Assembly (NCBI GenBank): GCA_020635235.1
Contig: JACKAF010000001.1
Span: 92,743-156,742 of the forward strand
Length of the DNA: 64,000 nt
Reading direction: 5' to 3'
Origin: Pseudobdellovibrionaceae bacterium
GTDB lineage: Bacteria; Bdellovibrionota; FAC87; UBA2466; JACKAF01
Shown here: piece after piece, positions 1-64,000 of the stretch
How positions within the stretch are numbered: the first letter of the stretch is position 1
How the letters are laid out: every line of letters starts with the position of its first letter
Notes under the pieces: model-generated
Told to the model about the DNA's origin: nothing
The model's input: only the letters and a program-made list of their open reading frames with translations
The model's database searches: none
Position numbers and translations under genes: made by a program

Positions 1-243
1 GATGAGAACCACATAAAATTTTCTTCCACTCGCCCGTAGCTCACCCACGTACTGGCGCCCCTCAGGCCCATTTTCCAAAAATACAATTTGGGAGGCCCCC
101 GAGATGTCGTTGTCCAGCAAGTACTTCAGACTCTCGGCCTGAGAGATCTCCACCACATTTTCTTTTTCCAACACTTCAATAAAGTGGGCTCCCCAAGGCG
201 TGAACTCACCAAGAGTGACAATCCTACACAGAGGAACTTTCAT
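1..243 (-). CDS. Partial CDS (3' part beyond window edge), hypothetical protein MKVPLCRIVTLGEFTPWG...
   Basis: ATG at 243 preceded by AAAAAGGAAATTT; open frame to position 1; 27 nt downstream of the kdd stop. Confidence 0.6.
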   Translation of the reverse strand, partial: MKVPLCRIVTLGEFTPWGAHFIEVLEKENVVEISQAESLKYLLDNDISGASQIVFLENGPEGRQYVGELRASGRKFYVVLI

Positions 244-270
244 AAATTTCCTTTTTAGACCTGATGGGAC

Positions 271-1329
271 TTAGGCCTGATAGCGTTCGCAGAAAAGCTT
301 TTTAAGTTTTGAATGTTGTCGGAGTAAATCCAACGCGTAGTCCGCGTGGCCAGGATAATAGCCGTTGCCAATAATCATCTGGACACTGCTGCCAACGCTT
401 TCTGCTCCCAGAGCGGCCTTGGGAAAAGCAGTCGCCATTCCAAAAAACACGACCTTGGCGTCTGATCGCGCGGCTAAAATGGAGCTGATTTCCGTATTGG
501 GCGCAGAAACTACATTGATGACTACATCTCCCATTTTACCATGGGTAACCGCTTCGAGGCGAGAGAGCACACCCAGACTATCGCTGGCATCCAACTCAAG
601 CACCGCGTCACAGACCTCAAGAGACTTTAGCTGCGCTGCAGCAGCGCTATTGGGCTCTATCCCTATGACTTTTCCGCTTTTTCCGACTTGCTCCCGCGCC
701 GCAACGCTGCAGAGCAGCCCCGCTTTGCCCCCCGCGCCGAAAACAACCACCGTATGCCCGGGCTTCGCCAAGGCATGGCACCAGGCAGGGGCCCCGGCGA
801 CGTCCAGCACCGCGAGCGAGACTATTTCGGGAAGGTCTTCCGGGATCTCCGCTGCAATGCCCGACTCAAAGAGAATCGCGTGCCCCTCCACGTCCATTTG
901 ATGAGTTTCTGGGTATACGCGCAGAACCCGATCCAGATGCAGTGGCGTAGAGGTCAGCGAAACCAGAGTGGCAACCCGCTGCCCGACCTTGGCCGCAAAG
1001 TTCCCCCGGTAGGCGGAACCCACCTGAGATACACGACCCAAAAGCATCCCGCCGGAACCGGTAACAGGGTTCTGTTGCTTTCCATACTCGCGGCAGTTCT
1101 TTAGAACCTGGTCACCAATGACCTTGGGATCGCCCCCAAATTCCTTTTCCATTTGGACGAAGCTTGCGGCATCAATGTTCAGCCGCCGGACGGAAATCAA
1201 TACTTCGTTGGAGTAAATGGGCAGGGAGTTGTCTAACTTGGAGGCTCCCTGAGGCAGTTGGGCCCCGCCGTCCAAAGTGCGGTGGATGCCTAATCGGTGC
1301 CCTGCTTGCTCCCGCTCAGTGAAGGCCAT
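271..1329 (-). CDS. kdd: L-erythro-3,5-diaminohexanoate dehydrogenase (MDR-like)
   Basis: GIHR...LPQ...KLDN...LNIDAASF...GKQQNPVTGSGGMLLG and GAGGKAG motifs typical of Kdd; start moved to ATG 1329, overlapping the upstream gene stop by 14 nt. Confidence 0.85.
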   Translation of the reverse strand: MAFTEREQAGHRLGIHRTLDGGAQLPQGASKLDNSLPIYSNEVLISVRRLNIDAASFVQMEKEFGGDPKVIGDQVLKNCREYGKQQNPVTGSGGMLLGRVSQVGSAYRGNFAAKVGQRVATLVSLTSTPLHLDRVLRVYPETHQMDVEGHAILFESGIAAEIPEDLPEIVSLAVLDVAGAPAWCHALAKPGHTVVVFGAGGKAGLLCSVAAREQVGKSGKVIGIEPNSAAAAQLKSLEVCDAVLELDASDSLGVLSRLEAVTHGKMGDVVINVVSAPNTEISSILAARSDAKVVFFGMATAFPKAALGAESVGSSVQMIIGNGYYPGHADYALDLLRQHSKLKKLFCERYQA

Positions 1330-2359
1330 ACAGACGTTCCTCGGCCAGTTGATCCGCGACGACAAACGGCGCAATCCCTTGGTCCTTGGCCCGTCTTAAG
1401 ATTTCAGCGACGGTGTCGTAGATGTGATCGGCCTTGTCCAAAGCTTTGGCCGAGTCGTACCCCTCAAATTCTTGGTACACATTGATGATACCGCCCGAAT
1501 TAACGGCATAGTCCGGCGCGTACACGATACCGCGCTCATGAAGGCGGAGTCCGTCCTGCGGGGTAGCCAGCTGGTTGTTCGCGGCGCCGACAACTGCCCG
1601 GCAGCGCAAGCGCTCAACCGTATCCGCATTCAAAATCGCACCGATCGCACAAGGAGAAAAAATGTCACACTCGACGTCATAAATAGCATCTCGGGCGACT
1701 GGATGGGCCCCAAGTTCCGCCTCGGCCTTTTGCACTCGCCGAGGATCGACGTCGGTCACCCAAATCTCGCCTCCCCCTTCATGCACGCGCTCCGCAAGAG
1801 AGTAGCCAACGTGCCCGAGACCTTGAATGGCCACGCGCACCCCAGAGAGTGAGCGGGTGCCGTTTAGAAACTCTACCGTTGCCTCCAGCGCTCGGTAGAC
1901 TCCACGAGCGGTGACCGGAGACGGATCCCCGCTGGATTTCTCCATCCCGTCGATACCCAATACGTGAAGGGTCTTCTTCTTCACTTCGATCAGGTCCTCA
2001 CTCGTCGTATTCATGTCTTTGGCGGCAATGTACTTTCCACCAAACGAAGCTACGAACTCGCCAAAGGCCTGAAAAAGTGCGGGATCTTTCTTGCTGGGGT
2101 CCTGAATGATGACGCTTTTCCCACCGCCAAACGAGATGCCAGCCAACGCGGATTTATAGGACATCCCCTTGGAGAGCCTCAAAACATCCCGCAGGGCCTC
2201 GTCTTTGCTCTGGTAGGGGAGGAGTCGGATACCGCCACAGGCAGGACCTAGGTTGGTGTTGTGTATCGCTACTATCGCCGATAGCCCCACCTCAGGAACC
2301 TGGGCGTGGACGACGCGCTCATAACCATCGATTTTTATTTCTTCAATATTCAAAGTCAT
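1316..2359 (-). CDS. ldh: Leu/Phe/Val dehydrogenase
   Basis: GPACGGIR, GMSYK, GGGKSVI, GDPSPVTARGV, GLGHVG, GAANNQL motifs; ATG 2359 with GGGGAGGG RBS. Confidence 0.9.
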   Translation of the reverse strand: MTLNIEEIKIDGYERVVHAQVPEVGLSAIVAIHNTNLGPACGGIRLLPYQSKDEALRDVLRLSKGMSYKSALAGISFGGGKSVIIQDPSKKDPALFQAFGEFVASFGGKYIAAKDMNTTSEDLIEVKKKTLHVLGIDGMEKSSGDPSPVTARGVYRALEATVEFLNGTRSLSGVRVAIQGLGHVGYSLAERVHEGGGEIWVTDVDPRRVQKAEAELGAHPVARDAIYDVECDIFSPCAIGAILNADTVERLRCRAVVGAANNQLATPQDGLRLHERGIVYAPDYAVNSGGIINVYQEFEGYDSAKALDKADHIYDTVAEILRRAKDQGIAPFVVADQLAEERLYGLH

Positions 2360-2541
2360 ATGATTAAATCCCTCCCCCGTCTCAACCCTTGGCTGAGACC
2401 CATGCTGGTGGCCTAGACTACAGGAAGTACCCTCCAAATTGCAATGTCAGGTGCGCCGTACGTTACAATCCCGCAAAAAGTTGACGATCCCCCGTTTTCC
2501 GAAGTAAAAGTCTTTAGTTCGGCTTGGGGTAGAACAAAAAC

Positions 2542-3180
2542 ATGTCAAAGAGATTCATCGCCATTGCAGGGAATATTGGTTCGGGAAAGACCACCCTCAC
2601 GAAGTTGCTTTCGGCGCGCTACCAGTGGCAACCCTACTATGAAGTCGTGAACGACAATCCCTATCTAGCGGATTTTTACAGTGACATGCGACGGTGGTCG
2701 CTCCAGCTCCAGATATTTTTTCTGTCCAAACGCTTTCAAGCGCACCAGGAGATTACCCGCAGCTCCTCGTCCGCCATCCAGGACCGCTCCATCTACGAGG
2801 ACGTCCACATTTTTGCGCGAACGTTGTTTGACTCTGAGAACATGTCCACGCGGGACTACCAAAACTACCTGCAGCTCTACGAGAACATGGTTCAGTTTTT
2901 GACGCCTCCCGATCTGGTGGTCTATGTGCACCGCTCGGTGGAGGGCCTGAAAGAGCGCATCCGGGAACGGGGACGTCACTACGAACAGGATATCTCGGAC
3001 GACTATCTCGCGCGTCTCAATGAGCGCTACGACGAGTGGATTTCAAATTACAAGATCGGTAAGGTACTTACCGTAGAGGCAGACGGACTAGATTGGAAGC
3101 ATAAGGGCGAAGATCTTGAGTATATCTGCCAGAGTATTGAAAGCTCGCTGGAACAGCCCGAGCTATTTACCACCTGCTGA
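2542..3180 (+). CDS. Deoxynucleoside kinase (dCK/dGK family)
   Basis: P-loop GNIGSGKTT, QDRSIYED, RIRERGRHYE lid. Confidence 0.9.
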   Translation: MSKRFIAIAGNIGSGKTTLTKLLSARYQWQPYYEVVNDNPYLADFYSDMRRWSLQLQIFFLSKRFQAHQEITRSSSSAIQDRSIYEDVHIFARTLFDSENMSTRDYQNYLQLYENMVQFLTPPDLVVYVHRSVEGLKERIRERGRHYEQDISDDYLARLNERYDEWISNYKIGKVLTVEADGLDWKHKGEDLEYICQSIESSLEQPELFTTC

Positions 3181-3183
3181 TTT

Positions 3184-4311
3184 CTAAACATTCGCACTGC
3201 TGGTGTAGGAATCCGGAATTTCTTTCTTGGTGATGATGTCGGCCAATTTAAAATGATCCGGTAGGCCTATTTGCTGGCTCACCTTTGTCACATCGACGGG
3301 TCGGCGGACATCGCAGTAAAGCCTTTTGGCAGATTCAATCCGTTTAACAGATTCCTGAATTTTTGAAAGAGGAATGGCTTTTTCTTCTACGGCCTTGATC
3401 ACTGCCTCAACTGCTTCAACCGGGATCTTTGTCCCCTTGTAGATCAGGCAATCACAACCTGCGTTTACGGCAAGCACAGCTGCCTGCTCCACAGTATATT
3501 CGGCCGCTATCGCCTTCATTTCCATGTCATCAGAGAAAATCACACGGTTAAACCGCATCAGATCCCTCAGGTAGGTCTGAATTGTCTTCTCTGAAAGCGT
3601 TGCAGGAAACTCAGCGTCCAAAGCCTTATTCAAAATGTGGGCCGTCATCACTCCATCTATGCGGCCGCGGATCGCGCGTCTAAAAGGGATCCACTCACAG
3701 GCCTCCAACTCCTCAACACTCTTGTCGCAACGCGGGAGTTTAAAATGAGAATCCTCTTTTACATCGCCGTGTCCAGGAAAATGCTTGGCAACTGCCATCA
3801 CGCCGTTGCGCTGAATCCCGCGCGCTACGGCGGAGCCCAACTTGGCACAAACTTCGGGATCGCTAGAAAAAGATCTGCTCTTGATAACTGTATTTTCAGA
3901 GTTGGTATACACATCCACAACTGGTGCAAAGTTGACGTTAACACCAACCGCTTTGAGCTCTTTGGCAAGAATGGCGCCAAAATCATAACCAATTTTGGGT
4001 GACCCCAACTCTCCCAAGTGATCATTACCCGGAAATTTTGTGAAGGGTTTCACAAGGCGATTGACCTTGCCTCCTTCATGATCGATCGAGATAAACATCG
4101 GAGGGGCATCCGGCTGGCGGTATGTAAACTGCAGCTCATTGCTAAGTTCGGCCAATTGACCGGGCGACTGTACATTCTTCTTGAAATAGATGACGCCGCC
4201 TAAATTGTAGGACTTGATGAATTGGGCAAATTCGTTGGAAACGGAATACCCGTCAAAGCCCACTACAAAAAGCTGACCGACTAATTTCTTAACTTCTTTT
4301 ATGGAGGCCAT
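3184..4311 (-). CDS. nagZ: Beta-N-acetylhexosaminidase (GH3)
   Basis: IDHEGGKV, KHFPGHGD..DSH, FSDDMEM motifs. Confidence 0.9.
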   Translation of the reverse strand: MASIKEVKKLVGQLFVVGFDGYSVSNEFAQFIKSYNLGGVIYFKKNVQSPGQLAELSNELQFTYRQPDAPPMFISIDHEGGKVNRLVKPFTKFPGNDHLGELGSPKIGYDFGAILAKELKAVGVNVNFAPVVDVYTNSENTVIKSRSFSSDPEVCAKLGSAVARGIQRNGVMAVAKHFPGHGDVKEDSHFKLPRCDKSVEELEACEWIPFRRAIRGRIDGVMTAHILNKALDAEFPATLSEKTIQTYLRDLMRFNRVIFSDDMEMKAIAAEYTVEQAAVLAVNAGCDCLIYKGTKIPVEAVEAVIKAVEEKAIPLSKIQESVKRIESAKRLYCDVRRPVDVTKVSQQIGLPDHFKLADIITKKEIPDSYTSSANV

Positions 4312-4381
4312 TTACGTACCAGTCGCAAAACGCTTAGTTAGTATAGGAGCGGCTTCCACGGCTGGCAAGCGCCAAGCAGCG

Positions 4382-5359
4382 TCAGCAATTGGAACCGTCT
4401 TTCAAACACTGTCTAACAGCTTGAAGCACGTCGCATTTGACGTCTTCCAGCGTCCCGCGAACAAGCGTGCCGGCGGCAAAGGGGTGCCCTCCGCCATCGA
4501 ACTGCTCAGCGAGGGCCAAAACCGAGACGTCCACACTACGCAGGCTCACTTTTACCAAACCCGCCGGATCCTCTCTGAAAAGTATGCCCACCCGCACCCC
4601 TTTCATCAAAGTGAGGTGCTCCACGAAAGAATGTGTGTCCTCAATAGTCGCCCCATACTTTTCTCGCAACGCGGCAGGGATGGTCAGTACAGCGACCTGC
4701 TGTTTTTCCAAGAGTTCGACTTCACGAAGAACGTGTCCAAAGAGCCGCACTTTCCCAACACTGTCTTGCGCATAAAGCCTTTGGTAAACGTCTTCAACGT
4801 CGACCTTAACCTTAAGTAATTCTCCGAGAGTCTTGTGGAAGCCCTCGGTGGTTCCCCGGAAACGGAAGGCACTAGCATCGGTAATCATCGCCGCATAAAT
4901 TGCCGTCGCCATCTGCGGGTCCAGGCGCACTCCCAATGCCTTGAGGAGGTAGAAAACCAGCTCCCCCGTCGCCTGACAGGAAACATCGACCCAGTGTACC
5001 TCTCGTCCAGGCTCCTGAACGGGGGGATGGTGATCCAGAAAAACAACTGGACAGCCAATTTTTTGCAAGGGTTCAGCAAAACTCCCCAACATCCGCCAGT
5101 CGCCCGTGTCGGCGACAATAACCAGATCCACTCCCTTAAGATCGCTGGGAGATCGGAAAAGCTGGATAGTCTGGGCCGGATCGAGAAAACTAAATTTGGA
5201 AGGTATCGCGTCCACATTCATTGCAATGGCGTTTTTGCCGAGCTGCTTCAACCCGGAGTACAGGGCGATTTGCGATCCCAAACCGTCGCCATCCGGATAG
5301 TGGTGTGTCGTAATCAGGGGCCGCTTTGACGACTTGATCAGATCAATGACTCGTTCCAT
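4382..5359 (-). CDS. nrnA: DHH/DHHA1 oligoribonuclease / pAp phosphatase
   Basis: H..PDGDG.GS, DHH, GGGHPFAAG motifs; start moved to ATG 5359. Confidence 0.85.
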   Translation of the reverse strand: MERVIDLIKSSKRPLITTHHYPDGDGLGSQIALYSGLKQLGKNAIAMNVDAIPSKFSFLDPAQTIQLFRSPSDLKGVDLVIVADTGDWRMLGSFAEPLQKIGCPVVFLDHHPPVQEPGREVHWVDVSCQATGELVFYLLKALGVRLDPQMATAIYAAMITDASAFRFRGTTEGFHKTLGELLKVKVDVEDVYQRLYAQDSVGKVRLFGHVLREVELLEKQQVAVLTIPAALREKYGATIEDTHSFVEHLTLMKGVRVGILFREDPAGLVKVSLRSVDVSVLALAEQFDGGGHPFAAGTLVRGTLEDVKCDVLQAVRQCLKDGSNC

Positions 5360-5437
5360 CACAACCCCAAGCATCAGTTGCCGCAAAAACCGGCCGGTGT
5401 TAACGTTTAGCAGAGATTCGTTTTTATCGTACTTTTT

Positions 5438-6211
5438 ATGCCCAAGCTACTGTTAGTGTTTATTTTGCTACTTGCCGGTTCCGTGGCGAATGCCAGCACG
5501 GTAGTGCTCGTTACTTCCAGCCAGAAAATGGTCGCGATCAGTAATGGGGACGATCGCAGTTGGGCGGTGAACGAAGATTTCTGTATCATTCAAGATGAAC
5601 AGGAAATCGCTTGCGGCAAAGTTGTTAAAACTAAGGATCGCGCCGCCTTCGGTCGCATCGACACCCGCACCAGCCAAATTAAGAAGGGCGCTACCGTCGA
5701 GTACAGAGAGACCGCCACTGCAAAAGAAGAGCAACGCTTCTTTATCCGGACAGAGGCAAATCCTCATGAGTGGTTCAATCTGGCGGATTTGACGATTTCC
5801 TCACATTGGCAGGGAATTGGCCTGAATATACAGCAGTCCATTCTTCCAAATTTCTCGATGAGCATCATGCCTACGGTGATTTTTCGGCAGCAAACCTCCT
5901 TGGGGCAAATTGACGGCTTTGCGATTTACTTGGGTATTAATTACTACGGTAGTTATCTCTATAGTGGATTCTGGGCACAGATGGGGGCAGGACTCAGTCT
6001 CTACCGAGGTTATGTAGGTGCCAACACGGAAAGAAAAACCAGTCCCATCGCACATACCACGCTTGGTTGGCGCTGGAGATTCGGAAGTGGCTTTAACTTT
6101 GCCTTGGCGGGCGGGGTCCAGTGGTTTCTTTTCAACCGGCTAGACAACTTTGACTTAGGATTTTCGGGGGTTCTCCCCATCGTCATCGCCGACGTCGGCT
6201 GGGTCTTCTAA
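5438..6211 (+). CDS. Predicted outer-membrane beta-barrel protein with small N-terminal Cys-pair domain (DUF3575-like barrel)
   Basis: Signal peptide, amphipathic strands, C-terminal ...DVGWVF. Confidence 0.55.
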   Translation: MPKLLLVFILLLAGSVANASTVVLVTSSQKMVAISNGDDRSWAVNEDFCIIQDEQEIACGKVVKTKDRAAFGRIDTRTSQIKKGATVEYRETATAKEEQRFFIRTEANPHEWFNLADLTISSHWQGIGLNIQQSILPNFSMSIMPTVIFRQQTSLGQIDGFAIYLGINYYGSYLYSGFWAQMGAGLSLYRGYVGANTERKTSPIAHTTLGWRWRFGSGFNFALAGGVQWFLFNRLDNFDLGFSGVLPIVIADVGWVF

Positions 6212-6261
6212 GCTCATCTTTTTATTCAAAACTTTCGATAAGTAAGCAGAGACTCTAAACC

Positions 6262-7134
6262 GTGCGTCCGCTTGCATTCATTTTGCTTATTTTTTGCACC
6301 GCCTCGGCGATGGCGGCGCGCGTTATCGAAATCGGGCCCGACTACGAATGGCTATACGTGTCACATGACGGGGAAAAGCGTTGGGCACGGGGGCAAAACG
6401 CCTGCGTAGGTCCAGAGGCAAACCCTATCGCGTGCGGCCGCATCGTGGACGTGCTTGCGCACTACGCCAAACTTGAAATCGACACGCACGTTTCGCAGCC
6501 CGCGACGCCCCAAATCAACGAGGGGAAGGAAGGGACCTTCATAAGCGTTCGCTTCCGACGGGTTCCTATTCGTGTGGGGGCATTCGTGAAAGAAAAGAAC
6601 TGGAAACGCGCTCCAGCCTCCGCGCCCGACGAGCCCATCCAGAGCGTGGCTGAAGCCAAACCCGATCTCAACCACTACGAACTTCTGAGGGACGACATCT
6701 ACCCGCTTAACGCAGCAACCATTGGGCTCAATTTGGTTTTCCCAGTATTTCATTTTCAGCAAGCGCTTACCCAACACTTTGCCTTCGGTTTGGGAGTTAC
6801 TCACATGACGCTACCAACAGAAGCGGGACAGTTCATCGGGCCTGGGGCGATGTTCACCTTTAATTGGTATTCCGCGGCACCTTTTACGGGTTGGTATGTA
6901 GAGCTTGGAGTCGCGGCCTATGATCTTCGCGCCCAGCAGGCTTCGATCTCGGAGGCAATCGTCGGCCTTTCAGGAATGCTCTACTTCGGCCACAGATGGC
7001 GCTGGAGTTGGGGTCTTAACTTCGGAATTGGTGTCGGAGCACAAGGCTTCTACACGACCCCACAAAGTTTGGCGTCGCTCACCATCCCGACCGTACTCCC
7101 TTCCTTCTTAATGGATATCGGGCTTAGTTTTTAG
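6262..7134 (+). CDS. Paralogue of the preceding OM beta-barrel protein
   Basis: Signal peptide, same C-x9-CG domain, HRWRWSWGLNFGIGVG, C-terminal ...DIGLSF. Confidence 0.55.
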   Translation: MRPLAFILLIFCTASAMAARVIEIGPDYEWLYVSHDGEKRWARGQNACVGPEANPIACGRIVDVLAHYAKLEIDTHVSQPATPQINEGKEGTFISVRFRRVPIRVGAFVKEKNWKRAPASAPDEPIQSVAEAKPDLNHYELLRDDIYPLNAATIGLNLVFPVFHFQQALTQHFAFGLGVTHMTLPTEAGQFIGPGAMFTFNWYSAAPFTGWYVELGVAAYDLRAQQASISEAIVGLSGMLYFGHRWRWSWGLNFGIGVGAQGFYTTPQSLASLTIPTVLPSFLMDIGLSF

Positions 7135-7980
7135 CTATTCTTTGGCCTTCAGATCTGGAAAATCTTGGTAGTCAGCAGCGTCTAACGGTGCTCCCGCTCG
7201 GCCAATCGGGTAGTCGTCGGCTTCTTCCAAACCGATTCGCTTACCAAAACGAGTAACGCGATCCTTGATTCTACCAAGCAAGAGCTCAACGTTTTCTTCA
7301 TCACTAAGCTTCGGATCTTCGGATCCCAAGTCGCGTTTGAAGTTTGTATTTTTGGCGAAGTTAGTGAGCGCCACTTTCAGCAGCGGAATTTGTAGAAAAT
7401 TAGGTTTGAAAATGGGTGCCGCACCTGTTCTAGGAGGCTGCGGACTAGGACTGTTCGAAGCTTGCGGCAATTCTTGCGGACTGGCCTTTGCTTCGCGGCT
7501 TTTCTCTGTTTTATCGGAACGCTCAGCTCCTTCTTGTTTTTTTTCGTCCAGCAGTTTCTCTAGTGAGTTTCCCAAGTTCTGCTTCGCATTGGCGCTTACC
7601 AACTCGATCGCAAGAATGGTTGCCTGACGCATGTCTTTTTCGAGAGCCAAAATCTCTTCTTTAATCTTGCCGTCTTTTTCTTTTTTAGCTTTTTCAGACC
7701 AATCGTAAAAATCAGGGTAATCTTTGGCGACCTGTTCAAACGGCCTAAAGTTGTCTTTAAGAAAAGCTAGATCTTCTTTTTTGAGAAGCTCTGATTTGCC
7801 CGCTACATAGTCTGCAGAAGACGCCACATCTGGGTCGCAGCTCGTCCCACTACCGTTCGCACAAGCATCTGCAAGGGCGGCTCTCAGTGCTCGCTCCGAA
7901 TGGGATGCCTGTTCCGCCGCTACTATGTAGTACGACGAAACCAAAATTAGAAGAACTGCAAACCTTCTGTATACGTTCAT
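7135..7980 (-). CDS. Hypothetical secreted Lys/Glu-rich protein
   Basis: ATG 7980 with GGAG RBS, signal-peptide-like N-terminus; the ORF-track TTG start overlaps a sigma54 promoter. Confidence 0.65.
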   Translation of the reverse strand: MNVYRRFAVLLILVSSYYIVAAEQASHSERALRAALADACANGSGTSCDPDVASSADYVAGKSELLKKEDLAFLKDNFRPFEQVAKDYPDFYDWSEKAKKEKDGKIKEEILALEKDMRQATILAIELVSANAKQNLGNSLEKLLDEKKQEGAERSDKTEKSREAKASPQELPQASNSPSPQPPRTGAAPIFKPNFLQIPLLKVALTNFAKNTNFKRDLGSEDPKLSDEENVELLLGRIKDRVTRFGKRIGLEEADDYPIGRAGAPLDAADYQDFPDLKAKE

Positions 7981-8017
7981 GGCTACTCCAATCACAAGTC
8001 GGCCTTGATTTCTGAGG

Positions 8018-8033
8018 TGCAAACTAAGAGCCA
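8018..8033 (-). promoter_or_regulatory. sigma54-like promoter TGGCTCTTAGTTTGCA
   Basis: GG-N10-GC with TGGC and TTGCA; predicted TSS ~8007, RBS and ATG 7980 downstream. Confidence 0.55.
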
Positions 8034-8095
8034 AATTGTCGAGGGTAAAAATGGGCGGAATACTAGAGGTAAACGTCTAGGCGGCGAAGCTCCAG

Positions 8096-8482
8096 CTACT
8101 TTTTGGTGGCTTCGACGTAGCGTAGGCGGACTTCGGTAAGTAGGCTAGTGACAAGCTCCGCTTCCTCGTTGCTCAGATTTCCACGGGTCTTGTCTACAAG
8201 CATCGCCAAAATGTCGATATTTTGTTTGGCGAGATTTACATCCTTGTGAGTCTTTTTTGTAATCGGGTCGGGTGAGAGGCCCAGATTAATCAATGCACCG
8301 GTCGCGAGCGAAAATACAAACGTCGAAAAGTCTACCTCTCCGGGGTGGGAGGGCGACGAGTCAGATTTGCCCGAATCTTTCATCACAAATCCATCGCCTT
8401 CCGACTCTTTGGTCTCCGCTTTGGAGTCCTTGGCGGAAAATCGGCGATCAATAACCTTGATTTCCTCGTCCTTTGAATTCAT
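8096..8482 (-). CDS. DUF1844 domain protein
   Basis: FSTFVFSLA...LG...P......D...AKQNIDIL.ML..KTRGNL..EE..L...L.E.R..YV pattern; TGATG overlap with upstream gene. Confidence 0.8.
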   Translation of the reverse strand: MNSKDEEIKVIDRRFSAKDSKAETKESEGDGFVMKDSGKSDSSPSHPGEVDFSTFVFSLATGALINLGLSPDPITKKTHKDVNLAKQNIDILAMLVDKTRGNLSNEEAELVTSLLTEVRLRYVEATKK

Positions 8483-9165
8483 CAAACTTTTCCTTCGGCA
8501 ACGTCGGCCTTAACCTCAGGGGCGGATGCAGGCTTGGGGGCCTCTTTTTTGGGTTCCGCCGGCTTCTTCGAGGCCGCTTTTGCTTTTGCCTGAGCGATAA
8601 GATTCTTCAACTTGTCTTTTCGTACCACCAGTTCGGAGTAATCAAGCGAACTGACTGAAGGCGCATCCTGATCTACGGGCGCTAGCTTATTCAAACCAGT
8701 AACCTTAGTGGGTTTGGAAGCTAGAAGTTTTCTAAACGCTCCAATGTAAAAAGTTTTGTGCAAACAAAGTTCATCGGTCGTTCTCAAACTGACCGTTATG
8801 AGAGCTTCGCGGGACTTGATAGAGCCATCAGAAAGAAATTCTTTAAACTCGTCCGGGAGGATGACCGGCTGCCAAAACGGACCCTTGGCAGGCGGATCCA
8901 TTGTCACTGTGAACCGCATTTCTTTCTTAACTGCGCTCGGGGAGAGAACGTTGACCGTCAAGCGGTACGCCTCAATGGCGTAAACGGCGGGATCCCAACT
9001 GAACCAGTAAGCCAACTGGCCATTGTCTCCGGTTCCCGAAACCCCAAATTTCGGCCGCGCCGCGCGGGCCCGTACACTCAAGACCCCAAGTACCAGAGCA
9101 TAAAACCCAACCAGCACGGTCGCCGTGCCTACTACCGCCCCAAAAAGGGTCAACAAGACTGACAT
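8482..9165 (-). CDS. Hypothetical membrane-anchored protein
   Basis: N-terminal TM helix, Lys/Pro/Ala-rich tail, GGAG RBS, coupled to DUF1844. Confidence 0.65.
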   Translation of the reverse strand: MSVLLTLFGAVVGTATVLVGFYALVLGVLSVRARAARPKFGVSGTGDNGQLAYWFSWDPAVYAIEAYRLTVNVLSPSAVKKEMRFTVTMDPPAKGPFWQPVILPDEFKEFLSDGSIKSREALITVSLRTTDELCLHKTFYIGAFRKLLASKPTKVTGLNKLAPVDQDAPSVSSLDYSELVVRKDKLKNLIAQAKAKAASKKPAEPKKEAPKPASAPEVKADVAEGKV

Positions 9166-9303
9166 TTTTTAGTCTCCACGCCTCAGTAAAAACGGGCTTC
9201 TTTTTACCATATTCCCACCCCACCGCAAATTTCCTTTCGGTATCTCAAAGCTTTACCCTGGCGCGCCATGAAAGGCCTTTGGGGCTGAGCTAAACTAGTT
9301 TGG

Positions 9304-9972
9304 ATGAACACATGGAAAGCTCTCGTTTTGGGTCTCTGCAGCGCGTTTTTTTCCCTTCAACTATGGGGTTTCACCACCGAAACCACGGCCATCATGGACT
9401 CGCCGCTCAACTTCGGCCTAGATATCCAATATTCAGCAATCGACTATAGAAATTATGCGTTTACTGACACTGACACGAATACTCAGCTCGGCCACGCGGT
9501 ACACATCGCCTTTGAGTGGCTCCCCCTAAAAACTATCGGAAAGCTGGGAATAGGACTTGGAACCGCCGGGGTTTTTGGGTTGAGCAATGTAGAGCTTAGC
9601 GGGAACCGGTACGCGTCCCTCAATGTCATCCCGCTTGAGGGGTTTCTGAGCTATAGGGCCGAGTACGTTCACCAGCAGGTCGTGGTCCCCTATATTAAGG
9701 TAGGCGCGAGTGTGGTGTGGGCGAGGCAAACATCAGAAACAGGTGCGGCCGTACCAGGAACACGCACCTACTATGGACGCGATCTTTCGCTGGGACTAGA
9801 ATTTTGCCTGAGTCGAATCGACCCGGAAGCCAGCCGAAAGTTGGACCGCAGCGTGGGAATCAACTCGACTTATCTTGTGGTGGAGTACACCCAAAGCCGA
9901 TCCGTCGGTCCCTCGGGATCCCCAAACCTCTCGCACGATGCCTACCGGGCCGGTCTGCGTTTCGAATTGTAG
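9304..9972 (+). CDS. Outer-membrane beta-barrel protein (MXAN_2562-like)
   Basis: Signal peptide, YRAEY..QQVVVPY.K.G, LD..VGINSTYL..EY, C-terminal GLRFEL. Confidence 0.65.
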   Translation: MNTWKALVLGLCSAFFSLQLWGFTTETTAIMDSPLNFGLDIQYSAIDYRNYAFTDTDTNTQLGHAVHIAFEWLPLKTIGKLGIGLGTAGVFGLSNVELSGNRYASLNVIPLEGFLSYRAEYVHQQVVVPYIKVGASVVWARQTSETGAAVPGTRTYYGRDLSLGLEFCLSRIDPEASRKLDRSVGINSTYLVVEYTQSRSVGPSGSPNLSHDAYRAGLRFEL

Positions 9973-10007
9973 TTTCGGGCGCCAAGAGTTATTTTGAGTG
10001 GCCTTTT

Positions 10008-10094
10008 GGAGAGGTGGCTGAGTGGTTGAAAGCGGCGGTCTTGAAAACCGTTGTCCCCGCAAGGGGACCGGGGGTTCGAATCCCTCCCTCTCCG
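10008..10094 (+). tRNA. tRNA-Ser (TGA), long variable arm, CCA not encoded
   Basis: GGAGAGG acceptor paired with CCTCTCC, D-loop AGTGG, anticodon loop CTTGAAA, GTTCGAATC. Confidence 0.95.
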
Positions 10095-10125
10095 GTGTTT
10101 AAGGTGATTCGTTCTCTTTTAAGAA

Positions 10126-10836
10126 ATGGAAATTCAAGAAGCGACAATCCCTACCCCGAACGGCGAGCTCAAATACCGCCTCACTCAAGGCCAGTCCCAT
10201 CAAACCCTGATCTTTATGCATGGCCTGCCTGGACCTAGCCTCCACATCCGAGCGGTCGTAGATCGCCTGGTGGAGCGCCTAGGCTGGAACGGCTTGAGTT
10301 TTCATTACCGCGGTTGCTGGGGCTCCACGGGGGAGTATGCGCTGACGAAACAGCACGAAGACTACGTGGCGGTTTGTGGATGGCTAAAAGAGGTGAGAAA
10401 AATTCCCGCCCCCGCGCAAATGACTTTGGGCTATAGCATGGGCGGATACAATCTATTAAGAGCTCTCTCCGAAGGGCGTGTTGCCGGAAAAGCGATTGCT
10501 CTCGCCCCACTCACGCGCATTGAAGGCTGTGGTATTGACGACGCTTTTTTTGAAGAAGCCAGCGGACTGCTGGAGATGCCCCCTGTAAAACTCAAGTCCC
10601 AATATGCTTTATTGCCGGCCATCGATTTTGCGAAGGTGGATAAGGAGATATCTCCGCTACTCAGCATTCTTACCGCCGCAGAGGATGAATTATTTTCCGA
10701 AGATTATTACCAACAGCAGTTTCATGAAAAAGCGCGCTCCAAGTGGACGTCGGTCCCTCGCGCAAATCACCTCTTTGAGGGCGTCGAAAAGGAACTAGAG
10801 GAGGGCCTTTTTCGACTCCTGTCCACAACCAACTGA
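10126..10836 (+). CDS. Alpha/beta hydrolase
   Basis: MHGLPG, GYSMGG nucleophile elbow, late Asp and His (ANHLF). Confidence 0.8.
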   Translation: MEIQEATIPTPNGELKYRLTQGQSHQTLIFMHGLPGPSLHIRAVVDRLVERLGWNGLSFHYRGCWGSTGEYALTKQHEDYVAVCGWLKEVRKIPAPAQMTLGYSMGGYNLLRALSEGRVAGKAIALAPLTRIEGCGIDDAFFEEASGLLEMPPVKLKSQYALLPAIDFAKVDKEISPLLSILTAAEDELFSEDYYQQQFHEKARSKWTSVPRANHLFEGVEKELEEGLFRLLSTTN

Positions 10837-10951
10837 CTGTGTTACCGCCCACACCCCTCCGCACTAAAGAACATCAGGTTGCATAGCGGACACGAGCAAA
10901 AATTGCGGTACAATAATAAAGTTAACTGGCCGACGCTTAAGGCCCCCGATC

Positions 10952-11734
10952 TTGATAAAGAAGGACGGCGTGCCCTCTATTACTTGGCACATTCAGGTAT
11001 ACAAGGACGAAGAGTACTTGCCTGAGTGCCTTTCAGCTCTGCGCCGTTCGTACCCAGACTCACGTATCTTTCTCATCTCGGACGGAGATCCAAACCCAAA
11101 AATAGAACAAATTGCGAATCAGTTTGGAAGTGAGTGCTTCTACGGGGAACGCCTCTTTGGCATCGAGCACGGCGGCGAAATTCTTCATCGATTACTTGAT
11201 TACTATCTAAATCGACCCTCAGATTACCTTATAAAGATAGACGGAGACACGCTCGTAAATCGACGCATCCTTTACCTACCAATTACCAAAAGGCCGCTAC
11301 TGATGGGGACTCGCCAAGTAGCGGGAGACGGAGAAGAGGATCTGGTGTCGGTCCAGGGGGGGTGTATCATCCTCAATCACGCCGCGGCTTCTCTCATGCA
11401 CGAGTCCAAATTGTTTCTCGATCCTCGGCTCAAACCGCCGGATATTGCTTGGGCACGTAAGGGGACACATCAGGAAGAAAGAGCAATGCTTGGCCTAACC
11501 AGCCACGACTGGACTATTGGCTGGGTTTGCAAGGAACTAAATATCGAGATCTGGGATCACCCTGAGATTGCCTCTTATTGGAAAGAGAAAGCTTTCTATT
11601 CTCTAAGCGACGTGGCAAGGAACTACCGAATGCTGATAAGGCGTTTTTGGCCCGCGGTAACCCATCCAAACAAAATCGCTGCTCCCGTAGACTCCAGTCA
11701 AGAGGGAGCCGAAAGGCAACAAAAGTCAGGCTAA
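10952..11734 (+). CDS. Putative GT-A fold glycosyltransferase
   Basis: LISDGD, IKIDGD (DxD), SVQGGC motifs; TTG start uncertain. Confidence 0.55.
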   Translation: MIKKDGVPSITWHIQVYKDEEYLPECLSALRRSYPDSRIFLISDGDPNPKIEQIANQFGSECFYGERLFGIEHGGEILHRLLDYYLNRPSDYLIKIDGDTLVNRRILYLPITKRPLLMGTRQVAGDGEEDLVSVQGGCIILNHAAASLMHESKLFLDPRLKPPDIAWARKGTHQEERAMLGLTSHDWTIGWVCKELNIEIWDHPEIASYWKEKAFYSLSDVARNYRMLIRRFWPAVTHPNKIAAPVDSSQEGAERQQKSG

Positions 11735-12570
11735 GCCGTCTGAAATTGCGAACCTTCTTCAAGGCTATTAATTCGAACAAAATCGCCGTTTACGTATTTT
11801 TCCAGCTCACGTTTCCCAATTAACCCTGAGTTTGCAACGAGCTTCCCTTTTCTAACATTGTGAACCGATAGCAAGTGGTTTGCCGCGTTCATTTCTTCCC
11901 AATCTAATGATTGGTGATCTATCGAACTAGGTCGAGGGTTCGGTATGCATCTATTGAAACGACACTCGAAAGGTCCGCGCCACCGTAGCGTATTCCAAAA
12001 ATGCAGTAATCGAGAAATTCTTTGGGGCACTATCTTCGCCTTGTACTTGGTAGCAACTCTGCGCACAAAATCGTGATCCTGGTAGCCGTAGGGTTGAAAT
12101 TGCTCGTCGTATCCCCCGACGCCGTAGAAGTGCGCTCTAAGGGTGGAGATGCGGCCTGTTGAGCCATCACCGGGACCGGCCTGCTGATGATAAACGATGG
12201 GCCCCTTGTACGAAGCAAACGTCTCAAGCACATGCCTGCCTCCGCGTCGGCCTGTAAAATTGTCGCCATCCAGGTTGGTGAGGATGTCGCCGCTTCCAAG
12301 CACGGCAGCGGTGTTCTTTGCGAACGACGTGTCGTATGGATCGAGTGCGGGCGCACGGTACAGACTCAAAAAGCCGCTTTCCAAGTGTCGGGAAAAGTTT
12401 TTTATTATCCAATCTACCGTTCCGTCCGTACTCGCAAAATCCACCAAAACAAAATTCACGGTTCCCCGATCGGCGAAGTTATCGGTCAGATTCTGCGGAA
12501 GGGTTTTGGATAATTGCCAAAAGCGATTCCTGATATGTATGCAGAAGGTTAAAGTAAGCTTGGATTTCAC
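11731..12570 (-). CDS. GT2/GT7-like glycosyltransferase
   Basis: LVDFASTD, NLDGD, GGYDEQF..YGYQDHDF motifs. Confidence 0.75.
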   Translation of the reverse strand: MKSKLTLTFCIHIRNRFWQLSKTLPQNLTDNFADRGTVNFVLVDFASTDGTVDWIIKNFSRHLESGFLSLYRAPALDPYDTSFAKNTAAVLGSGDILTNLDGDNFTGRRGGRHVLETFASYKGPIVYHQQAGPGDGSTGRISTLRAHFYGVGGYDEQFQPYGYQDHDFVRRVATKYKAKIVPQRISRLLHFWNTLRWRGPFECRFNRCIPNPRPSSIDHQSLDWEEMNAANHLLSVHNVRKGKLVANSGLIGKRELEKYVNGDFVRINSLEEGSQFQTA

Positions 12571-12671
12571 TCAGATCAAATTGTAGCAAACAAGGTTCCT
12601 TTTGACACCAGGGACAGGAAAAAAGCACACATTGACAAGCCTCTACGCATCGCGCTGCGTGCCTAGCTCCT

Positions 12672-12687
12672 TGGATCTCATCTTGCA
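12672..12687 (+). promoter_or_regulatory. Weak sigma54-like site TGGATCTCATCTTGCA
   Basis: GG-N10-GC with perfect TTGCA but poor -24 element; 50 nt upstream of the serine hydrolase ATG. Confidence 0.3.
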
Positions 12688-12736
12688 GTTGCATTGGGAG
12701 GACTTATTCTAGTCCTGATTTTCCACGGATAGGAAC

Positions 12737-13960
12737 ATGGGACGGGGCCAAAATCCAATCAAATACCTACTCCTTTTCGCCCTCGTACTGTGTTCGGGGC
12801 TACTTGCCGAAGATCTCCGCATTGACCAGATCGTTGCCGCCCACATGACCGTTAGCAAAATTCCCGGACTCGGTTTGGGGATCATTCACGGAAACAAGAT
12901 TGTTTACTTGAAAGGCTACGGCAAAGAACACATTGCTTTGCGCCGAGATGTCGATCCGAGCGTCACAAGGTTTCGCTGGGCTTCTCTTTCTAAAACCGTG
13001 ACGGGAATTCTTGCCGTCAAAGCGCATCTAAGAGGCTATCTCGACCTCGACGCAGACATCCGCACGTACTACCCGCAATACGTCCTTCCCTCTACTTATA
13101 TGAACCATGGTGTGGCCGTCGATATGCCCACCGGAACCCACGTGACACTCCGACAACTTTTGAGCCATAGCGCGGGAATGCAGCACTATTCAAATGGTAA
13201 AAGTTCACCCACCCCGCCCTACCAACTCACCAACAACGAGTTGGCCAACACCGGTATGGAATGGGCGCTCAAATACTGGGTATCTAATCCGCTGATATCA
13301 TTTCCGGGAGACTCCTACCACTATTCCACTCCCAGTTTTAATTTGGCAGGGGTGGTACTCGAAAAAGCCCTAGGCGAAAATTTTGCGAATCTCACGGAGC
13401 ATTGGATAGCGAGTCCCTCAAAAATCACGACACTTCGCCCGGACACCTTGTGGAACATGGCTCCTCACCGCGCCGAGGGTTATATCGCCGTCGGTACGAA
13501 TTTTGTGCTCGACGCAGACAACGATGTTTCTTGGAAACTCGCGGGCGGCGGCTTCATTTCTACTACTGAAGATCTCAGCCGTTACGCCTTGGCCGTTATG
13601 GGAGAGGATTTTTTGACCCCCGCAGAAAAGGCCCTCCTCTGGACAAAAACCAAACTAAACAACGGCAGCACCATTAGCTATGGCGTCGGCTGGAACGTCT
13701 ACACGACAGCGGACGGGCACAAGAAAGTATCTCACAGTGGTTCGCAAGAAAAGGCACGAGCCAGATTGAATTTGTATCCGGAGGAAGGGTTGGGATTTGC
13801 GATCCTGACCAACGCTGGGCACGACGTAAATCTTTCGGCTCTGGCGAAACAATTGGAAGATACTGTCCGAGAGCGTCTCGCTAACGGAGAGGGTCCAATC
13901 ATTGAAAAAGCCGAAGCTATTTCTTCTCTGGATATTCCTGAGTCTCTACCGAGAGGCTAA
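12737..13960 (+). CDS. Secreted serine hydrolase (class C beta-lactamase / PBP family)
   Basis: Signal peptide, SLSK (SxxK), YHYS, HSG motifs. Confidence 0.85.
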   Translation: MGRGQNPIKYLLLFALVLCSGLLAEDLRIDQIVAAHMTVSKIPGLGLGIIHGNKIVYLKGYGKEHIALRRDVDPSVTRFRWASLSKTVTGILAVKAHLRGYLDLDADIRTYYPQYVLPSTYMNHGVAVDMPTGTHVTLRQLLSHSAGMQHYSNGKSSPTPPYQLTNNELANTGMEWALKYWVSNPLISFPGDSYHYSTPSFNLAGVVLEKALGENFANLTEHWIASPSKITTLRPDTLWNMAPHRAEGYIAVGTNFVLDADNDVSWKLAGGGFISTTEDLSRYALAVMGEDFLTPAEKALLWTKTKLNNGSTISYGVGWNVYTTADGHKKVSHSGSQEKARARLNLYPEEGLGFAILTNAGHDVNLSALAKQLEDTVRERLANGEGPIIEKAEAISSLDIPESLPRG

Positions 13961-14930
13961 CTTCCTCGCTGTCCCGGAATACCACCATCTCGACTTTGGT
14001 ATTGAGCGCGGTACTTGAAATCCGTTGAACGAGCATGTTTACAGAAGTAACCGGCTTGCCTTGGTACTTCAAAACAACATCACCCTTCTTTAAGCCCGCT
14101 TTGCGGGCGGGGGTATCGCCATCCACCAGACTATCAACCTTGACGCCGTTATCGATATCCAATGCATCAAACTCTTCGTCGCTCAACTCTATAAATGCGG
14201 CACCCAAGTAGCCTCGGATTACTTTTCCGTTCTTGATGAGCTGATCGAGTACGAATCTCGCTTGCTCGCCAGAAATCGCAAAACCAAGTCCGATATTAGA
14301 TCCCGAATTGCTATGTATCGCGTTTACCACCCCGATGCACTTTCCATCTGTACAACATAGAAGAGGGCCGCCGCTATTTCCCGGATTGATCACAGCGTCC
14401 GTTTGCAGGTAGTTGACGTAGGGGTTTACTTTCAGGTAGCGGTCTTTGCCGCTTATGATTCCTCGGGAAACAGTCCCTTCAAAGCCATAAGGAACACCAA
14501 TCGCAAAAACTTCGGTTCCGACTCGGATATCTTCGGCGCTACTGATTTCAATCACGCGAATGCCGTCAACTGCCTCGGGCTTTACTTTGATGACCGCGAT
14601 GTCCGTGCGTTTGTCGCGAAAGATCTCAGAGCTCTCCACGCGTCTTTTCCCGGGAAACTTAATCCGAACTTTCGTCGCATTGCCAATGACGTGGATGTTT
14701 GTGAGTACGTAACCCTTCTTGTCGACCAGCAGTCCCGAACCGATCGAACTTTGCTTACCGGCTAAATCTCCGTCCAAGGGACTCACACGCGCCACCGAAC
14801 CGACTACGTCTTGGATGACATCGGCCAACTTTTTGTTTGCAGGTCCGGGCATTTCGTCCGCCAAAGCAAACGGCATGAAGAGTAGCCAGGTCGCCAAAGC
14901 CCAACCCATCCAACGCTTACGCAACATCAT
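13917..14930 (-). CDS. HtrA/Do-family serine protease (trypsin domain + one PDZ)
   Basis: Signal peptide, TNIHV, DIAV, GNSGG triad, C-terminal PDZ. Confidence 0.9.
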   Translation of the reverse strand: MMLRKRWMGWALATWLLFMPFALADEMPGPANKKLADVIQDVVGSVARVSPLDGDLAGKQSSIGSGLLVDKKGYVLTNIHVIGNATKVRIKFPGKRRVESSEIFRDKRTDIAVIKVKPEAVDGIRVIEISSAEDIRVGTEVFAIGVPYGFEGTVSRGIISGKDRYLKVNPYVNYLQTDAVINPGNSGGPLLCCTDGKCIGVVNAIHSNSGSNIGLGFAISGEQARFVLDQLIKNGKVIRGYLGAAFIELSDEEFDALDIDNGVKVDSLVDGDTPARKAGLKKGDVVLKYQGKPVTSVNMLVQRISSTALNTKVEMVVFRDSEEVSLSVETQEYPEKK

Positions 14931-15126
14931 CTTTCACCTTGATCTTCTTAGGGGATTAAAAAAGTGGCGCTAAACTAGCCCAATTCTAAACTTTGCGCAA
15001 CGCATAACAAATTAAAACTAATATTTTCAAATACTTAACCAGAACGAGCGGGCGCGCTTGCAGATTTTCCGACGGTTGGGAATTGAAGGCTGTCCCTTCA
15101 AAGATGTGTTGTGTACTCTGGGCAAG

Positions 15127-16320
15127 ATGCCAATGAGCACCAAAGAATACCGCTTCCCGTGGCAATTGCTACCCGTCATCCTGGACGGCATTTCCATCCT
15201 CGATGTTCCAAGCTTGGAAGTAAAAACGATGGAAGGCGCAACGAGCTTCATACAGGCCTACGGATACAACCCGAGTGACCCCAAGGACATCGAGCTCATC
15301 TGGAAGTACGTGGAAGACGCCGTCCTATTCATCGAGAAAACCCTCCAGGATGCCGAATACCCAAAAGTTCCGGAACACCTGCGCACCCGGGATGCCATGA
15401 AGGACGTCCGGCGACTCATCCTTTTGGCTTCATCCAAGGACAATCCGGATCAGCTTTGGGCCTGCGCAATCTTGAGGGTTGCCCATGTACTTATCCATCT
15501 CGCGCATGATCCACGTCTTCGCTATTTCGCACACGCACAGAACCAAATCCTCGGTCGGCTTGATGATCACCTTTATGTCGACAGTTCGACAGGATCTATC
15601 TACCTGGGGAAAAAAGAGGAAGGCGGCGGAATCAAACTCCTGTTTTTCAAAAAAAAGGACCGCAAAGATCGCGAGCGAGAAATCGTAAAAATGCTTCACA
15701 AGGCCGAGAGCACCGTAGAAGTCATCTATGACCGAATCGGCTTTAGGTTGGTAACCGAGACCAAGTTCGATGCCATGCGAGCGGTTCGCCTGATGATCAA
15801 TAAGAACATCATAAGCACGCCGAGTGTTCGCCCATCGAGATCCCGCAACTGGTTGATCGATGTTGAGAAACTAAAAACAGAAACCGAGCGCATCATCACA
15901 GCCATCAAGAAAGGCGCAAACAAAGAACGCTTCGACATTTCCAAATACATCCGACGCATGGAACGACGGATCGCCCTAAAAAGAAAACACGGCAGCCTCC
16001 TCAACCCCCAAACGAGCGAACACTACCGAGCGATCCAGTTTACTTGCCGTGAATTGGTAAAAATTCCGAACCCGCTCTACCAGGCCTACAGTTTGACCAA
16101 GGAGCAGCTTGAGCATGTTCCAGGCGGGTCCCAAATTTTTCACGAGATCTACCCTCAGCCCGTTCCCTCCCATGAGTACATTTTCTTCCCGTATGAAATT
16201 CAGATAATGGACGTGAAGTCCTATGCGGATAGCATCTTCGGCAAGAGCAACCACGAGGAGTACCGCAAGAAGCAGCTCGAAGTGGCCCGAAATCGAGTCT
16301 TCGGTCGGGGACGAAGCTAG
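15127..16320 (+). CDS. TIGR04552-like protein with RelA/SpoT synthetase-like nucleotidyltransferase motifs
   Basis: RK......K, DRIGFR, HYRAIQF, YEIQI, HEEYR motifs; start ATG 15127 or 15133. Confidence 0.7.
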   Translation: MPMSTKEYRFPWQLLPVILDGISILDVPSLEVKTMEGATSFIQAYGYNPSDPKDIELIWKYVEDAVLFIEKTLQDAEYPKVPEHLRTRDAMKDVRRLILLASSKDNPDQLWACAILRVAHVLIHLAHDPRLRYFAHAQNQILGRLDDHLYVDSSTGSIYLGKKEEGGGIKLLFFKKKDRKDREREIVKMLHKAESTVEVIYDRIGFRLVTETKFDAMRAVRLMINKNIISTPSVRPSRSRNWLIDVEKLKTETERIITAIKKGANKERFDISKYIRRMERRIALKRKHGSLLNPQTSEHYRAIQFTCRELVKIPNPLYQAYSLTKEQLEHVPGGSQIFHEIYPQPVPSHEYIFFPYEIQIMDVKSYADSIFGKSNHEEYRKKQLEVARNRVFGRGRS

Positions 16321-16381
16321 GAAAATATTCTTTTAATATTAGTTACTTATAGCAAACCCCAATCATTTGAGAAACGCGGTT

Positions 16382-16390
16382 TGCTATAAT
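16382..16390 (+). promoter_or_regulatory. Extended -10 promoter TGCTATAAT
   Basis: Perfect TGnTATAAT ending 9 nt before ATG 16400. Confidence 0.55.
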
Positions 16391-16399
16391 GTAGAGACG

Positions 16400-17884
16400 A
16401 TGAGCCAAGTAGCCCAAGAATCCCCACAATACTACCTTGGCATTGACGGCGACCAGACAGGTCCCTACAGCGAAGCCGACATCATTGAAAAGATCCAAAG
16501 CCAGACGATTCCCGAAGACGCTTTGGTCTGGCATGAAGGCCTTTCCGCGTGGACGGCTATTCAAGCGATTCCGGCATTCGCGTCAGCCCTTGGTGGTGGT
16601 GGTGGCCTCGACGTACCGCCGCCTCCCGCTGCTGTACAGGCCGCCCAGCCGCCGGCAGCAAGCCCGTCTATGCCCGGGGGAGTCTCGGCCTTGCCGAGCC
16701 CAGACGAAGAGACCTACGAGAGCCACCAGCCCGAGGCCCCGGCCAGCGATCGCGCCGCGCGGCCCGTCCGCGCAACCGCTGCCTCCGGACTGGATGTAAA
16801 CGCAACCTCCACCTTCGCCGGCCCAGGCCAAAAGGTTGAAACTGTCTTCAAAGGAAAAGAAGCGGTCTTCTCGCGCCCAGCTTTTATCACCACTCGCCTC
16901 GGCATGACGGTCCTATTCATCTCGTTTTTCGGAACGCTTGCTTTCGGACTGTTTTACTGGAGGGCGAAATTCTCCGCGGTACAAGAGAGCATCGTAAAGA
17001 GTACCAAGCAAGGTCTGCGCGTGCGCATCACCCGGGCCCAACAAGTACGCCAGGCTCTGAGCGAGCTCATCATTAAGCCGAAAGAAACCCTGCCGCGCCT
17101 AGAAAAAATCGTCGAAGAGGATCCCACGGATGCTCCGGGCACGGAAGCGCTTGAGGCAGCAATTGAATACTACCGCCGCAACCGTCGGTACGTAGACGCC
17201 GGAAATTTACTGATGAAAGCGAAGAAGCCGTTGAAAGCTGCTGACTTCTATCTCTACGATCCCCCCAATTACCAAAGGGCGGAAACAGCGCTGTTCGCGG
17301 CCTATGAAGGCACTAAGGATGGTGAGATCCGCTTTGATAGTCTTGTTCGCAATATCAATCTACTTCTTGGGCCACTCAACAGCGCCGAATCGCGCGAAAA
17401 GGCCGGAGGGCGCATCCAGCTCCTCGCTCGTGAATTCCCAAATCGGGCGCACCCGTTCGGATACTACCTGAAATCAACCGAGGAAAAGCTCCGAATCATG
17501 TTCGAACGACTTTCGTTTCACTTTACGGAGGGTATTACAAACCTCCTCGAAGCCGACTTCCCGGACATTACTTTGGCAGGCACTCCCGACGTCAAGTTGG
17601 AAAAAAACAACCGGGGGAAATACCGCGTGGTCGCCACGTACTCTGGGGACGTGCTGCTGGGTCGCGACCGGCTAAAAAACATTAGCCTAACCTTTTGGGC
17701 GGTCACAGATCGCTGGTACCTTGTCGACACCAACCTGACTTCCGAGCGCCGCCGCTGGGCGCTCAGCCAAAAGCGCAAGATCCTAAACGACGTCATCACG
17801 CCAGGAGCGATGCTCGACTTCCTGGAATCCATTCACCTCAATCGTTTCCCGAAAATCTCGCTGCACGAATCCCTGACCAAGTAA
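16400..17884 (+). CDS. GYF_2 (DUF4339) domain membrane protein with helical C-terminal region
   Basis: YY......QTGPY....I...I....I..D.LVW.EGL..W pattern, Pro/Ala linker, one TM helix. Confidence 0.75.
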   Translation: MSQVAQESPQYYLGIDGDQTGPYSEADIIEKIQSQTIPEDALVWHEGLSAWTAIQAIPAFASALGGGGGLDVPPPPAAVQAAQPPAASPSMPGGVSALPSPDEETYESHQPEAPASDRAARPVRATAASGLDVNATSTFAGPGQKVETVFKGKEAVFSRPAFITTRLGMTVLFISFFGTLAFGLFYWRAKFSAVQESIVKSTKQGLRVRITRAQQVRQALSELIIKPKETLPRLEKIVEEDPTDAPGTEALEAAIEYYRRNRRYVDAGNLLMKAKKPLKAADFYLYDPPNYQRAETALFAAYEGTKDGEIRFDSLVRNINLLLGPLNSAESREKAGGRIQLLAREFPNRAHPFGYYLKSTEEKLRIMFERLSFHFTEGITNLLEADFPDITLAGTPDVKLEKNNRGKYRVVATYSGDVLLGRDRLKNISLTFWAVTDRWYLVDTNLTSERRRWALSQKRKILNDVITPGAMLDFLESIHLNRFPKISLHESLTK

Positions 17885-18124
17885 TCGGACGACAGACATC
17901 CGGTATTCCGGCGGAATGCTTCACAATCGCCATAATCTGGACAATCTGGCGTTTCCTTCATAAGTCCGCGCGTATCAGATTAGTCTTCGATCCCTTCACG
18001 TCGTGTATTCGCCTAAACAAAGAACGCTTCGTCGCGTTGGGCGCCTAAACGCCGCACTTTACCCGCGTATTTTCAAACACTTATTTTTCCCAGAGAACGA
18101 GTGCGTCTGGCCCAATCTTTGCTC

Positions 18125-18152
18125 TTTACATTGCCCAAGCTGAAGTTATTAT
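18125..18152 (+). promoter_or_regulatory. sigma70-like promoter TTTACA-N16-TATTAT
   Basis: Near-consensus hexamers ~170 nt upstream of a strong terminator. Confidence 0.45.
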
Positions 18153-18232
18153 ACGATGCGCTAAGCCCAAAGGTCTGGTTGGCCTAATTAAAAAAAAGTT
18201 TTTCTTGCTGAGTGGAACGTAAGTGGAGCGAT

Positions 18233-18310
18233 ATGGAAGGGACCTCTTGCCGAAAGCACCACCACTATATAAAGGGTCCCTTCTTCCAATTTGAAAACCC
18301 CGGCGACTGA
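18233..18310 (+). CDS. Possible 25-aa leader/small peptide MEGTSCRKHHHYIKGPFFQFENPGD
   Basis: GGAG 4 nt upstream, CAC CAC CAC run, stop inside terminator loop; may instead be non-coding. Confidence 0.3.
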   Translation: MEGTSCRKHHHYIKGPFFQFENPGD

Positions 18311-18325
18311 ACGCCGGGGTTTTTT
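18294..18325 (+). terminator. Intrinsic terminator (possibly bidirectional)
   Basis: AAAA CCCCGGCG actgaa CGCCGGGG TTTTTT. Confidence 0.85.
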
Positions 18326-18479
18326 TATTTCCGCGTTAGCGATTGCAAAAAAACCAATAATATCAAGAGCGCCTTTTGGTACAAACGGAGCGGCGCCGTT
18401 TCGCTACGGCCGCAGTGCCTTGGGCACACCGCCAATAGGCATTGCCATTTTTTTCCCACCCACGTACTTCTGTATTGTT

Positions 18480-21071
18480 TTGAGTAAGATTTATCAGTGG
18501 ATAGATAGCGCCTGGCAATGGGTTGCGGAGCGGGTCTTTGTGCGTTTCGATTTCGACTTGCCGTCGACGAACCTGAAGCACATGGCGGAGAATGGTCGAC
18601 TCACGTTTTGCCTCACCCATGGTGGAATCGTCGAGTGGCTGATTCTTTCCAGTTGGAGCCGGCAGAATAACCTCGGTGCGGTACTCATTGCGAATCGCAA
18701 ACGCATCCTCTTGTTCTCAAAACCGCTGTACTTTTTGCAGATCCTTTTTCGCCACAAGAAGTACGAAGATCTGTTTCTATCTTCGGAAATGGGGCCCCGT
18801 TTGCTTTTTTGCCCCTCCCGTGAACCCAAAAGGCCGTTTGATCCGACGCCCTCGGAAAGTGTTCTAGCAGGCATTTACAAACAACTAGCCCCCACAGGCA
18901 CCTTGCAAAGTTTCCATTTGGTTCCTGTACTCATCCTTTGGAGAAAGTATGTGCGAGGGGCCAAGCGACGCCCCTTTGAGTATTTGCTAGGCCTCAGTTC
19001 TCGCCCCAACATACTGGGCAAAATGTATTACTTGTTAAGACAGCGAAGAGATTCCACTGTCCGCGCACTGGACCCGCTAGACATGCATTCCCCTGCCACA
19101 GACACAATGGAAATGCTTGAGGCCTCCGAAGCGGTGCGAGTGGCCAAGGCAACACGCCGAAAAATTCTCGTCCTCACCCAACAAGAAATGCGGATAATTC
19201 TTGGACCACGTTACGATTCCCCCCATCTCGTCAAAGAATCGATTTTGCGAGACGCGGAGATAACCGCCACTATTGCCCGGCTGTCCAAAGCAGAAGGCGT
19301 AGACCCTAAAAAAATAATGCAGCGAGCGTACCAGAACCTGACGGAAATTGTAGCGAACTACAAAGTCCGTACAGTGGAGGTTTTGTACGTTTTCTTGCGG
19401 TGGATGTTCACAAAGGTTTTTGACGGCGTCGAATACTCTTCCGAGCAGATCGAAGAGGTACGGGAAATCATGAGGAAGCGCTCCGTAGTGTTTATCCCAT
19501 GTCACAGAAGCCACTTCGACTATCTCGTCATGCCTTACGTTCTCTTTGAAAATGACATCGTAACACCCCACATCGCTGCGGGCGTGAATCTGTCTTTTTG
19601 GCCGGTGGGATCGGTACTTCGTTCTGCGGGGGCTTTTTTCATTCGCAGGTCCTTCAGAGGAGATGAACTCTACGCGCTTTGCCTCAAGAAATACGTTGAG
19701 TACATTTTGAAGAACCGCACTCCATTTAAGTTTTTTATCGAGGGGACGCGGAGCCGATCTGGAAAAATGCTTCCCCCTGCATACGGAATTCTCAAAACTG
19801 TGCTCGAACGCTTCCAGAATCATATTGTGGAAGACATTGCTCTCATCCCCGTTTCCATCACCTACGACGAGGTTCCGGAGGAAGGCACTTACTCCCAGGA
19901 ACTGGGCGGTAAAAAAAAGACGGAAGAGTCTACAGCAGCCCTCTTAAAGTCTCGGCGTGTGATAAAGCGAAAAATGGGACGCGTCTATCTCAGGTTTGCC
20001 CACTTCCTTTCCGTTAAGGAAATCGAGGAACTCTCTCGCGAGAAAGCTGAAACGTCCACTCTCATGCTTCAAAAGACGGCGTTTCGGGTCTCCAAATCGA
20101 TTTGCGACGTCACTCCCATCACTCCGAAAGCTATTGTCTCAACCATTTTACTTAACCACCAGATCTCGACCCTTTCTCTCGAAGAAATCCTGAGACTGGC
20201 GTCCATGGTAGCTAACTACTTGCGGTGGGCCAAAACCCCGATGACAGTCGGAAGAGATTCGGAGATCAAACGAGCTATCGAGCAAATTGTGCGAACGCAA
20301 AGGCGCCGAGGCGTTATTGGAAGTGCGGAAGACACTGTCCCCCGACTCTATTTTTGCGAAGAATCTAAACGCACTCTGCTCAACTACTACAAGAACAACG
20401 CTATACATGCACTCGTACTTCCGGGCATCACCCTGCTCGCCGCAATGAAAATGGCGTCCCGCCATGGCGAATACCAGCAGGAACAGCTCCTCAATTACGC
20501 CACTGAGCTAAGAAATCTGCTTAAATTTGATTTCTTTTTTAACCCGACTTCAGAATTTCGTGAGGAAATCACTCACCTACTCGAGTACTTTCTTCCAGAA
20601 ACCGCGCGCAACGGAACTCGCTTTTCCGCACTCTCATCGACGTTTGAAAAACTTCAGGACATGACCGTCTACACGTCGGGCCCGGGTTACCTCTTGGAGA
20701 GCTACTTGATTGCCCTTGATGCTACTAAGGAGATTGGATCAGGTACCTTCGAGAAAAAGGCGCTGATCCAGACAATAACCCGTTTCGCCGTCTCGTTGAG
20801 AGAAGGTCGCCAGCTCCGATTTGCGGAATCGATTTCCATCCAGAACTTCTCTACCGCGATTCAGATGCTCGAGAATCACGGGCTCATCACCGAGGAAAAA
20901 GCAGACGCTAGAATCAAGTTTCGCATCAATCCTTACGATGAGGCGGTTGCCTCTCTAAGACAAACTCTGTTTGGCTACTTGGAGCTCATAGACGCTCAAC
21001 CTCAGCGAGTTTTTGATTCTATCTCTATAAAGCATTCAAGCGGACAGGAAGGGCAAGAGGTCTCGCCTTAA
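18480..21071 (+). CDS. plsB: Glycerol-3-phosphate acyltransferase, PlsB-like
   Basis: PCHRSHFDY, GAFFIRR, FIEGTRSRSGK, IPVSITYD motifs; start uncertain (TTG 18480 chosen; the ORF-track start overlaps the terminator). Confidence 0.8.
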   Translation: MSKIYQWIDSAWQWVAERVFVRFDFDLPSTNLKHMAENGRLTFCLTHGGIVEWLILSSWSRQNNLGAVLIANRKRILLFSKPLYFLQILFRHKKYEDLFLSSEMGPRLLFCPSREPKRPFDPTPSESVLAGIYKQLAPTGTLQSFHLVPVLILWRKYVRGAKRRPFEYLLGLSSRPNILGKMYYLLRQRRDSTVRALDPLDMHSPATDTMEMLEASEAVRVAKATRRKILVLTQQEMRIILGPRYDSPHLVKESILRDAEITATIARLSKAEGVDPKKIMQRAYQNLTEIVANYKVRTVEVLYVFLRWMFTKVFDGVEYSSEQIEEVREIMRKRSVVFIPCHRSHFDYLVMPYVLFENDIVTPHIAAGVNLSFWPVGSVLRSAGAFFIRRSFRGDELYALCLKKYVEYILKNRTPFKFFIEGTRSRSGKMLPPAYGILKTVLERFQNHIVEDIALIPVSITYDEVPEEGTYSQELGGKKKTEESTAALLKSRRVIKRKMGRVYLRFAHFLSVKEIEELSREKAETSTLMLQKTAFRVSKSICDVTPITPKAIVSTILLNHQISTLSLEEILRLASMVANYLRWAKTPMTVGRDSEIKRAIEQIVRTQRRRGVIGSAEDTVPRLYFCEESKRTLLNYYKNNAIHALVLPGITLLAAMKMASRHGEYQQEQLLNYATELRNLLKFDFFFNPTSEFREEITHLLEYFLPETARNGTRFSALSSTFEKLQDMTVYTSGPGYLLESYLIALDATKEIGSGTFEKKALIQTITRFAVSLREGRQLRFAESISIQNFSTAIQMLENHGLITEEKADARIKFRINPYDEAVASLRQTLFGYLELIDAQPQRVFDSISIKHSSGQEGQEVSP

Positions 21072-22174
21072 GCGGCAGATTTTTTTCCACGCAATAGAAT
21101 ATCGCGGCTGAAAGGAAGATGATTTACTTCGATTTCGCGCATAAAACTCGGAAGATTCCCGGTGGGCTCGATCGAACCTAGGACCGTTCCGTCCTCTTTT
21201 CGACCACTTTGAGTGAACAGGAAGATCGGGTTTACAGTGTAATTCCCGTTCAAATCCATCCCTGTACATTCGGTAATATGAGTGGTTTTTCGCGAACCGT
21301 CTGAAAGGCGGGACAGCTGAATAACGATGTTGATAGCGCTGGCAACCTGCGCCCGGATGGCACTTACTGGTACTTCCACATCATTCATCAAGGCCAAGGT
21401 CTCTAGTCGAGTTAGACATTCTTTGGGACTATTCGAGTGAACCGTTCCCATCGAGCCGGAGTGACCCGTGTTCATAGAATTCAGTAGATCGAGGGCCTCA
21501 CCACCGCGCACCTCGCCGACTACCACTCGGTCCGGGCGCAAGCGCAGAGAAGATTTCACTAGGTCACGCAATGTTACGAGACCTTTTCCGTACTCGTCGG
21601 CAGGGCGTGCCTCAAAGTAAACCACGTGATCGTTATCAATCTTCAATTCTGACGAGTCTTCCAAAATAACCATGCGTTCTCCGGCGGGAACACGTCCCCC
21701 GAGAATATTCAAAATGGTTGTTTTACCGCAACCAGTACCGCCTGAAATCATGATGTTCTTCTTGAGGTAGATGCAAACGTCGATGAACCGGGCAGCAGCT
21801 GGAGTGATGGATTGTCTCGAAATCAGATCTTTGAGCGTCAATTTCTCTTTTGAGAATTTACGAATACAAACGGTCGTCCCGTTTTTCGCGATCGGAGGAA
21901 CCACGGCGTGGATACGAGATCCATCCGGGAGACGAGCGTCTAGGAAGGCGCGCTCTGCATCGATAGGACGTCCCACAAATTGAGAAATATTCCGCACGGC
22001 TGCCATAAGCGCATTTGCGTCTTCAAATTGTGCATCTGTTTTTTCGATCTTGCCCCGACGCTCTACGTAGATGGTCTGGTGACCATTGATCATGATTTCC
22101 GTGACGGAATCATCCTGGATGTATTTCCAAACAGGTTTTAAGAATACCTGTACTGAGGAGTCAAAAACTGACAT
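21068..22174 (-). CDS. cpaF: CpaF/TadA-family pilus/secretion ATPase
   Basis: GGTGCGKTT Walker A, EDSSEL, LRLRPDR.VVGEVRG, GHSGSMGTVH. Confidence 0.9.
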   Translation of the reverse strand: MSVFDSSVQVFLKPVWKYIQDDSVTEIMINGHQTIYVERRGKIEKTDAQFEDANALMAAVRNISQFVGRPIDAERAFLDARLPDGSRIHAVVPPIAKNGTTVCIRKFSKEKLTLKDLISRQSITPAAARFIDVCIYLKKNIMISGGTGCGKTTILNILGGRVPAGERMVILEDSSELKIDNDHVVYFEARPADEYGKGLVTLRDLVKSSLRLRPDRVVVGEVRGGEALDLLNSMNTGHSGSMGTVHSNSPKECLTRLETLALMNDVEVPVSAIRAQVASAINIVIQLSRLSDGSRKTTHITECTGMDLNGNYTVNPIFLFTQSGRKEDGTVLGSIEPTGNLPSFMREIEVNHLPFSRDILLRGKKSAA

Positions 22175-22191
22175 GGAGGACCTTTTGCCGC

Positions 22192-22953
22192 TTACTCGAC
22201 TACTATTTCTCCGCGCGCTCCGGAAAGAGCGTCGTAGAAAGAATAGCTTCCTTTTTTAGGAACAATTGTAACTTCTGTAACACGATCAAACCCGACTTCT
22301 CGTGTAATCTCCCACGGAGCGCGCTCGACGTCGTTTTGTGGAACGGGGGCGCCATCTTTGGCAATCCACCGCTGAATATTGAGGCGTTCGATAATGAGGG
22401 CCGCGGGCTTTTTGTTCGTTGTGGTGAAATAGAGCTTCGCCTGTTTGTCTGGTGCGAGCCGAATCGTCGCCGGGAAGAAATTCTGCTGTGAAAGAATAAT
22501 CGAAACCTCACTCGCGGGAGGCGCTTCGTTAGCGGCCTGTCCCTCGGATTTGGTATCCAAATCCCATTCTACTGGACCGAGATCCAGAGGTGTTTTGTCT
22601 ACCTCTTCCGGCAGCTTCTCGCCTAGCAGACCGCTCGTTTTTTGTTTCACGACGCCTGGCGCAGGGGGAACCGGGCCGGGCTCGCTGCTGAGTGTGCGCT
22701 GTTTTTGCTCGTCAAAACTCCAGGTTTTAATCTTCTCAGGTTCTTTTTCTTCAAACGGATTTCCGGCTGCAGGTTTTGCGGCCGCTTCCTTTCGAGGAGT
22801 CGGGTTATCCGAGAGGAGATCTTCAAACTCATTTGAAATAGCCAGATTGGGAGCGGGAGCAGGCGCGCCGGCAGGTGCCGGTGGGAGCTCCGCGAAGGCC
22901 CAATTTGACCAGAACAGCCAACCCAAACTTAGGATGTAGATTGCACATTTCAT
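22192..22953 (-). CDS. Secreted protein with Pro-rich linker and C-terminal cupredoxin-like domain lacking Cu ligands
   Basis: Signal peptide; NFFPATIRL...GSYSFYDALSGARGEIVVE pattern. Confidence 0.55.
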   Translation of the reverse strand: MKCAIYILSLGWLFWSNWAFAELPPAPAGAPAPAPNLAISNEFEDLLSDNPTPRKEAAAKPAAGNPFEEKEPEKIKTWSFDEQKQRTLSSEPGPVPPAPGVVKQKTSGLLGEKLPEEVDKTPLDLGPVEWDLDTKSEGQAANEAPPASEVSIILSQQNFFPATIRLAPDKQAKLYFTTTNKKPAALIIERLNIQRWIAKDGAPVPQNDVERAPWEITREVGFDRVTEVTIVPKKGSYSFYDALSGARGEIVVE

Positions 22954-22962
22954 CTAAACCCC

Positions 22963-22987
22963 TTATCGGCAATGTGATGAGAATTTA
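22963..22987 (-). promoter_or_regulatory. Possible sigma28 (FliA)-like promoter TAAA-N13-GCCGATAA
   Basis: Perfect -10 octamer 9 nt before ATG, but spacer is 2 nt shorter than the N15 consensus. Confidence 0.3.
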
Positions 22988-23214
22988 GAAAGCACGCCGC
23001 ATCAATTCTAAGGCGGGAACAGCGTCCGACCCGTTGGCAGTGTATAAAACAAGAATACGCACGTAACCACCTGAAAATACTTTACTTATAGGAAATACTT
23101 CCCTGGGGTGGCCAAAGCTTCGCCACTTGGCGGCCTGGTAGTCGATCGTTGCGTGACTGGACAAGGTCCCCTAATCGCTGGTGAATCCAGAATGTTTACA
23201 CCCCGCACCAAACT

Positions 23215-23230
23215 TGGCTCCGCGCTTGCA
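23215..23230 (+). promoter_or_regulatory. sigma54-like promoter TGGCTCCGCGCTTGCA
   Basis: GG-N10-GC with TTGCA; ~50 nt upstream of small ORF 23279. Confidence 0.55.
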
Positions 23231-23278
23231 ATTACCTATCAACAGAACTGGTTTTGAAAACTTTAAAGCGTAGGATGG

Positions 23279-23470
23279 ATGGACCCGCGACTTTGGAATT
23301 TGTTTGTTGTCTTTCTTTTGGTGCTCACCTTGAACTTAGCACGCGAAGGATTTGACGTCGACAAACGGAAGAGAGTAGCGGAAGAACTCCAGCATGCCTC
23401 CGAGAAAACGCACACGGTCGAGATAGTGAGGCCCGAGAAGGACCTCAAAGTGTCGAGGAAGAGTTTATAG
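23279..23470 (+). CDS. 63-aa hypothetical protein with N-terminal hydrophobic helix
   Basis: Bracketed by a sigma54-like promoter and a terminator; TM/signal segment followed by a charged tail. Confidence 0.6.
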   Translation: MDPRLWNLFVVFLLVLTLNLAREGFDVDKRKRVAEELQHASEKTHTVEIVRPEKDLKVSRKSL

Positions 23471-23499
23471 ATCTTGATGCGCGGGACGGAAGGCACCTA

Positions 23500-23547
23500 G
23501 AAGGTGGGGGCCAGGCAATCGTGCCTGGACCCCGCCTTCTTCTTTTT
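23500..23547 (+). terminator. Intrinsic terminator, long stem
   Basis: GAAGGTGGGG G CCAGGCA atcg TGCCTGG A CCCCGCCTTC then TTCTTTTT. Confidence 0.75.
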
Positions 23548-23646
23548 GAAGGTCCCTCTGTCTAAAACTTAGTTGCATTTTTCAGCAGGCCGGCTCAGGC
23601 GCCATACTAAACACCTAAAATTAAAAGGTTAATTCGAGGGCTCAAG

Positions 23647-23662
23647 TGGCAAGGCTTATGCA
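23647..23662 (+). promoter_or_regulatory. sigma54-like promoter TGGCAAGGCTTATGCA
   Basis: GG-N10-GC, TGGCA; AT-rich upstream; ATG 23681 follows closely. Confidence 0.5.
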
Positions 23663-23680
23663 CTTCTTTAAGCTAAGGGT

Positions 23681-24499
23681 ATGGGGAAATTCAAAGCAAT
23701 CATAGTTCTAGTACTGGCCTCCGTGGCATCGTCCGCGGGCGCCCAAGGCCTTGATGGGCTGCTCGGCAAACAAACCGACCAGCGCAGAGGCGCCTTCAAC
23801 GACTCTCTGGCCGCATTTAATAACTCCACGAACCCCAATAGCCTGAACAACATCTACCAATCTCCTCAGCAGGCGTTTATCTCAAACCTGATGCAAAGCA
23901 CGCAGGCCAAACTGCCCGAGCGGCGGGATCCAAGCGAGATCACAAAGCAGTTTGAAGAAGGGCGCAAGAGCGCAGAAGAGTCCTTTAAAAGTTTGCAGGA
24001 ACAAATTCAAAGCAGTGAGAACGCCAAACTCGATCAGCTGAGCAAACTGTTGGGAGTTGACGATCAAGCTTCTAAAGAGGACAACAAGTTTCTAGAAGAA
24101 CTCACTTCACTGGTCGATGCGGGCCGAGGAATTGGGGCCGGCACGAGTGCTTCCGCGCAACCGATTTTGCAATTGGTGTCTGCGAATACACAGTCTCAGA
24201 TTCAAGCGCTTTTGGTCCAGGCCCAGGTTCAAGTCCAACTACAAAACAACGCTCCGCAAACAGTCGTTACCTCCACTGGAGACGATTTCATTCTCGGTAT
24301 TGAACAGGTCGGCGCTTCAATGGCAGCACGCGGGATAAGTGGTAGTCCTTTTGCTGCTACGGCCGCGCTTCGCGAGGCTCGCGACGTCGCAGGGAAAACT
24401 GATGCTTTCACACCAGACACCGTAGACGCTTTCAACCGCACTCCAAGCGATCCGCACTTCGGGCACAATCACGGCTCGGGTGACGGACACTCGCACTAG
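23681..24499 (+). CDS. Hypothetical secreted Gln/Asn-rich helical protein with His-rich C-terminal tail
   Basis: Signal peptide ...SSAGAQ; ends HFGHNHGSGDGHSH. Confidence 0.7.
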   Translation: MGKFKAIIVLVLASVASSAGAQGLDGLLGKQTDQRRGAFNDSLAAFNNSTNPNSLNNIYQSPQQAFISNLMQSTQAKLPERRDPSEITKQFEEGRKSAEESFKSLQEQIQSSENAKLDQLSKLLGVDDQASKEDNKFLEELTSLVDAGRGIGAGTSASAQPILQLVSANTQSQIQALLVQAQVQVQLQNNAPQTVVTSTGDDFILGIEQVGASMAARGISGSPFAATAALREARDVAGKTDAFTPDTVDAFNRTPSDPHFGHNHGSGDGHSH

Positions 24500-25890
24500 T
24501 TGAACAGTGCATTAAATTGATTGAGGTTCGCGCCAGGCAACGTAGGGCGCACCATTACCGAGTCAAGCGTTTCGCCGTGTATCCACTTTTCCAGACTGTC
24601 GAGCGCCCGCTCAGCATAAGCCGCGTTGCGGGCCTGTTTGTCGCGCCTCAAAGCTTTTGGCAAATCTTCAAGAGGCGGCAAAACGCCTATGTTGGAATTC
24701 ATCGGTTGGAAGTTCTTTTTTTCAGGATCAGTAATGGCAGCAAGTAGTCCGCCGAGCATCGTCTCAGGCGGCAGCGTAAGAAGTTCTTTACCTTCAAGAT
24801 AGCGGACGCAATTCAAACCCGCCAGCAACCCTGTCGCCGACGACTCCAAATAGCCCTCTGTCCCGGTCAGTTGCCCAGCTACAAATACCCGCGGATCTTT
24901 TCTTAACTGCAAACTTGGATTTAACAAGCGAGGGGAATCGATAAAGGTATTACGATGAAGACTTCCCAACCTTAGAAATTCAGCTTCCGCAAATCCCGGT
25001 AACTTTCTGAAAACTCTAAGCTGCTCACCATATTTCAACTTGGTCTGAAAACCGACTAAGTTGTAGGAGGTGCCATATTTGTTTTCCTTGCGAAGCTGAA
25101 TGACTGCGTACGCCCGCTTCCCCGTCCCAGGTACTTCCAGACCAACTGGCTTGAGCGGTCCAAATGCTAGAGTCTTCGGACCTCTGGAGGCCAACACCTC
25201 GATGGGCATGCAAGACTCAAAATACTTTTCCTTTTCAAAAGAATGGGGGCTAAGGACTTCACCATGGGTGAGATCATAGATGAGCTCGTCATACTGGTCT
25301 TTGGTCAAAGGGACATTCAAGAAGTCTGGGCTCCCCTTTCCATACCGACTTCCAAAAAACATCTGATCAGTATCTAGACTATCAAAAAGCACGATCGGCG
25401 AAATCGCATCATAGAAGTACAAAGACTCCTGACCAGCCAAGGCGCAAAAACTCGATGCCAAATCTGGCGAGGTTAGGGGCCCGGTAGCCAAAATTACGAC
25501 CCCGGATGCAGGGACTTCTCGCAGTTCCTCCCGGTGAACACAAACATTGGGAAGATCCTGGAGCGTAGAAGTAATCTTTTCAGAGAACTTAACGCGATCT
25601 ACCGCAAGAGACGCTCCGGCGGGGACCGCAAATTCTCGAGCAACGCCAAGCACAAAGCCACCCAGCTTATCCAGCTCCTTCTTGAGCAGATTGGAGGCCG
25701 AGTGCTCACCCAAAGAGCCGAAGCTGTTACTGCACACAAGCTCCGCAAAGCCCGGCGTCACATGGGCCTCCGTCATCCGCGTGGGCCGCATTTCATACAA
25801 GTCGACACGCACGCCCCGCGACGCGATCTGCCATGTAGCTTCCGCGCCCGCCAGGCCGGCTCCTATGACTGTGACTCCAGAATGACGCAT
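24496..25890 (-). CDS. trmFO: tRNA m5U54 methyltransferase (folate/FAD-dependent)
   Basis: GAGLAGAEA, AELVCSNS, YFYDAISP, HRNTFI, GQLTGTEGY, FQPMN; AAGGAG RBS. Confidence 0.95.
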   Translation of the reverse strand: MRHSGVTVIGAGLAGAEATWQIASRGVRVDLYEMRPTRMTEAHVTPGFAELVCSNSFGSLGEHSASNLLKKELDKLGGFVLGVAREFAVPAGASLAVDRVKFSEKITSTLQDLPNVCVHREELREVPASGVVILATGPLTSPDLASSFCALAGQESLYFYDAISPIVLFDSLDTDQMFFGSRYGKGSPDFLNVPLTKDQYDELIYDLTHGEVLSPHSFEKEKYFESCMPIEVLASRGPKTLAFGPLKPVGLEVPGTGKRAYAVIQLRKENKYGTSYNLVGFQTKLKYGEQLRVFRKLPGFAEAEFLRLGSLHRNTFIDSPRLLNPSLQLRKDPRVFVAGQLTGTEGYLESSATGLLAGLNCVRYLEGKELLTLPPETMLGGLLAAITDPEKKNFQPMNSNIGVLPPLEDLPKALRRDKQARNAAYAERALDSLEKWIHGETLDSVMVRPTLPGANLNQFNALFN

Positions 25891-25970
25891 CCAGTCTCCT
25901 TGACCGTAATCAGGGGTTCTCTTACACTATCGTTTGGGCCATCAACAACAGCAAATATTGGAAAAACAAG

Positions 25971-26711
25971 ATGAATGAAGTGCCTGCAGCACAGGAAACC
26001 ATAGTCTCCATGGGGGCCATGGACCTGATCGCTAACGCCAGCTTTTTGGTTCAGCTAGTCCTGCTCCTTCTAGTGATCTTCTCGGTCATTACCTGGGCTA
26101 TCATTTTCTTCAAGTGGGGAACGTTCAAGCTTTCCTATAAGAATACTGAAGACTTCCTTGATTTCTTCTGGAGTGGGAAGAGCATGGACCACATCTACAC
26201 GGAGGCGAAGAAACACCCGAGCAGTCCCGTAGCCCGCGTGTTTCAAGCTGGGTACGTAGAGCTCCAAAGACTCATGGAAAAGGAGCGCCAACGAAAAGGC
26301 AAAGCTTCGACGTCGGATCCTGCCAGGATGGTGCCGCCAGAGTCCTCTATTACGAACCTAGAGCGCTCACTTAGTAAGGCCGGGCGTAACGAGGTCATGC
26401 GTCTGGAACGCTCCCTTCCCTTCTTAGCGACCACAGGAAGTACCGCGCCGTTCATCGGGCTCTTTGGAACAGTATGGGGAATCATGAACGCCTTCCAAAA
26501 CATTGGCGCGCAAGGGGGAGCCAGTCTCGCGGTAGTCGCGCCCGGGATCGCGGAAGCCTTGATCGCCACCGCAATCGGATTGGCCGCCGCCATTCCGGCA
26601 GTGATGGGCTACAACTACTATATTCAAAAAGTACGTTACATTAAGGCCCAGGTGGACAGTTTTTCCGAAGATTTTCTAAATATCGTTAAACGCAATTTTC
26701 TAGCGAGCTAA
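25971..26711 (+). CDS. tolQ: TolQ (MotA/TolQ/ExbB family)
   Basis: LATTGSTAPFIGLFGTVWGIMNAF, VAPGIAEALIATAIGL. Confidence 0.92.
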   Translation: MNEVPAAQETIVSMGAMDLIANASFLVQLVLLLLVIFSVITWAIIFFKWGTFKLSYKNTEDFLDFFWSGKSMDHIYTEAKKHPSSPVARVFQAGYVELQRLMEKERQRKGKASTSDPARMVPPESSITNLERSLSKAGRNEVMRLERSLPFLATTGSTAPFIGLFGTVWGIMNAFQNIGAQGGASLAVVAPGIAEALIATAIGLAAAIPAVMGYNYYIQKVRYIKAQVDSFSEDFLNIVKRNFLAS

Positions 26712-26713
26712 GT

Positions 26714-27139
26714 ATGGGCGCCTCCATCAAGAACTCCGACGACTACGGCCCTGTAGCGGAGATAAACATCACACCCTTTGTCGATGTAATGCTCGTGTTA
26801 CTCGTCATTTTCATGGTTGCTGCTCCACTCATGGAGAATGGCATCCCTATTCAATTACCAAGGGCCACGGCAAAGGCCCTGAAACATGCGCAAGAACCGG
26901 TGGTCTTACACATCACGCGCGAGCGAGTTTTCTATCTAAATAAGTCAAAGATTTCCGCTGCAGAGCTAATCAAGTCCCTGCAGGGCTACTATAAAAATAG
27001 GCCTTCAAAGGAGATCTTTGTACGGGCCGACGGCAAACTTCCCTACGAATTCGTAGCGCAAACTATGGCGGCGATCAAACTTGCCGGGATCGACAAAATA
27101 GGGCTCGTCACTCTGCCTCCGGACAAAAAAGGGGAATAG
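26714..27139 (+). CDS. tolR: TolR (ExbD/TolR family)
   Basis: EINITPFVDVMLVLLVIFMV. Confidence 0.92.
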   Translation: MGASIKNSDDYGPVAEINITPFVDVMLVLLVIFMVAAPLMENGIPIQLPRATAKALKHAQEPVVLHITRERVFYLNKSKISAAELIKSLQGYYKNRPSKEIFVRADGKLPYEFVAQTMAAIKLAGIDKIGLVTLPPDKKGE

Positions 27140-27146
27140 TCCCTGC

Positions 27147-28017
27147 ATGGCCACGCACACGCTTGATAACAATTTCCTCAATATCACGCCGCGCGCTCTG
27201 CTGATCTCAGTCCTCTTCCATTTGTTGTTACCGGTTTTGTTTGTCACCTCCAGTAAATTTGAGTTCTCCAGATTTAAGACACTCAAAAAGAAAACAGCGG
27301 AAGAGATCTACCAGAGCTACGTGCAGGTGGACGTGGTCGCCCTACCGGAGAAGGTGGGCATGTTGGATGAGTTTGTCGATCCGAGCCTACCTGTAGTCGA
27401 CAAGTCGAAGGCACCGTCTGTTCCGGAGCCCCCGTCCCAAGCTGAGGAGGCCGCGCCTCCAAAAGACACTATGACCCTTCCCGATCTCGAAGCGAAAAAG
27501 GCTGAGGAAGCAAAAAAGGCCGAGGAAGCCAAGAAGGCTGAAGAGGCACGCAAGGAAGCGGAAGCAAAAAAGAAGGAACTCGCCAAAAAGGAAGCCGAAC
27601 GCAAGAAAAGGGAAGCCGACGCAAAAAAGGCCATGGAGGAGCTCAAAGCTAGAATGGAGCGCGAACGCGCCATTAAGGATCTCGCCGGCGGCAAGGAAGG
27701 GCGAGAAGCCATCAAAGGGAATATCCCGTCCAAAGGCACTTCGACGCGAGGCAAAACGGGAGATCTCGCCGCCCAGGAACGTTACATCGCTATTATAAAA
27801 TCTGCGATAAAGTCGAATTTTAATGTTTTTGAATGGTTAAAAAGTAAGACGCTAAAAGCCGATGTTCGAATTGAGATATCCAGCACAGGTGCGATAGTCT
27901 CTAGAGAATTGGTAAAATCCTCAGGAAATGCCCGATATGATTCAGCTGTTCTTCAATCAATTGACGACACCAAACAACTTCCCCCGCCCCCGGAAGGGAC
28001 GCCCATCGCCGAAGAAG

Positions 28018-28046
<29 letters not shown>
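27147..28046 (+). CDS. tolA: TolA
   Basis: TM anchor, EEAKKA helical repeats, TonB_C-like C-terminus, operon position. Confidence 0.85.
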
Positions 28047-30530
<2,484 letters not shown>

Positions 30531-30741
30531 CTAACCCTCTGAATTTAATTGCCTTTGAAAACGGGTACTTTGTGGAAAATATAATCTCTCTTGATAGAAG
30601 AGTCACCACCGTTTCCTGTTTTTTCATAATGATTATTTACTAATTAATGCATCGCATCAAGCCGATATTTGCTGAATTTCCTCTACAACTCAACCGATGA
30701 CGGAAACACGGGGACCCGTGCAACCGGTTCTTCGAACGATT

Positions 30742-33141
30742 ATGCAATTTAAGCCTTTCAAAATTGGAAAGTACCTACTCCTGGAGCGCCTCGCGACCGG
30801 CGGTATGGCCGAAGTCTACCGCGCCAAGGCGAGTGGTGCGGGCGGTTTTGAAAAGCAACTCGCCATCAAGCGCATTATTCCGTCTTATGCAGAGAACGAC
30901 GAATTCAGGAGAATGTTTGAGTACGAAGCTCGGTTGAGCAGCCTTCTCAATCACGCCAACATCGTGCACGTCTATGATTTTGTTAAGTCGGGCGACACCT
31001 ATTTGTTGGCTCTTGAGTTTGTAGATGGAAAAAATCTTCGTCAGGTGGTCAACAAGGCGAAGAAAGCAAACTTCGCCCTACCGATTGAATTTGGTGTCTA
31101 TGTCATCAACGAGGTCTGCAAAGGCCTGGATTACGCACATAACTTGAAAGATGGGTACCAAGGGAAACACCTAAACGTTATTCACCGAGATATGTCGCCG
31201 CAGAACATTATGATCAGTTACGACGGCGCGGTGAAAATCGTGGACTTTGGAATCGCCAAGGCCCGCGACCGAGTGGACGAAACTCGATCCGGTGTGATCA
31301 AAGGCAAGTTTGGCTACATGTCGCCTGAGCAGGCCAGCGGCCAGGAAATTGACCACCGGTCAGACATTTTTTCGACAGTTATCATCCTTTACGAACTACT
31401 TGTTAACCGTCGTCTGTTCGCCTCAGAGAACGATATGGCAACCCTGAAAAGAATTCAGGAGTGCATAGTTCAGCGGCCGTCTCTGCTCAATCCAAAAGTA
31501 AATAACATCCTTGAAAAGCTGCTGCTCAAGGGGCTTACCAAGGATCGGTCCCTTCGTTACCAGCAGGCGGGAGAACTTCAGCAGAAGCTGCAAGAGTACT
31601 TAAACAAGTACCATGGCTCCTTTAACCAAAATAGCGTCCAACACATCATGACCAAGTTGTTCCGCGCAGAGATGGAACAAGAAAAACGACGCTTGGAGCA
31701 AGTCTATCAACAATCCATTCCCTATTCACAACAGCAGGTCCGCGACGAAGGTGCGGATATGGCGGGCCTCGACCTGGTCCTTGAGGGAGAGGAAACCAAG
31801 TCAGAACATGAACCCGAGTCGCTCGTTACTAAGGTAAGCGATCCTTCAATCCCGGCGCCTCGTCCAGAAAAGGCCTTTGACGACAACGAACGCTTACCGG
31901 AAATTCTCCCGGAGGACGACGCCCCAGCAACCTTGGCTCGGGACGAACAAAGCCTGCCGGAAGCGCCTGATACTGGGCATTCCCAAAATACGTTTGCAGA
32001 CGGCATCATCGAGGACAACAGCTATACCCCGAGCATTCAAGATATCGAACGAAGCACAGGCGTAAACTCGGCAAGCCAAACTCTCGCCAAAACAAAAGTT
32101 CCGAACATCCCAGAGGATCGAACTCTGGTGGCAAGTAGTGCGGAGTCTGACTCCGACAAGACTGCGGTTTCCGATGCCGCCGATTTGGTACGCGATCCCT
32201 TGGACGAGTCGTTTACCGCTGCACCGGTATCCGACCCCCCGCCCTCAGACGCGGCGGACAACATGTTTACCAATCCTGGTGTTGCGAACGAAAAGATCGA
32301 ATTGAAGCTGGAGAACGAACCGACCGGCAGTACCGCGCCCAGCCCGAAGAAGCCCCGACTGGGAAGCTTCTCTAAGCCCCTACGTGCCGCCAAAGCGGAA
32401 AAGGATCCGTACCTGTCCGAAATTCCGCCAGGTTTCGCAAGCGATCCCGGACCGTCCATCGTATCCAGAATTGCGCGCATGCTTACATCCGCCTTGGTAC
32501 TTTCCGCATTGGCAGGAACACTCTACTACTACTTTTCGATTGAAGATCCCAACCTTGAAACCCCGCGCCCGCAGCAGAGGGATACTTCGGCGGTACCCAA
32601 GCCAACCAAGGACTCAAAAGTTGAAGTGGCACCTCCCCCCTCGACCCAAACTCGGCTCGCCCCAGGTGAAAAACCCTGCATTGCCAAGGTGGAATCGGAT
32701 CCGAGCGGTGCAAATCTTTTCATAAACGGAGAGGCCGCGGGCCGTACTCCCAACAGCATCTATGTCAGCTGCAACAAAAACACCAGTATCCGACTGGAAA
32801 AGTCGGGCTATGAAATCATCGAAGGGAATCTAACTTTACGACGGCCCAAACAAAATTTTTATCGAACCCTGAAGAAGATTCCGCAGGGTTTGCTTGAGAT
32901 TACAGTAACTCAAAACGCTCGTGTATACGTCGACGGCAACCTTCAAGACGTGGAACTAACACCGGGTGTACCGGTGAAGATAAAAGTAACTTCTGGAAAA
33001 AAGCATACCGTGATGCTCGTGAACGAGGCTCTGGGTCTTCGTGTCACCAAAGAGTATACGGTAAAAGAAGATGAAATAGTGCGTGATCGCATTAGGCTAT
33101 TCAATACTCCCAAAAGCAAGCGTGTACCCGCTAAGCGCTAG
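30742..33141 (+). CDS. Hanks-type Ser/Thr protein kinase with TM helix and PEGA domain(s)
   Basis: GGMAEVY, LAIKR, HRDMSPQN, DFGIAK, YMSPEQ; TM; SDPSGA PEGA start; start ATG 30742 or 30697. Confidence 0.9.
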   Translation: MQFKPFKIGKYLLLERLATGGMAEVYRAKASGAGGFEKQLAIKRIIPSYAENDEFRRMFEYEARLSSLLNHANIVHVYDFVKSGDTYLLALEFVDGKNLRQVVNKAKKANFALPIEFGVYVINEVCKGLDYAHNLKDGYQGKHLNVIHRDMSPQNIMISYDGAVKIVDFGIAKARDRVDETRSGVIKGKFGYMSPEQASGQEIDHRSDIFSTVIILYELLVNRRLFASENDMATLKRIQECIVQRPSLLNPKVNNILEKLLLKGLTKDRSLRYQQAGELQQKLQEYLNKYHGSFNQNSVQHIMTKLFRAEMEQEKRRLEQVYQQSIPYSQQQVRDEGADMAGLDLVLEGEETKSEHEPESLVTKVSDPSIPAPRPEKAFDDNERLPEILPEDDAPATLARDEQSLPEAPDTGHSQNTFADGIIEDNSYTPSIQDIERSTGVNSASQTLAKTKVPNIPEDRTLVASSAESDSDKTAVSDAADLVRDPLDESFTAAPVSDPPPSDAADNMFTNPGVANEKIELKLENEPTGSTAPSPKKPRLGSFSKPLRAAKAEKDPYLSEIPPGFASDPGPSIVSRIARMLTSALVLSALAGTLYYYFSIEDPNLETPRPQQRDTSAVPKPTKDSKVEVAPPPSTQTRLAPGEKPCIAKVESDPSGANLFINGEAAGRTPNSIYVSCNKNTSIRLEKSGYEIIEGNLTLRRPKQNFYRTLKKIPQGLLEITVTQNARVYVDGNLQDVELTPGVPVKIKVTSGKKHTVMLVNEALGLRVTKEYTVKEDEIVRDRIRLFNTPKSKRVPAKR

Positions 33142-33688
33142 CGTCTGCCGACCGACCCAGCCAGCTTGAAACCCACTCGAAGAGCTCTTCCAGCGCTGCT
33201 CTCTCGTTGTGCCGATCCAAACGCACATCCTTGCCGGAATCTAGTCTGAGCACCAAGCGCCAATGCCCCTGGAAGTAGTATTGCTGGTCATCATGTATCT
33301 GCGGCGCCATGTTCGGGGTTGGTACGCGGGAGAGAAAAAGCACTTGTTTTACGCGATCTCGCGACAATGTTTTTTTGAAAAGAGTCCACCCACCTAGACG
33401 GTATCCCCACTGTATAGTCTTATCACCGAGCGCAATGAACTTTCGGACCCAAAGCAGCCGCACGCCCAACAAGAGAAAGAGGGGCAAAGTTGAAAGAAAC
33501 ATATAATAGAGGGCGACATCCAAAGCATCGCCCTTCGCGGCCATCCCGCGCAGAATCGTGAAAGCCGCCCCGCTCATACAGGCCAAGGCAAACCCGAGAA
33601 TGGCGTATAGGGTCCAAAATACTGGAGGGGCGGAGGCCTCCTTAAACTCGCGATCTCCGGCCGGTTGCATTTCAAAGTAAAATCCCAC
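33131..33688 (-). CDS. Hypothetical membrane protein (2 TM helices)
   Basis: Two hydrophobic segments plus soluble C-terminus. Confidence 0.6.
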   Translation of the reverse strand: MGFYFEMQPAGDREFKEASAPPVFWTLYAILGFALACMSGAAFTILRGMAAKGDALDVALYYMFLSTLPLFLLLGVRLLWVRKFIALGDKTIQWGYRLGGWTLFKKTLSRDRVKQVLFLSRVPTPNMAPQIHDDQQYYFQGHWRLVLRLDSGKDVRLDRHNERAALEELFEWVSSWLGRSADASA

Positions 33689-33782
33689 GGCCGCAACCTA
33701 ACCCGAGATCGCCTTTTAATCTACGAAATATCCAGATAGCGACCGACTGGCCGCCTCATCAAAAATGGAGTAGGCTCGTGCC

Positions 33783-34982
33783 ATGAACACCACTCGTGAA
33801 CTCATTGACATCGCAGACAAATATGGCGCTAAGAATTACCTTCCCCTCCCCGTGGTTTTAAACTGGGGACGGGGATCCAGAGTCAGAGACGTAGACGGTC
33901 GCGAGTACCTGGACTTCCTCTCTTGCTACTCAGCGTTAAATTTCGGACATCAACACCCCTCACTGGTGGGTGCCCTTACGCAGCAAGCGACGCAACTGGC
34001 AGTATGCTCTCGCGCTTTTATGAGCGAACAGCTCTGCCTATTTGAAAGGGAGCTGGCGCAGTTTTGCGAAATGGATTGTGTCCTACCGATGAACTCAGGG
34101 ACCGAGGCGGTCGAAACAGCGCTAAAAATCGCGAGGAAATGGGGGCAACAGAAGAAAGGTGTTCCCCCAGAGAAAAACAAGATCATCGCGATGAGAAATA
34201 ACTTTCACGGCCGCACGATCACAGTAGTTTCTTTTTCGACCGAAGACCTGTACCGCAATGGCTACGGACCGTTCACTCCCGGCTTTTCTATCGTGGATTT
34301 TGGAGATGCAGAAGCCCTTGAGAAATGTATCGATGAAAATACCATTGCCGTACTGATGGAACCCATCCAAGCAGAAGCGGGAATACTTATTCCCCAGGCG
34401 GGTTATCTCTCCAAGGTACGCGAGCTCTGCACTGCCAATAATGTGCTTCTCATGTTTGATGAGATTCAAACTGGGCTTGGCCGTACTGGGAGAGACTTCT
34501 GCTTTCAGCACGAAGCTGCCAGACCGGATCTGTTGATCCTCGGAAAGTCTCTCGGTGGCGGGCTGCTACCACTTTCGGCGGTGCTCGCTCCAAAGTCCGT
34601 GATGGATGTCATCCGTCCCGGGGAACACGGCTCCACTTTCGGTGGTAACCCACTGGCGTGCGCCGTCGGAAGAGAGGCCGTGCGCATACTACGTGAAGAA
34701 AAGCTAAGTGCTCGCTCCGAAGAACTTGGGAAAAAGGCGATGGCCCGGCTCCGTGAGCTAAGCTTCCCACAGGTAAAGGAAATCCGTGGCAAAGGTCTAT
34801 TGATTGGAATCGAACTCAAAGGAAGCGCTCGACCTTACTGTGAAAAGCTTGCCGAGAGAGGGGTACTTTGCAAAGAGACCCACGATACCGTGATTCGGAT
34901 CGCGCCGCCGCTCACGATCAGCGAAAAGGACCTGATGGACGGCGTAGAAAAGGTCACCAAGGTACTCGCCGATCCATCTTAA
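33783..34982 (+). CDS. rocD: Ornithine--oxo-acid aminotransferase
   Basis: NYLPLPVV, YLDFLSCYSALNFGH, EPIQAEAG, DEIQTGLGRTG, LGKSLGGG, HGSTFGGNPLA. Confidence 0.92.
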   Translation: MNTTRELIDIADKYGAKNYLPLPVVLNWGRGSRVRDVDGREYLDFLSCYSALNFGHQHPSLVGALTQQATQLAVCSRAFMSEQLCLFERELAQFCEMDCVLPMNSGTEAVETALKIARKWGQQKKGVPPEKNKIIAMRNNFHGRTITVVSFSTEDLYRNGYGPFTPGFSIVDFGDAEALEKCIDENTIAVLMEPIQAEAGILIPQAGYLSKVRELCTANNVLLMFDEIQTGLGRTGRDFCFQHEAARPDLLILGKSLGGGLLPLSAVLAPKSVMDVIRPGEHGSTFGGNPLACAVGREAVRILREEKLSARSEELGKKAMARLRELSFPQVKEIRGKGLLIGIELKGSARPYCEKLAERGVLCKETHDTVIRIAPPLTISEKDLMDGVEKVTKVLADPS

Positions 34983-35048
34983 GTATCTAATATTCAATAA
35001 TAAAATACCTACCTAGACCTGTTGCAGGCAGTGTGCTACTTTCGGGCC

Positions 35049-35216
35049 GTGAGACGCCCTCGGTATCTTTTTGTTTTGATTTCAGTCGCTTATTTCTGCA
35101 CCAGCTGCGGCGTCAAGACGCCACCGCGCCCCTACATCGACGTCAAGCGAGAGGCCGAGGCCAAAGCACAAAAACGCACCCCCGACTCAGCTGGGGTGGA
35201 AAAGGAATCGCCGTGA
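35049..35216 (+). CDS. Small lipoprotein, LptM/YifL/LppL-like
   Basis: Lipobox-like CTSC then GVKTPPRP; GTGA overlap with dapF; GTG start. Confidence 0.6.
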   Translation: MRRPRYLFVLISVAYFCTSCGVKTPPRPYIDVKREAEAKAQKRTPDSAGVEKESP

Positions 35217-36070
35217 ATTCTACCTTTCTAAAAATGCATGGCTGTGGGAATGACTTCTTGTTCATCGATGCGATGGACCGTTCGGTCCCGGCCTTTGACA
35301 GAAAAGCTATCCCTGCCATATGCGATCGCCACTTCGGAATCGGAGCGGACGGACTCGCAATTATCGAACGCGGGAAAAACAGCGATGCCAAATGGACGTT
35401 TTACAACTGCGACGGCTCCATCGCGGAAATGTGCGGTAATGCGGCTCGCTGCGCTGTTCTCTTCCTCTCCAAGCGTTATTTTCCTCAGAAGGAATGGGTA
35501 ACACTCGAAACAGCAGTCGGCATTTTGCGCGGTCGCGCCCTTGGGAACGGACAGGTAGAAGTAAGTCTTAAGGTCCAAGGTGGGACTGCTATCGAATACG
35601 ATGAAAAAGTTTTGAAGGTCGATGACATGCCGTTACGCGTTTACTCGGTTAACACAGGAGTCCCGCACGCAGTTATTGAAGTCGATGACATTACGAAGTT
35701 CCCGATCCAGAAAGTCGGCAACGCACTCGTCCACCACGCCGCTTTTGGCCCGGCCGGTTCAAACATTACGTTTTTTCAGCGAAAAGAAGACGGCTCGATT
35801 CTTTGCACCTCTTTCGAACGTGGAGTAGAGACCGAAACCTATGCCTGCGGAACCGGAGTGGCCGCGGGGAGTATTGTTTACGCTCAGCTCTATAACCAAC
35901 GTTTTCCGGTAAAAGTAGAAGTACCGGGTGGGCGTTTGGAAGTAGATACCAGCGACGATGCCAACGCTGTTGTCCTCCGCGGGCCCGCGGCCTTTGTAAT
36001 GGAGTCCAATTGGATCGGCGAAGATATCAACTCTTTCGAGATGCGCACACTTTTTGGAAGGGAGAACTGA
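35213..36070 (+). CDS. dapF: Diaminopimelate epimerase
   Basis: HGCGNDF, GIGADG, MCGNAARC, NTGVPHAV, ERGVETETYACGTG; GTG 35213 with AAGGA RBS. Confidence 0.93.
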   Translation: MNSTFLKMHGCGNDFLFIDAMDRSVPAFDRKAIPAICDRHFGIGADGLAIIERGKNSDAKWTFYNCDGSIAEMCGNAARCAVLFLSKRYFPQKEWVTLETAVGILRGRALGNGQVEVSLKVQGGTAIEYDEKVLKVDDMPLRVYSVNTGVPHAVIEVDDITKFPIQKVGNALVHHAAFGPAGSNITFFQRKEDGSILCTSFERGVETETYACGTGVAAGSIVYAQLYNQRFPVKVEVPGGRLEVDTSDDANAVVLRGPAAFVMESNWIGEDINSFEMRTLFGREN

Positions 36071-36071
36071 A

Positions 36072-36959
36072 ATGAAGTTTAACGGCGTATATGTGGCGAC
36101 AGTTTCCCCGTTCTCGGGCGAAGGGCATCTCGACTACGAAGCCATGGAATCCCATCTTGAGTTTCTTGTAGAGCGGGGCATTCATGGACTAGTCCCCTGC
36201 GGAACCACGGGGGAAAGCCCCACGCTCAGCCGCGAAGAACGCCAAAAGACGATAAGCCTGCACAAGAAGATCGCGGACAAGAAAGGGCTGAAGGTAATCG
36301 CTGGCTGTGGCGGAAACAACACGAGCACCGTCGTGCAGCTGGTGGAAGAAGCCAAGGACCTCGGTTGCGATGCGGCGTTAGTCGTTAGTCCTTATTACAA
36401 CAAACCGACGGTTGAAGGTTTACGCGCCCACTTTCTCGAAATTGCAAACAAGACCCATTTCCCGATGGTGTTATACAATATCCCTGGGCGCACGGGGGTG
36501 AACATCCCCCCGGCACTTGTCGCTGAACTTTTTAAGCACCCTCACATTGTGGGAGTTAAAGAATCGACTGGGAATCTCGATCAGTGGCTCTCGTTAGCTG
36601 AGAAGACCAACCTAAGCGAGCGTTCCCTTCTCGCCGGAGACGATCACGCGCTGAGCACCATCATGGCCCTTGGAGGATCGGGAATAATTTCCGCCTCCGC
36701 GAATCTGCTACCGGAGCATTTTGTTTCGATTTATGAACGCGCCAGTGAAGGAAACCTGGAGGAGGCTTTCCGCCAGCAGATTAAGATTCACTCCATGGTC
36801 GAAACGCTCTTTCGCGAAACAAATCCGGGCCCAATTAAATTTGGACTGCAGCTCCGTCGAGGGATGCCGGCTAACCTTCGTCTGCCTTTGGTTGGCGTAC
36901 GCCCCGAAACTCAGCGCGAAATTGAAAGCAACCTCCGGAGCCTGGAACTTCTCTCATGA
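36072..36959 (+). CDS. dapA: 4-hydroxy-tetrahydrodipicolinate synthase
   Basis: GTTGESPTL, PYYNKP, LYNIPGRTG, GVKES, NPGPIK. Confidence 0.95.
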   Translation: MKFNGVYVATVSPFSGEGHLDYEAMESHLEFLVERGIHGLVPCGTTGESPTLSREERQKTISLHKKIADKKGLKVIAGCGGNNTSTVVQLVEEAKDLGCDAALVVSPYYNKPTVEGLRAHFLEIANKTHFPMVLYNIPGRTGVNIPPALVAELFKHPHIVGVKESTGNLDQWLSLAEKTNLSERSLLAGDDHALSTIMALGGSGIISASANLLPEHFVSIYERASEGNLEEAFRQQIKIHSMVETLFRETNPGPIKFGLQLRRGMPANLRLPLVGVRPETQREIESNLRSLELLS

Positions 36960-37675
36960 TTTATAAAGTTGGCTTATTGGGCGCCTCAGGACGAATGGGG
37001 CTCCAGATCGCAGGTCTTTTGCAGGACGGCTTTAGCCACGACGGCGACAGTTTCGAGCTTGCCGACGCGGTCTCCGGATCGGGAAAATTGAGGTCGATAG
37101 AGGGGATTCCGGTCCGAAAAATGGAGGAACCGCCGCGCGAACCTGTTCATGTTTGGATTGATTTCAGTACCCCCGATGCGAGCATGGCCTTCCTTGACGC
37201 GATAGAAACTCCCATCGTAATCGCCACCACCGGATTCTCAGACTCTCAGCTGAGCAAGATAAAAAAGTACGCGGATCGCTTTCCGGTACTGCTTGCCCCA
37301 AACACTAGTCCTGGCATGAATTTGTTTCTCCAGTGGCTGGAGCAACTCCCTGAAGGGCTGAAATTCGACTTGAACTTGAGCGAAGAGCACCACGTACACA
37401 AAAAAGACGCCCCCAGCGGAACCGCGAAAAGCCTACTTGAGGTTCTAGAACGCAGGGGTTATGGAGAGGTTCCGGTCCAATCGGTACGTGCTGGCGGCAT
37501 CAGAGGTGTCCACACACTGAAGTTTGCGGCGGCAGACGAAACCATAGAAATCCGGCACGAAGCGCTGGACCGAAAAGTTTTTGCGGAAGGCGCCCTGATC
37601 GCCGCCGCGTTTTTGGTGAAACAAAAGAAAGCCGGCCTTTACAAGATGGCCGACGCTCTAGGGACGAGGAATTAG
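36956..37675 (+). CDS. dapB: 4-hydroxy-tetrahydrodipicolinate reductase
   Basis: GASGRMG, IDFS, ATTG, EEHHVHKKDAPSGTA, R..FAEGA. Confidence 0.93.
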   Translation: MIYKVGLLGASGRMGLQIAGLLQDGFSHDGDSFELADAVSGSGKLRSIEGIPVRKMEEPPREPVHVWIDFSTPDASMAFLDAIETPIVIATTGFSDSQLSKIKKYADRFPVLLAPNTSPGMNLFLQWLEQLPEGLKFDLNLSEEHHVHKKDAPSGTAKSLLEVLERRGYGEVPVQSVRAGGIRGVHTLKFAAADETIEIRHEALDRKVFAEGALIAAAFLVKQKKAGLYKMADALGTRN

Positions 37676-37679
37676 GACA

Positions 37680-38861
37680 ATGAGTGACTTCATCAAGGTA
37701 GCTAAGCGCATCGACGAAATGCCCGCCTACATTTTTAGTGAGATAAATAAGATCAAGGAACAAGCCCGCGCAAAAGGCATGGACCTCATCAGCCTCGCAA
37801 TTGGCGATCCGGACAAAGCCACCCCGCCTGCCGTAGTGGAAAAAATGCGGGCCGCTATCGAGAAGCAGCCCAATCATCAGTATTCGCCTTACGACGGTAC
37901 AAAGGCCTTCCGCGAAGCGGCGGCCAGGTTCATGCAGAGGCGCTTTGGCGTTAGCGTGGATCCTGCTTCCGAAGTGGTGGCTCTTGTAGGCTCAAAGGAA
38001 GGCATCGCCCATTTGCCATTGGCGTTTTGTGATCCTGGCGACAACATCCTGTACCCAACTCCCGGATTCCCCATGTATGCGACGACAATCAGCATGGCCG
38101 GTGGAAACCCGATTGCAATTCCACTTACTTTTGACAAGCAGTTTGTGCCAGATCTGGCGCATCTCAAAGTGCAACTTGAGCGCCACAAACCCAAGTACTT
38201 GATCCTAAACTACCCGCACAATCCTACGTCTGCGGTAATTTCAAGAGATGCATTGAAACAGATCATTGATATGGCCAGAGAACACCGCTGCTTTGTGGCC
38301 TTTGACAACGCTTATAGCGAGATCTACTTCGACGACAATAATAAGCCCATCAGCGCACTTGAAATTCCTGGAGCAAAAGACCTGTGCATTGAGTTCCACA
38401 CGCTTTCCAAGACATTCAATATGACCGGCTGGCGCATCGCCTTTGCGGTGGGCAATCAGACATTGGTTCAAGGCCTACTGAAAGTAAAAACGAACATCGA
38501 TTCCGGCCCTTTCCCGGCAACCCAGGAAGCGGCCGTCTACGCGCTAGACAACGAGGACGCGATCGCTTCTGAGGGACGCCAGATGTACGCCGCGCGACGG
38601 AAAGTCGCTTTGGCAGCACTCGACAAACTCGGTATCGAGTATCTCCCTAACCACGCTACATTCTATGTCTGGGCAAGCGTTCCAAACGGTCAGTCTTCAA
38701 TGGACTTCTGCAAGAAGCTAATCGAAGAACAGGGCGTAGTATGCACTCCTGGAGTTGGTTTCGGCGCTGAGGGAGAAGGTTTTTTCCGACTAGCTCTCAC
38801 CGTCGACGTACCTCGAATTGAAGAGGCCATGAAACGCCTGGCAAAGTTTCTGGGACGCTAG
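37680..38861 (+). CDS. dapL: LL-diaminopimelate aminotransferase (class I PLP)
   Basis: GSKEGI, NYPHNPT, DNAYSE, SKTFNMTGWRI; identity inferred from dap operon context. Confidence 0.75.
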   Translation: MSDFIKVAKRIDEMPAYIFSEINKIKEQARAKGMDLISLAIGDPDKATPPAVVEKMRAAIEKQPNHQYSPYDGTKAFREAAARFMQRRFGVSVDPASEVVALVGSKEGIAHLPLAFCDPGDNILYPTPGFPMYATTISMAGGNPIAIPLTFDKQFVPDLAHLKVQLERHKPKYLILNYPHNPTSAVISRDALKQIIDMAREHRCFVAFDNAYSEIYFDDNNKPISALEIPGAKDLCIEFHTLSKTFNMTGWRIAFAVGNQTLVQGLLKVKTNIDSGPFPATQEAAVYALDNEDAIASEGRQMYAARRKVALAALDKLGIEYLPNHATFYVWASVPNGQSSMDFCKKLIEEQGVVCTPGVGFGAEGEGFFRLALTVDVPRIEEAMKRLAKFLGR

Positions 38862-38867
38862 AGCCGC

Positions 38868-39863
38868 TTAGGAGTTAAGGCGCATCCACTTCAGCCGACG
38901 CGCAAGTCGCGAAGCCTTGTGAGGCCACTTGGCGAGCCCTGCCGGGGCTGGCGGATTCGGCGGGTTGTAACTCTTAAGATAATTTTCAAAAAATTGCAGA
39001 TAGGCCTCGTCCCTGAAAAAAACGAAATTCTGGCCTCCCTTACCTTTCTGCATGCGCCTTTCCACGGTGGAGAAATCAGCGATCTCGTGCTGGTTGATGC
39101 GGACCTGATCCTTGGAGAATTTCCAGCCTAGTTCAAGCATTTTTGGGACAATCGCCCGACTCTCCGGAATGGCGTTGTCGATCTCAAAGAGTACTGTCCT
39201 GAGTTTGTCCGATTTCAAGGTCTCTTGCATGCCCTTGAACACTTTATGCTCAATCCCATCAACATCGACCTTGATGTGTTGGGGCTGCGGGATCCCCCCC
39301 AAGCGAATAAGACTATCGAGGGTAAAGGAAACCGATCCCTGCTTCAAACGCTCCGATTTCGAGTATGTATCTTCCCCGAGTTGCCGATCGCCTTTCCAAG
39401 TATTTTCTTTGAAGTCGTGGTGCGCGTAAGCGGTCGCAAAAGTGCTTAGGTTTAGAAAGTTAACCTCGTCTGAGTCGCTGACTGCCACGCAAAATGCGGA
39501 AACTTTGTCGTGGGCGTCGTTCACGAAAATGTTTTTATTCAACTCGGCATAGTTTTGGGATTCAGGCTCGAAACTATACACCCGGGCACCGCTTACCACA
39601 GCGGCGTACAGACTATACATGCCAACATTGGCACCGATATCCACAAAAACCTCACCCGGAGCGAAACTCTCTAGCCAAGCCACGGTGGTCGGTTCTTTTT
39701 CCAGCAGCGTCAAAACTCGAGAGCGGCTAATGACATTGCCACCATCCACGTAGCGGAGTCGTTTACCTTGCACCCGCACTTCAAAGTACGGAATTTTCAT
39801 CAAGCGACTCTTGTACGTATTCTTTGAAATCCAACCTAATTGTTTTTGTGTGACTTCTATCAT
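38868..39863 (-). CDS. FkbM-family SAM-dependent methyltransferase
   Basis: VDIGANVGMYS, FEPESQN, IKVDVDGIE. Confidence 0.85.
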   Translation of the reverse strand: MIEVTQKQLGWISKNTYKSRLMKIPYFEVRVQGKRLRYVDGGNVISRSRVLTLLEKEPTTVAWLESFAPGEVFVDIGANVGMYSLYAAVVSGARVYSFEPESQNYAELNKNIFVNDAHDKVSAFCVAVSDSDEVNFLNLSTFATAYAHHDFKENTWKGDRQLGEDTYSKSERLKQGSVSFTLDSLIRLGGIPQPQHIKVDVDGIEHKVFKGMQETLKSDKLRTVLFEIDNAIPESRAIVPKMLELGWKFSKDQVRINQHEIADFSTVERRMQKGKGGQNFVFFRDEAYLQFFENYLKSYNPPNPPAPAGLAKWPHKASRLARRLKWMRLNS

Positions 39864-40792
39864 TGGTATTTTGAATGTATCCGCTGAATTCGATTTTTGA
39901 AACTTAGCTCAGGCGCTCCCATCGACGCCGGGTCGACTTCGAAATCTATGGAAATCATCCGACGTCCAAAGAATATCTGGTGAGGGATGAGACGGGTTTT
40001 GGCTAACCAAAGACTTCCAGGCCCAAAGTGGCAGATGTGGCGCGGGAAACCATCTTTACCCGAATTGGGAACCCCACCGAACAACTTGTTACTAAAATGT
40101 CGGTTAAATTCGTCCGGAGGCAGATGACTCAATTTTTGCATCTCGAGTTTTCGGTAGTACTTGTCTGCCAAAGTATCGAGTGAGTGTGATGTGCACCAAA
40201 CACGTGGCACATGATCCGCGTTTATCAGCGCGCGCAACGTCCAGTTGTCATCTTTGCGCTTATAGGCGTCCAAATGCAAATCCTGTACGCGAGTCTCCGA
40301 GAATCGCCAACTGATCTGAGGACCCGTAAGCGTCTTGTAGCGCGGAAACATCTCGCGCATGAAAGTTTCCAATGCTTCATTTGTCTGACGGATCATGTCC
40401 TGATAGCGGCGCGCTTTTTTCATGTCGCCACCAAACACCTGGTGAAGCGGGTGACGGGCTGGAAGATCTTCCCTTCCGGCGAAACGCTCCCGAAAGTGAC
40501 GGGCCAATCTTACGGCTCTTTCCTTGGGACTTAAGTGCAACGGTGCCAACAAATCGGGTTGGGCCATCTTGGAAAAGAAACGAGTCTGCGGGTACTGCAC
40601 CGACCACAAAAATTCTCGGTCCCAGGGCAGCACAACTTCAGGCACCACGATCACTTTGCCGCTCTCGTACCATTCTGAAAGCTGCTCGCCGTATTGCTCA
40701 TAGTACTGCTTCCCGGACGAAGCTTGTCCTAGAAAGACGAAGTAGTCTTCAATCTCGGGACTCTTCAGAATTTGTGTGCTCGACTCCATCAA
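39860..40792 (-). CDS. Kdo hydroxylase (KdoO)-like Fe(II)/2OG dioxygenase
   Basis: SWRF...LHLDAY...LRALIN....PRVW...FGPGSLW......PHQ..FGR pattern. Confidence 0.6.
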   Translation of the reverse strand: MMESSTQILKSPEIEDYFVFLGQASSGKQYYEQYGEQLSEWYESGKVIVVPEVVLPWDREFLWSVQYPQTRFFSKMAQPDLLAPLHLSPKERAVRLARHFRERFAGREDLPARHPLHQVFGGDMKKARRYQDMIRQTNEALETFMREMFPRYKTLTGPQISWRFSETRVQDLHLDAYKRKDDNWTLRALINADHVPRVWCTSHSLDTLADKYYRKLEMQKLSHLPPDEFNRHFSNKLFGGVPNSGKDGFPRHICHFGPGSLWLAKTRLIPHQIFFGRRMISIDFEVDPASMGAPELSFKNRIQRIHSKYQ

Positions 40793-40915
40793 ACGCTACC
40801 TAAGTACCCCTCCGGCTTGGCGCCCGTCAACGCGCCCCTGCCCATGCTCTAGGCAAACGATCTCCGATTTTGGGCGCTTTGGGACGGAATTCCAAGCCCC
40901 CAAGCCTGACCCGAG

Positions 40916-40930
40916 CGGCACGCACCTTGC
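40916..40930 (+). promoter_or_regulatory. sigma54 promoter CGGCACGCACCTTGC
   Basis: Near-perfect GGCACG-N4-TTGC; RBS GAGG and ATG 40959 downstream. Confidence 0.7.
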
Positions 40931-40958
40931 GATAACAGTCCCCGATTGAGGTTTTGTT

Positions 40959-41048
40959 ATGTGGACCGTTGGAATACGTAGACGCTTTTGGGTGGCTCTA
41001 GTCTTTGTCTGGGTCGCCGTTTCGTTCGTCGAGACCCTTCTCGCCTAG
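40959..41048 (+). CDS. 29-aa single-TM micropeptide MWTVGIRRRFWVALVFVWVAVSFVETLLA (not in ORF track)
   Basis: GAGG 7 nt before ATG, RRR followed by a hydrophobic helix, sigma54 promoter upstream. Confidence 0.55.
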   Translation: MWTVGIRRRFWVALVFVWVAVSFVETLLA

Positions 41049-41109
41049 ACCGCTGTTGACATGCGGCATCATCCCGATTTAACCGGTATCTACTGGTTTG
41101 GAGGGCAGG

Positions 41110-41757
41110 ATGCACGCACGTGCTCGGTACATAGTTTTCCCAGTTATTTTTGTCGCCTTAGTCCCCTATTCGGCATCCGCGGCGCAATCGCGCTGGGAGT
41201 GGGTGGTGACGTGCGGACGCTATATTGCGAGCGCGGCCCAATGGCTCCGCCGCGACCCCAATGGATCTTACGATCCCCAAACGATGGGGCTCGCGGACGG
41301 CCCCGTACCTGAATCTGGAAACCGCATCCTCAATTGGCTCGCGAGCGTTCGCCCCTATTTGAACCCGCAAGTTTCAGCGGCCATCACGCGCGGCCTGCAA
41401 ATCTTCCCTGAGGTCACCTCGGACAATCTGCCCTTGCTTGCGGAATCCGACACCGCCGATCGCAAAGATCTTTGGAGCAACCTGCTCTCCAAAGAAACGA
41501 GTGAAGCCGATTTCGAAGCTCTGTTGCCTCTGGCACAGCAACTTCTCACGCGCGACGAACGCATGACTCTAGCGCGCTATCTCTTTGCACGTGGGATTAG
41601 GGGAGCCATGGCATCGCCTCAGCAAACAGGCGATACCAGTCTCCAACGTAGCATCCTTCTTGTAAAAAATGACTCGGAAGTACGAGGCTCCGTATTGCGC
41701 GGGATGCGCCGCCAATTCCCGGCACTCGGTTCCCTTCCTGAATATGGGGAAGACTAG
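41110..41757 (+). CDS. Hypothetical secreted protein
   Basis: GGAGGG RBS before ATG 41110, signal peptide ...SASA. Confidence 0.65.
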   Translation: MHARARYIVFPVIFVALVPYSASAAQSRWEWVVTCGRYIASAAQWLRRDPNGSYDPQTMGLADGPVPESGNRILNWLASVRPYLNPQVSAAITRGLQIFPEVTSDNLPLLAESDTADRKDLWSNLLSKETSEADFEALLPLAQQLLTRDERMTLARYLFARGIRGAMASPQQTGDTSLQRSILLVKNDSEVRGSVLRGMRRQFPALGSLPEYGED

Positions 41758-41758
41758 C

Positions 41759-43696
41759 TTACTGGATAAGCTGAACGAGATCTGGGTTTTCTAAGGTGGT
41801 AGTATCACCCGAGGCCTGCTTGCCGGCAGCCAGATCTTTCAACAAACGACGCATGATCTTCCCGCTGCGAGTTTTGGGAAGCGTGCGCGTAAACTTGATT
41901 TCCTCTGGACGGGCCAAGGCACCAATTTCACTTACGACGTGTTGGCAAAGCTCCTTCGTCAAACTTGCTAAATCTGACAGATCTGCGCTTTCCTTTGGAA
42001 TAACAAAAGCCGTAATCGCCTGCCCCTTGAGTTCATCCGGTCGCCCCACGACTGCGGCCTCCGCGACAGCTGGGTGACTCACGAGCGCGCTTTCGATCTC
42101 CATAGTTCCCAAACGATGGCCGGAAACGTTGATGACGTCATCCACCCTACCCTTGATCCAGAAGTAGCCGTTTTCGTCTTTATGGGCGCCATCGCCGGCA
42201 AAGTACAATCCGGGAAAACGGGCCCAATACTGTTCTTTGAAACGGTCGGGATTCTTGTGAATGGTTCGCACCATCGACGGCCAGGGGTGCCGGATCACAA
42301 GGTATCCCCCTTCATTAGGAGCACAACTCTTACCGTTCTCATCAACAATGTCGGCGACAATTCCCGGGAACGGCCGAGTCGCCGATCCAGGTTTTGTGGC
42401 GGTCACTCCGGGAAGCGGCGAGATCATGATCGCACCTGTTTCAGTCTGCCACCACGTATCGACAATGGGGCACTTTTCGTGCCCGATCTCCTTGTGGTAC
42501 CAAATCCAGGCTTCCGGGTTGATAGGTTCGCCAACCGTACCCAGCAGGCGCAAGCTATCGAGTTTATATTTTCGCGGGATAGTTTCTCCGGCGCGCATAA
42601 ACGCCCGAATAGCCGTAGGTGCCGTGTAAAGAATCGTCACCTTGTGCTTGTCTATGATTTCCCAAAATCGACCCCAGTCCGGATAGTTGGGCGCCCCCTC
42701 GTACATCAATGCCGTCGCGCCGTTAGATAGTATTCCGTACACGACGTAGCTATGACCGGTAACCCAGCCAATATCGGCAGTGCACCAATAAATGTCGTCT
42801 TCCTTGAGATCGAAAACCCATTTTGCAGTCTGCGTGGCTCCTACCATGTAGCCGCCTGTCGAGTGCACAATCCCTTTGGGCTTTCCCGTTGTTCCACTAG
42901 TGTAGAGAAAATAAAGAGGGTGCTCGGCATCGAGCTTCAAGGCTTCATGTTTTTTGTCTTGTCGGTCGACTAGAGCCTGCCACTCAATACCTTTAGATCC
43001 CAGACTGGAGTTCTTATCGTTCCTAAAAACGACCACGTGCTGGACGCAGTCCACTCCTTTAAGGCCTTCTTCCACGATAGGTTGCAATTCAAGTTTCTTC
43101 CCTCGACGTCTTCCGTAGTCAGCGGTAAAGACGGCCTTGCAGTCGGCGTCCAGAACGCGATCCCGGATCGCGCTGCTGCTAAAGCCCGCAAAAATCACGC
43201 TATGTGTAACACCGACTCTTGCGCAAGCAAGCATTGTTACGACGGCCTCGGGAATCATCGGCATGTAAATCGCCACCGTATCACCCGGCTTGAGACCTAA
43301 GTCGTTTTGCATTCCGTTCGCTAGCTGAGAGACCCTATCTAGTAACTGACCATATGTAAGGGTGCGAACATCACCTTCTTCACCTTCCCAAAGAATCGCG
43401 GTTTTGTCTTTGCGTCCACCTGCTACGTGGCGATCCAAGCAGTTAAAGGAGGCATTGGTTTTCCCTCCCACAAACCACTTGGCAAAAGGTTCATCCCAGG
43501 AAAGCGTTTCGGTCCATGTTTCAAACCAATGGATGTTCTTTGCGGCTTGCTCCCAAAAACGCACGGGCTGCTCTTGGGAATCTTTCCAAAGTCGATCATA
43601 GTTGGCGGTAGTCAAATTGGCGTGTTGCGCAAAACTTGCCGGTGGCTCAAATGAGCGGGTTTCCTTGAGTACCGTATCGATGCTTTTGGATTCCAT
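41759..43696 (-). CDS. acs: Acetyl-CoA synthetase
   Basis: YTSGTTGKPKG, ADIGWVTGHSY, VGEPINP, DTWWQTETG, PKTRSGKIMRR. Confidence 0.97.
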   Translation of the reverse strand: MESKSIDTVLKETRSFEPPASFAQHANLTTANYDRLWKDSQEQPVRFWEQAAKNIHWFETWTETLSWDEPFAKWFVGGKTNASFNCLDRHVAGGRKDKTAILWEGEEGDVRTLTYGQLLDRVSQLANGMQNDLGLKPGDTVAIYMPMIPEAVVTMLACARVGVTHSVIFAGFSSSAIRDRVLDADCKAVFTADYGRRRGKKLELQPIVEEGLKGVDCVQHVVVFRNDKNSSLGSKGIEWQALVDRQDKKHEALKLDAEHPLYFLYTSGTTGKPKGIVHSTGGYMVGATQTAKWVFDLKEDDIYWCTADIGWVTGHSYVVYGILSNGATALMYEGAPNYPDWGRFWEIIDKHKVTILYTAPTAIRAFMRAGETIPRKYKLDSLRLLGTVGEPINPEAWIWYHKEIGHEKCPIVDTWWQTETGAIMISPLPGVTATKPGSATRPFPGIVADIVDENGKSCAPNEGGYLVIRHPWPSMVRTIHKNPDRFKEQYWARFPGLYFAGDGAHKDENGYFWIKGRVDDVINVSGHRLGTMEIESALVSHPAVAEAAVVGRPDELKGQAITAFVIPKESADLSDLASLTKELCQHVVSEIGALARPEEIKFTRTLPKTRSGKIMRRLLKDLAAGKQASGDTTTLENPDLVQLIQ

Positions 43697-43814
43697 GACC
43701 TACCGCCTCCTGCCTTGAATAATGCGCTCGGACCAAATATCATTGGATCTAACGCACTTTCATAAAAACCAGTTGTTCAACAGAACCCCATTTTAAGCAA
43801 CCTGTAAAGACGGC

Positions 43815-44921
43815 ATGGAACCCATCCTCATAGTAGATGACGAAAAGGACAACCTTGAAGCGCTCCGGCGATTGCTGCGCAATGACTACGATGTCACCCT
43901 GGAGACATCCCCTTTTGAAGCACTCAAGCGCGTACAACAGCAGGAATTTTCCGTGATCGTGAGTGATCAGAGGATGCCGGAAATGACGGGCGTTGAACTA
44001 CTCGAAAAAGTGAAACAGATTTCTCCGGCAACTACCCGCATTCTTCTCACCGGGTACAGCGACATGGATGCCGTAGTCGGCGCCATCAACCGCGGCCAGA
44101 TTTACCAATATGTCGGCAAGCCCTGGGATCCGGACGACTTCAAGATTACTCTCCGCCAAGCGGCGGAGTCCTATCAGCTAAAACGAGAGGTCGAACAAAA
44201 AAACCGTGCTTTAAGCAAGAGCAATGAGGAACTCAAAGCGGCTCTTGAGAGTTTGCGTGTGCTCGACCGCGCGAAAGCTCGCTTTCTTTCACTTGTAAGC
44301 CACGAACTCAACACACCACTCACCGTTTTGACATCTTTTGTTCAGCTGCTAAAAGACAACAAAAGTTCATTCCCAAAGGACATTCAAAAAGCTGTGAGTT
44401 CTTTGGATAGTGCAACTGGAAGATTTTCTCAGATTATTGAGGAGGTCCTTCTCTACACGAAGTTGGAATCAGAACGCTCCTTAAGTACGGAGGCCTTTGA
44501 TCTCGACGAGGAAACACGCGCCCTTGCCAAAGAATTGGCTAAAGAGTTTAACGCAAAAAAGCTCAGTGTGGCACTCAAAGCTCCTAGCCCCGCGATCATT
44601 CATTGCGACAGAGAGAAAATGCGGCAGGCCTTAGAGCGCCTCTTCCTCAACACGATTGCTTTCGCTCCCGAGGGAGACAAAGTCCGCATTCACATTGAAG
44701 ACAAGGGCAAATTTTACAGTTTTTCGATCTCTCGAGGCGGACCGCCTCTTTCTGAGGAGGCCTTTGTATCACTTACCTCGGGATCCCAGAACAATCTCCA
44801 TCACCACAAAGACCTAGGACTCTCGCTCGCTATTTGCCGTTTTATAGTTGAGATTCATGGTGGGACGACTGAACTCTCTGATAGCGGAACGACGATAATC
44901 TTGAAGCTCAGTAAGACGTAG
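43815..44921 (+). CDS. Hybrid receiver-HisKA-HATPase protein with degenerate ATP-binding domain
   Basis: LIVDDE, SDQRMP, LLTG, KPW receiver; SHELNTPL H-box; G1/G2 boxes altered. Confidence 0.8.
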   Translation: MEPILIVDDEKDNLEALRRLLRNDYDVTLETSPFEALKRVQQQEFSVIVSDQRMPEMTGVELLEKVKQISPATTRILLTGYSDMDAVVGAINRGQIYQYVGKPWDPDDFKITLRQAAESYQLKREVEQKNRALSKSNEELKAALESLRVLDRAKARFLSLVSHELNTPLTVLTSFVQLLKDNKSSFPKDIQKAVSSLDSATGRFSQIIEEVLLYTKLESERSLSTEAFDLDEETRALAKELAKEFNAKKLSVALKAPSPAIIHCDREKMRQALERLFLNTIAFAPEGDKVRIHIEDKGKFYSFSISRGGPPLSEEAFVSLTSGSQNNLHHHKDLGLSLAICRFIVEIHGGTTELSDSGTTIILKLSKT

Positions 44922-46068
44922 TAGTCTGCAGAGCCTGCTCGATAGCTTTAGCAAACTGACCGACGTTATATTCCCGCACGACGCGTTCCCGAGCATTTTC
45001 TCCTAAGCGTTCGGCTAGGGCGGGGCGTTCGATATAAGGAGAAATCAAGGCCGCCGCAATCTCCATGTTTCCCACCGGGTACACAAACCCGGTTTTACCA
45101 GGGATCACCAGATCGTTTGCAGCGCCGCAAGTATCCGTCACCAAAGCGGGCAGCCCACTCGCAAAGGCCTCGTTGATGACAAGGCCCCAAGTTTCAAACT
45201 CAGAGGGCACCACAAGCAGATCGCTCGCGTGGTACATGGCGCGGGTTTCGGCCTGGTCTCTAAAACCCGCAAAATGAATGCGCTCACCAGGTCCCCGAAG
45301 TTCCAACAGGTCTTTTTCTAAGGGGCCATTGCCGACGATGACGAGGTGAAGATTTTGATGTTGCTTCAGCCGGCGGTAGAGGGAAAACAAATCCCATGGC
45401 CGCTTACGTTCAAACAAACGGCCGACAAATAAGAGGACGAATGCATTTTGAGGAATCCCAAGCTCCGTTCGCTTTTCTACGCGCGCCCCAATGGATTTGT
45501 CAGGCGGTAGGCTAAAAAAAGTAGTATCAACACAATAGCGGGCCTCAGTGATTTGCGAGCGTGCGATGTTGAAGGACCGGTAAAAATCGTATGTCTTTTT
45601 GCCGATTGAAATAAACTGCCGTACACCGCTGAAAAATAATGGGTGCAGAACGCGCTTGAGGCGAACACGCCATCGGGAGGCACCATGGGAAAAAGTCTCT
45701 CCCACAAAGATCAGGGGTATCCCACGCACTCTGCAGAGTGCCCAAAGTATCCAGTGCTCCGGAAGGTACCAGCCGTAGATAAGCACCGCGGACGGGCGTT
45801 CTTTCCACAATAGGCCCATCACCTTCCGCGTGAAGCGGAAAAGCCCACGGCGTGACTCAAGCACCTCGTTTGCAAACCCCTCTTTTAGCTCCAAGTTCCA
45901 GTTTTGAGAGGGAATCTTGCCCACCTCGTTGAACCACCACTTGCGCCCGTCGAAGTTCTCACTAAAAAAGAAGACCTTTAGCCCCGGAACTTTGGCGGCC
46001 AAGGCCCGAAACACTGGCGAGCGGTACTGTATGGGGTGCGTATCAAAGATAAAAAGTTTAGAGACCAC
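44908..46068 (-). CDS. GT4-family glycosyltransferase
   Basis: LFVGRL..RK, PSEFETWGLVINEA.ASGLP; start GTG ~46068 uncertain. Confidence 0.85.
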   Translation of the reverse strand: MVSKLFIFDTHPIQYRSPVFRALAAKVPGLKVFFFSENFDGRKWWFNEVGKIPSQNWNLELKEGFANEVLESRRGLFRFTRKVMGLLWKERPSAVLIYGWYLPEHWILWALCRVRGIPLIFVGETFSHGASRWRVRLKRVLHPLFFSGVRQFISIGKKTYDFYRSFNIARSQITEARYCVDTTFFSLPPDKSIGARVEKRTELGIPQNAFVLLFVGRLFERKRPWDLFSLYRRLKQHQNLHLVIVGNGPLEKDLLELRGPGERIHFAGFRDQAETRAMYHASDLLVVPSEFETWGLVINEAFASGLPALVTDTCGAANDLVIPGKTGFVYPVGNMEIAAALISPYIERPALAERLGENARERVVREYNVGQFAKAIEQALQTTTSY

Positions 46069-46151
46069 GTGGAAAGTGTACCACGGACCCCTCCCTTTGA
46101 CCGAGACTTGAGCGTCGACAAGGACCCCCAAAGGGTTTAAAGTTTGCCCCT

Positions 46152-46442
46152 ATGAGCTACCCCATCACCACCGGCAACATCATTCTGATAATCCTGGGCG
46201 CGGGCCTTGTGGTGTCTGGTCCGTATATCATCTACCGCACGATTAAGGGTGTGCGGGACGCTCGGCTGCAGGACCCGAATGCGCCGACACACAAGTTTAG
46301 CAACGGCATTAATTTTCTTATCGCCATCGTGTTCTTTTTTGCCGGAATTTTGTTTATCCGCAACAACCTGGCGGGAAACCCGCTGGCCGGCGACCCAGGC
46401 AGCACGCCTCCGGCCGCAGAATCGTCCGATTCGGACGGCTAA
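46152..46442 (+). CDS. Small 2-TM membrane protein
   Basis: Two hydrophobic helices, 96 aa. Confidence 0.6.
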   Translation: MSYPITTGNIILIILGAGLVVSGPYIIYRTIKGVRDARLQDPNAPTHKFSNGINFLIAIVFFFAGILFIRNNLAGNPLAGDPGSTPPAAESSDSDG

Positions 46443-46458
46443 TCCAGGCCCCGTTTGG

Positions 46459-46487
46459 TTGCTTTTCTACTGCATTCGAAATAGGAT
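46459..46487 (+). promoter_or_regulatory. Stable-RNA-type sigma70 promoter TTGCTT-N17-TAGGAT
   Basis: Followed by GC-rich discriminator GGCTCCCC, tRNA begins at 46500. Confidence 0.6.
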
Positions 46488-46499
46488 GGCTCCCCATTA

Positions 46500-46591
46500 G
46501 GAGAGGTGGCCGAGTGGCTGAAGGCGGCGGTTTGCTAAACCGCTGTAGGGTTAACCCCCTACCGGTGGTTCGAATCCACTCCTCTCCGCCA
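46500..46591 (+). tRNA. tRNA-Ser (GCT), CCA encoded
   Basis: GGAGAGG/CCTCTCC acceptor, GCGGT-TTGCTAA-ACCGC anticodon arm, long variable arm, GTTCGAATC. Confidence 0.96.
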
Positions 46592-46715
46592 GAGTTCATG
46601 GTGATTCGTTCCCTCCGCTTTCGCTTCGGGGTCGAATCCACTCCTCTCCGCCAGAGTTCATGGTGATTCGTTCCCTCCGCTTTCGCTTCGGGGTCGAATC
46701 CACTCCTCTCCGCCA
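46570..46715 (+). repeat. 62-bp tandem repeat: three copies of the last 22 nt of tRNA-Ser(GCT) separated by two identical 40-nt spacers
   Basis: TCGAATCCACTCCTCTCCGCCA at 46570, 46632, 46694; spacer GAGTTCATGGTGATTCGTTCCCTCCGCTTTCGCTTCGGGG. Confidence 0.95.
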
Positions 46716-46806
46716 GTTAGTTCCTTCCCTTTTTCGAATAACTTTGACATGCCACATCAAATGGTTTTAGTCGGTGTTCGTTGTTTCAATAAGGGAGACT
46801 CTACAA

Positions 46807-47502
46807 ATGAAAAAACTACTGATTGTTCTTGTGGCAGCGCTTTGCCTGGCCACTTTCGCAGACGAACCTAAAACAGATTTGGAAGCCGTGCTGGCAAAAG
46901 TCGAAGGCAAGAGCGGCTATGTTGTCGACGTATATTCCTCAGAAAAACTACAATCCCCCAAATTTCAGCACTTCACTGGAACGTGGGAAGATTTCTTCGA
47001 AGGCGTCGAAATAGACGGCCGCTACCTTTACCGGGTAAAAGCGTATCACAGTGTCACACCCAACGTGCTTCTCTACGTGAAAGCGGGAGACAAGGTGGTT
47101 AAATTCGTGGTGCCGGAAGATCTTAGCGCCGAAAAAATCACGCTTCTCAATCGAGGCAAAGAAGTCGCACGCACTGAAACCCGCGAGGTCAAAGCAGGAG
47201 CCACAGGCGATGCCGGCCTGGACGCCATCAATCAGGCCCGAGCTGCGCGAGGTATTCCGCCCATCCAGTGGGATAGTGGTTTCGCCGCCGTTTCGCGGGA
47301 AAATAACCGATTGGGCGGTCGTCACAGGTACCCGGGAAATGGCTACCAAACCTGGTCCGGCTCTTCGAGCCCGCAAGGGGCGGTGAACATGTGGCTGAGC
47401 AACAAGTACTACAACTCGCATGGAGTCATTATCCTGAACCGCAACATCACCCGTGGGGGCACCTACTCTGACGGCTATGGAACCACGTTCTCCGGCCGCT
47501 AG
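46807..47502 (+). CDS. Secreted protein with C-terminal CAP/SCP-like domain
   Basis: Signal peptide, GGGAG RBS, INQARAARGIPPIQWD...AVNMWLS...H..IIL. Confidence 0.65.
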   Translation: MKKLLIVLVAALCLATFADEPKTDLEAVLAKVEGKSGYVVDVYSSEKLQSPKFQHFTGTWEDFFEGVEIDGRYLYRVKAYHSVTPNVLLYVKAGDKVVKFVVPEDLSAEKITLLNRGKEVARTETREVKAGATGDAGLDAINQARAARGIPPIQWDSGFAAVSRENNRLGGRHRYPGNGYQTWSGSSSPQGAVNMWLSNKYYNSHGVIILNRNITRGGTYSDGYGTTFSGR

Positions 47503-47511
47503 AAACTTGAT

Positions 47512-47544
47512 AGTAGGCCGGTACTACACCGGCCTACTTTTTTT
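47512..47544 (+). terminator. Intrinsic terminator
   Basis: AGTAGGCCGGT actac ACCGGCCTACT TTTTTT. Confidence 0.85.
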
Positions 47545-47597
47545 CTGATCAAAAGCACCGCAGGCCCGAAAATCAGTCCCATAGCAGTTTTCCGGGT

Positions 47598-48524
47598 TTG
47601 ACGAAACTGGCGATAAACGGTACACGACCTACCGTGACTAAGTGGATTAACGACGGCTACGAGCTGTTAAAACAAGAAATGGTGGAATGGTTTGAGGGCG
47701 TCGTAAAGGCGCTACCGAACCTGGTGGTCGCTGTCTTTCTTTCCGTCCTGTTCTGGTATGCGGCGGGACTTGCAAGCCGAATGCTGGAACGCGCCTTCCG
47801 CCGCTTTGTCGATAGCGAGACCTTGGTCTCGTTGCTCACCCGCACGGCCAGATTTGTTTTGCTCTGTGTTGGACTTTTCTTCGTCCTCGGCGTTCTCAAC
47901 CTCGAAAAAACCGTCGCCTCTCTTCTCGCTGGTGCGGGCGTCTTGGGCTTGGTCGTTGGTATAGCGTTTCAGGATTTCATGAGTAACTTCTTCGCGGGCA
48001 TCATGATCAGCTTCCGGCGCCCCTTTGTGGTGGGCGACATCATCGAATCCAATAGCCACATGGGCACCGTCAAAAACGTGAATTTGAGAAATACCGTAGT
48101 CCTTAACTTTGACGGGCAGCAGGTACTCATTCCCAACAAGATCGTGATTGAGAACCCCCTGCTCAACTACACCCGTTACAAACGACGCCGGGTGAATCTT
48201 GCGATCGGGGTTTCCTATGCCACGGATCTTGAGCAGGCTGCTAACATTGCCAAAGAGGCAGTGGGCGCCCTTCAGGGAGTCTTAAGTGATCCCAAACCCG
48301 AGGTCGACTATCAGGAGTTTGGCGACAGCTCGATCAATTTCGCCCTAAGATTTTGGATCGATTACCCCCAGACAAATTTTTTCCGAATTCAGAGCGACGC
48401 TGTAGTGGCCGTGAAAAAGGCCTTCGACAAGAATGATATTACGATCCCGTTTCCCATACGCACTTTGGATTTCGGGATTGAAGGCGGCAAAACACTGGCG
48501 GAGATGCTTAAGTTAAAAAACTAA
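47598..48524 (+). CDS. MscS-family mechanosensitive channel
   Basis: LLAGAGVLGLVVGIAFQD...N...GI.I...RPFVVGD, IPN, IGVSYATD; start uncertain. Confidence 0.9.
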   Translation: MTKLAINGTRPTVTKWINDGYELLKQEMVEWFEGVVKALPNLVVAVFLSVLFWYAAGLASRMLERAFRRFVDSETLVSLLTRTARFVLLCVGLFFVLGVLNLEKTVASLLAGAGVLGLVVGIAFQDFMSNFFAGIMISFRRPFVVGDIIESNSHMGTVKNVNLRNTVVLNFDGQQVLIPNKIVIENPLLNYTRYKRRRVNLAIGVSYATDLEQAANIAKEAVGALQGVLSDPKPEVDYQEFGDSSINFALRFWIDYPQTNFFRIQSDAVVAVKKAFDKNDITIPFPIRTLDFGIEGGKTLAEMLKLKN

Positions 48525-49606
48525 GTAAGTTTTTTGAGTAGCCATTCCGCCCCGTACTTGTAGCCCCTACTGCGCCAGGCCTTTGAGATAGGAATCCAGG
48601 CCAGGAGAAAAACGAAGCCCAACAGGAGAGCCTGGTAAGGTTCCATGCTCTTTTGAAAATACTTCGCCACGTCCTCTTCCAAGGCTCCAGCGATCCAAAG
48701 CGGCCAAAGAATAACAAAGTGGTGCACAAGGTAGAGCGTGAGTGAGGACCGGCTCATAGAATCAAAGTACTGCGGTAACACGCTTTGGCGCACATCAAAC
48801 ACTCGGTAGAAACAAAGATACACGACCAAGCAAAGTCCTATGGAGGCCAAGAGACGAAAGCTCGAAAGCGGGTAGAAAGAGCCACGAAGATTCCATCCCC
48901 ATGGGTTCCCAAAGGCCTGAAGAACCGGGCCAACGACGAGTGACAAGACTCCCAAGGCAAAAAGCCTCGTCGCCCAGACACGTCCGCGCGCCTCGTCCGT
49001 AAACAAACACCGCGCCACCAAGAAACCGCTCAGCGGGAAAAACAGCCACGGAAAAATCGGGAAGTAACCGGTCACAAAAAAACCGATAAGATCGTGCACC
49101 CCGTCCCAACGCGCGGCATATTCGAAAGTCTCATTTCCCCAGTAGGAAAAAAAATCCACATTTGCCCGCAGGAACGGGGATAGAACGACAACGATCAACA
49201 TCAAAAGTAAAATCACCGGGGACGGTAACCGCCTGACGAGCGCCAGGACAAAAATCGAAAAAGCTATCAATGTCAAAATATCCCAATCCAAAGCACCATC
49301 TAGGGACCAAGCCAGAATCGAAAACACTATTCCCATCGAAAAAAGTACGGCTGCACGCCGCACGTGGTGTCTAAGTCCGTGAGTGCGCCCGTCTCCCCAA
49401 TGTTTCTTGTCGCTGAAGAAGAAACTAAGCCCAACGGTGAAGGTGAAAAACTGGGCGCCAAAGCTCCCGTAAGGCCCACAAAGAGACACCACTATCCAGG
49501 AGTTGGGTTCTCGATCCGACGCGAGGTAGAGCACAAAATGACAAAGCAACATTTTGACGATCGCCAGTGTCCGAAAGGCATCGATGGAACGGACTCTTTT
49601 ATCCAT
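48521..49606 (-). CDS. DUF1624 / HGSNAT-like membrane acyltransferase
   Basis: RVRSIDAFR.LAIV.ML..H, G.FP.FPW, multiple TM helices. Confidence 0.7.
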   Translation of the reverse strand: MDKRVRSIDAFRTLAIVKMLLCHFVLYLASDREPNSWIVVSLCGPYGSFGAQFFTFTVGLSFFFSDKKHWGDGRTHGLRHHVRRAAVLFSMGIVFSILAWSLDGALDWDILTLIAFSIFVLALVRRLPSPVILLLMLIVVVLSPFLRANVDFFSYWGNETFEYAARWDGVHDLIGFFVTGYFPIFPWLFFPLSGFLVARCLFTDEARGRVWATRLFALGVLSLVVGPVLQAFGNPWGWNLRGSFYPLSSFRLLASIGLCLVVYLCFYRVFDVRQSVLPQYFDSMSRSSLTLYLVHHFVILWPLWIAGALEEDVAKYFQKSMEPYQALLLGFVFLLAWIPISKAWRSRGYKYGAEWLLKKLT

Positions 49607-49678
49607 CCTTAGAGTATACGCCAACTTTGAAGGGGCCTTGCGGGAGGTAAAAAGAAGGCATGATGCACCCGGCCGAAT

Positions 49679-50674
49679 CTAGGTGACTGCTACTTCGTTC
49701 ACCAGTGGCCTGCCCGCCTCGTAGTCGGCGATATTGTTGAGCGTGGTATGGGCGATATTCGCCAACGCTTCTCGAGTCAGAAAACCCTGATGTGAGGTAA
49801 TCAACACATTGGGAAAAGTAAGCAGCCGTGCCAACTGATCGTCCTGCAGAATGTGCTCCGAAAGATCCTGAAAGAATATCTTCTCTTCCTCTTCATAAAC
49901 ATCCAAACCGGCACCGCCCAGATGTTCGGCCTTGAGCGCCTGTATCAGGGCTTTCGTGTCAATAAGGGCTCCCCTGCCCGTATTAATCAGCACCACGCCC
50001 TTTTTCATCTGGGAAATCGCTGCAGCATCCACAAGGTGTTTGGTTTCGGCATTCAGAGGAATATGCAGCGAAATAACGTCCGAAGTCTGGAAAAGGTTAT
50101 TCAGCTCCAAATAAGTGACGCCCTTTTTTTCCAAGTCGGCGTCTTTTTTGAGGTCATACGCCACAACCTGGCAACCAAAGCCCAACATTATCTGGCAAAA
50201 GACGCGCCCAATTTTTCCAGTTCCGATTACACCTACAGTCTTTCCATGAAGATCGAAACCAACCAAACCATCGAGCGAAAAATTCATCTCGCGGACACGA
50301 TTGTAGGCCCGGTGTACCTTCCTATCTAGAGAGAGCAACAAGCAGGTCGCGTGCTCTGCAACGGAGTAGGGTGAGTACTCCGGAACGCGAACCACCCGTA
50401 GACCAAGCTCTTTTGCTGCCGATAAATCCACATGATTGAAGCCAGCACTACGAAGAGCAACGAGCTCTACTCCACAGTTCTTCAAGTCTTCCAGAGTAGT
50501 GCGGTTTAGCCGGTCGTTCGCAAACGCACAAACGGCGGGAAATCCCTTCGCTAAAACCGCGGTCTCCTCTGTAAGGCGGGGTTCGACAAAGTGTAGATCA
50601 TGCCCAAAGTCTCTGTTTGCCAGCTCAAAAGACTGCCTCTCGAAACGATGGGTATCAAACATCAGAAACTTCAT
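49679..50674 (-). CDS. ldhA: D-lactate / D-2-hydroxyacid dehydrogenase
   Basis: LRSAGFNHVD, RVPEYSP.SVAEH, GTGKIG, NTGRG, DVYEEE, TSHQGF; start moved to ATG 50674. Confidence 0.9.
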   Translation of the reverse strand: MKFLMFDTHRFERQSFELANRDFGHDLHFVEPRLTEETAVLAKGFPAVCAFANDRLNRTTLEDLKNCGVELVALRSAGFNHVDLSAAKELGLRVVRVPEYSPYSVAEHATCLLLSLDRKVHRAYNRVREMNFSLDGLVGFDLHGKTVGVIGTGKIGRVFCQIMLGFGCQVVAYDLKKDADLEKKGVTYLELNNLFQTSDVISLHIPLNAETKHLVDAAAISQMKKGVVLINTGRGALIDTKALIQALKAEHLGGAGLDVYEEEEKIFFQDLSEHILQDDQLARLLTFPNVLITSHQGFLTREALANIAHTTLNNIADYEAGRPLVNEVAVT

Positions 50675-50805
50675 CCAGAAATCCTTTCTCTTAGGTAGAT
50701 CTAGGACGAGAGCAAAAAAAACGCAACACAACGCCTTCAACACCTCTGTAGTCAATTTCGCGACAATCCGCTAAACTATTTGAACCACACGAAAAAGGCC
50801 CAATA

Positions 50806-52119
50806 TTGTTCCTGGCGATCCTGATAGCGATTTTTGCAATACCCATCTATTCTTGGGGTGACGCGCCCACCGTCATTTCGATCAATTTCTCCCCTACCGA
50901 TAAAGAGATTACTGAGGATGTAAAAAAGATGCGTGAAACTCTCAGTGGTTGCGGGTTCAACGTTGAGAAAATAGACGCTAGTTCCAACACCGCAATTGAT
51001 ACGCAACTGGATGCCATTGACGCCGCCAAGCGCGCAAAGAACACCGTGGTTTTTCTGGATTCTCATGGCGAGACCTTTGATCCTGTTACGGGCGCCAACG
51101 CTAAGGACAACGGCGACTTCGTCGGGCACTTCAATTGGGATCATTGGCTTTGCGAAAAAGGAGACGTTGCGAGCAAGGTCTGCGAAACGGATACCGTACT
51201 GAAAACCCTGGCGGCTCGAATAAAGACGCCGCAGGTCTGGTTGGATGCCTGCTTCTCCGGCCAGTGCCGCTACTGCTTACCCTCAGAGGCCGGTCTAGCG
51301 ATGTCTTGCACAGAGCGCCAAGAGTCAACCAAGGTATCAAAAGCAAAACATGAAGTAGTGAAATTGATGTGCGCGTCCATTGATTCCAACAAATGCAAAG
51401 AGTGGTGGGCCGCCGACAAAAACCAAGACGGGCATCTCACTCCAGAGGAGCTTCAAGTCTATTTGGATGGAGTTCTAGGTTTATCTCGGAAATCCAACCC
51501 ATTTAAGAAGAATATGACCTCAGAGTACAAGAAGTCAGACTTAAAAAATATATCGGGTTTCAAGGACCAATGCGACAAGCTTAAGGGGAAGTTTTCATCG
51601 AAAACCCCCAAAGTATTTGAGCTACACTGCAAGAAGGTAGTCGGGGACAAGAAACCTGAGGATGCAAAGACAACCGACTGCAGTTGGGATGTTCTCAAGT
51701 ACTTTTTAGAAGGGGAAGACTTTACTTCCAAAAAGAAGATCCAAGAAAAGATCAAGACGGATATCGCAGGCCCGCAAAAGATAGTGAGTAACGACCTGAA
51801 AGAGGTCTTGGAGTGGCCGAGTCTTTGCGGTACACGAATTGAAACCTTGAGCGACGGTACAAGCTTCAACATTCGATACAGGGACTGCGAAGTGGTGCGA
51901 TTAAGCGAGAAAGAGCTGACCTACGTGAGCTGTGAGTATACAGAAAAAACAACCCAGGATGCCAAGGCCAAGACCCCAACTTCCAAAGTCGGTAAAATAG
52001 TCGAAGAGACTGTCGTTCCCCTTCCCGGCAATTTTAATCTCTATTCTAATGTATGCGGGGTTGCGAAATTGGAACCGGTACCGAAACTGCCACCAACCGA
52101 CCCAAAGGAACCACATTAG
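50806..52119 (+). CDS. Secreted caspase-like (clan CD) cysteine protease with Cys/Lys-rich C-terminal extension
   Basis: Signal peptide, VVFLDSHG and WLDACFSG dyad motifs, ADKNQDGHLTPEELQVYL. Confidence 0.6.
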   Translation: MFLAILIAIFAIPIYSWGDAPTVISINFSPTDKEITEDVKKMRETLSGCGFNVEKIDASSNTAIDTQLDAIDAAKRAKNTVVFLDSHGETFDPVTGANAKDNGDFVGHFNWDHWLCEKGDVASKVCETDTVLKTLAARIKTPQVWLDACFSGQCRYCLPSEAGLAMSCTERQESTKVSKAKHEVVKLMCASIDSNKCKEWWAADKNQDGHLTPEELQVYLDGVLGLSRKSNPFKKNMTSEYKKSDLKNISGFKDQCDKLKGKFSSKTPKVFELHCKKVVGDKKPEDAKTTDCSWDVLKYFLEGEDFTSKKKIQEKIKTDIAGPQKIVSNDLKEVLEWPSLCGTRIETLSDGTSFNIRYRDCEVVRLSEKELTYVSCEYTEKTTQDAKAKTPTSKVGKIVEETVVPLPGNFNLYSNVCGVAKLEPVPKLPPTDPKEPH

Positions 52120-52130
52120 AGCGCAAGAAC

Positions 52131-52883
52131 CTAGCGCTCAAAAAAGAACCACTTGCGCCGGACGCGAGCTCCATAGCTCAAACCAAATTTGCGCAGGCCT
52201 GCGCGTTTTACAAGCGCCGCTACTTCTTCAGGAGAGTCGCTTACAATAAAGCGATCGTAGTCGCGCTCCGAAATCGTGCCCATCTTTACCAGTCGTTGCT
52301 TCATGAACTCAAGAAAGGGCGTCCAATATTCGCGCCCCATTAGAATCACCGGGAAGCCGCGCACCTTGCCGGTTTGAACCAGGGTCGCAATTTCAAAAAG
52401 CTCATCCATGGTGCCGTAGCCACCAGGTAGAGCAACAAAGGCGTAGGAGTATTTAACGAGCATCAACTTGCGAATGAAAAAGTGGCGAAACTCCATGCAC
52501 AGATCCAAGTACGGATTGGGTTGCTGCTCTTCAGGAAGAACAATATTGCAGCCAACGGAATAGCCCCCAGCTTCCTGGGCGCCGCGGTTTGCAGCTTCCA
52601 TTAGGCCTGGCCCGCCTCCAGTCATAACAGTAAACCCCGATCGCGCGAGCTCCGCCCCGAGCTGCCTGCCCATCTCATAATAGGTATTCCCGTCGTTCAG
52701 TCTGGCGGAGCCGAAAACAGTGACACAGGGTCCGACAAAGTGAAGTTTTCTGAACCCACGTAAAAGTTCGAAAAAGATTCGGAAGGCGCGCTGAAGCTCT
52801 TTCCACCGGGTTTGAGCACCACGCAAAAAGAGCCGTTCGTTTTGTACGTCTTTCTGCCGGCGTGTGGGTTTCGGTAGCGTCAT
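52131..52883 (-). CDS. TIGR00730 LOG-family Rossmann-fold protein
   Basis: VTVFGSAR, TGGGPGLMEAANRGA, RKLMLV, PGGYGTMDELFE. Confidence 0.9.
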   Translation of the reverse strand: MTLPKPTRRQKDVQNERLFLRGAQTRWKELQRAFRIFFELLRGFRKLHFVGPCVTVFGSARLNDGNTYYEMGRQLGAELARSGFTVMTGGGPGLMEAANRGAQEAGGYSVGCNIVLPEEQQPNPYLDLCMEFRHFFIRKLMLVKYSYAFVALPGGYGTMDELFEIATLVQTGKVRGFPVILMGREYWTPFLEFMKQRLVKMGTISERDYDRFIVSDSPEEVAALVKRAGLRKFGLSYGARVRRKWFFFER

Positions 52884-52954
52884 GGTCTGTTATCAAATAA
52901 TACATTCAATGCGAATTATTCAGCAACAAAGCAAATTTCGGCTATCATGGGAGC

Positions 52955-53842
52955 GTGGCAACTCCGCTTCCATCACGACTCAACGCAGTTTTGAACGGCC
53001 TTGTGGGCGATAAACTTGAAAGCCAAAACAACAGGCTCGCCATCAAAATGGCGTTTCGCGAGAACGGAAAGGATGTTGCTGTTCAGGATCTGGACCTTCG
53101 GGAACATGATTGGGTTATCTACGTTCACGGCTTGATGGCTGACGAAGCAATCTGGAACGGGTTCGCACCCAAACTCGGCAAACGTTATTCAATCCTTCAC
53201 CTTCGCTATAATACTGGACGCCATATCTCCGAGAACGGAAAATCCCTGAGCGAGTTGATGGAAGAACTCGTTCGCCGTCGTTCCCCGAGGAAGATCATTT
53301 TGATTGGGCATTCGATGGGCGGGCTTGTGATTCGAAGTGCCTGCCACTATGGCAAACTCGCGCGTTGTGCTTGGGTAGGCAAGGTCAAAACCATTTTCCT
53401 TATCGCAGTGCCTAATTATGGAGCGGCCCTTGAGCAGATTGGCCACATCTCCACTATCGCTCTGAAAGCTATTGCAGGATTTTACGTTGGACATATTGGC
53501 GCGCTTATCGAGCAGCGGAGCAACGGTATCAAAGACCTCCGCCACGGAGCTATGGTGGATGAAGACTGGAAGTACGGCGAACCCGCCATATTTAGCTACG
53601 ATAAACATACTCCGGTGCCACCACTTCCTGGAGTCCACTACCACATTCTCGTTGGCAATCTTTCCAAGGAAGAAGACTCACTTATGGCGAAGTACTTTGG
53701 CGACGGTTTGGTAACACCCGCAAGCGCCATTGCAGAAACCCTTCTTCGGGTTTCAACCGTAAAGATTTTCCCGCAGACAGGACACAACTCCATCTTGCGT
53801 AGCAGGAAAGTCCACAACTACGTCCAAAAACAAATTCTGTGA
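52955..53842 (+). CDS. Lipase-like alpha/beta hydrolase (PGAP1-like)
   Basis: VHGLM, RYNTG.HIS.NG, GHSMGG, GDGLV..ASA, HNSIL. Confidence 0.8.
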   Translation: MATPLPSRLNAVLNGLVGDKLESQNNRLAIKMAFRENGKDVAVQDLDLREHDWVIYVHGLMADEAIWNGFAPKLGKRYSILHLRYNTGRHISENGKSLSELMEELVRRRSPRKIILIGHSMGGLVIRSACHYGKLARCAWVGKVKTIFLIAVPNYGAALEQIGHISTIALKAIAGFYVGHIGALIEQRSNGIKDLRHGAMVDEDWKYGEPAIFSYDKHTPVPPLPGVHYHILVGNLSKEEDSLMAKYFGDGLVTPASAIAETLLRVSTVKIFPQTGHNSILRSRKVHNYVQKQIL

Positions 53843-53854
53843 ATCAGCTCCGAT

Positions 53855-54247
53855 TCATAGGGGCAACGGAACCGCCGCCCTCTCTCCCACAAAAACCAGG
53901 TTGTGATGTTCTGCAATCGAGTGCAACCTATCGGCGCGCTGTTTCGCATGGCTCTTGTGGTGTTTCATTTTGTCTTTATGGCGCTTGAGCTGACGTCTTA
54001 ATTTCTCCGTCATTTGGTTAACTGCACCGTACAGACTCGGTGCCTTGACCTCCGCGTGGAGATCCGTGCCATAGGCGCCCAGAACGTCACAATGAGCGAC
54101 GCTGTCGCGCCGTCGCCTCGAAAATGTGACGTGAATCATAGGAGCTTTTTTGGTGAGCTTACCGACCACTCCAAGAAGCTTTTCTTCGGTGTACTGGCAT
54201 AGAGCGGGCGATGGATCGAGTTGATGAAATGCAAAACGTATAGACAT
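53855..54247 (-). CDS. hpf: Ribosome hibernation factor HPF/RaiA (short form)
   Basis: S.AL..Y.EEKL, LHAE.....LYGAV.....KL.RQL.RHK.K; GGGGG RBS. Confidence 0.8.
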   Translation of the reverse strand: MSIRFAFHQLDPSPALCQYTEEKLLGVVGKLTKKAPMIHVTFSRRRRDSVAHCDVLGAYGTDLHAEVKAPSLYGAVNQMTEKLRRQLKRHKDKMKHHKSHAKQRADRLHSIAEHHNLVFVGERAAVPLPL

Positions 54248-54311
54248 GAGTTTCCCCCTTCTTTCTCGTGGTTAACGTTGCTGATGTTCGGTGGTTTTCC
54301 GATTTGGAGAA

Positions 54312-54353
54312 GTTTGGGAAGAAAACCGGTTTTACCCAGATTTCTTCCCAAAC
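54312..54353. repeat. 13-bp perfect inverted repeat in the hpf leader
   Basis: GTTTGGGAAGAAA-N16-TTTCTTCCCAAAC. Confidence 0.85.
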
Positions 54354-54402
54354 CTTTAACTTTCGCGTTTTAGCGATCCAGTCAGGCACTAGTAATTGGA
54401 GG

Positions 54403-54418
54403 AGCAACTTGTGTGCCA
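54403..54418 (-). promoter_or_regulatory. sigma54 promoter TGGCACACAAGTTGCT driving hpf
   Basis: TGGCAC-N5-TTGC consensus match, predicted TSS ~54392. Confidence 0.7.
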
Positions 54419-54572
54419 GTTCGCATTGTTGTCTTTCGTGCCTGACATACCTACGGGCGCGAACTGGATGGGGATAGGATGTAACGAAATGGGACGAACT
54501 AAGGAGTTTTGGATAAGTTGTTTAAGTAATTTAAGAAACTGTTTTGCGCCCATGTGTAAATCCTCCCCGAAG

Positions 54573-54611
54573 CGCCTCAATGCCGCCTCTATACTGAAAG
54601 ACGCCTCAATG
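54573..54611. repeat. 10-bp direct repeat CGCCTCAATG x2 (period 29), candidate activator site
   Basis: Copies at 54573 and 54602, between two divergent sigma54 promoters. Confidence 0.5.
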
Positions 54612-54676
54612 TACCGATTTGTTCCAAAGTTATTTCATTCTGTTTCAGTTTCCACAAACGAAGCCCAAAAAAGTAC

Positions 54677-54692
54677 TGGCACCGCTCTTGCT
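54677..54692 (+). promoter_or_regulatory. sigma54 promoter TGGCACCGCTCTTGCT
   Basis: TGGCAC-N5-TTGC consensus match; AGGAGG RBS and ATG 54730 downstream. Confidence 0.75.
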
Positions 54693-54729
54693 TATTAATG
54701 GGGTGAAAAGCAAAAAAGGAGGCTTGGGT

Positions 54730-54972
54730 ATGGCTATCAATTCAAGGAATGCGGCCGTCCATTCATGGGAGTGTATTGGCCTCGACGCAGACGAGCGCCA
54801 AATGGCGGAGGAGCTTGTCGAGAAAACCCCCAAGCCCTCGGCAGAGCGCTTTGATCTCCACTACAGAAAGAAAAGATCCAGTAAACAACCCGATGATGGC
54901 TACGACCTCTACGCGGCACACGACAGCCACAGGTGGAGCCCGGTCACCCATTACCTAGAGCCTTACCTCTAA
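54730..54972 (+). CDS. 80-aa hypothetical cytoplasmic protein
   Basis: AAAGGAGG RBS 7 nt before ATG 54730, sigma54 promoter upstream. Confidence 0.7.
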   Translation: MAINSRNAAVHSWECIGLDADERQMAEELVEKTPKPSAERFDLHYRKKRSSKQPDDGYDLYAAHDSHRWSPVTHYLEPYL

Positions 54973-55037
54973 TATAGAGCTGACGGCGGCAACCCACCTT
55001 GTGAAAGCACGATTGAAAATCCCTGCCCGAAATAAGG

Positions 55038-55065
55038 TTGATCTCCAACCGGATTCATTTATTAT
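55038..55065 (+). promoter_or_regulatory. Stable-RNA-type sigma70 promoter TTGATC-N16-TATTAT
   Basis: Followed by GGGGCGC discriminator; tRNA-Arg downstream. Confidence 0.55.
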
Positions 55066-55090
55066 GGGGCGCTTCTATTGGTTCTTATGG

Positions 55091-55164
55091 GCGCCCGTAG
55101 CTCAGCTGGATAGAGCGGCAGACTACGAATCTGTAGGTCGGAGGTTCGACTCCTTCCGGGCGCG
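55091..55164 (+). tRNA. tRNA-Arg (ACG), CCA not encoded
   Basis: GCGCCCG/CGGGCGC acceptor, GCAGA-CTACGAA-TCTGT anticodon arm, GGTTCGACT. Confidence 0.95.
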
Positions 55165-55198
55165 CTTTTCCCTCCTAAGCAGTGACAATTATTGCACC

Positions 55199-55227
55199 TT
55201 GACACACCGAGTCAAATCCCTTAAAAC
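55199..55227 (+). promoter_or_regulatory. sigma70-like promoter TTGACA-N17-TAAAAC
   Basis: Perfect -35 and 17-nt spacer upstream of lipoprotein 55297. Confidence 0.45.
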
Positions 55228-55296
55228 ACGGTTTCATTAATTTTCTCTCGTTAGAAGCAGTAATTTTAATTTGGGCCGACTTTTTGGAGGAAACAC

Positions 55297-56619
55297 ATGA
55301 AGTTTCAGTTGGTTATGGGTGTTCTTGTCCTGAGTGTTCTACTTTCTGCCTGCGCTAAAAAGCGCCCGCTGCCCCCTCGTGGGAAGCGGATTGGAACCGT
55401 TTCGGTAGGCGAGGACTTCCGCAACTATATGGTTGGCCGTGAAATCACACCTGACCACTGCATGATGCTCGTCGAGATGACTGATAGCAAAGACGTCGTG
55501 CTCGAGATTTCAGCGCCTGGTTGCCCGGACAACAACTCCCTCGCGGCCGCCCCTATCGCCTCTCTCAAATTGTGGAGCGGTTGGATTCAGGTGGGCGATG
55601 AATATTCCACCCTTCTAATGGCCGGCAACTCCTCCATTTCCGCCGAAAATGTACCCGTTGGTGTGATTACTGATATCAACGATCAAAAAGATGAAGACGA
55701 TTTGATGCGCTTAGATTCCCTTTGCGTAGGCAACACCTTCATGCGCATGGATCTTTCCAAGAATTGCCACATTGAAGTTAATGGCGACATGACGATCGCC
55801 AAGATCGAGCTCAATAAAGGCAACACGCTCCAATCCATCCTCCTTGCCCGTGCAAACGGTACGGACGATGCAGTGGATGCAGTTTCCAAACGCGTAACGA
55901 AGTTGGATGGCAAACTCGACACCATCAAAACAGCCCTCGAAGAATCCATCAAGGATTTGAGCGACAAGACAGAGCAGGGCTTCAAAGACGTGGCAACAAA
56001 ACTTACCGCTATCGAAAAAGATTTCGCTGAAAAATTGACCGCACTTGAAAAGTCGGTGAAGGAAGATGCGGCAAAAGAGCGCACCAAGCTCGAAACCAAG
56101 ATCCTCGGTGAGGTCCAAACCAAGCTTGATGATCTCGCCAAAACCCTCCGCAAGGAAAACAAAGACGGCGAAGCCGCGGTTGTGGATTCCCTGACCAAGG
56201 ACTTTGGCAAGAAGATGGACGACCTCAAAACGCTCATTGCCAAGGACATGGACAAGAAGCTTGAAGACCTAAAGAAGAAAGCTTCTGACGATGACAAGTC
56301 TACCGTAGAGGCTCTCCAGAAGGAAAATGCTACCAAGATCGCAGCAGCAGTAGACGCTGCAAAGAAAGAGCTTTCTAAGTTGCTTGAAGACCTCACCACC
56401 AAGTTGAACACGAAGGGAATGGAAGTCGACAAGATTAAGGAAGACGTAGCAAAGAAGATTTCAGACGCTAACAAAGCTCAGGATGAAAAAATCGAAGCGG
56501 CGAAGAAAGCCATCGATAAATCGACTGAGGACCTCAAGAAGCAGCTCGACGACCTGAAAAAGAAGGTCGACGATGGTAACCAGGAATCGGCTGAAGAGCC
56601 TTCCTCCTCGGAAGAATAG
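55297..56619 (+). CDS. Lipoprotein with Cys-containing globular N-domain and long amphipathic/coiled-coil (apolipoprotein-like) C-terminus
   Basis: GGAGG RBS, lipobox LSAC, ~230 aa Lys/Asp/Glu/Ala helical region. Confidence 0.75.
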   Translation: MKFQLVMGVLVLSVLLSACAKKRPLPPRGKRIGTVSVGEDFRNYMVGREITPDHCMMLVEMTDSKDVVLEISAPGCPDNNSLAAAPIASLKLWSGWIQVGDEYSTLLMAGNSSISAENVPVGVITDINDQKDEDDLMRLDSLCVGNTFMRMDLSKNCHIEVNGDMTIAKIELNKGNTLQSILLARANGTDDAVDAVSKRVTKLDGKLDTIKTALEESIKDLSDKTEQGFKDVATKLTAIEKDFAEKLTALEKSVKEDAAKERTKLETKILGEVQTKLDDLAKTLRKENKDGEAAVVDSLTKDFGKKMDDLKTLIAKDMDKKLEDLKKKASDDDKSTVEALQKENATKIAAAVDAAKKELSKLLEDLTTKLNTKGMEVDKIKEDVAKKISDANKAQDEKIEAAKKAIDKSTEDLKKQLDDLKKKVDDGNQESAEEPSSSEE

Positions 56620-56653
56620 TCACCGTAGCAATTAGACTTAGAGGAATACTGTC

Positions 56654-57751
56654 ATGAAATACTCAGTCTCAAAAGCCTTAGCTATCCTGATGCTAGTACC
56701 GGCGCTCTCGTTTTGGACCGCATGCACGCGTTCCAAACCTGAGCCCAAAGCCGAAGTCCCTGTTGCGGAAAACACGGCACCGGTCGAGCAAGCAACGGAA
56801 GCGGCTCCCAGCGAGCCAGCTCCTGTCGCGAGCAATGAAGTCCCGGCGGTTGAAAAAACGCCGGTACCGGTCGTCAAACCCGCACAAAAGCCGGTCATTG
56901 CAAGACGTCCGAGCCCTCTTAAGCCGATTCCGGTTGTTTCCAAGCCGAAGTCGCTGAAGTTTGCACCGATGCCCATAGTCGGAACAAGCTCCATGGAAGC
57001 TTCCGTACCGAAGACCGGACTCGCGTTCTTCATCGGAGCGGGACACAGGTTCGGTACGCAGATTTCCGATCGCACATTCACCGAGATGGAGCTTCAAGCT
57101 AGCTACCTCTTTGAGAATGGCGCTGAGATCGGCGTCCTCCAAACGGCGAAGAAGCTCTATGACATTGCGCCGGTAGGTGAAAAAGAACTTCTGCTGGATG
57201 ACACGGTTTTGTTCTGGCGCTCCAATGCCATGAACGGGCCTTTGGGTACGTCGCTCAAAGTTACCGCTGGCGTCACGATCCCGGTTTCTGAACAGTCCGG
57301 CGATCGCCAGACGATCACGCGTCCGAGCATTGCTTTGACTGCAAGCAAAAAGGTAACTGACAAACTAGAGATTTCTGTCACCCCGTACGTCCAGTACCAT
57401 TTTAATCGATTCGTCTCGGGCCCTGACAGGGTTCCGTCCCCGCTCGTTGCGGTGGGTGCGATCACCAAGGCAGAGTTCCATGTGGTACCCAACGCGATTA
57501 AGCTTGTCGGCTGGGATCGCATCGGTGGCCAGTTCTATGAAGAGTTTGATGACCGCTCGGTAGCGCCTCCGGCATCTACTTTGTCGAACTTTGGAGCGTA
57601 TTTGGATTTCCTAATTTCAGACAGCCTCTCATTGCAGGCAGGCTGGCTTCGTGGAAACTCTCTGCCGAATGACGGTCTAAACACCGGCAACCAGAACTTC
57701 TACGATCCGGAAAGCCACCGCTTCTACGCATCCATTGGGATTCGTTTCTAA
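56654..57751 (+). CDS. Putative lipoprotein with Pro-rich linker and C-terminal OM beta-barrel
   Basis: GAGG RBS, ...FWTAC lipobox-like, amphipathic strands, C-terminal YASIGIRF. Confidence 0.55.
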   Translation: MKYSVSKALAILMLVPALSFWTACTRSKPEPKAEVPVAENTAPVEQATEAAPSEPAPVASNEVPAVEKTPVPVVKPAQKPVIARRPSPLKPIPVVSKPKSLKFAPMPIVGTSSMEASVPKTGLAFFIGAGHRFGTQISDRTFTEMELQASYLFENGAEIGVLQTAKKLYDIAPVGEKELLLDDTVLFWRSNAMNGPLGTSLKVTAGVTIPVSEQSGDRQTITRPSIALTASKKVTDKLEISVTPYVQYHFNRFVSGPDRVPSPLVAVGAITKAEFHVVPNAIKLVGWDRIGGQFYEEFDDRSVAPPASTLSNFGAYLDFLISDSLSLQAGWLRGNSLPNDGLNTGNQNFYDPESHRFYASIGIRF

Positions 57752-57762
57752 GAAAGATTTGG

Positions 57763-59013
57763 CTAGGTACTATCGGGCTTTGCGTCGGAAATCACGCGAC
57801 GTCCCCGATGAAAGGTCAGGTAGTACCAAATCCATTGAGTCATCACCAGGATCCGGTTCTTGAAATCGATTAGGTAGAAGATATGTACGACTACCCAAAT
57901 CCACCAGGCCAGCAAACCGGCTAGGCGAAGTCCTAAGACGTCAGCAACGGCAAAGCGCCTACCGACAGTCGCAAGATTTCCTTTATCAACATACTTAAAC
58001 GCGGGGGAATTCTTTCCCTCCAGTCGGGACTTGATCACACGCGCCACGTGCTGCCCTTGTTGTTTCGCGACGGGTGCCACGGCAGGCAGTGCCCGCCCGC
58101 CTGCATCCAAAAAACAGGCCGCGTCTCCGACCACGAAAACACTCGAATCCTCTGGCAGGCTCAGATCTGGGCCCACTTTCACTCTTCCAGAGCGATCGGT
58201 TTCCACGCCGAGTTTCGAAGCAACGGAGGTCGCCCGTACGCCCGCAGCCCAAAAGATCGAGCCCGCTTCAATACGTCGGCCCTTAAGCGTAACCCCTGAA
58301 TCGTCCAGCGCCTCTACGGCAGAGCCGGTAATTACCTTCACGCCCAGCTGATGGAGCGCCTTCTGTGCTTTTTCGGAAAGCTTTTCTGAGAACACCCCCA
58401 AAATCCGAGGGCCCGCCTCCACCAAAATAATTTCCGCCGAAGCGGGGTCAAAGTTGCGAAACTCCCCCCGAATCGCTTTGTGGGACAGTTCCGCCAACGC
58501 CCCGGCGAGTTCAACGCCGGTGGGGCCCGCACCTACTATCACAAAAGTTAAAAGACGCTTGCGGCGTGAACTATCTGTCTCAAACTCGGCAGCTTCAAAC
58601 GCACGCAGTACCTGATCTCGCATTCGGGTTGCATCGTCGATGGCCTTCAAAGAAGGCGCATTCTTCTTCCAGACATCATTACCAAAGTAATTGTATTCCG
58701 ACCCGGTCGCGACAACGAGCACATCGTAAGGGACTTGTCCCACACTGGTTTGGACGAGCTTCGCCTCGCGATCCACCCCTTTAATTTCGGCTTGCAGCAC
58801 TTTGACGTTTTTTTGCCTTCGGAACACGTGACGAATGGGGACAGCAATGTCTTCCGGTGAAAGCCCACCGGTCGCAACTTGATAGAGCAAGGGTTGAAAG
58901 AGGTGGTGGTTCTGCCGATCGATAATCAGGATCTCTACTGCGGCGTGCTTCAACCCGCCAGCAACGGCGAGACCCGCGAAGCCTCCCCCTAGAATCACTA
59001 CTCGATCGGCCAT
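57763..59013 (-). CDS. ndh: Type II NADH dehydrogenase
   Basis: GGGFAG, HLFQPLLYQVATG, GAGPTGVELAG, FVVGD, A.VAKQQG; ATG 59013 with GAGGAG RBS. Confidence 0.92.
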   Translation of the reverse strand: MADRVVILGGGFAGLAVAGGLKHAAVEILIIDRQNHHLFQPLLYQVATGGLSPEDIAVPIRHVFRRQKNVKVLQAEIKGVDREAKLVQTSVGQVPYDVLVVATGSEYNYFGNDVWKKNAPSLKAIDDATRMRDQVLRAFEAAEFETDSSRRKRLLTFVIVGAGPTGVELAGALAELSHKAIRGEFRNFDPASAEIILVEAGPRILGVFSEKLSEKAQKALHQLGVKVITGSAVEALDDSGVTLKGRRIEAGSIFWAAGVRATSVASKLGVETDRSGRVKVGPDLSLPEDSSVFVVGDAACFLDAGGRALPAVAPVAKQQGQHVARVIKSRLEGKNSPAFKYVDKGNLATVGRRFAVADVLGLRLAGLLAWWIWVVVHIFYLIDFKNRILVMTQWIWYYLTFHRGRRVISDAKPDST

Positions 59014-59187
59014 TGGCTCCTCTTGTTCCTGATTAGTATCGCACAATCGCCGGTTTCCTTCATCTTGAACCCGGGTGAACTCTCTGCCACAAACCCGACG
59101 AATGCCCCTACATGTCTCAAGAGGCACGTCCATCGAGGCTTGTCAGAGATCGGTAGCTCAACTACTATCCTCACAAGGTGAGAGAGG

Positions 59188-61563
<2,376 letters not shown>

Positions 61564-61767
61564 TTTATCCCTCCCCCAAAAATTCGGGCTCTTGTTCAGA
61601 CTAAATCTGAATAAGACTGTATCCGAGCCTTCCCGGCTTGCCAACACAAATGTATGGCAAAAAGCGCGGAAATTATTGACCCCTGATCCTACATGTATGG
61701 CCATCCGAATTCTTTTTTGGCTGGCCTAGTCCTCGTTGCGTGCTTAGGATGATCCGAACGAGGAAGC

Positions 61768-62142
61768 ATGCGGATTACCTTAATTATTCTTATGTCGGGT
61801 CTCTTGCTAGGCGGCTGCGCTACCAGTCCCCGTAGCAACGAAAAGCAAATCACACTTGGTAATTTCAAAACGAAGATCTTGCGAGGCCAAACAAACCAGA
61901 AAGAAGTGATGCGCTTACTGGGCTCTCCGAGCATCACCACCTCGAACGCACAGGGGAACCCCGTCTGGACCTACACGCGCCAGGCCTTTGACCAGAAAAA
62001 CCAGCGCTTTGCCGGCGGCATTACCCTCTATGGGGGGGACGATTCCTTCACCTCCTCGTCCAGCTCCAGTTACGACATCATCCTTACCTTCGACGCCGAG
62101 AAACGCGTGGAAGACTACTCTGTCATCGCCTCCGAGTTCTAG
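61768..62142 (+). CDS. BamE/SmpA-like outer-membrane lipoprotein
   Basis: Lipobox LGGC, G.T..KEV..LLG.P.......WTY pattern. Confidence 0.7.
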   Translation: MRITLIILMSGLLLGGCATSPRSNEKQITLGNFKTKILRGQTNQKEVMRLLGSPSITTSNAQGNPVWTYTRQAFDQKNQRFAGGITLYGGDDSFTSSSSSSYDIILTFDAEKRVEDYSVIASEF

Positions 62143-62178
62143 GCTGGATTCGGGCGTCAGGACGTGCTATCGGGAGGC

Positions 62179-62679
62179 ATGTCACTTGAGAATCCCGAAC
62201 TCTGGATGAAACAGGCCTACGCACTGGCAGAAGAGGCAGCCTCCCTTTACGGTGAGGTTCCTGTCGCGGCCTTGCTCGTGCGCGGCGACCAGATTGTCGG
62301 ACGCGGCACGAACGAGCGCCTCCGGAGCGAGCGGACCGCGTCGCATGCGGAAATCGTCGCGCTTGAAGATTACAACCTGCGATTCGGCCGGTGGCGATGC
62401 GAACCCGGGACCTCTTTGGTAGTCACGACGGAACCGTGCCTCATGTGTACCGGAGCTTTGCTCTGGGCGCGTGTCGATCACCTATATTTTGGCTGCGAGG
62501 ATCCCCGAGGCGCGGGGCTTCTCCGCATACAGCCACTTATCAGCGAAGGCGTCTACGATCACCGCTTTTGCAGTATCCACGGTGGAGTACTCGGCGAAGA
62601 ATGTTCGGCAATGATGAGTAGCTTTTTCTCACGCATGCGGGCACGCAAAGAGTACGAATCGGATATTCATTTTTTCTAA
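62179..62679 (+). CDS. tadA: tRNA adenosine(34) deaminase
   Basis: GEVPVAA, HAE, EPCLMC, GVLGEECS..MSSFF; GGGAGG RBS before ATG 62179. Confidence 0.8.
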   Translation: MSLENPELWMKQAYALAEEAASLYGEVPVAALLVRGDQIVGRGTNERLRSERTASHAEIVALEDYNLRFGRWRCEPGTSLVVTTEPCLMCTGALLWARVDHLYFGCEDPRGAGLLRIQPLISEGVYDHRFCSIHGGVLGEECSAMMSSFFSRMRARKEYESDIHFF

Positions 62680-62782
62680 TGCCACATTAATATTTATTAA
62701 TTTTTCTAAACTAAAATAAAGACGTATGCCTTAAAGCATCCCTTCCGTCGCCACAACGGCCGGAAGGAGCTGGAGGGACGAT

Positions 62783-63898
62783 ATGAAAACGTTAAAATTT
62801 TTTGGTTTAGTACTGCTAGCAATCGGTTCGAGCGATTTTGCAAACGCGGGAACCGTTTACTCGAAAGATCTGAAGCTGGATTGCCACGGGGAATATAAGG
62901 TTCTAAAGGCCGAGCCATACTACAAACCGCCCATGGGGCGGGCCCCCGGAAGATCCGGAACGCACGAAACTGTTGAGGTACTCTCACTGGATGGGCCAGG
63001 TTGTGAGTTGCTGGAACCCAACTACAAGATCGAAATTCAGATCGGCGATGAACTTCCGTATGGCCAATCCATTTATGAAGGGAGTTTTTTGGAAGCTAAG
63101 GCACTCGCGTCGCAACGGCTGGGTAATACCTACCCGTTCTCAGCGGAGCAGCACTTCGGTTACCAGACAAAGTATGGAACGCTCCCCTTTTTCCCAACTC
63201 TGCACCAAGAGAGCCTTTCCATCCTCGGAAAAACAAGAACCCTTGACGCGCAAAAAACCTACGGGAGTTTAACTGTCTCGGAACTTGCGGACTCAGATAA
63301 AACCAAACTCCTCAAAGAGGCCTACTCGGCAATTGAATACGGGAAAAAATACCAGAGTATTAGTGCCGACAGCGATGACTTTCTCGGATTCATTTTGGCC
63401 GTGAGCTTTGAAAAAGAGGATCTGGTGCTTCAATACATCGAGGATCTAATCCTTCTGTTTGAAAACACAACCAGGTACACCAGCTCTTTCGTCAGTCTAC
63501 ATCCGGGCACCCAAATCGGCGCCAAACTGAATGAGTTGCTGAATACCTACGGGAAAAGCAAGTTTTCATCCAAGATAGAGGTGTTAAAAAGAAATCCTCT
63601 CCTTTTCGAAGACCAGATCGTTGGTTGGGCCTTCCTAAAGAACGGTATTTCGGTGCCAAAACTAACCGAATCAGAAACCGTGGATTTCCTGGTAACCGCC
63701 CTGGAAGAAGCTGAAAATCTCGCCAAGGTGCCTCAAGTACTCGAGGCCCGGTATCTGCTCCAACAATACAAGGAGGCAGGTAAAACGATCCTGGCTTACA
63801 GCAACAAGCAGCCACCTGCGATGTACAAGAAGCACGAGTATTTCGTCGTCAACGCGGAAGCGGAGTCCTTAATCCATTCGCTGCTCGCGGTAAAATAG
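62783..63898 (+). CDS. Hypothetical secreted protein
   Basis: GGAGGG RBS, signal peptide ...FANA, no family recognised. Confidence 0.7.
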   Translation: MKTLKFFGLVLLAIGSSDFANAGTVYSKDLKLDCHGEYKVLKAEPYYKPPMGRAPGRSGTHETVEVLSLDGPGCELLEPNYKIEIQIGDELPYGQSIYEGSFLEAKALASQRLGNTYPFSAEQHFGYQTKYGTLPFFPTLHQESLSILGKTRTLDAQKTYGSLTVSELADSDKTKLLKEAYSAIEYGKKYQSISADSDDFLGFILAVSFEKEDLVLQYIEDLILLFENTTRYTSSFVSLHPGTQIGAKLNELLNTYGKSKFSSKIEVLKRNPLLFEDQIVGWAFLKNGISVPKLTESETVDFLVTALEEAENLAKVPQVLEARYLLQQYKEAGKTILAYSNKQPPAMYKKHEYFVVNAEAESLIHSLLAVK

Positions 63899-63908
63899 TC
63901 CGTCACCT

Positions 63909-64000
63909 CTAGGGGGAGGGTGCGCTGGCGCCCTCCCTCAAAGGGATCAACTTCGACATATAATACTCATCGACAAATTCTTCCCCAACTCGAAGAGAGT
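63909..64000 (-). CDS. Partial CDS (C-terminus only), probable GNAT acetyltransferase
   Basis: Minus-frame ...SLRVGEEFVDEYYMSKLIPLREGASAPSP*, resembling the DEYYM C-terminus of RimL/YuaI-like GNATs. Confidence 0.5.
   Translation of the reverse strand, partial: SLRVGEEFVDEYYMSKLIPLREGASAPSP

Follow-up and report, generated by a model that had tools for sequence, protein, structure and literature searches.

Conserved, predicted sigma-54 promoters of lineage-restricted exported proteins, hpf and a small RNA in a Bdellovibrio-like genome

The 64,000-nucleotide stretch analysed here (the window) comes from an uncultured Bdellovibrio-like predator, a MAG of which 2.6 Mb was recovered (79% complete). 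Six -24/-12 elements in the window, together with a seventh at position 18108, are best read as functional RpoN promoters that form part of a genome-wide set biased towards exported proteins and most likely served by several enhancer-binding proteins (EBPs). We give this reading a probability of roughly 0.8. The motif identity, enrichment, orientation and conservation of the sites, the presence of rpoN and EBP genes and the bias in target type were all observed. The predicted outputs of the window are two secreted low-complexity proteins, membrane peptides of 63 and 29 aa, an 80-aa protein, HPF and a small RNA.

The sites and the genes behind them

An earlier note had listed six GG-N10-GC motifs, five before genes of no recognisable family and one before hpf. 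All six were found in the window sequence where the note had placed them and on the same strands, and the downstream genes were as described, five without a Pfam family and one hpf. The note had found no comparable site elsewhere, and in this it overlooked a strong one at 18108..18125 on the plus strand (TGGCCCAATCTTTGCT, 18.8 bits), which precedes a small RNA and not a housekeeping protein gene. In all seven sites the GG and GC are exactly 10 nt apart in a TGGCAC-N5-TTGCW-like context, with scores of 11.7–20.4 bits under a PWM built on the genome's own sites. The same PWM gave about 10 bits to each of two further weak intergenic sites, at 12583-12600 (minus strand) and 12672 (plus strand). 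The false-discovery rate, estimated from the density of coding-region matches, was approximately 1% at 14 bits or more, 8% at 12–14 bits and 25% at 10–12 bits.

The six sites are predicted to be genuine, evolutionarily conserved sigma-54 promoters. Every one of them is kept upstream of its orthologue in the sister genome G001, with an invariant GG and GC around drifting spacers, and several are kept beyond it. The other-genus genome G002 keeps three, those of the 272-aa gene, the 80-aa gene and hpf, where the proteins behind the sites are only 35–39% identical; two of the sites are also present in HKST-UBA01.

The minus-strand promoter at 8016..8033 (TGGCTCTTAGTTTGCA, 13.0 bits) would serve the gene of a 281-aa exported orphan (7135..7980, minus strand), an acidic, low-complexity protein with a signal peptide, restricted to the genus (2 of the 37 genomes of the order). 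Its counterpart in G001, TGGCTCCCTGTTTGCA, retains the GG and TTGCA with a different spacer. Like the 272-, 63-, 80- and 219-aa proteins described below, the 281-aa protein had no family in a Pfam search. The plus-strand site at 23215..23232 (TGGCTCCGCGCTTGCA, 17.0 bits) precedes a 63-aa small membrane protein with an N-terminal transmembrane helix (23279..23470, plus strand). Three genomes show three different spacers around the fixed GG and TTGCA of this site. G002 carries TGGCCGTCGATTTGCA at the equivalent place. Differences at the three codon positions of the 63-aa ORF numbered 9/2/15, and its N-terminal half is identical despite about eight synonymous changes; a minus-strand ORF that overlaps the gene contains a stop in G001. 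The gene is followed by a 3' element, ATGCGCGGGACGGAAGGCACC, with a terminator hairpin (23471..23550, plus strand). This segment is 91% conserved and single-copy in the genome, shows compensatory changes in the terminator stem, and is kept in G002 behind a sigma-54 promoter without the ORF.

The plus-strand site at 23647..23664 (TGGCAAGGCTTATGCA, 11.7 bits) has an atypical -12 element and precedes a 272-aa exported orphan (23681..24499, plus strand), a Q/S/N-rich protein with a signal peptide and a His-rich C-terminus, restricted to the family (3 of 37 genomes). The leader before the start codon would be only about 8 nt, so that the mRNA would begin almost directly with the Shine-Dalgarno sequence. 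Since this weakest site falls in a low-score class with a higher false-discovery rate, its assignment rests on conservation in three other genomes: it forms an island of identity inside flanks of approximately 40–50% identity in two congeners, and G002 carries TGGCAGACCCTATGCA before a 35%-identical homologue.

At 40916..40933 on the plus strand (CGGCACGCACCTTGCG, 12.3 bits), the predicted promoter precedes a 29-aa transmembrane micropeptide, MWTVGIRRRFWVALVFVWVAVSFVETLLA (40959..41048, plus strand). The existence of this ORF was borne out, while its start is at 40959 and not, as previously noted, at 40960. Aligned with G001, the peptide gene shows eight synonymous and three conservative changes, and the site, CGGCACAGCCCTTGCGATA in G001, keeps its -24/-12 elements amid diverged spacer and flanks. 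The genus-restricted 219-aa orphan downstream (41098..41757, plus strand) is preceded by a conserved TTGACA-N17-TTAACC-like block, and may have its own sigma-70-like promoter with TTGACA at about 41057.

The last two sites are divergent. The one at 54401..54418 on the minus strand (TGGCACACAAGTTGCT, 18.5 bits; TGGCACACATGTTGCT in G001 and TGGCATATGCATTGCT in G002) precedes hpf and its conserved 5' leader of about 149 nt (53855..54393, minus strand). The 130-aa product of the hpf ORF (53855-54247) is HPF, with a PF02482 match over residues 3-95 at 55.7 bits (cut-off 23.7; E=8.6e-15). The leader contains a 15-bp hairpin, is nearly identical in G001 and has a predicted fold of -44.7 kcal/mol (z=-3.45). 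The other site, at 54677..54694 on the plus strand (TGGCACCGCTCTTGCT, 20.4 bits), lies before an 80-aa orphan with a strong AGGAGG ribosome-binding site (54730..54972, plus strand), whose protein-level homologues are confined to the family (3 of 37 genomes). In G001 the site is unchanged although its flank has diverged, and G002 carries TGGCATCAACTTTGCT before a 39%-identical homologue.

A small RNA behind the seventh site

The segment 18133..18328 on the plus strand is predicted to be a conserved, previously undescribed small RNA, approximately 195 nt long from the sigma-54 start or 170 nt from a sigma-70 start, and ending in an intrinsic terminator (18295-18328, plus strand). Its identity to the G001 counterpart is 98%, whereas that of the upstream flank is about 75%. 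The core is present in 17 of 37 genomes and 12 of 14 genera, with an invariant hairpin and loop and compensatory changes in the terminator. Searches with the Rfam 15 covariance models assigned no family (the best score, 24.8 bits, fell short of the threshold of 55, and the matches were terminator-driven), and at Rfam gathering thresholds the window gave three tRNAs only. An internal 25-aa ORF was considered as a gene and rejected, as it does not evolve as coding.

Equivalents of the 18108 site lie 108–115 nt upstream of the core in G000 (the present genome), G001, G021, G011 and G010, which represent four genera. A sigma-70-type promoter, TTTACA-N16-TATTAT, is located at 18125..18152 (plus strand). 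TTTAC-N16/17-TAxxAT was detected by pattern in 8 of 12 aligned genomes and in a looser form by eye in three more, including genomes without the sigma-54 site. The -12 element of 18108 stops 2 nt before the conserved -35 TTTACA.

It is possible, if unlikely, that some of the sites, and above all 18108, mainly bind sigma-54 without being productive, the idle holoenzyme occluding or dampening the overlapping sigma-70 promoter. The 2-nt distance is consistent with such a role, as is the near-universal sigma-70-type promoter of the small RNA compared with a sigma-54 element found in four genera only. There are also precedents: glmY of E. coli and Salmonella has a sigma-70 promoter that is repressed by sigma-54 bound at an overlapping site (PMC3045617), and sigma-54 binding outside promoters is widespread in E. 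coli (PMC4591121). However, no sigma-70 promoter could be recognised overlapping any of the other six sites, whose spacing from ribosome-binding sites and start codons is that of normal promoters, and the sigma-54 promoter of glmY is productive too. Productive sigma-54 promoters are our preferred reading of all seven. The likeness to glmY is that of a small RNA gene with sigma-54 and sigma-70-type promoters, the promoter types varying among genera. The glmY promoters share one start, whereas those described here abut in tandem and have predicted starts separated by about 30 nt; moreover, the present small RNA is unrelated in sequence to glmY and no cognate EBP gene adjoins it.

An ordinary sample of a genome-wide set

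In the genome-wide PWM scan that the earlier note had proposed, the match frequency was far above background. Exact TGGCAC-N5-TTGCW occurred 21 times in intergenic and three times in genic DNA, in a genome that is 8.8% intergenic. At 14 bits or more, and with gene calls from a crude custom ORF caller, 95 sites were upstream intergenic, 16 lay in over-extended 5' ends of ORFs and four were otherwise intergenic (about 115 altogether); 19 were deep in genes, although coding DNA makes up 91% of the genome. The density of high-scoring sites was more than 50-fold in excess in correctly oriented intergenic DNA, and the start codon followed the -12 GC at a median of 55 nt. The machinery is encoded as well. 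An intact RpoN (C4:49071-50489) has the activator-interacting (AID, PF00309), core-binding (CBD, PF04963) and DNA-binding (DBD, PF04552) domains, and 14 PF00158 matches of at least 95 bits indicate about 14 AAA+ EBPs. Three of the four findings that the earlier note had named as fatal to its reading were checked, absence of rpoN among them, and none of the three refuted it. Across the order, each of the 37 genomes contained 6–41 exact consensus matches, against 0–11 for a reversed control pattern. The genome-wide set is estimated at 110–150 predicted promoters, a size typical of the whole order.

The window promoters were originally proposed to form a single starvation, dormancy or life-cycle programme under one activator, an undescribed lineage-specific system with hpf, which now appears quite improbable. 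In its favour are hpf itself, a ribosome hibernation gene, and, elsewhere in the genome, HSP20 and Fe/Mn superoxide dismutase targets; as a starvation or dormancy programme it is unsupported. The promoters of hpf and of the 80-aa gene diverge from a single 260-bp intergenic region, so this pair may well be co-regulated. The k-mer CAGGCACG beside the hpf promoter was found upstream of 9 of 115 sigma-54 promoters versus 11 of 1031, but it includes the -24 consensus GGCACG, so that something other than an activator site may lie behind its enrichment. Against a common programme, the window holds six sites where 3.7 were expected (P=0.17), a density not above the genome average, and the excess of matches recurs in all 37 genomes. 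No PF00158 match above 35 bits was found in the window, and contig C1 carries no strong EBP gene within 200 kb of it. The independent window promoters share about seven upstream 9-mers, the trivially shared hpf/80-aa region being left out, compared with 8.7 expected from shuffles; genome-wide, no dyad motif was common to four or more sigma-54 promoters. None of the window promoters yielded an identifiable upstream activator site, weak k-mer enrichments being the only signal. A direct repeat, CGCCTCAATG, precedes the 80-aa promoter by 66–104 nt, with a second copy that is not conserved in G001. The window sites are thus an ordinary sample of more than 100 genome-wide promoters and not a separate new system.

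Chance occurrence of a short, degenerate and functionless motif might be suspected from bare GG-N10-GC, which is uninformative in the window (642 matches against 610 expected), and from the three sites of only 11.7–13 bits, but it is effectively refuted, and most improbable, given the enrichment in oriented intergenic DNA, the conservation of all six sites in a -24/-12 footprint pattern and the retention of the weakest, 23647, across genera beside 35%-identical proteins. The stricter TGGC-N8-TGC was enriched in the window, with 18 matches against 8.4 expected, a number reached in none of 100 shuffles.

We infer sigma-54 dependence, the pairing of EBPs with promoters and the inducing conditions. 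Sigma-54 RNA polymerase would bind these -24/-12 promoters as a closed complex, which would fire only once one of the approximately 14 EBPs, all encoded outside the window, hydrolyses ATP on its own signal. The promoters would most likely be divided among several EBPs and not belong to one programme.

Target bias and related regulons

The set favours proteins that are exported or belong to the envelope, many being lineage-restricted. A Pfam family was found for 37 of 91 sigma-54 targets and 60 of 100 matched controls (p=0.009; 59% versus 40% family-less), in a test on linker-joined pseudo-proteins that reports only the best stretch per family. This enrichment in orphans was moderate (odds ratio 0.46) and came mostly from the 150–300 aa class. 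Family-less proteins with a signal-peptide-like N-terminus made up 38 of 91 targets (42%) against 18 of 100 controls (18%; p=4e-4), and signal-peptide-like proteins overall 51% against 32% (p=5.6e-5). The idea of an orphan regulon stands insofar as lineage-restricted exported proteins are enriched genome-wide; it fails as a regulon of orphans alone, 41% of the targets belonging to known families (lytic transglycosylases, trypsin-like proteases, EBPs, HSP20, SOD, FlgB and others). Among the exterior-type targets are lytic transglycosylases, lipoproteins, beta-barrels of the outer membrane and FlgB, a flagellar rod protein.

The RpoN regulon of Geobacter sulfurreducens, one of the former Deltaproteobacteria, with 110 predicted promoters, has the same -24/-12 consensus, TTGGCACGGTTTTTGCT, more than 100 intergenic promoters, many EBPs and broad targets (PMC2725144). 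The present genome is smaller and yet has a similar number of predicted sites, hence a higher density. Its predicted targets tend to be lineage-restricted exported proteins and micropeptides and not genes for nitrogen, respiration or central metabolism. Sigma-54 has been described as a controller of the bacterial exterior (Francke 2011, PMC3162934), with an enrichment in exported and envelope targets and an association with hpf that are likewise seen here. In that study the link to hpf is its neighbourhood to rpoN in an operon, whereas here hpf is on another contig than rpoN and has its own predicted sigma-54 promoter; the exterior targets here, unlike those of that set, are mostly without known family. 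The FliA (sigma-28) attack-phase regulon of Bdellovibrio bacteriovorus HD100 (Karunker et al. 2013, PMC3627812) is similar in being governed by an alternative sigma factor from more than 100 promoters in a predatory lineage, many of which precede genes for small RNAs, proteases and uncharacterised proteins that are secreted or at the surface. It differs in sigma factor and promoter class. Since sigma-54 requires EBPs, this set is probably split among many signals and not thrown by one global switch like FliA.

Predicted sigma-54 promoters in the window and in the genome

The window (C1:92743–156742) belongs to a genome of 2.61 Mb in 11 contigs that is 79% complete. The genome possesses rpoN, in whose product the activator-interacting, core-binding and DNA-binding domains were all identified. 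It also encodes 14 sigma-54 interaction domains (PF00158, at least 95 bits), none of them within the window. The nearest public relatives were the MAGs Bdellovibrionota bacterium BC2.86 and Bdellovibrionales bacterium HKST-UBA01. The order, which is equal to the class in the genome collection used, was represented by 37 species genomes from 14 genera, and the family by three genomes: the one under study, one of the same genus (G001), whose contig C10 shows synteny with it over the window, and one of another genus (G002).

The six sigma-54-like motifs listed in an earlier note were located at the positions and on the strands given there. On a position weight matrix (PWM) made from the genome's own sites they scored 13.0 bits at 8033 (minus strand), 17.0 at 23215, 11.7 at 23647, 12.3 at 40916, 18.5 at 54418 (minus strand) and 20.4 at 54677. 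At 23215, TGGCTCCGCGCTTGCA corresponded to TGGCGCTTCCCTTGCA in G001, TGGCGCCCCGCTTGCA in HKST-UBA01 and TGGCCGTCGATTTGCA in G002; GG and TTGCA were fixed and the spacer differed in each genome compared. The site at 23647 (TGGCAAGGCTTATGCA) was an island of identity between flanks only about 40–50% identical: it was unchanged in G001, had one spacer base changed in HKST-UBA01, and appeared as TGGCAGACCCTATGCA in G002, where the unusual ATGCA -12 element was kept before a homologue only 35% identical. The site at 8033, TGGCTCTTAGTTTGCA, was TGGCTCCCTGTTTGCA in G001, and that at 40916, CGGCACGCACCTTGCG, was CGGCACAGCCCTTGCG between diverged flanks. In front of hpf (54418, minus strand), TGGCACACAAGTTGCT was matched by TGGCACACATGTTGCT in G001 and TGGCATATGCATTGCT in G002, and in front of the 80-aa gene (54677), TGGCACCGCTCTTGCT was identical in G001 beside a diverged flank and read TGGCATCAACTTTGCT in G002. 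Fixed -24 and -12 elements separated by drifting spacers are the footprint expected of sigma-54 promoters.

The bare pattern GG-N10-GC was at background frequency in the window (642 occurrences for 610 expected), and was replaced as a test by an extended consensus and the own-genome PWM. TGGC-N8-TGC occurred 18 times in the window against 8.4 expected, a number reached in none of 100 shuffles. Genome-wide, exact matches to TGGCAC-N5-TTGCW (GG and GC fixed) numbered 21 in intergenic and 3 in genic sequence, and 69 and 38, respectively, with one mismatch, the intergenic share of the genome being 8.8% by our own ORF caller. The PWM was seeded with 85 intergenic sites and the genome was then scanned. 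Among the sites of at least 14 bits, 95 lay upstream of a gene and pointed towards it, 16 fell in the 5' ends of ORFs over-extended by the caller, 4 were otherwise intergenic, and 19 lay deep within genes. The false discovery rate, estimated from the density in coding regions, was approximately 1% for sites of at least 14 bits, 8% for those of 12–14 bits and 25% for those of 10–12 bits. The outcome is a conserved promoter map of about 110–150 predicted sites. Since 110 RpoN promoters have been predicted in Geobacter sulfurreducens (PMC2725144), a regulon of this scale is not unprecedented for the broad group. Exact-consensus matches were present in all 37 genomes of the order, with 6–41 per genome (0–11 for a reversed control pattern), and the family stood at the high end with approximately 9–11 exact matches per megabase.

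The window itself is not special in its sigma-54 site content: 6 sites of at least 12 bits were counted where 3.7 would be expected (Poisson P = 0.17); with the threshold set at 14 bits, the corresponding figures were 4 and 2.8. Its sites do not make up the discrete undescribed system that had been proposed; they are drawn from a large regulon that extends across the order and probably answers to several activators.

Several further matches deserve mention. Three close sites on the plus strand of contig C7 (35948, 38483 and 40102), upstream of consecutive genes, carried the variant seen at 23647, TGGCAAG-N4-(A/G)TGCA, and may represent a promoter sub-class served by one activator. Two weak sigma-54-like sites of approximately 10 bits, at 12583–12600 (minus) and 12672–12689 (plus), formed a divergent pair in a gap of 166 bp that separates a GT2-family glycosyltransferase gene from one of the beta-lactamase family. 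Intragenic sigma-54-like sites of 12.4–15.7 bits, some of them antisense to the host gene, were visible at 11868–11885 (minus), 38168–38185 (minus), 38102–38119 (plus) and 19316–19333 (minus). They could be fortuitous, or could bind sigma-54 within genes in the way that has been mapped in E. coli (PMC4591121).

Genes and a small RNA behind the promoters

The products of 281, 63, 272, 219 and 80 aa encoded downstream of the sites had no Pfam family, and the 130-aa product was HPF (PF02482, E=8.6e-15). The orphan proteins were of low complexity. Homologues of the 80-aa and 272-aa proteins were found at the protein level in G002 (39% identity for the former), while the 281- and 219-aa proteins were confined to the genus; the label "lineage-specific" was correct, as these proteins were absent from the 34 other genomes of the order. 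The two smallest ORFs are coding. In the 29-aa ORF (40959–41048), 8 synonymous and 3 conservative changes separated the genome from G001. Differences by codon position in the 63-aa ORF were distributed 9/2/15, which rules out a purely non-coding segment; its N-terminal transmembrane half was identical despite about 8 synonymous changes, and the minus-strand ORF that overlaps it contained a stop in G001.

Two elements were noticed beside these small genes. After the 63-aa ORF, an element ATGCGCGGGACGGAAGGCACC followed by a terminator (23471–23550, plus strand) was single-copy in the genome. It was kept in G002 (minus strand of L021, approximately 380–320) with a sigma-54 promoter and a predicted transcript of about 150 nt lacking an ORF, and it may correspond to a small RNA that derives from the 3' UTR or has a dual function. 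A conserved TTGACA-N17-TTAACC-like block (41057–41085, plus strand) separates the 29-aa ORF from the 219-aa gene, and suggests that the latter could have its own sigma-70-type promoter besides read-through from the sigma-54 promoter.

The bias of the target set was examined on 91 genes of 60–600 aa, called by our own coding-potential caller and each the first gene downstream of a promoter of at least 14 bits, and on 100 random control genes, first in their unit, with an upstream gap of at least 50 nt and no site; both sets were scanned against Pfam as linker-joined pseudo-proteins. A Pfam family was present in 37 of the 91 targets (41%) and 60 of the 100 controls (60%; p=0.009). Signal-peptide-like N-termini characterized 51% of targets and 32% of controls (p=5.6e-5), and the combination of such an N-terminus with the lack of a family 38/91 and 18/100, respectively (p=4e-4). 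The suggestion that sigma-54 sites precede orphan genes thus holds genome-wide as a bias, but not as a rule, 41% of the targets having a known family. Among these families were four SLT lytic transglycosylases, four trypsin-like proteases, two AAA+ enhancer-binding proteins (EBPs) and a stand-alone HTH_8 mini-protein, HSP20, Fe/Mn superoxide dismutase (SOD), FlgB, Host_attach, outer-membrane beta-barrels, a solute-binding protein, RCC1 and FG-GAP propellers, a Hanks kinase and a PAS histidine kinase. Only five paralogue groups, all small, existed among 145 targets, so that paralogy does not explain the target set. Inside the window the contrast between housekeeping and orphan genes was upheld: no site was associated with the genes of ordinary function, among them those for acetyl-CoA synthetase, TolB, ExbD, a TrmFO/GidA-family protein, NDH-2, aminotransferases, NagZ, TadA, glycosyltransferases and a Ser/Thr kinase. 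A 420-aa protein (15058–16320, plus strand) had no Pfam match at E<=0.001.

The absence of any comparable site elsewhere in the window was not borne out, TGGCCCAATCTTTGCT at 18108 (18.8 bits) having been overlooked. The 200 nt that follow it were 98% identical between the genome and G001, compared with approximately 75% upstream. This is not the promoter of the next gene, which encodes a PlsB-like acyltransferase, as a strong terminator (18295–18328) lies ahead of its true coding start. The transcript would instead be an undescribed small RNA (sRNA, 18133–18328), which matched no Rfam family. Its internal 25-aa ORF differed from the G001 counterpart by two non-synonymous changes and in the position of its stop, and is thus not coding. 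The sRNA core (approximately 18200–18305) was present in 17 of the 37 genomes and 12 of the 14 genera with 77–86% identity, and contained a hairpin that did not vary, in which GAAGGGACC...GGGUCCCUUC enclose the loop CCUCUUGCCG(U)AAAGCACCACCACU (invariant loop CCUCUUGCCGUAAAGCACCACCACU); the terminator displayed compensatory changes. The sRNA also has a sigma-70-type promoter, TTTACA-N16-TATTAT. Of 12 genomes aligned, at least 8 had an equivalent promoter by pattern match, and looser equivalents were visible in three more. The conservation of this promoter across genera excludes 18108 as the sole promoter of the sRNA. The sigma-54 element abutted the -35 box, at a fixed distance of 108–115 nt from the core, in only five genomes of four genera. 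This arrangement of the two promoter types is similar to that of glmY/glmZ.

Probably several activators, and a possible exported programme

The sites are very probably genuine sigma-54 promoters; they are conserved, and their preferred targets are genes for exported proteins restricted to the lineage. A single co-regulated programme had been envisaged. The promoters of the window, the hpf/80-aa pair apart, had about 7 upstream 9-mers in common for 8.7 expected from shuffles, and no exact palindromic dyad (5- or 6-mer halves, gaps of 0–15 nt) was common to four or more of the 115 promoters searched. The k-mers GAATAC-type, GTTTCAG and CAGGCACG were mildly enriched upstream, and were rejected as activator sites owing to their inconsistent positions and, for CAGGCACG, to its overlap with the -24 consensus. 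Given the presence of approximately 14 EBPs, it is more parsimonious to consider that the promoters are split among several signal-specific activators. The idea of a dormancy programme, based on hpf and on the HSP20 and SOD genes elsewhere in the regulon, is neither refuted nor supported. On the whole the observation was confirmed and its initial interpretation partly supported.

No sigma-54 regulon was found described in the searchable literature for Bdellovibrio, its relatives or any Bdellovibrionota. In Bdellovibrio bacteriovorus, rpoN (bd0843) is merely listed as present (PMC3464611), and the attack-phase programme is ascribed to the sigma-28 factor FliA (PMC3627812). We propose, with a chance of about one in four, that in this predatory lineage sigma-54 and its approximately 14 activators have become the main switchboard of a fast-evolving lineage-specific exported proteome, a counterpart of the role of FliA in the attack phase of B. 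bacteriovorus, with the order-wide sRNA as a post-transcriptional arm. The outputs would be secreted proteins of low complexity, together with hydrolases and membrane micropeptides. The sRNA, which has an invariant CCUCUU-containing, anti-Shine-Dalgarno-like loop, would have gained, in several genera, a sigma-54 promoter stacked on the sigma-70 promoter. No new mechanism is involved: the promoter class is already established, and so are the large size of the regulon in this broad group and its connection with the bacterial "exterior". The interest lies in an uncultured predator in which sigma-54 would preferentially drive exported proteins without a known family. With the promoter map, condition-specific surface and secreted candidates can be selected at little cost, and validation is gained for small ORFs (29 and 63 aa) as well as for a conserved sRNA, all missed by gene callers.

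The hpf and 80-aa intergenic region

The hpf gene and the 80-aa gene are served by divergent promoters within a single 260-bp intergenic region. Francke et al. tied hpf to the rpoN gene neighbourhood and sigma-54 to the bacterial exterior (PMC3162934); here, in contrast, hpf is unlinked from rpoN and placed behind its own conserved sigma-54 promoter. On the side of the 80-aa gene, a direct repeat, CGCCTCAATG-N21-CGCCTCAATG (54573–54612, plus strand), was situated 66–104 nt upstream of the promoter. Its first copy was conserved in G001 and its second was not, making a role as enhancer uncertain. The hpf promoter was flanked by an inverted repeat, CAGTCAGGCAC ... GTGCCTGAC (54382–54447), with half-sites at about +1 and -50. 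It was conserved in both G001 and G002, and may be the operator of a repressor or co-regulator. The hpf 5' leader (54248–54393, minus strand, about 149 nt) was nearly identical in G001 and was predicted to fold into a 15-bp hairpin (GGUUUGGGAAGAAAU...UUUUCUUCCCAAACU; -44.7 kcal/mol, z=-3.45), possibly a post-transcriptional control element.

Follow-up and report, generated by a model that had tools for sequence, protein, structure and literature searches.

This study analyzed a 64-kb window of DNA (C1:92743-156742) from the genome of a Pseudobdellovibrionaceae bacterium (G000; 2.61-Mb assembly, 11 contigs, 79% complete). The genes for tRNA-Ser(TGA) and tRNA-Ser(GCT) in this window were called with the Rfam RF00005 covariance model and ARAGORN, and both are followed by the same 12-mer, GGTGATTCGTTC (Table 1). 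The two tRNAs have the T-loop TTCGAAT, and the 3' strands of their T-stems read CCCTC and CCACT, respectively. The window contains three exact copies of the 12-mer, all on the + strand, and no further copy was found in it with up to one mismatch. For comparison, every tRNA gene plus 400 nt downstream was examined in two other members of the family, namely G001 ('Bdellovibrionota bacterium BC2.86', a sister species in the same genus) and G002 (from another genus). Two of these three family genomes are metagenome-assembled genomes that are approximately 80% complete.

Table 1. Features at the two tRNA-Ser loci, in window positions
Feature	Position	Strand	Evidence or remark
tRNA-Ser(TGA)	10008..10094	+	no encoded CCA; Rfam RF00005 62.9 bits, ARAGORN
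8-nt trailer GTGTTTAA	10095..10102	+	between discriminator base and arm
segment specific to G000	10101..10975	+	41 bp instead in G001; blastn/tblastx of window 7000-14000
solo arm (12-mer)	10103..10114	+	GGT + GATTCG + TTC
orphan alpha/beta-hydrolase-fold ORF, 236 aa	10126..10836	+	Pfam PF12697, E = 4.7e-6 (weak support)
possible heavily decayed tail copy CGACAATCCCTACCCC, compared with tail CGAATCCCTCCCTC	10141..10158	+	inside ORF start
tRNA-Ser(GCT) with encoded CCA	46500..46591	+	Rfam 57.1 bits for 46500-46588, ARAGORN
unit 1 trailer GAGTTCAT	46592..46599	+	sequence
12-mer, arm of joint 1	46600..46611	+	exact match
joint 1 inner hairpin CCTCCGCTTTCGCTTCGGGG, type III	46612..46631	+	homologs behind Val(GAC), Met(CAT) and Lys(CTT) in G001
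tail copy 1 TCGAATCCACTCCTCTCCGCCA	46632..46653	+	tRNA positions 55 to CCA; one T-loop T missing before it (GG-TCGA vs GGTTCGA)
unit 2, identical to unit 1	46654..46715	+	TRF
unit 2 trailer	46654..46661	+	
unit 2 12-mer	46662..46673	+	
unit 2 hairpin	46674..46693	+	
tail copy 2	46694..46715	+	

The 12-mer behind tRNA-Ser(TGA) stands alone, and neither a GC hairpin nor an intact copy of the tRNA tail follows it in G000. The hydrolase-fold ORF starts 12 nt after this solo arm; it was not found in G001 or G002, and a word search in 5.8e9 proteins revealed no relatives. The stretch within the start of the ORF was matched to the tail by a global alignment with a remnant in G001, TCGAATCCCTTCCGC; it would represent a decayed tail copy, and the match may be due to chance.

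The 12-mer behind tRNA-Ser(GCT) belongs to a repeated unit in which an 8-nt trailer precedes the 12-mer, and a hairpin of 20 nt and a tail of 22 nt come after it. TRF reported a 62-bp period at 46570-46716 with 2.4 copies and 100% identity, and a different flank, GTTAGTTCC, begins after the second unit. These units are young. The initial annotation had reported the shared 12-mer behind the two genes and a further copy in the second repeat spacer; its positions were exact, the recurrence is far beyond chance, and the further copy is the one in the second unit of the tandem repeat. Because the repeat is perfect, this third copy does not count as an independent event. The annotation had also placed the 12-mer exactly 8 nt after both genes. 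This distance holds for Ser(TGA) when counted from the discriminator base and for Ser(GCT) when counted from the CCA; tRNA-Ser(TGA) lacks an encoded CCA and tRNA-Ser(GCT) has one, so the two counts start from different reference points. In the common frame of the discriminator base, the offsets are 8 and 11 nt. A fixed 8-nt spacing was ruled out by the Rfam gene ends and by the range across all loci, where the arm begins 8-23 nt past the discriminator base.

The whole G000 genome contains five copies of GGTGATTCGTTC, whereas approximately 0.3 would be expected in 2.61 Mb on both strands. The initial annotation had suggested a test for enrichment of the 12-mer in tRNA trailers, and every one of the five copies lies directly 3' of either a tRNA gene or the copied end of one (one at Ser(TGA), two at Ser(GCT), and two at Arg(TCG)). 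They represent three independent loci and start 8-11 nt past the discriminator base of the gene or of the copied end. The two copies behind tRNA-Arg(TCG), on contig C5, again belong to a tandem unit, and this locus is independent of how the 12-mer pattern was picked. The reported absence of the 12-mer after tRNA-Arg therefore applies to Arg(ACG) at 55091-55165 but not to Arg(TCG) on the other contig.

We surveyed the 140 nt located 3' of each of the 37 tRNA genes in G000. The 12-mer proved to be part of a lineage-specific hairpin joint, of which it forms the 5' arm and which connects tandem copies of a tRNA's 3' end. The arrays behind the tRNA genes have a constant order: first the trailer, next an arm whose last bases are ...TCGTTC, then a short GC hairpin of variable length and GG, and lastly a same-sense copy of the tRNA 3' end. 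Such joints were found in G000 behind Ser(GCT), Ser(GGA), Asn(GTT), Ala(CGC), Gln(CTG), Lys(TTT), and Arg(TCG), with the hairpin being CCTTCGGGG, GCTTCGCGG, CCTCCGCTTTCGCTTCGGGG or TCGCGGGCGAGG; a decayed form lies behind Gly(GCC), and tail copies occur behind 8-9 tRNAs of this genome. Across the three family genomes, the construction stands behind about 20 tRNA species and is absent from most tRNAs. The units measure 44-75 bp and the spacers 20-50 bp, and no ORF was found within them. The core motif CGTTC[GC]CTTCG[GC]GG has eight copies in G000, all eight of which are in tRNA-trailer arrays.

The joints are constant in several details. Every tail copy begins at the TCGA or TCAA of the T-loop and runs to the 3' end, and every one lacks a single T (GG-TCGA where the tRNA has GGTTCGA). 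The joint is built as an imperfect inverted repeat, with GAYTCG-TT-CSC on the left mirrored by GSG-GT-CGARTC on the right; the TT/GT mismatch inside it is conserved, and C-G is swapped for G-C in the inner boxes (CSC/GSG) between hairpin types. The loop varies from 3 nt to about 45 nt and is longest in G002. Single units fold no better than shuffled sequences (z between -0.6 and -1.9, not exceptional), so the case for pairing rests on covariation. In older arrays, such as those behind Gly(CCC) in G001 and Gln(CTG) in G000, the tail copies have decayed by point changes and indels.

The composition of the arm links it to the adjacent tRNA. The 12-mer can be parsed as GGT + GATTCG + TTC, where GATTCG is the reverse complement of T-loop bases 56-61 (CGAATC). 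The general build is NGT, six bases, and TTC (GTC in G002), and the six bases are the exact reverse complement of positions 56-61 in the T-loop of the arm's own tRNA, perfectly Watson-Crick, in six classes. The arm GATTCG accompanies the T-loop TTCGAAT (Ser TGA, GCT, and GGA; Arg TCG; Val GAC; Gln TTG), GACTCG accompanies TTCGAGT (Lys TTT, Lys CTT, and Thr CGT), and GACTTG accompanies TTCAAGT (Met CAT and Leu TAG). The remaining classes have one member each, with GATTTG for TTCAAAT (Ser TGA of G002), GGTTCG for TTCGAAC (Gly CCC of G001), and GAATCG for TTCGATT (Leu CAG of G002). We tested this rule in the three family genomes, over the 330 nt downstream of each of their 124 tRNAs. The own-class arm was present within this distance in 15 of the 124 tRNAs, compared with 7 of 1488 tests with arms of the other classes (Fisher p = 9e-13). 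None of the 124 tRNAs had an arm on the opposite strand, and no G-U intermediate was seen among the six classes.

Two other descriptions of the arm were rejected. If the arm had been copied directly from the T-arm's 5' half, it would always read TTCG. At loops with G59 or A57 it reads CTCG, CTTG or TTTG, which makes it a complement of the T-loop rather than a copy. Pairing of the arm with the 3' strand of the T-stem beyond base 61 was weak and inconsistent, with the best ungapped match usually being 7/10.

The serine link proposed in the initial annotation was not borne out. The same 12-mer lies behind Arg(TCG), a one-base variant lies behind Thr(CGT), and matched variants lie behind approximately 20 tRNA species. 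Ser(TGA), Ser(GCT), and Arg(TCG) have the same 12-mer because they have a common T-arm, TTCGAATCC, to which the constant flanks are added, and not because of serine decoding; the apparent link to serine is a side effect of this common T-arm sequence. A recurrence of the 12-mer by chance can likewise be set aside. Three matches were obtained in 1 of 100 shuffles of the window with one mismatch allowed, which is the most that speaks for chance; the placement of all five exact genomic copies in tRNA trailers, together with the covariation of the arms with the T-loop classes, rules it out and leaves it a negligible probability.

The inner hairpins are common to different loci. A hairpin of approximately 19 nt, CCTMCGCTNCGCTTCGGGG, has its G000 locus at Ser(GCT) and recurs in G001 at Val(GAC), Met(CAT), and Lys(CTT); the arms beside it differ from locus to locus, each matched to the local T-loop. 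The hairpin types CCTTCGGGG, GCTTCGCGG, and TCGCRRGCGAGG are similarly common to unrelated tRNAs and between species. The same inner hairpins behind unrelated tRNAs suggest that joints moved between tRNA loci, and they speak against independent replication errors.

At the orthologous Ser(TGA) loci, the trailer reads GTGTTTTATTTTAA in G001 and GTTTTTTT in G002. In G002, the arm GGTGATTTG stands at the same 8-nt offset and is followed by a hairpin and two tail copies, and the T-loop reads TTCAAAT. Arm and T-loop have thus changed together across genera, a compensatory change at one orthologous locus. In G001, no arm is present and the decayed tail TCGAATCCCTTCCGC directly follows the trailer. 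The intact joint in G002 and the decayed tail in G001 indicate that the joint at this locus is old, the arm having been kept in G000 and the tail in G001. The Ser(TGA) joint of G000 is therefore a relic in which the arm was retained and the hairpin and the tail were lost or decayed. The break in synteny between G000 and G001 begins at the arm, where G000 has a specific segment of 875 bp.

The Ser(GCT) locus also differs between the sister species. In G001 (C10:83062-83559), a solo 12-mer lies 19 nt past the CCA without a tail copy, and the trailer resembles that of Ser(GGA) in G000. The 3' half of tRNA-Ser(GCT) in G001 is one base short and the T-stem is mismatched, with an Rfam score of 37.8 bits compared with 57.1 bits in G000. 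This gene may be a hybrid that arose from the collapse of an array through the T-loop, which would have swapped a decayed tail into the gene; the oddity may also be an assembly error.

We then considered how far the construction extends beyond the family. Among 40 relatives, the joint motif occurred only in G001. The bare 12-mer outside the genus, in the same 40 relatives, was far from any tRNA and apparently inside genes at all 10 inspected loci, and in 37 genomes outside the family the inspected loci showed no association with tRNAs. A scan of one genome from each of 185,579 species (116 loci inspected) found the joint motif adjacent to a tRNA only in G001 among the matches listed; at the other inspected loci among these matches, no tRNA lay near, save for one placed by chance. 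In metagenomes, a search for the T-loop, a gap, and the 12-mer gave eight matches, none from the family of G000. A phylum-wide scan for arm, gap, and tail start used a loose pattern that matches at approximately chance level, and none of the 30 non-family loci fetched was adjacent to a tRNA. Viral contigs and the phage and plasmid collections contained no joint in the context of a tail.

An enzyme or donor element was also sought, as the initial annotation had proposed by suggesting an integrase or a small element with the 12-mer at its end; neither was found. No integrase was detected at or near any array, and no larger element, phage, or plasmid carried the joint next to a tail. The single PF00589 match in G000 (C1:11270-11788) is Xer-sized and lies approximately 81 kb upstream of the window start on the same contig, and matches of similar size also occur in relatives without arrays. 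IS91 inserts next to GTTC/CTTG; no match to a Y2 (IS91-type) transposase was obtained, and control genomes were likewise without a match, so that this negative carries little weight. The search for Y1_Tnp or RAYT gave no match in the 79% of the G000 genome represented by the assembly. RAYT-like Y1 proteins were found in G001, G002, and a non-family genome, with the matches in G001 and G002 falling below the NCBIfam cut-off. One such gene in G001 (C12:17000-18500) encodes 268 aa (NF047646, 53 bits, below the cut-off) and ends approximately 40 bp from tRNA-Val(TAC) in convergent orientation, with its conserved domain approximately 335 bp away; it has paralogs in G001, G002, and G007.

Other repeats of tRNA ends were observed during these surveys. 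In G000, the last ~20 nt of tRNA-Tyr(GTA) (C6:226455-232362) recur 5.8 kb downstream as an ordinary att-like copy without arm or hairpin, and the interval contains few long ATG-started ORFs. Leu(TAA) is followed in G000 by three whole-T-arm tandem copies in 97-bp units (one copy in G001) and Val(CAC) by tandem copies with the whole T-arm and without arm or hairpin; these repeats, at C5:214733-215011 and C5:237671-237841, represent a second kind of tRNA-end repeat. G002 has a second small element of approximately 150-190 bp directly after the 3' ends of tRNAs (Ser CGA, Gln CTG, Trp, Cys, Leu TAG, and Met). Its left end is often AATAYCKGAGGGTC, CAGCACTCGCGA is internal, and after its right end, ..CGCTCGCGTAYMTT, comes a 12-15-nt copy of the tRNA end. 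Of the seven exact genomic copies of CAGCACTCGCGA in G002, four lie just 3' of tRNAs. In several genomes of a neighbouring family, AT-rich palindromic runs of words such as TTAAGGATTAA or CCTTAAGG stand behind tRNA-Ser(TGA); they have no tail copies and represent another type of trailer repeat.

The best explanation of the arrays, which we consider to have about an even chance of being correct, is a hairpin joint with a T-loop-matched arm that is spread by a T-loop-directed process at the DNA level. A recombination or insertion process aimed at the T-loop would have its crossover or junction directly 5' to the TCGA. When the DNA is single-stranded and folded, the arm would pair with the start of the tail and would rebuild the 6-bp T-loop duplex of the tRNA gene. 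Units would be gained, lost, and homogenised by recombination between the tRNA T-loop and the joints, and joints would pass between tRNA loci, with the arm ending up matched to each new T-loop. The gains and losses observed between species fall at joints (Ser(TGA) and Ser(GCT) of G001). We know of no transposition chemistry that accounts for the re-matching of the arm to a new T-loop; the complementarity of arm and tail could also be maintained by mismatch repair in an extruded hairpin, which would require neither a recombinase nor selection. Tentatively, the joint may also be read as a folded-strand recombination site, with the T-loop as attI, the tail units as minimal cassettes, and a host or unseen recombinase, and we regard this as rather unlikely. 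The joints would then belong to a new system of site-specific recombination: strand exchange would occur just 5' of TCGA, nearly any tRNA gene would serve as a landing pad, and DNA would occasionally be captured, such as the orphan hydrolase gene beside Ser(TGA).

A DNA-level, T-loop-directed process has three main rivals. One is an RNA-level element that would be co-transcribed with the tRNA: arm and hairpin would act within the precursor, and the tail copies would be a side effect. Such an element is in our judgment improbable; it could be a determinant of 3' processing or stability, a substitute for a terminator, or a T-arm decoy for T-loop-binding enzymes. No terminator-like or promoter-like site was found between either tRNA-Ser gene and the 12-mer, which makes co-transcription likely. 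The complementarity of arm and T-loop was held across genera by compensatory change; the TT/GT mismatch would be U-U/U-G on the sense strand, milder than A-A/A-C on the other strand; and the solo arm can pair, in a predicted fold, with the T-loop of its own tRNA in the precursor. Against these points, the arm lies anywhere between 8 and 23 nt from the tRNA end, the Ser(TGA) trailer of G001 has lost the motif, most tRNAs lack it, and no tRNA association was found in the 37 non-family genomes searched (10 loci inspected). Furthermore, G-U intermediates are lacking, the folding energies are ordinary, no terminator-like site was found in or downstream of the 12-mer and the joints, the hairpin lacks a trailing U-tract, and the identical 19-nt hairpins behind unrelated tRNAs would be left unaccounted for. 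The suggestion in the initial annotation of a trailer signal for 3' processing or antitermination finds no support and is improbable, given the variable spacing, the motif missing from the G001 Ser(TGA) trailer, and the lack of a tRNA link in the 37 genomes searched outside the family. Its other suggestion comes closer and is partly supported, namely that the 12-mer is left over from a small element located at the 3' ends of tRNAs: the 12-mer is the arm of a recurrent joint and stands solo at Ser(TGA), but it is not specific to tRNA-Ser and no integrase or donor element was found.

The arrays might also be an enzyme-free by-product, neither mobile nor functional, of template-switching at the quasi-palindromic T-arm followed by unequal crossing-over. 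The perfect tandem repetition of units, the decay of older tail copies by point changes and indels, the failure to find an enzyme or donor element, and the left half of the joint being an imperfect inverted copy of the right half all agree with this view. We nevertheless give it a low probability: independent errors would not yield the inner hairpins of 9-20 nt that many unrelated tRNAs of two species have in common, or the constant junction point, the missing T, and the conserved TT/GT mismatch, and the arrays are confined to one small family although T-arms are universal. Very unlikely, finally, are classical att scars, in which the tail copies would be attR remnants of deleted islands inserted in the T-loop and the 12-mer would be a leftover island end. 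Such scars would be in keeping with tail copies that begin in the T-loop, which is reportedly a known crossover sublocation of tRNA-targeting integrases, with the ordinary att-like copies of G000 at Tyr(GTA), Leu(TAA), and Val(CAC), and with the 875-bp strain-specific segment that abuts the Ser(TGA) arm. However, none of the arrays has an integrase at or near it, the spacers measure 20-50 bp, and the ordinary att-like copies of G000 lack arm and hairpin; one island family would need approximately 20 different tRNAs, with the arm matched to the local T-loop each time.

We found no description of hairpin-joined tRNA tail repeats in the literature, and they appear to be an undescribed phenomenon, in which one small family has many tRNA genes with copies of their own ends, joined by a hairpin that tracks the T-loop, and no integrase was found. 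This study adds the six-class rule relating arm and T-loop, the compensatory change between genera at Ser(TGA), the relics with a solo arm, the candidate hybrid tRNA of G001, and the hairpin types common to different loci. If the joint is a recombination site folded from a single strand, it would represent a new way of targeting tRNA genes and a simple system for the evolution of such sites; if it is only a by-product of replication, it would show a universal quasi-palindrome seeding minisatellites. The collapse of an array can swap a decayed tail into a working tRNA, as seemingly occurred at Ser(GCT) in G001.

tRNA genes are classic landing sites of mobile DNA, and the usual explanation for copied ends is an integrase carrying a copy of the tRNA end. 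Similar to the joints, the attL/attR sites of integrases have a same-sense copy of the tRNA 3' end that starts from the T-loop and lies downstream of an intact gene. However, the family arrays are without an integrase or a kb-sized island; their copies are tandem and approximately 40-75 bp apart, they possess a hairpin arm complementary to the T-loop, they lack one T, and they involve approximately 20 tRNA species. The distal repeats of Escherichia coli tyrT/tyrV are ~178-bp units containing the last 19 nt of tRNA-Tyr, and they are associated with the RtT RNA (Rfam RF00391). They likewise form tandem units behind a tRNA, repeat its 3' end, and are probably co-transcribed with it. The family units are three times shorter (62 bp at Ser(GCT)) and occur at many tRNAs rather than in one operon, and tyrT has no counterpart of the T-loop-complementary arm and hairpin. 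A cmscan with RF00391 at E <= 1 gave no match at the Ser(TGA) or Ser(GCT) locus.

REP/REPIN sequences, which are linked to RAYT (Y1 HUH) proteins, similarly place a short conserved tetranucleotide (here GTTC) beside a GC-rich extragenic hairpin, and RAYT-like genes occur in two of the three family genomes, with none found in G000. In contrast to the hundreds of dispersed REP copies, the joint has eight copies in G000, all linked to tRNAs, and REPs do not duplicate the ends of flanking genes. The joint hairpin differs from an intrinsic terminator in having no T-run. Parallels in form are offered by the hairpins of integron attC and CTX-phage attP, which are imperfect palindromes like the joint. 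The joint has outer boxes formed by arm and tail start, a conserved unpaired spacer (TT/GT), inner boxes that read CSC/GSG or CTCGC/GCGAG, and a loop that varies between 3 and 45 nt; as in those sites, the folded stem reproduces the target duplex and arrays form with one fixed junction point. The boxes of the joint are unrelated to the RYYYAAC/GTTRRRY of attC, and its junction is GG|TCGAR. An IntI-type integrase was not seen, no ORF lies in the 'cassettes', and the target is a tRNA T-loop; the resemblance is one of architecture only. Each known system compared shares some features with the joints and departs from them in at least one of the defining features tested.

What the first reader, a model, noticed from the sequence alone, without database searches (positions are those of the whole stretch)
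46570..46715. Tandem array that regenerates the tRNA-Ser(GCT) 3' end three times
Seen: exact 62-bp period; 22 nt of T-loop/acceptor plus CCA alternate with an identical 40-nt spacer containing a small hairpin (CTCCG-N9-CGGGG) and the 12-mer shared with the other tRNA-Ser trailer. No integrase is adjacent, and orphan-rich genes follow. Established: tRNA 3' duplications mark integration sites, and E. coli tyrT carries repeats that include the tRNA 3' end. Inference: repeated insertion of a minimal 40-bp element or slippage amplification; processing could release ~62-nt CCA-ended RNAs.
Basis: partly seen in the sequence, partly recalled or inferred. Interest (0 to 1): 0.65.

Follow-up and report, generated by a model that had tools for sequence, protein, structure and literature searches.

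The report
Hairpin-joined repeats of tRNA-Ser tail
The last 22 bases of a serine tRNA gene are copied three times behind the gene. Each copy is joined by a small hairpin whose arm matches the tRNA's T-loop, and the same construction sits behind at least 17 different tRNA genes in one small family of Bdellovibrio-like bacteria. It appears to be an undescribed, copy-number-variable way in which tRNA gene ends get duplicated.

Summary
tRNA-Ser(GCT) lies at 46500-46591. Its last 22 nt occur at 46570, 46632 and 46694, separated by two identical 40-nt spacers (period 62, 100% identity).

The array is not unique. In this genome, 7 of 37 tRNA genes carry the same construction. So do at least 8 in a sister species, 2 seen in a third MAG, and 4 in the sister genus, where the hairpin tips differ.

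Every extra copy starts at T-loop position 55. It is preceded by a module: GTG, then 6 nt complementary to T-loop 56-61, then TTC, a small GC hairpin, and GG. The complementary arm changes with the T-loop (104/114 matches, P<1e-5), and every change is fully compensatory.

The module was found only behind tRNA genes. It was absent from about 400 other genomes of the phylum, from viral contigs and from JGI metagenome contigs. There is no integrase, Y1 transposase or reverse transcriptase nearby, and only one Xer-like recombinase was found in the whole assembly.

An independent contig from another sample has two copies instead of three. The sister species has one copy plus a module remnant.

Best reading: a T-loop-mimicking hairpin module causes template switching or slippage, giving a young minisatellite. 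A miniature mobile element or an RNA function is not excluded.

The parts
46500..46591 (+). tRNA-Ser(GCT) gene with encoded CCA. Its last 22 nt (46570-46591, from T-loop position 55) are repeat copy R1.
   Evidence: ARAGORN; Rfam RF00005, 57.1 bits; sequence.
46592..46631 (+). Spacer S1 (40 nt). It consists of 9 nt of proximal trailer (GAGTTCATG), then GTG plus left arm GATTCG (46603-46608), TTC, the long GC-rich hairpin tip CCTCCGCTTTCGCTTCGGG, and G.
   Evidence: Exact matching; fold; comparison with the other arrays.
46632..46653 (+). R2, the second copy of the tRNA 3' end. It starts at T55 and lacks T54 and the 5' strand of the T-stem. CGAATC (46633-46638) forms the right arm of hairpin 1.
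   Evidence: hairpin folds.
46654..46693 (+). Spacer S2, identical to S1 (left arm GATTCG at 46665-46670).
46694..46715 (+). R3, the third copy of the tRNA 3' end. CGAATC (46695-46700) forms the right arm of hairpin 2.
46716..46742 (+). Decayed older module: G, TTAGTTCC (degenerate left arm), TTCCC (start of the tip), TTTT, and TCGAAT (46734-46739, a T-loop-like right arm), followed by unrelated DNA. It is orthologous to the module remnant behind tRNA-Ser(GCT) in the sister species.
   Evidence: Alignment A1; sequences. The reading as a decayed module is inference.
10103..10114 (+). Solitary left arm GGTGATTCGTTC, 8 nt after tRNA-Ser(TGA) (10007-10095). It is a module remnant without duplication of the tRNA end.
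46807..47502 (+). First downstream gene, encoding a CAP-domain secreted protein or lipoprotein. It is syntenic in the sister species, so no island lies between the tRNA and this gene.
   Evidence: Pfam PF00188.

Best explanation
The array is a young, copy-number-variable minisatellite. It was created at the tRNA gene by a lineage-specific 'T-loop hairpin module', not by an integrating island. The module sits in the tRNA trailer and reads (A)AG-GTG + 6 nt complementary to T-loop 56-61 + TTC + a small GC-rich hairpin tip built from T-loop words (TTCG, TCGA) + GG. It is followed by a second copy of the gene from T55 onward. Module and T-loop copy together form a two-tier hairpin.

Proposed mechanism. 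(1) The module reaches a trailer by template switching or gene conversion from another tRNA locus, anchored on the nearly universal T-loop sequence. The nascent strand leaves the trailer at a variable point, copies a donor module up to its T-loop-like right arm, and re-anneals on the recipient's own T-loop. This re-copies T55 to the 3' end plus some trailer. (2) Once a right arm identical to the T-loop lies 40-60 bp downstream, slipped-strand mispairing or unequal sister exchange adds or removes units. This first occurs between these short direct repeats and then between whole 62-bp units, which gives 2 or 3 copies in different samples. (3) Only the tRNA-proximal copy is under selection, so distal copies and modules decay. 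No dedicated enzyme is needed. The absence of SbcCD from the whole order may make such hairpins tolerable.

Shown here: the anatomy, the recurrence, the covariation, the copy-number difference, the decayed distal remnant, the mosaic between loci, and the failure to detect mobile-element enzymes. Inferred: the template-switch and slippage steps, the neutrality, and how the complementary left arm is first made.
For: The anatomy recurs with an invariant 5' boundary at T55 and the junction ...TTC-tip-GG|T55. It occurs at 7 tRNAs in this genome, at least 8 in G001, 2 in MAG HKST-UBA01 and 4 in sister genus G002 with other tips. In the own genome the module occurs only behind tRNA genes.

The left arm tracks the T-loop across 8 T-loop classes: 104/114 matches, 13/19 perfect, permutation P<1e-5. 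On the module alignment, 95% of cells are paired, 4 pairs have compensatory double changes, there are no single-sided changes, and 0/500 shuffles reach the observed value. This is the signature of copied, DNA-level complementarity.

Hairpins are predicted on both strands and as RNA. Units are 100% identical. Independent contigs show 2 copies (SRR776449) versus a branch point implying 3 or more (SRR7638773). The orthologous locus in G001 has one copy plus a module remnant, and G000 keeps a decayed module distal to the three copies. tRNA-Lys(TTT) shows the same pattern of intact proximal and decayed distal copies across three genomes.

There is exchange between loci: the G001 Ser-GCT trailer is 30/35 identical to the G000 Ser-GGA spacer.

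In G000, no Y1 transposase and no RVT_1 were found, there is one Xer-like tyrosine recombinase, and GIY-YIG occurs only in UvrC-like ORFs. There were no hits in viral contigs. Neighbouring genes are ordinary and syntenic. SbcD is absent in 24/24 genomes of the order.
Against: No step of the mechanism was observed directly. Simple slippage predicts arrays that end in module plus a short right arm. This fits Ser-GCT, Ser-GGA and Lys-TTT, but not Thr-CGT, Val-GAC, Ala-CGC, Met or Gln-CTG, where the last copy is followed by native trailer. Those need the donor template-switch variant, which looks equally like an insertion with a long target duplication.

The model does not explain how a left arm perfectly matched to rare T-loop classes (CGAACC, CGATTC, CAAATC) first arises. 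It also does not explain why the T.T mismatch and T.G wobble next to the tip are invariant, since copying would have made them Watson-Crick.

G000 and G001 are only about 80% complete, so an enzyme could have been missed. SbcD is absent from the whole order, whereas arrays are confined to one family. The copy-number difference rests on k=31 contigs, not on reads.
Confidence: 0.5

Rival explanations
1. A miniature, non-autonomous mobile element of about 25-40 nt (AAGGTG + guide-like arm + hairpin + GG) is inserted site-specifically at the T-loop by an unidentified trans-acting enzyme. Widely staggered cuts (T54|T55 on one strand, 1-50 nt past the tRNA end on the other) are filled in to give the long target duplication. 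The arm complementary to the T-loop serves target recognition.
For: The same conserved element lies behind at least 17 different tRNA genes in 4 genomes. It has an exact 5' insertion point and a variable 3' limit of the duplication. Orthologous loci differ in presence or absence (Val-GAC, Asn, Gln-CTG, Gly-CCC). At Thr-CGT, Val-GAC, Met and Ala-CGC the structure is exactly R-insert-R-native trailer. The element's left flank AAGGTGAYTCG is shared between unrelated tRNAs and species. Unchecked notes from this scan describe analogous units in CPR bacteria, DPANN archaea and Clostridia.
Against: No candidate enzyme was found. In G000 there is no Y1 or RAYT transposase, no reverse transcriptase, one Xer-like recombinase, and no small GIY-YIG protein. 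A fixed element cannot carry an arm that matches eight different T-loop classes unless the arm is re-templated at each insertion. No free copies occur outside tRNA trailers, and none occur in viral contigs.
Confidence: 0.22
2. The hairpin-plus-tRNA-tail units are selected RNA elements of the pre-tRNA. They could act as a 3' protective or processing hairpin, as a device that competes with or senses T-arm folding, or as a source of CCA-ended small RNAs or decoys. In this reading the duplication is maintained for dosage.
For: The hairpins are stable as RNA (-12 to -18 kcal/mol, z down to -3.9). A U.G wobble is invariant, and the G002 variants (GUC/GGU) pair only as RNA. The units lie in the tRNA transcription unit, and no terminator-like site was found between the tRNA and the array. 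In E. coli, rtT RNA is made from the tyrT repeats (bioRxiv 10.1101/2024.07.17.603846, read).
Against: Copy number and even presence vary between close relatives, and distal copies decay. There are no single-sided (G-C to G-U) changes in the stem. The extra copies lack the 5' acceptor strand needed for tRNA-like end processing. There is no U-run after the hairpin, so it is not an intrinsic terminator. No Rfam family matches. No expression data could be obtained.
Confidence: 0.12
3. The repeats are ordinary attL/attR scars of tyrosine-integrase elements (prophages or islands) that integrated in the T-loop sublocation and were later deleted down to 40 bp.
For: The direct repeats start in the T-loop and run to the 3' end, as at class II tRNA integration sites (for example Ms6, PMC1762012; Islander, PMC4383910). 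Two other arrays in the genome (Leu-TAA, Val-CAC) start at the anticodon stem, which is the other classical sublocation.
Against: Only 32-75 bp lie between the repeats at every one of at least 17 loci. The junction lacks one T of the 7-nt T-loop, so it is not a conservative exchange. The same hairpin occurs at all junctions. There is no integrase nearby and only one Xer-like recombinase in the assembly. Flanking synteny is intact, and viral contigs gave no matches.
Confidence: 0.03
4. The array is an assembly artefact: a collapsed or expanded repeat in a MAG.
For: The genome is a MAG (79% complete). Two short-read contigs of the same species break at the tRNA. Raw reads could not be inspected.
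Against: Independent Logan contigs from other runs contain R-S-R with identical flanks, or start exactly at the expected branch node. The same architecture appears in four separately assembled genomes.
Confidence: 0.02

Closest known systems
E. coli tyrT/tyrV downstream repeats (about 178-bp units; rtT RNA, Rfam RF00391; tpr)
   Same: Tandem repeats lie directly behind a tRNA gene, and each contains the 3'-terminal segment of that tRNA. They lie inside the tRNA transcription unit (my knowledge of Rossi/Egan/Landy-era work; the tyrT operon with rttR and tpr is mentioned in bioRxiv 10.1101/2024.07.17.603846).
   Different: There is no sequence or structure match to RtT. The unit is 62 nt, not 178. 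There is no ORF. Here the same junction hairpin recurs at many different tRNA genes, and its arm covaries with the T-loop. tyrT is a single locus.
attL/attR partial tRNA duplications made by tyrosine integrases, T-loop sublocation (Williams 2002 classification, from memory; Islander PMC4383910; Ms6 PMC1762012; fragments reviewed in PMC9897764)
   Same: The direct repeat begins in the T-loop and runs through the tRNA 3' end. The gene-proximal copy keeps the tRNA intact while the displaced copy decays.
   Different: The repeats are separated by 32-75 bp of hairpin, not by a kb-scale element. There is no integrase. The junction is one nucleotide short of a conservative exchange. The units are tandemly amplified.
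Slipped-strand tandem duplication and quasipalindrome template-switch mutagenesis (Ripley; Lovett and co-workers; from memory)
   Same: Short direct repeats a few tens of bp apart, plus a hairpin, are the classical substrates. The predicted outcomes are perfect tandem units, copy-number variation and fully compensatory arm changes, and all three are seen here.
   Different: Those are sporadic mutations at arbitrary sites. Here one conserved module recurs specifically at tRNA T-loops across a bacterial family.
REP/BIME elements mobilised by RAYT (Y1) transposases
   Same: Both are small imperfect palindromes in intergenic DNA with a conserved GT(A/G)G-like head (here GTG), often clustered.
   Different: No Y1 transposase was found in G000. 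The module is found only behind tRNA genes, and one arm is the tRNA's own sequence. REPs are dispersed and have fixed arms.

Membership tests
Integrase-made att duplication at a tRNA gene (genomic island or prophage scar) | Direct repeat consisting of the tRNA 3' segment, starting in the T-loop or anticodon loop | tested here: met
   R starts at T55 and runs to CCA, three times.
Integrase-made att duplication at a tRNA gene (genomic island or prophage scar) | Integrated element (kb scale) with a tyrosine or serine integrase gene between or next to the repeats | tested here: not met
   40 bp lie between the repeats. No integrase was found among the ten ORFs scanned, 41.8-52.9 kb. One Xer-like recombinase is present in the whole assembly, about 128 kb away. 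Synteny with G001 is intact.
Integrase-made att duplication at a tRNA gene (genomic island or prophage scar) | Conservative exchange: both junctions keep the full overlap (T-loop) sequence | tested here: not met
   All junction copies read GG-TCGA, lacking one T of GGTTCGA.
tyrT-type RtT repeats (Rfam RF00391) | Tandem repeats behind the tRNA that include its 3' end | tested here: met
tyrT-type RtT repeats (Rfam RF00391) | Match to the RtT covariance model | tested here: not met
   cmscan at gathering threshold and at E<=10 returns only tRNA and noise.
REP/RAYT palindromic elements | Cognate Y1 (RAYT) transposase in the genome | tested here: not met
   PF01797 has 0 matches in G000; weak IS200-like hits occur in G001 and G002 only. 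G000 is 79% complete.
REP/RAYT palindromic elements | Many dispersed intergenic copies with fixed sequence | tested here: not met
   The module was found only behind tRNA genes; the single other hit lies in coding-looking sequence.
Minisatellite / VNTR | Head-to-tail near-identical units | tested here: met
   TRF: 100% identity, period 62.
Minisatellite / VNTR | Copy number differs between strains or samples | tested here: met
   There are 2 R copies in Logan contig L333 (SRR776449), 3 in the window, and 1 in sister species G001. Caveat: these are contigs, not reads.
Intrinsic (Rho-independent) terminator | GC-rich hairpin followed immediately by a U-run | tested here: not met
   The hairpin is followed by CACTCCTCTCC, and the scan found no terminator in the array.
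CRISPR-like array | Identical repeats separated by different spacers; cas genes | tested here: not met
   The spacers are identical, and the ten neighbouring ORFs scanned include no cas genes.

The most novel reading that the evidence does not exclude
The module could be a member of a previously undescribed class of protein-less (or unknown-enzyme) miniature elements that home to the T-loop of tRNA genes. Homing would work by base pairing of a re-templated 5' arm and would duplicate the T55-to-3'-end segment. If the analogous units noted elsewhere in this scan (CPR bacteria, DPANN archaea, gut Clostridia; unchecked) are the same kind of thing, this would be a widespread, overlooked mode of tRNA-gene parasitism or turnover.
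Probability: 0.25. Interest if true: 0.85.

Novelty: new variant of a known kind. Interest (0 to 1): 0.6.

Why it matters
tRNA gene ends are regarded as stable landing pads whose partial duplications mark integrated islands. Here partial duplications arise without any island or integrase. They arise repeatedly, at an exact nucleotide of the T-loop, through a tiny hairpin whose arm is matched to each tRNA.

If this is a template-switch process, it is a clean natural example of sequence-directed structural mutation at essential genes. It would also be a source of false 'att sites' and pseudo-tRNA calls in island-finding and annotation pipelines. If it is a miniature element, it would be a new kind of tRNA-targeting selfish DNA.

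Either way, the extra 3' ends can compete with the real one during pre-tRNA folding. Such arrays may therefore carry a cost or a regulatory effect on tRNA supply in these predatory-type bacteria.

Tried and rejected
1. Genomic-island att scar: rejected. There is no integrase, only 40 bp lie between the repeats, and synteny is intact.
2. REP/RAYT: no Y1 transposase in G000, and the module occurs only behind tRNA genes.
3. Retro-duplication through RNA: no RVT_1 in G000 or G001, and copies behind genes without encoded CCA lack CCA and include trailer. The template is therefore not mature tRNA.
4. Mini GIY-YIG nuclease cassette (a lead from scan note e1-1101603): GIY-YIG occurs only in about 600-aa UvrC-like ORFs.
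5. Minihelix idea (trailer supplies a 5' acceptor strand): true only for tRNA-Arg(TCG), GGGCGGT; not general.
6. SbcCD loss as the specific cause: SbcD is absent from the whole order, so this is only permissive.
7. Phage origin: 0 hits in viral contigs with two patterns.
8. Wider distribution:
   - The motif scan of 400 genomes of the phylum gave only chance hits outside the family, and so did a tip-independent palindrome scan.
   - The genome-contig scan gave chance CDS hits plus G001 and HKST-UBA01.
   - The metagenome scans gave 0 hits and 2 unrelated hits.
10. Same-species short-read contigs found through the upstream ORF end at the start of the tRNA and say nothing about copy number. Look-ups of the downstream protein by two start codons found nothing until a cluster member was used. 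The P0003 contig could not be fetched.
11. Literature searches found no description of hairpin-joined short-range tRNA 3' duplications.

Full report
OBSERVATION

The window contains tRNA-Ser(GCT) at 46500-46591 with an encoded CCA. Tandem Repeats Finder reports 46570-46716, period 62, 2.4 copies, 100% identity and no indels. Exact matching gives:
- R = TCGAATCCACTCCTCTCCGCCA at 46570, 46632 and 46694.
- S = GAGTTCATGGTGATTCGTTCCCTCCGCTTTCGCTTCGGGG at 46592 and 46654.

R begins at T-loop position 55. The copies lack T54 and the 5' strand of the T-stem, so they are not tRNA genes. The 12-mer GGTGATTCGTTC recurs 8 nt after tRNA-Ser(TGA), at 10103-10114.

THE ARRAY IS ONE OF MANY

I read the trailers of all 37 ARAGORN tRNA calls in the window's assembly (2.6 Mb, 11 contigs, 79% complete). 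The same construction occurs behind Ser-GCT (x3), Ser-GGA (x3 plus a degenerate fourth), Asn-GTT (x2), Ala-CGC (x2), Gln-CTG (x3, diverged), Lys-TTT (x2) and Arg-TCG (x2). Periods range from 51 to 74 bp.

Two further arrays (Leu-TAA x3, Val-CAC x2) start at the anticodon stem and have no hairpin.

In all seven arrays the extra copy starts at T55. It is preceded by: GTG (often AAGGTG), then 6 nt, then TTC, then a small GC-rich hairpin tip, then GG. The tips are CCTTCGGG, GCTTCGC, TCGC-NNN-GCGA, or a long form CCTMCGCT..CGCTTCGGG as at Ser-GCT. They are built from T-loop words (TTCG two or three times, TCGA).

The 6 nt are the reverse complement of T-loop 56-61. The module and the following T-loop copy therefore fold into a two-tier hairpin:
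- As RNA, -12 to -18 kcal/mol, with z down to -3.9.
- As DNA, -6 to -8 kcal/mol on either strand.

The '12-mer' is its left arm.

COVARIATION

I compared 19 independent loci from four genomes, covering 8 T-loop classes. Six of them are CGAATC/GATTCG, CGAGTC/GACTCG, CGAACC/GGTTCG, CAAGTC/GACTTG, CGATTC/GAATCG and CAAATC/GATTTG. The left arm matches its own tRNA's T-loop at 104 of 114 positions and is perfect at 13 loci. None of 100,000 permutations reached either value.

On an alignment of ten short-tip modules, 95% of cells are paired, 4 pairs show double (compensatory) changes in 10 cells, and no pair shows a single-sided change. In this alignment the long tip of one row was replaced by the short one; only the stem columns of that row are native. 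For percentage paired, number of double-changed cells and covariation score, 0 of 500 shuffles reached the observed value.

Changes that are all-or-none Watson-Crick fit copied DNA better than slow RNA-level compensation. In contrast, one T.G wobble and one T.T mismatch next to the tip are invariant.

DISTRIBUTION

The motif CGTTCSCTTCGSGGTCGA occurs 11 times in G000 and 5 times in the sister species G001. In 38 other relatives it occurs 0-1 times, and every such hit has one mismatch.

Two scans of 400 genomes of the phylum gave tRNA-linked hits only in G000 and G001: the tip motif and a tip-independent palindrome, GTGAYTCG-N6-40-GGTCGARTC. Every other hit I inspected was a chance match away from tRNAs.

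I read all 44 tRNAs of G001. They show:
- Arrays at Ala-CGC, Arg-TCG, Gly-CCC (5-6 copies), Leu-TAG (x3), Lys-CTT, Met, Thr-CGT and Val-GAC.
- Decayed copies at Lys-TTT, Gly-TCC and Ser-TGA.
- Left-arm-only remnants at Gln-TTG and Ser-GCT.

A scan of one genome per species (GTDB) added a third genome, MAG Bdellovibrionales HKST-UBA01, with arrays at tRNA-SeC and tRNA-Lys.

In the sister genus (G002), 32 tRNAs were read. His-GTG, Val-TAC, Lys-CTT and Ser-TGA carry the same architecture with different, longer tips and 10-nt complementary arms. The phenomenon is therefore family-wide with genus-specific tips.

Viral contigs gave no hit with two patterns. JGI metagenome contigs gave none and two unrelated hits. 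In G000 the module is found only behind tRNA genes, and the tmRNA trailer has none.

HISTORY OF THIS LOCUS

In G001 the orthologous tRNA-Ser(GCT) has the same upstream small membrane protein and the same downstream CAP-domain gene. It has a single 3' end followed by GTTTCGCTGGCTACTGTTTG-GTGATTCG-TTCCCTACGCTT, then unrelated sequence.

In G000, the DNA after the third copy (GTTAGTTCC-TTCCC-TTTT-TCGAAT-AAC..TTTGAC, 46716-46742) aligns with that remnant. An old module was therefore probably already present in the common ancestor. G000 has since added two identical units on the tRNA side.

The same pattern of intact proximal and decayed distal copies is seen at tRNA-Lys(TTT) in three genomes.

The first 36 nt of the G001 Ser-GCT trailer align to the G000 Ser-GGA spacer with 30 of 35 aligned positions identical. 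This shows exchange between loci that share the T-loop and the module.

The G001 Ser-GCT gene itself has a damaged T-stem (37.8 bits versus 57.1).

INDEPENDENT DATA AND COPY NUMBER

I therefore fetched contigs from other public assemblies that encode near-identical copies of the downstream CAP protein.

- Logan contig L333 (SRR776449) runs from nt 14 of the tRNA through R-S-R into the same downstream DNA. It has two 3' ends and one spacer, and it crosses the k=31 branch node without a break.
- L332 (SRR7638773) begins exactly at the first 31-mer after that node, as expected if 3 or more copies create a loop.
- A Logan contig at the Arg-TCG array likewise starts just after its branch node.

The array is therefore real, and its copy number most likely differs between samples (2 versus 3), with 1 in the sister species.

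NO MOBILE-ELEMENT MACHINERY

The ten surrounding ORFs encode acetyl-CoA synthetase, a hybrid kinase, a GT4 glycosyltransferase, a DUF308-like protein, a CAP-domain protein, MscS, an acyltransferase, a dehydrogenase, a caspase-domain protein and a LOG-family protein.

Whole-assembly searches of G000 gave:
- No Y1 transposase.
- One Xer-like tyrosine recombinase, about 128 kb away.
- GIY-YIG only in two UvrC-like ORFs.
- No reverse transcriptase.

SbcD is absent above the cut-off in all 24 genomes of the order that were searched. This may make hairpins tolerable, but it is not specific to the family.

MECHANISM (COMMITTED VIEW, CONFIDENCE ABOUT 0.5)

The module's right arm is a direct repeat of the true T-loop, 40-60 bp upstream. 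Such short, close direct repeats bridged by a hairpin are classical substrates for slipped-strand duplication (established knowledge).

1. I propose that modules spread between tRNA trailers by template switching or gene conversion anchored on the near-universal T-loop. This would explain the shared left flank AAGGTGAYTCG, the mosaics, the variable 3' limit of the duplicated segment, and the requirement that donor arm and recipient T-loop match.
2. Slippage or unequal exchange then amplifies and contracts the unit. This would explain the 100% identity and the 2/3-copy variation.
3. Distal copies decay.

The anatomy, recurrence, covariation, copy-number difference, decay and lack of detected enzymes are shown. 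The switching steps are inferred.

Three weak points remain:
- Arrays whose last copy is followed directly by native trailer look just as much like an insertion with a long target duplication.
- The origin of perfectly matched arms for rare T-loop classes is unexplained.
- The invariant mismatches beside the tip are unexplained.

RIVALS

- A miniature element with an unknown enzyme (0.22) explains the exact insertion point and the presence/absence polymorphism. It lacks an enzyme and needs re-templating of its arm.
- A selected RNA role (0.12) is compatible with the stable RNA hairpin and the G.U pairs. Against it are the turnover, the decay and the absence of tRNA-like ends on the extra copies. 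No expression data could be obtained.
- Classical integrase scars (0.03) and an assembly artefact (0.02) are effectively excluded.

COMPARISON WITH KNOWN SYSTEMS

The closest described cases are the following.
- The E. coli tyrT repeats, which also reiterate the tRNA 3' end. They are a single 178-bp locus with no similarity to this array.
- Integrase att duplications at the T-loop sublocation (PMC1762012, PMC4383910, PMC9897764). These require an integrase and an element.

Full-text searches found no description of short-range, hairpin-joined, T-loop-matched duplications recurring across many tRNA genes.

Earlier notes of this scan had seen the Lys, Arg and Ser-GGA arrays of this genome and reached a similar description. 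Notes on other genomes report look-alike units in CPR, DPANN and Clostridia. I treated these notes as leads. The in-genome ones I re-derived independently. The cross-lineage ones are untested.

VERDICT

I rate it a new variant of known tRNA-end duplication, of moderate to high interest.

Noticed in passing
G000 C5:214737-215011 (-) and C5:237675-237841 (-): tRNA-Leu(TAA) is followed by two more perfect copies of its 3' part starting at the anticodon-stem 3' strand (period 97). tRNA-Val(CAC) is followed by one such copy (period 94) with an expanded anticodon-loop remnant. Neither has the hairpin module. The Leu-TAA array is also present in G001.
   Followed up: partly
G001 loci L109 and L122 (trailers of tRNA-Gln(CTG) and tRNA-Leu(AAG)): The same 34-nt sequence GGTACCACGTTCCCTTTGGCACATCCCTGTGGAT lies 6-8 nt after two unrelated tRNA genes. 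It may be the end of another tRNA-targeting repeat or mobile element.
   Followed up: no
G001 L039:283-370 (C10:83072-83159): The orthologous tRNA-Ser(GCT) of the sister species has a T-stem 3' strand that no longer pairs (TCGAATCAATTCTCTCCGCCA; Rfam 37.8 bits versus 57.1). It is a possible casualty of module-mediated exchange, or an assembly error.
   Followed up: partly
order-level relatives G000-G023: SbcD (TIGR00619) is not detected above the cut-off in any of 24 genomes of this order, although 13 of 14 control genomes give a match (8 of 14 over the cut-off). The lineage may lack the SbcCD hairpin nuclease.
   Followed up: partly
G296 loci L052 and L074: A near-identical 60-nt GC-rich hairpin-containing repeat (..GGAGATTCGGACGGCGGGAGRCGCCCCTTCGGGGTCRAGTCCCTTCACGCCCCC..) occurs at two places in another Bdellovibrionota genome. 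It is not next to a tRNA.
   Followed up: no
G000 C6:128972-129044: ARAGORN calls a second tRNA-Lys(TTT) whose 3' end (..GTGCATTCTTTGAGTGAGTA) has no T-loop consensus. It is probably a false positive.
   Followed up: no
window 46460-46489: TTGCTT-N17-TAGGAT lies just upstream of the tRNA and is a plausible own promoter (8 of 12 to the sigma-70 consensus, below the scan's threshold). It follows a terminator-like hairpin of the upstream 96-aa ORF at 46444-46468.
   Followed up: no
G001 C13:7050-7574 (L257): A phage-type tyrosine recombinase ORF (415 aa open frame) lies about 4 kb upstream of the tRNA-Met array of G001. A similar gene exists in G002, so it may be a conserved chromosomal gene and not an island integrase.
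   Followed up: no
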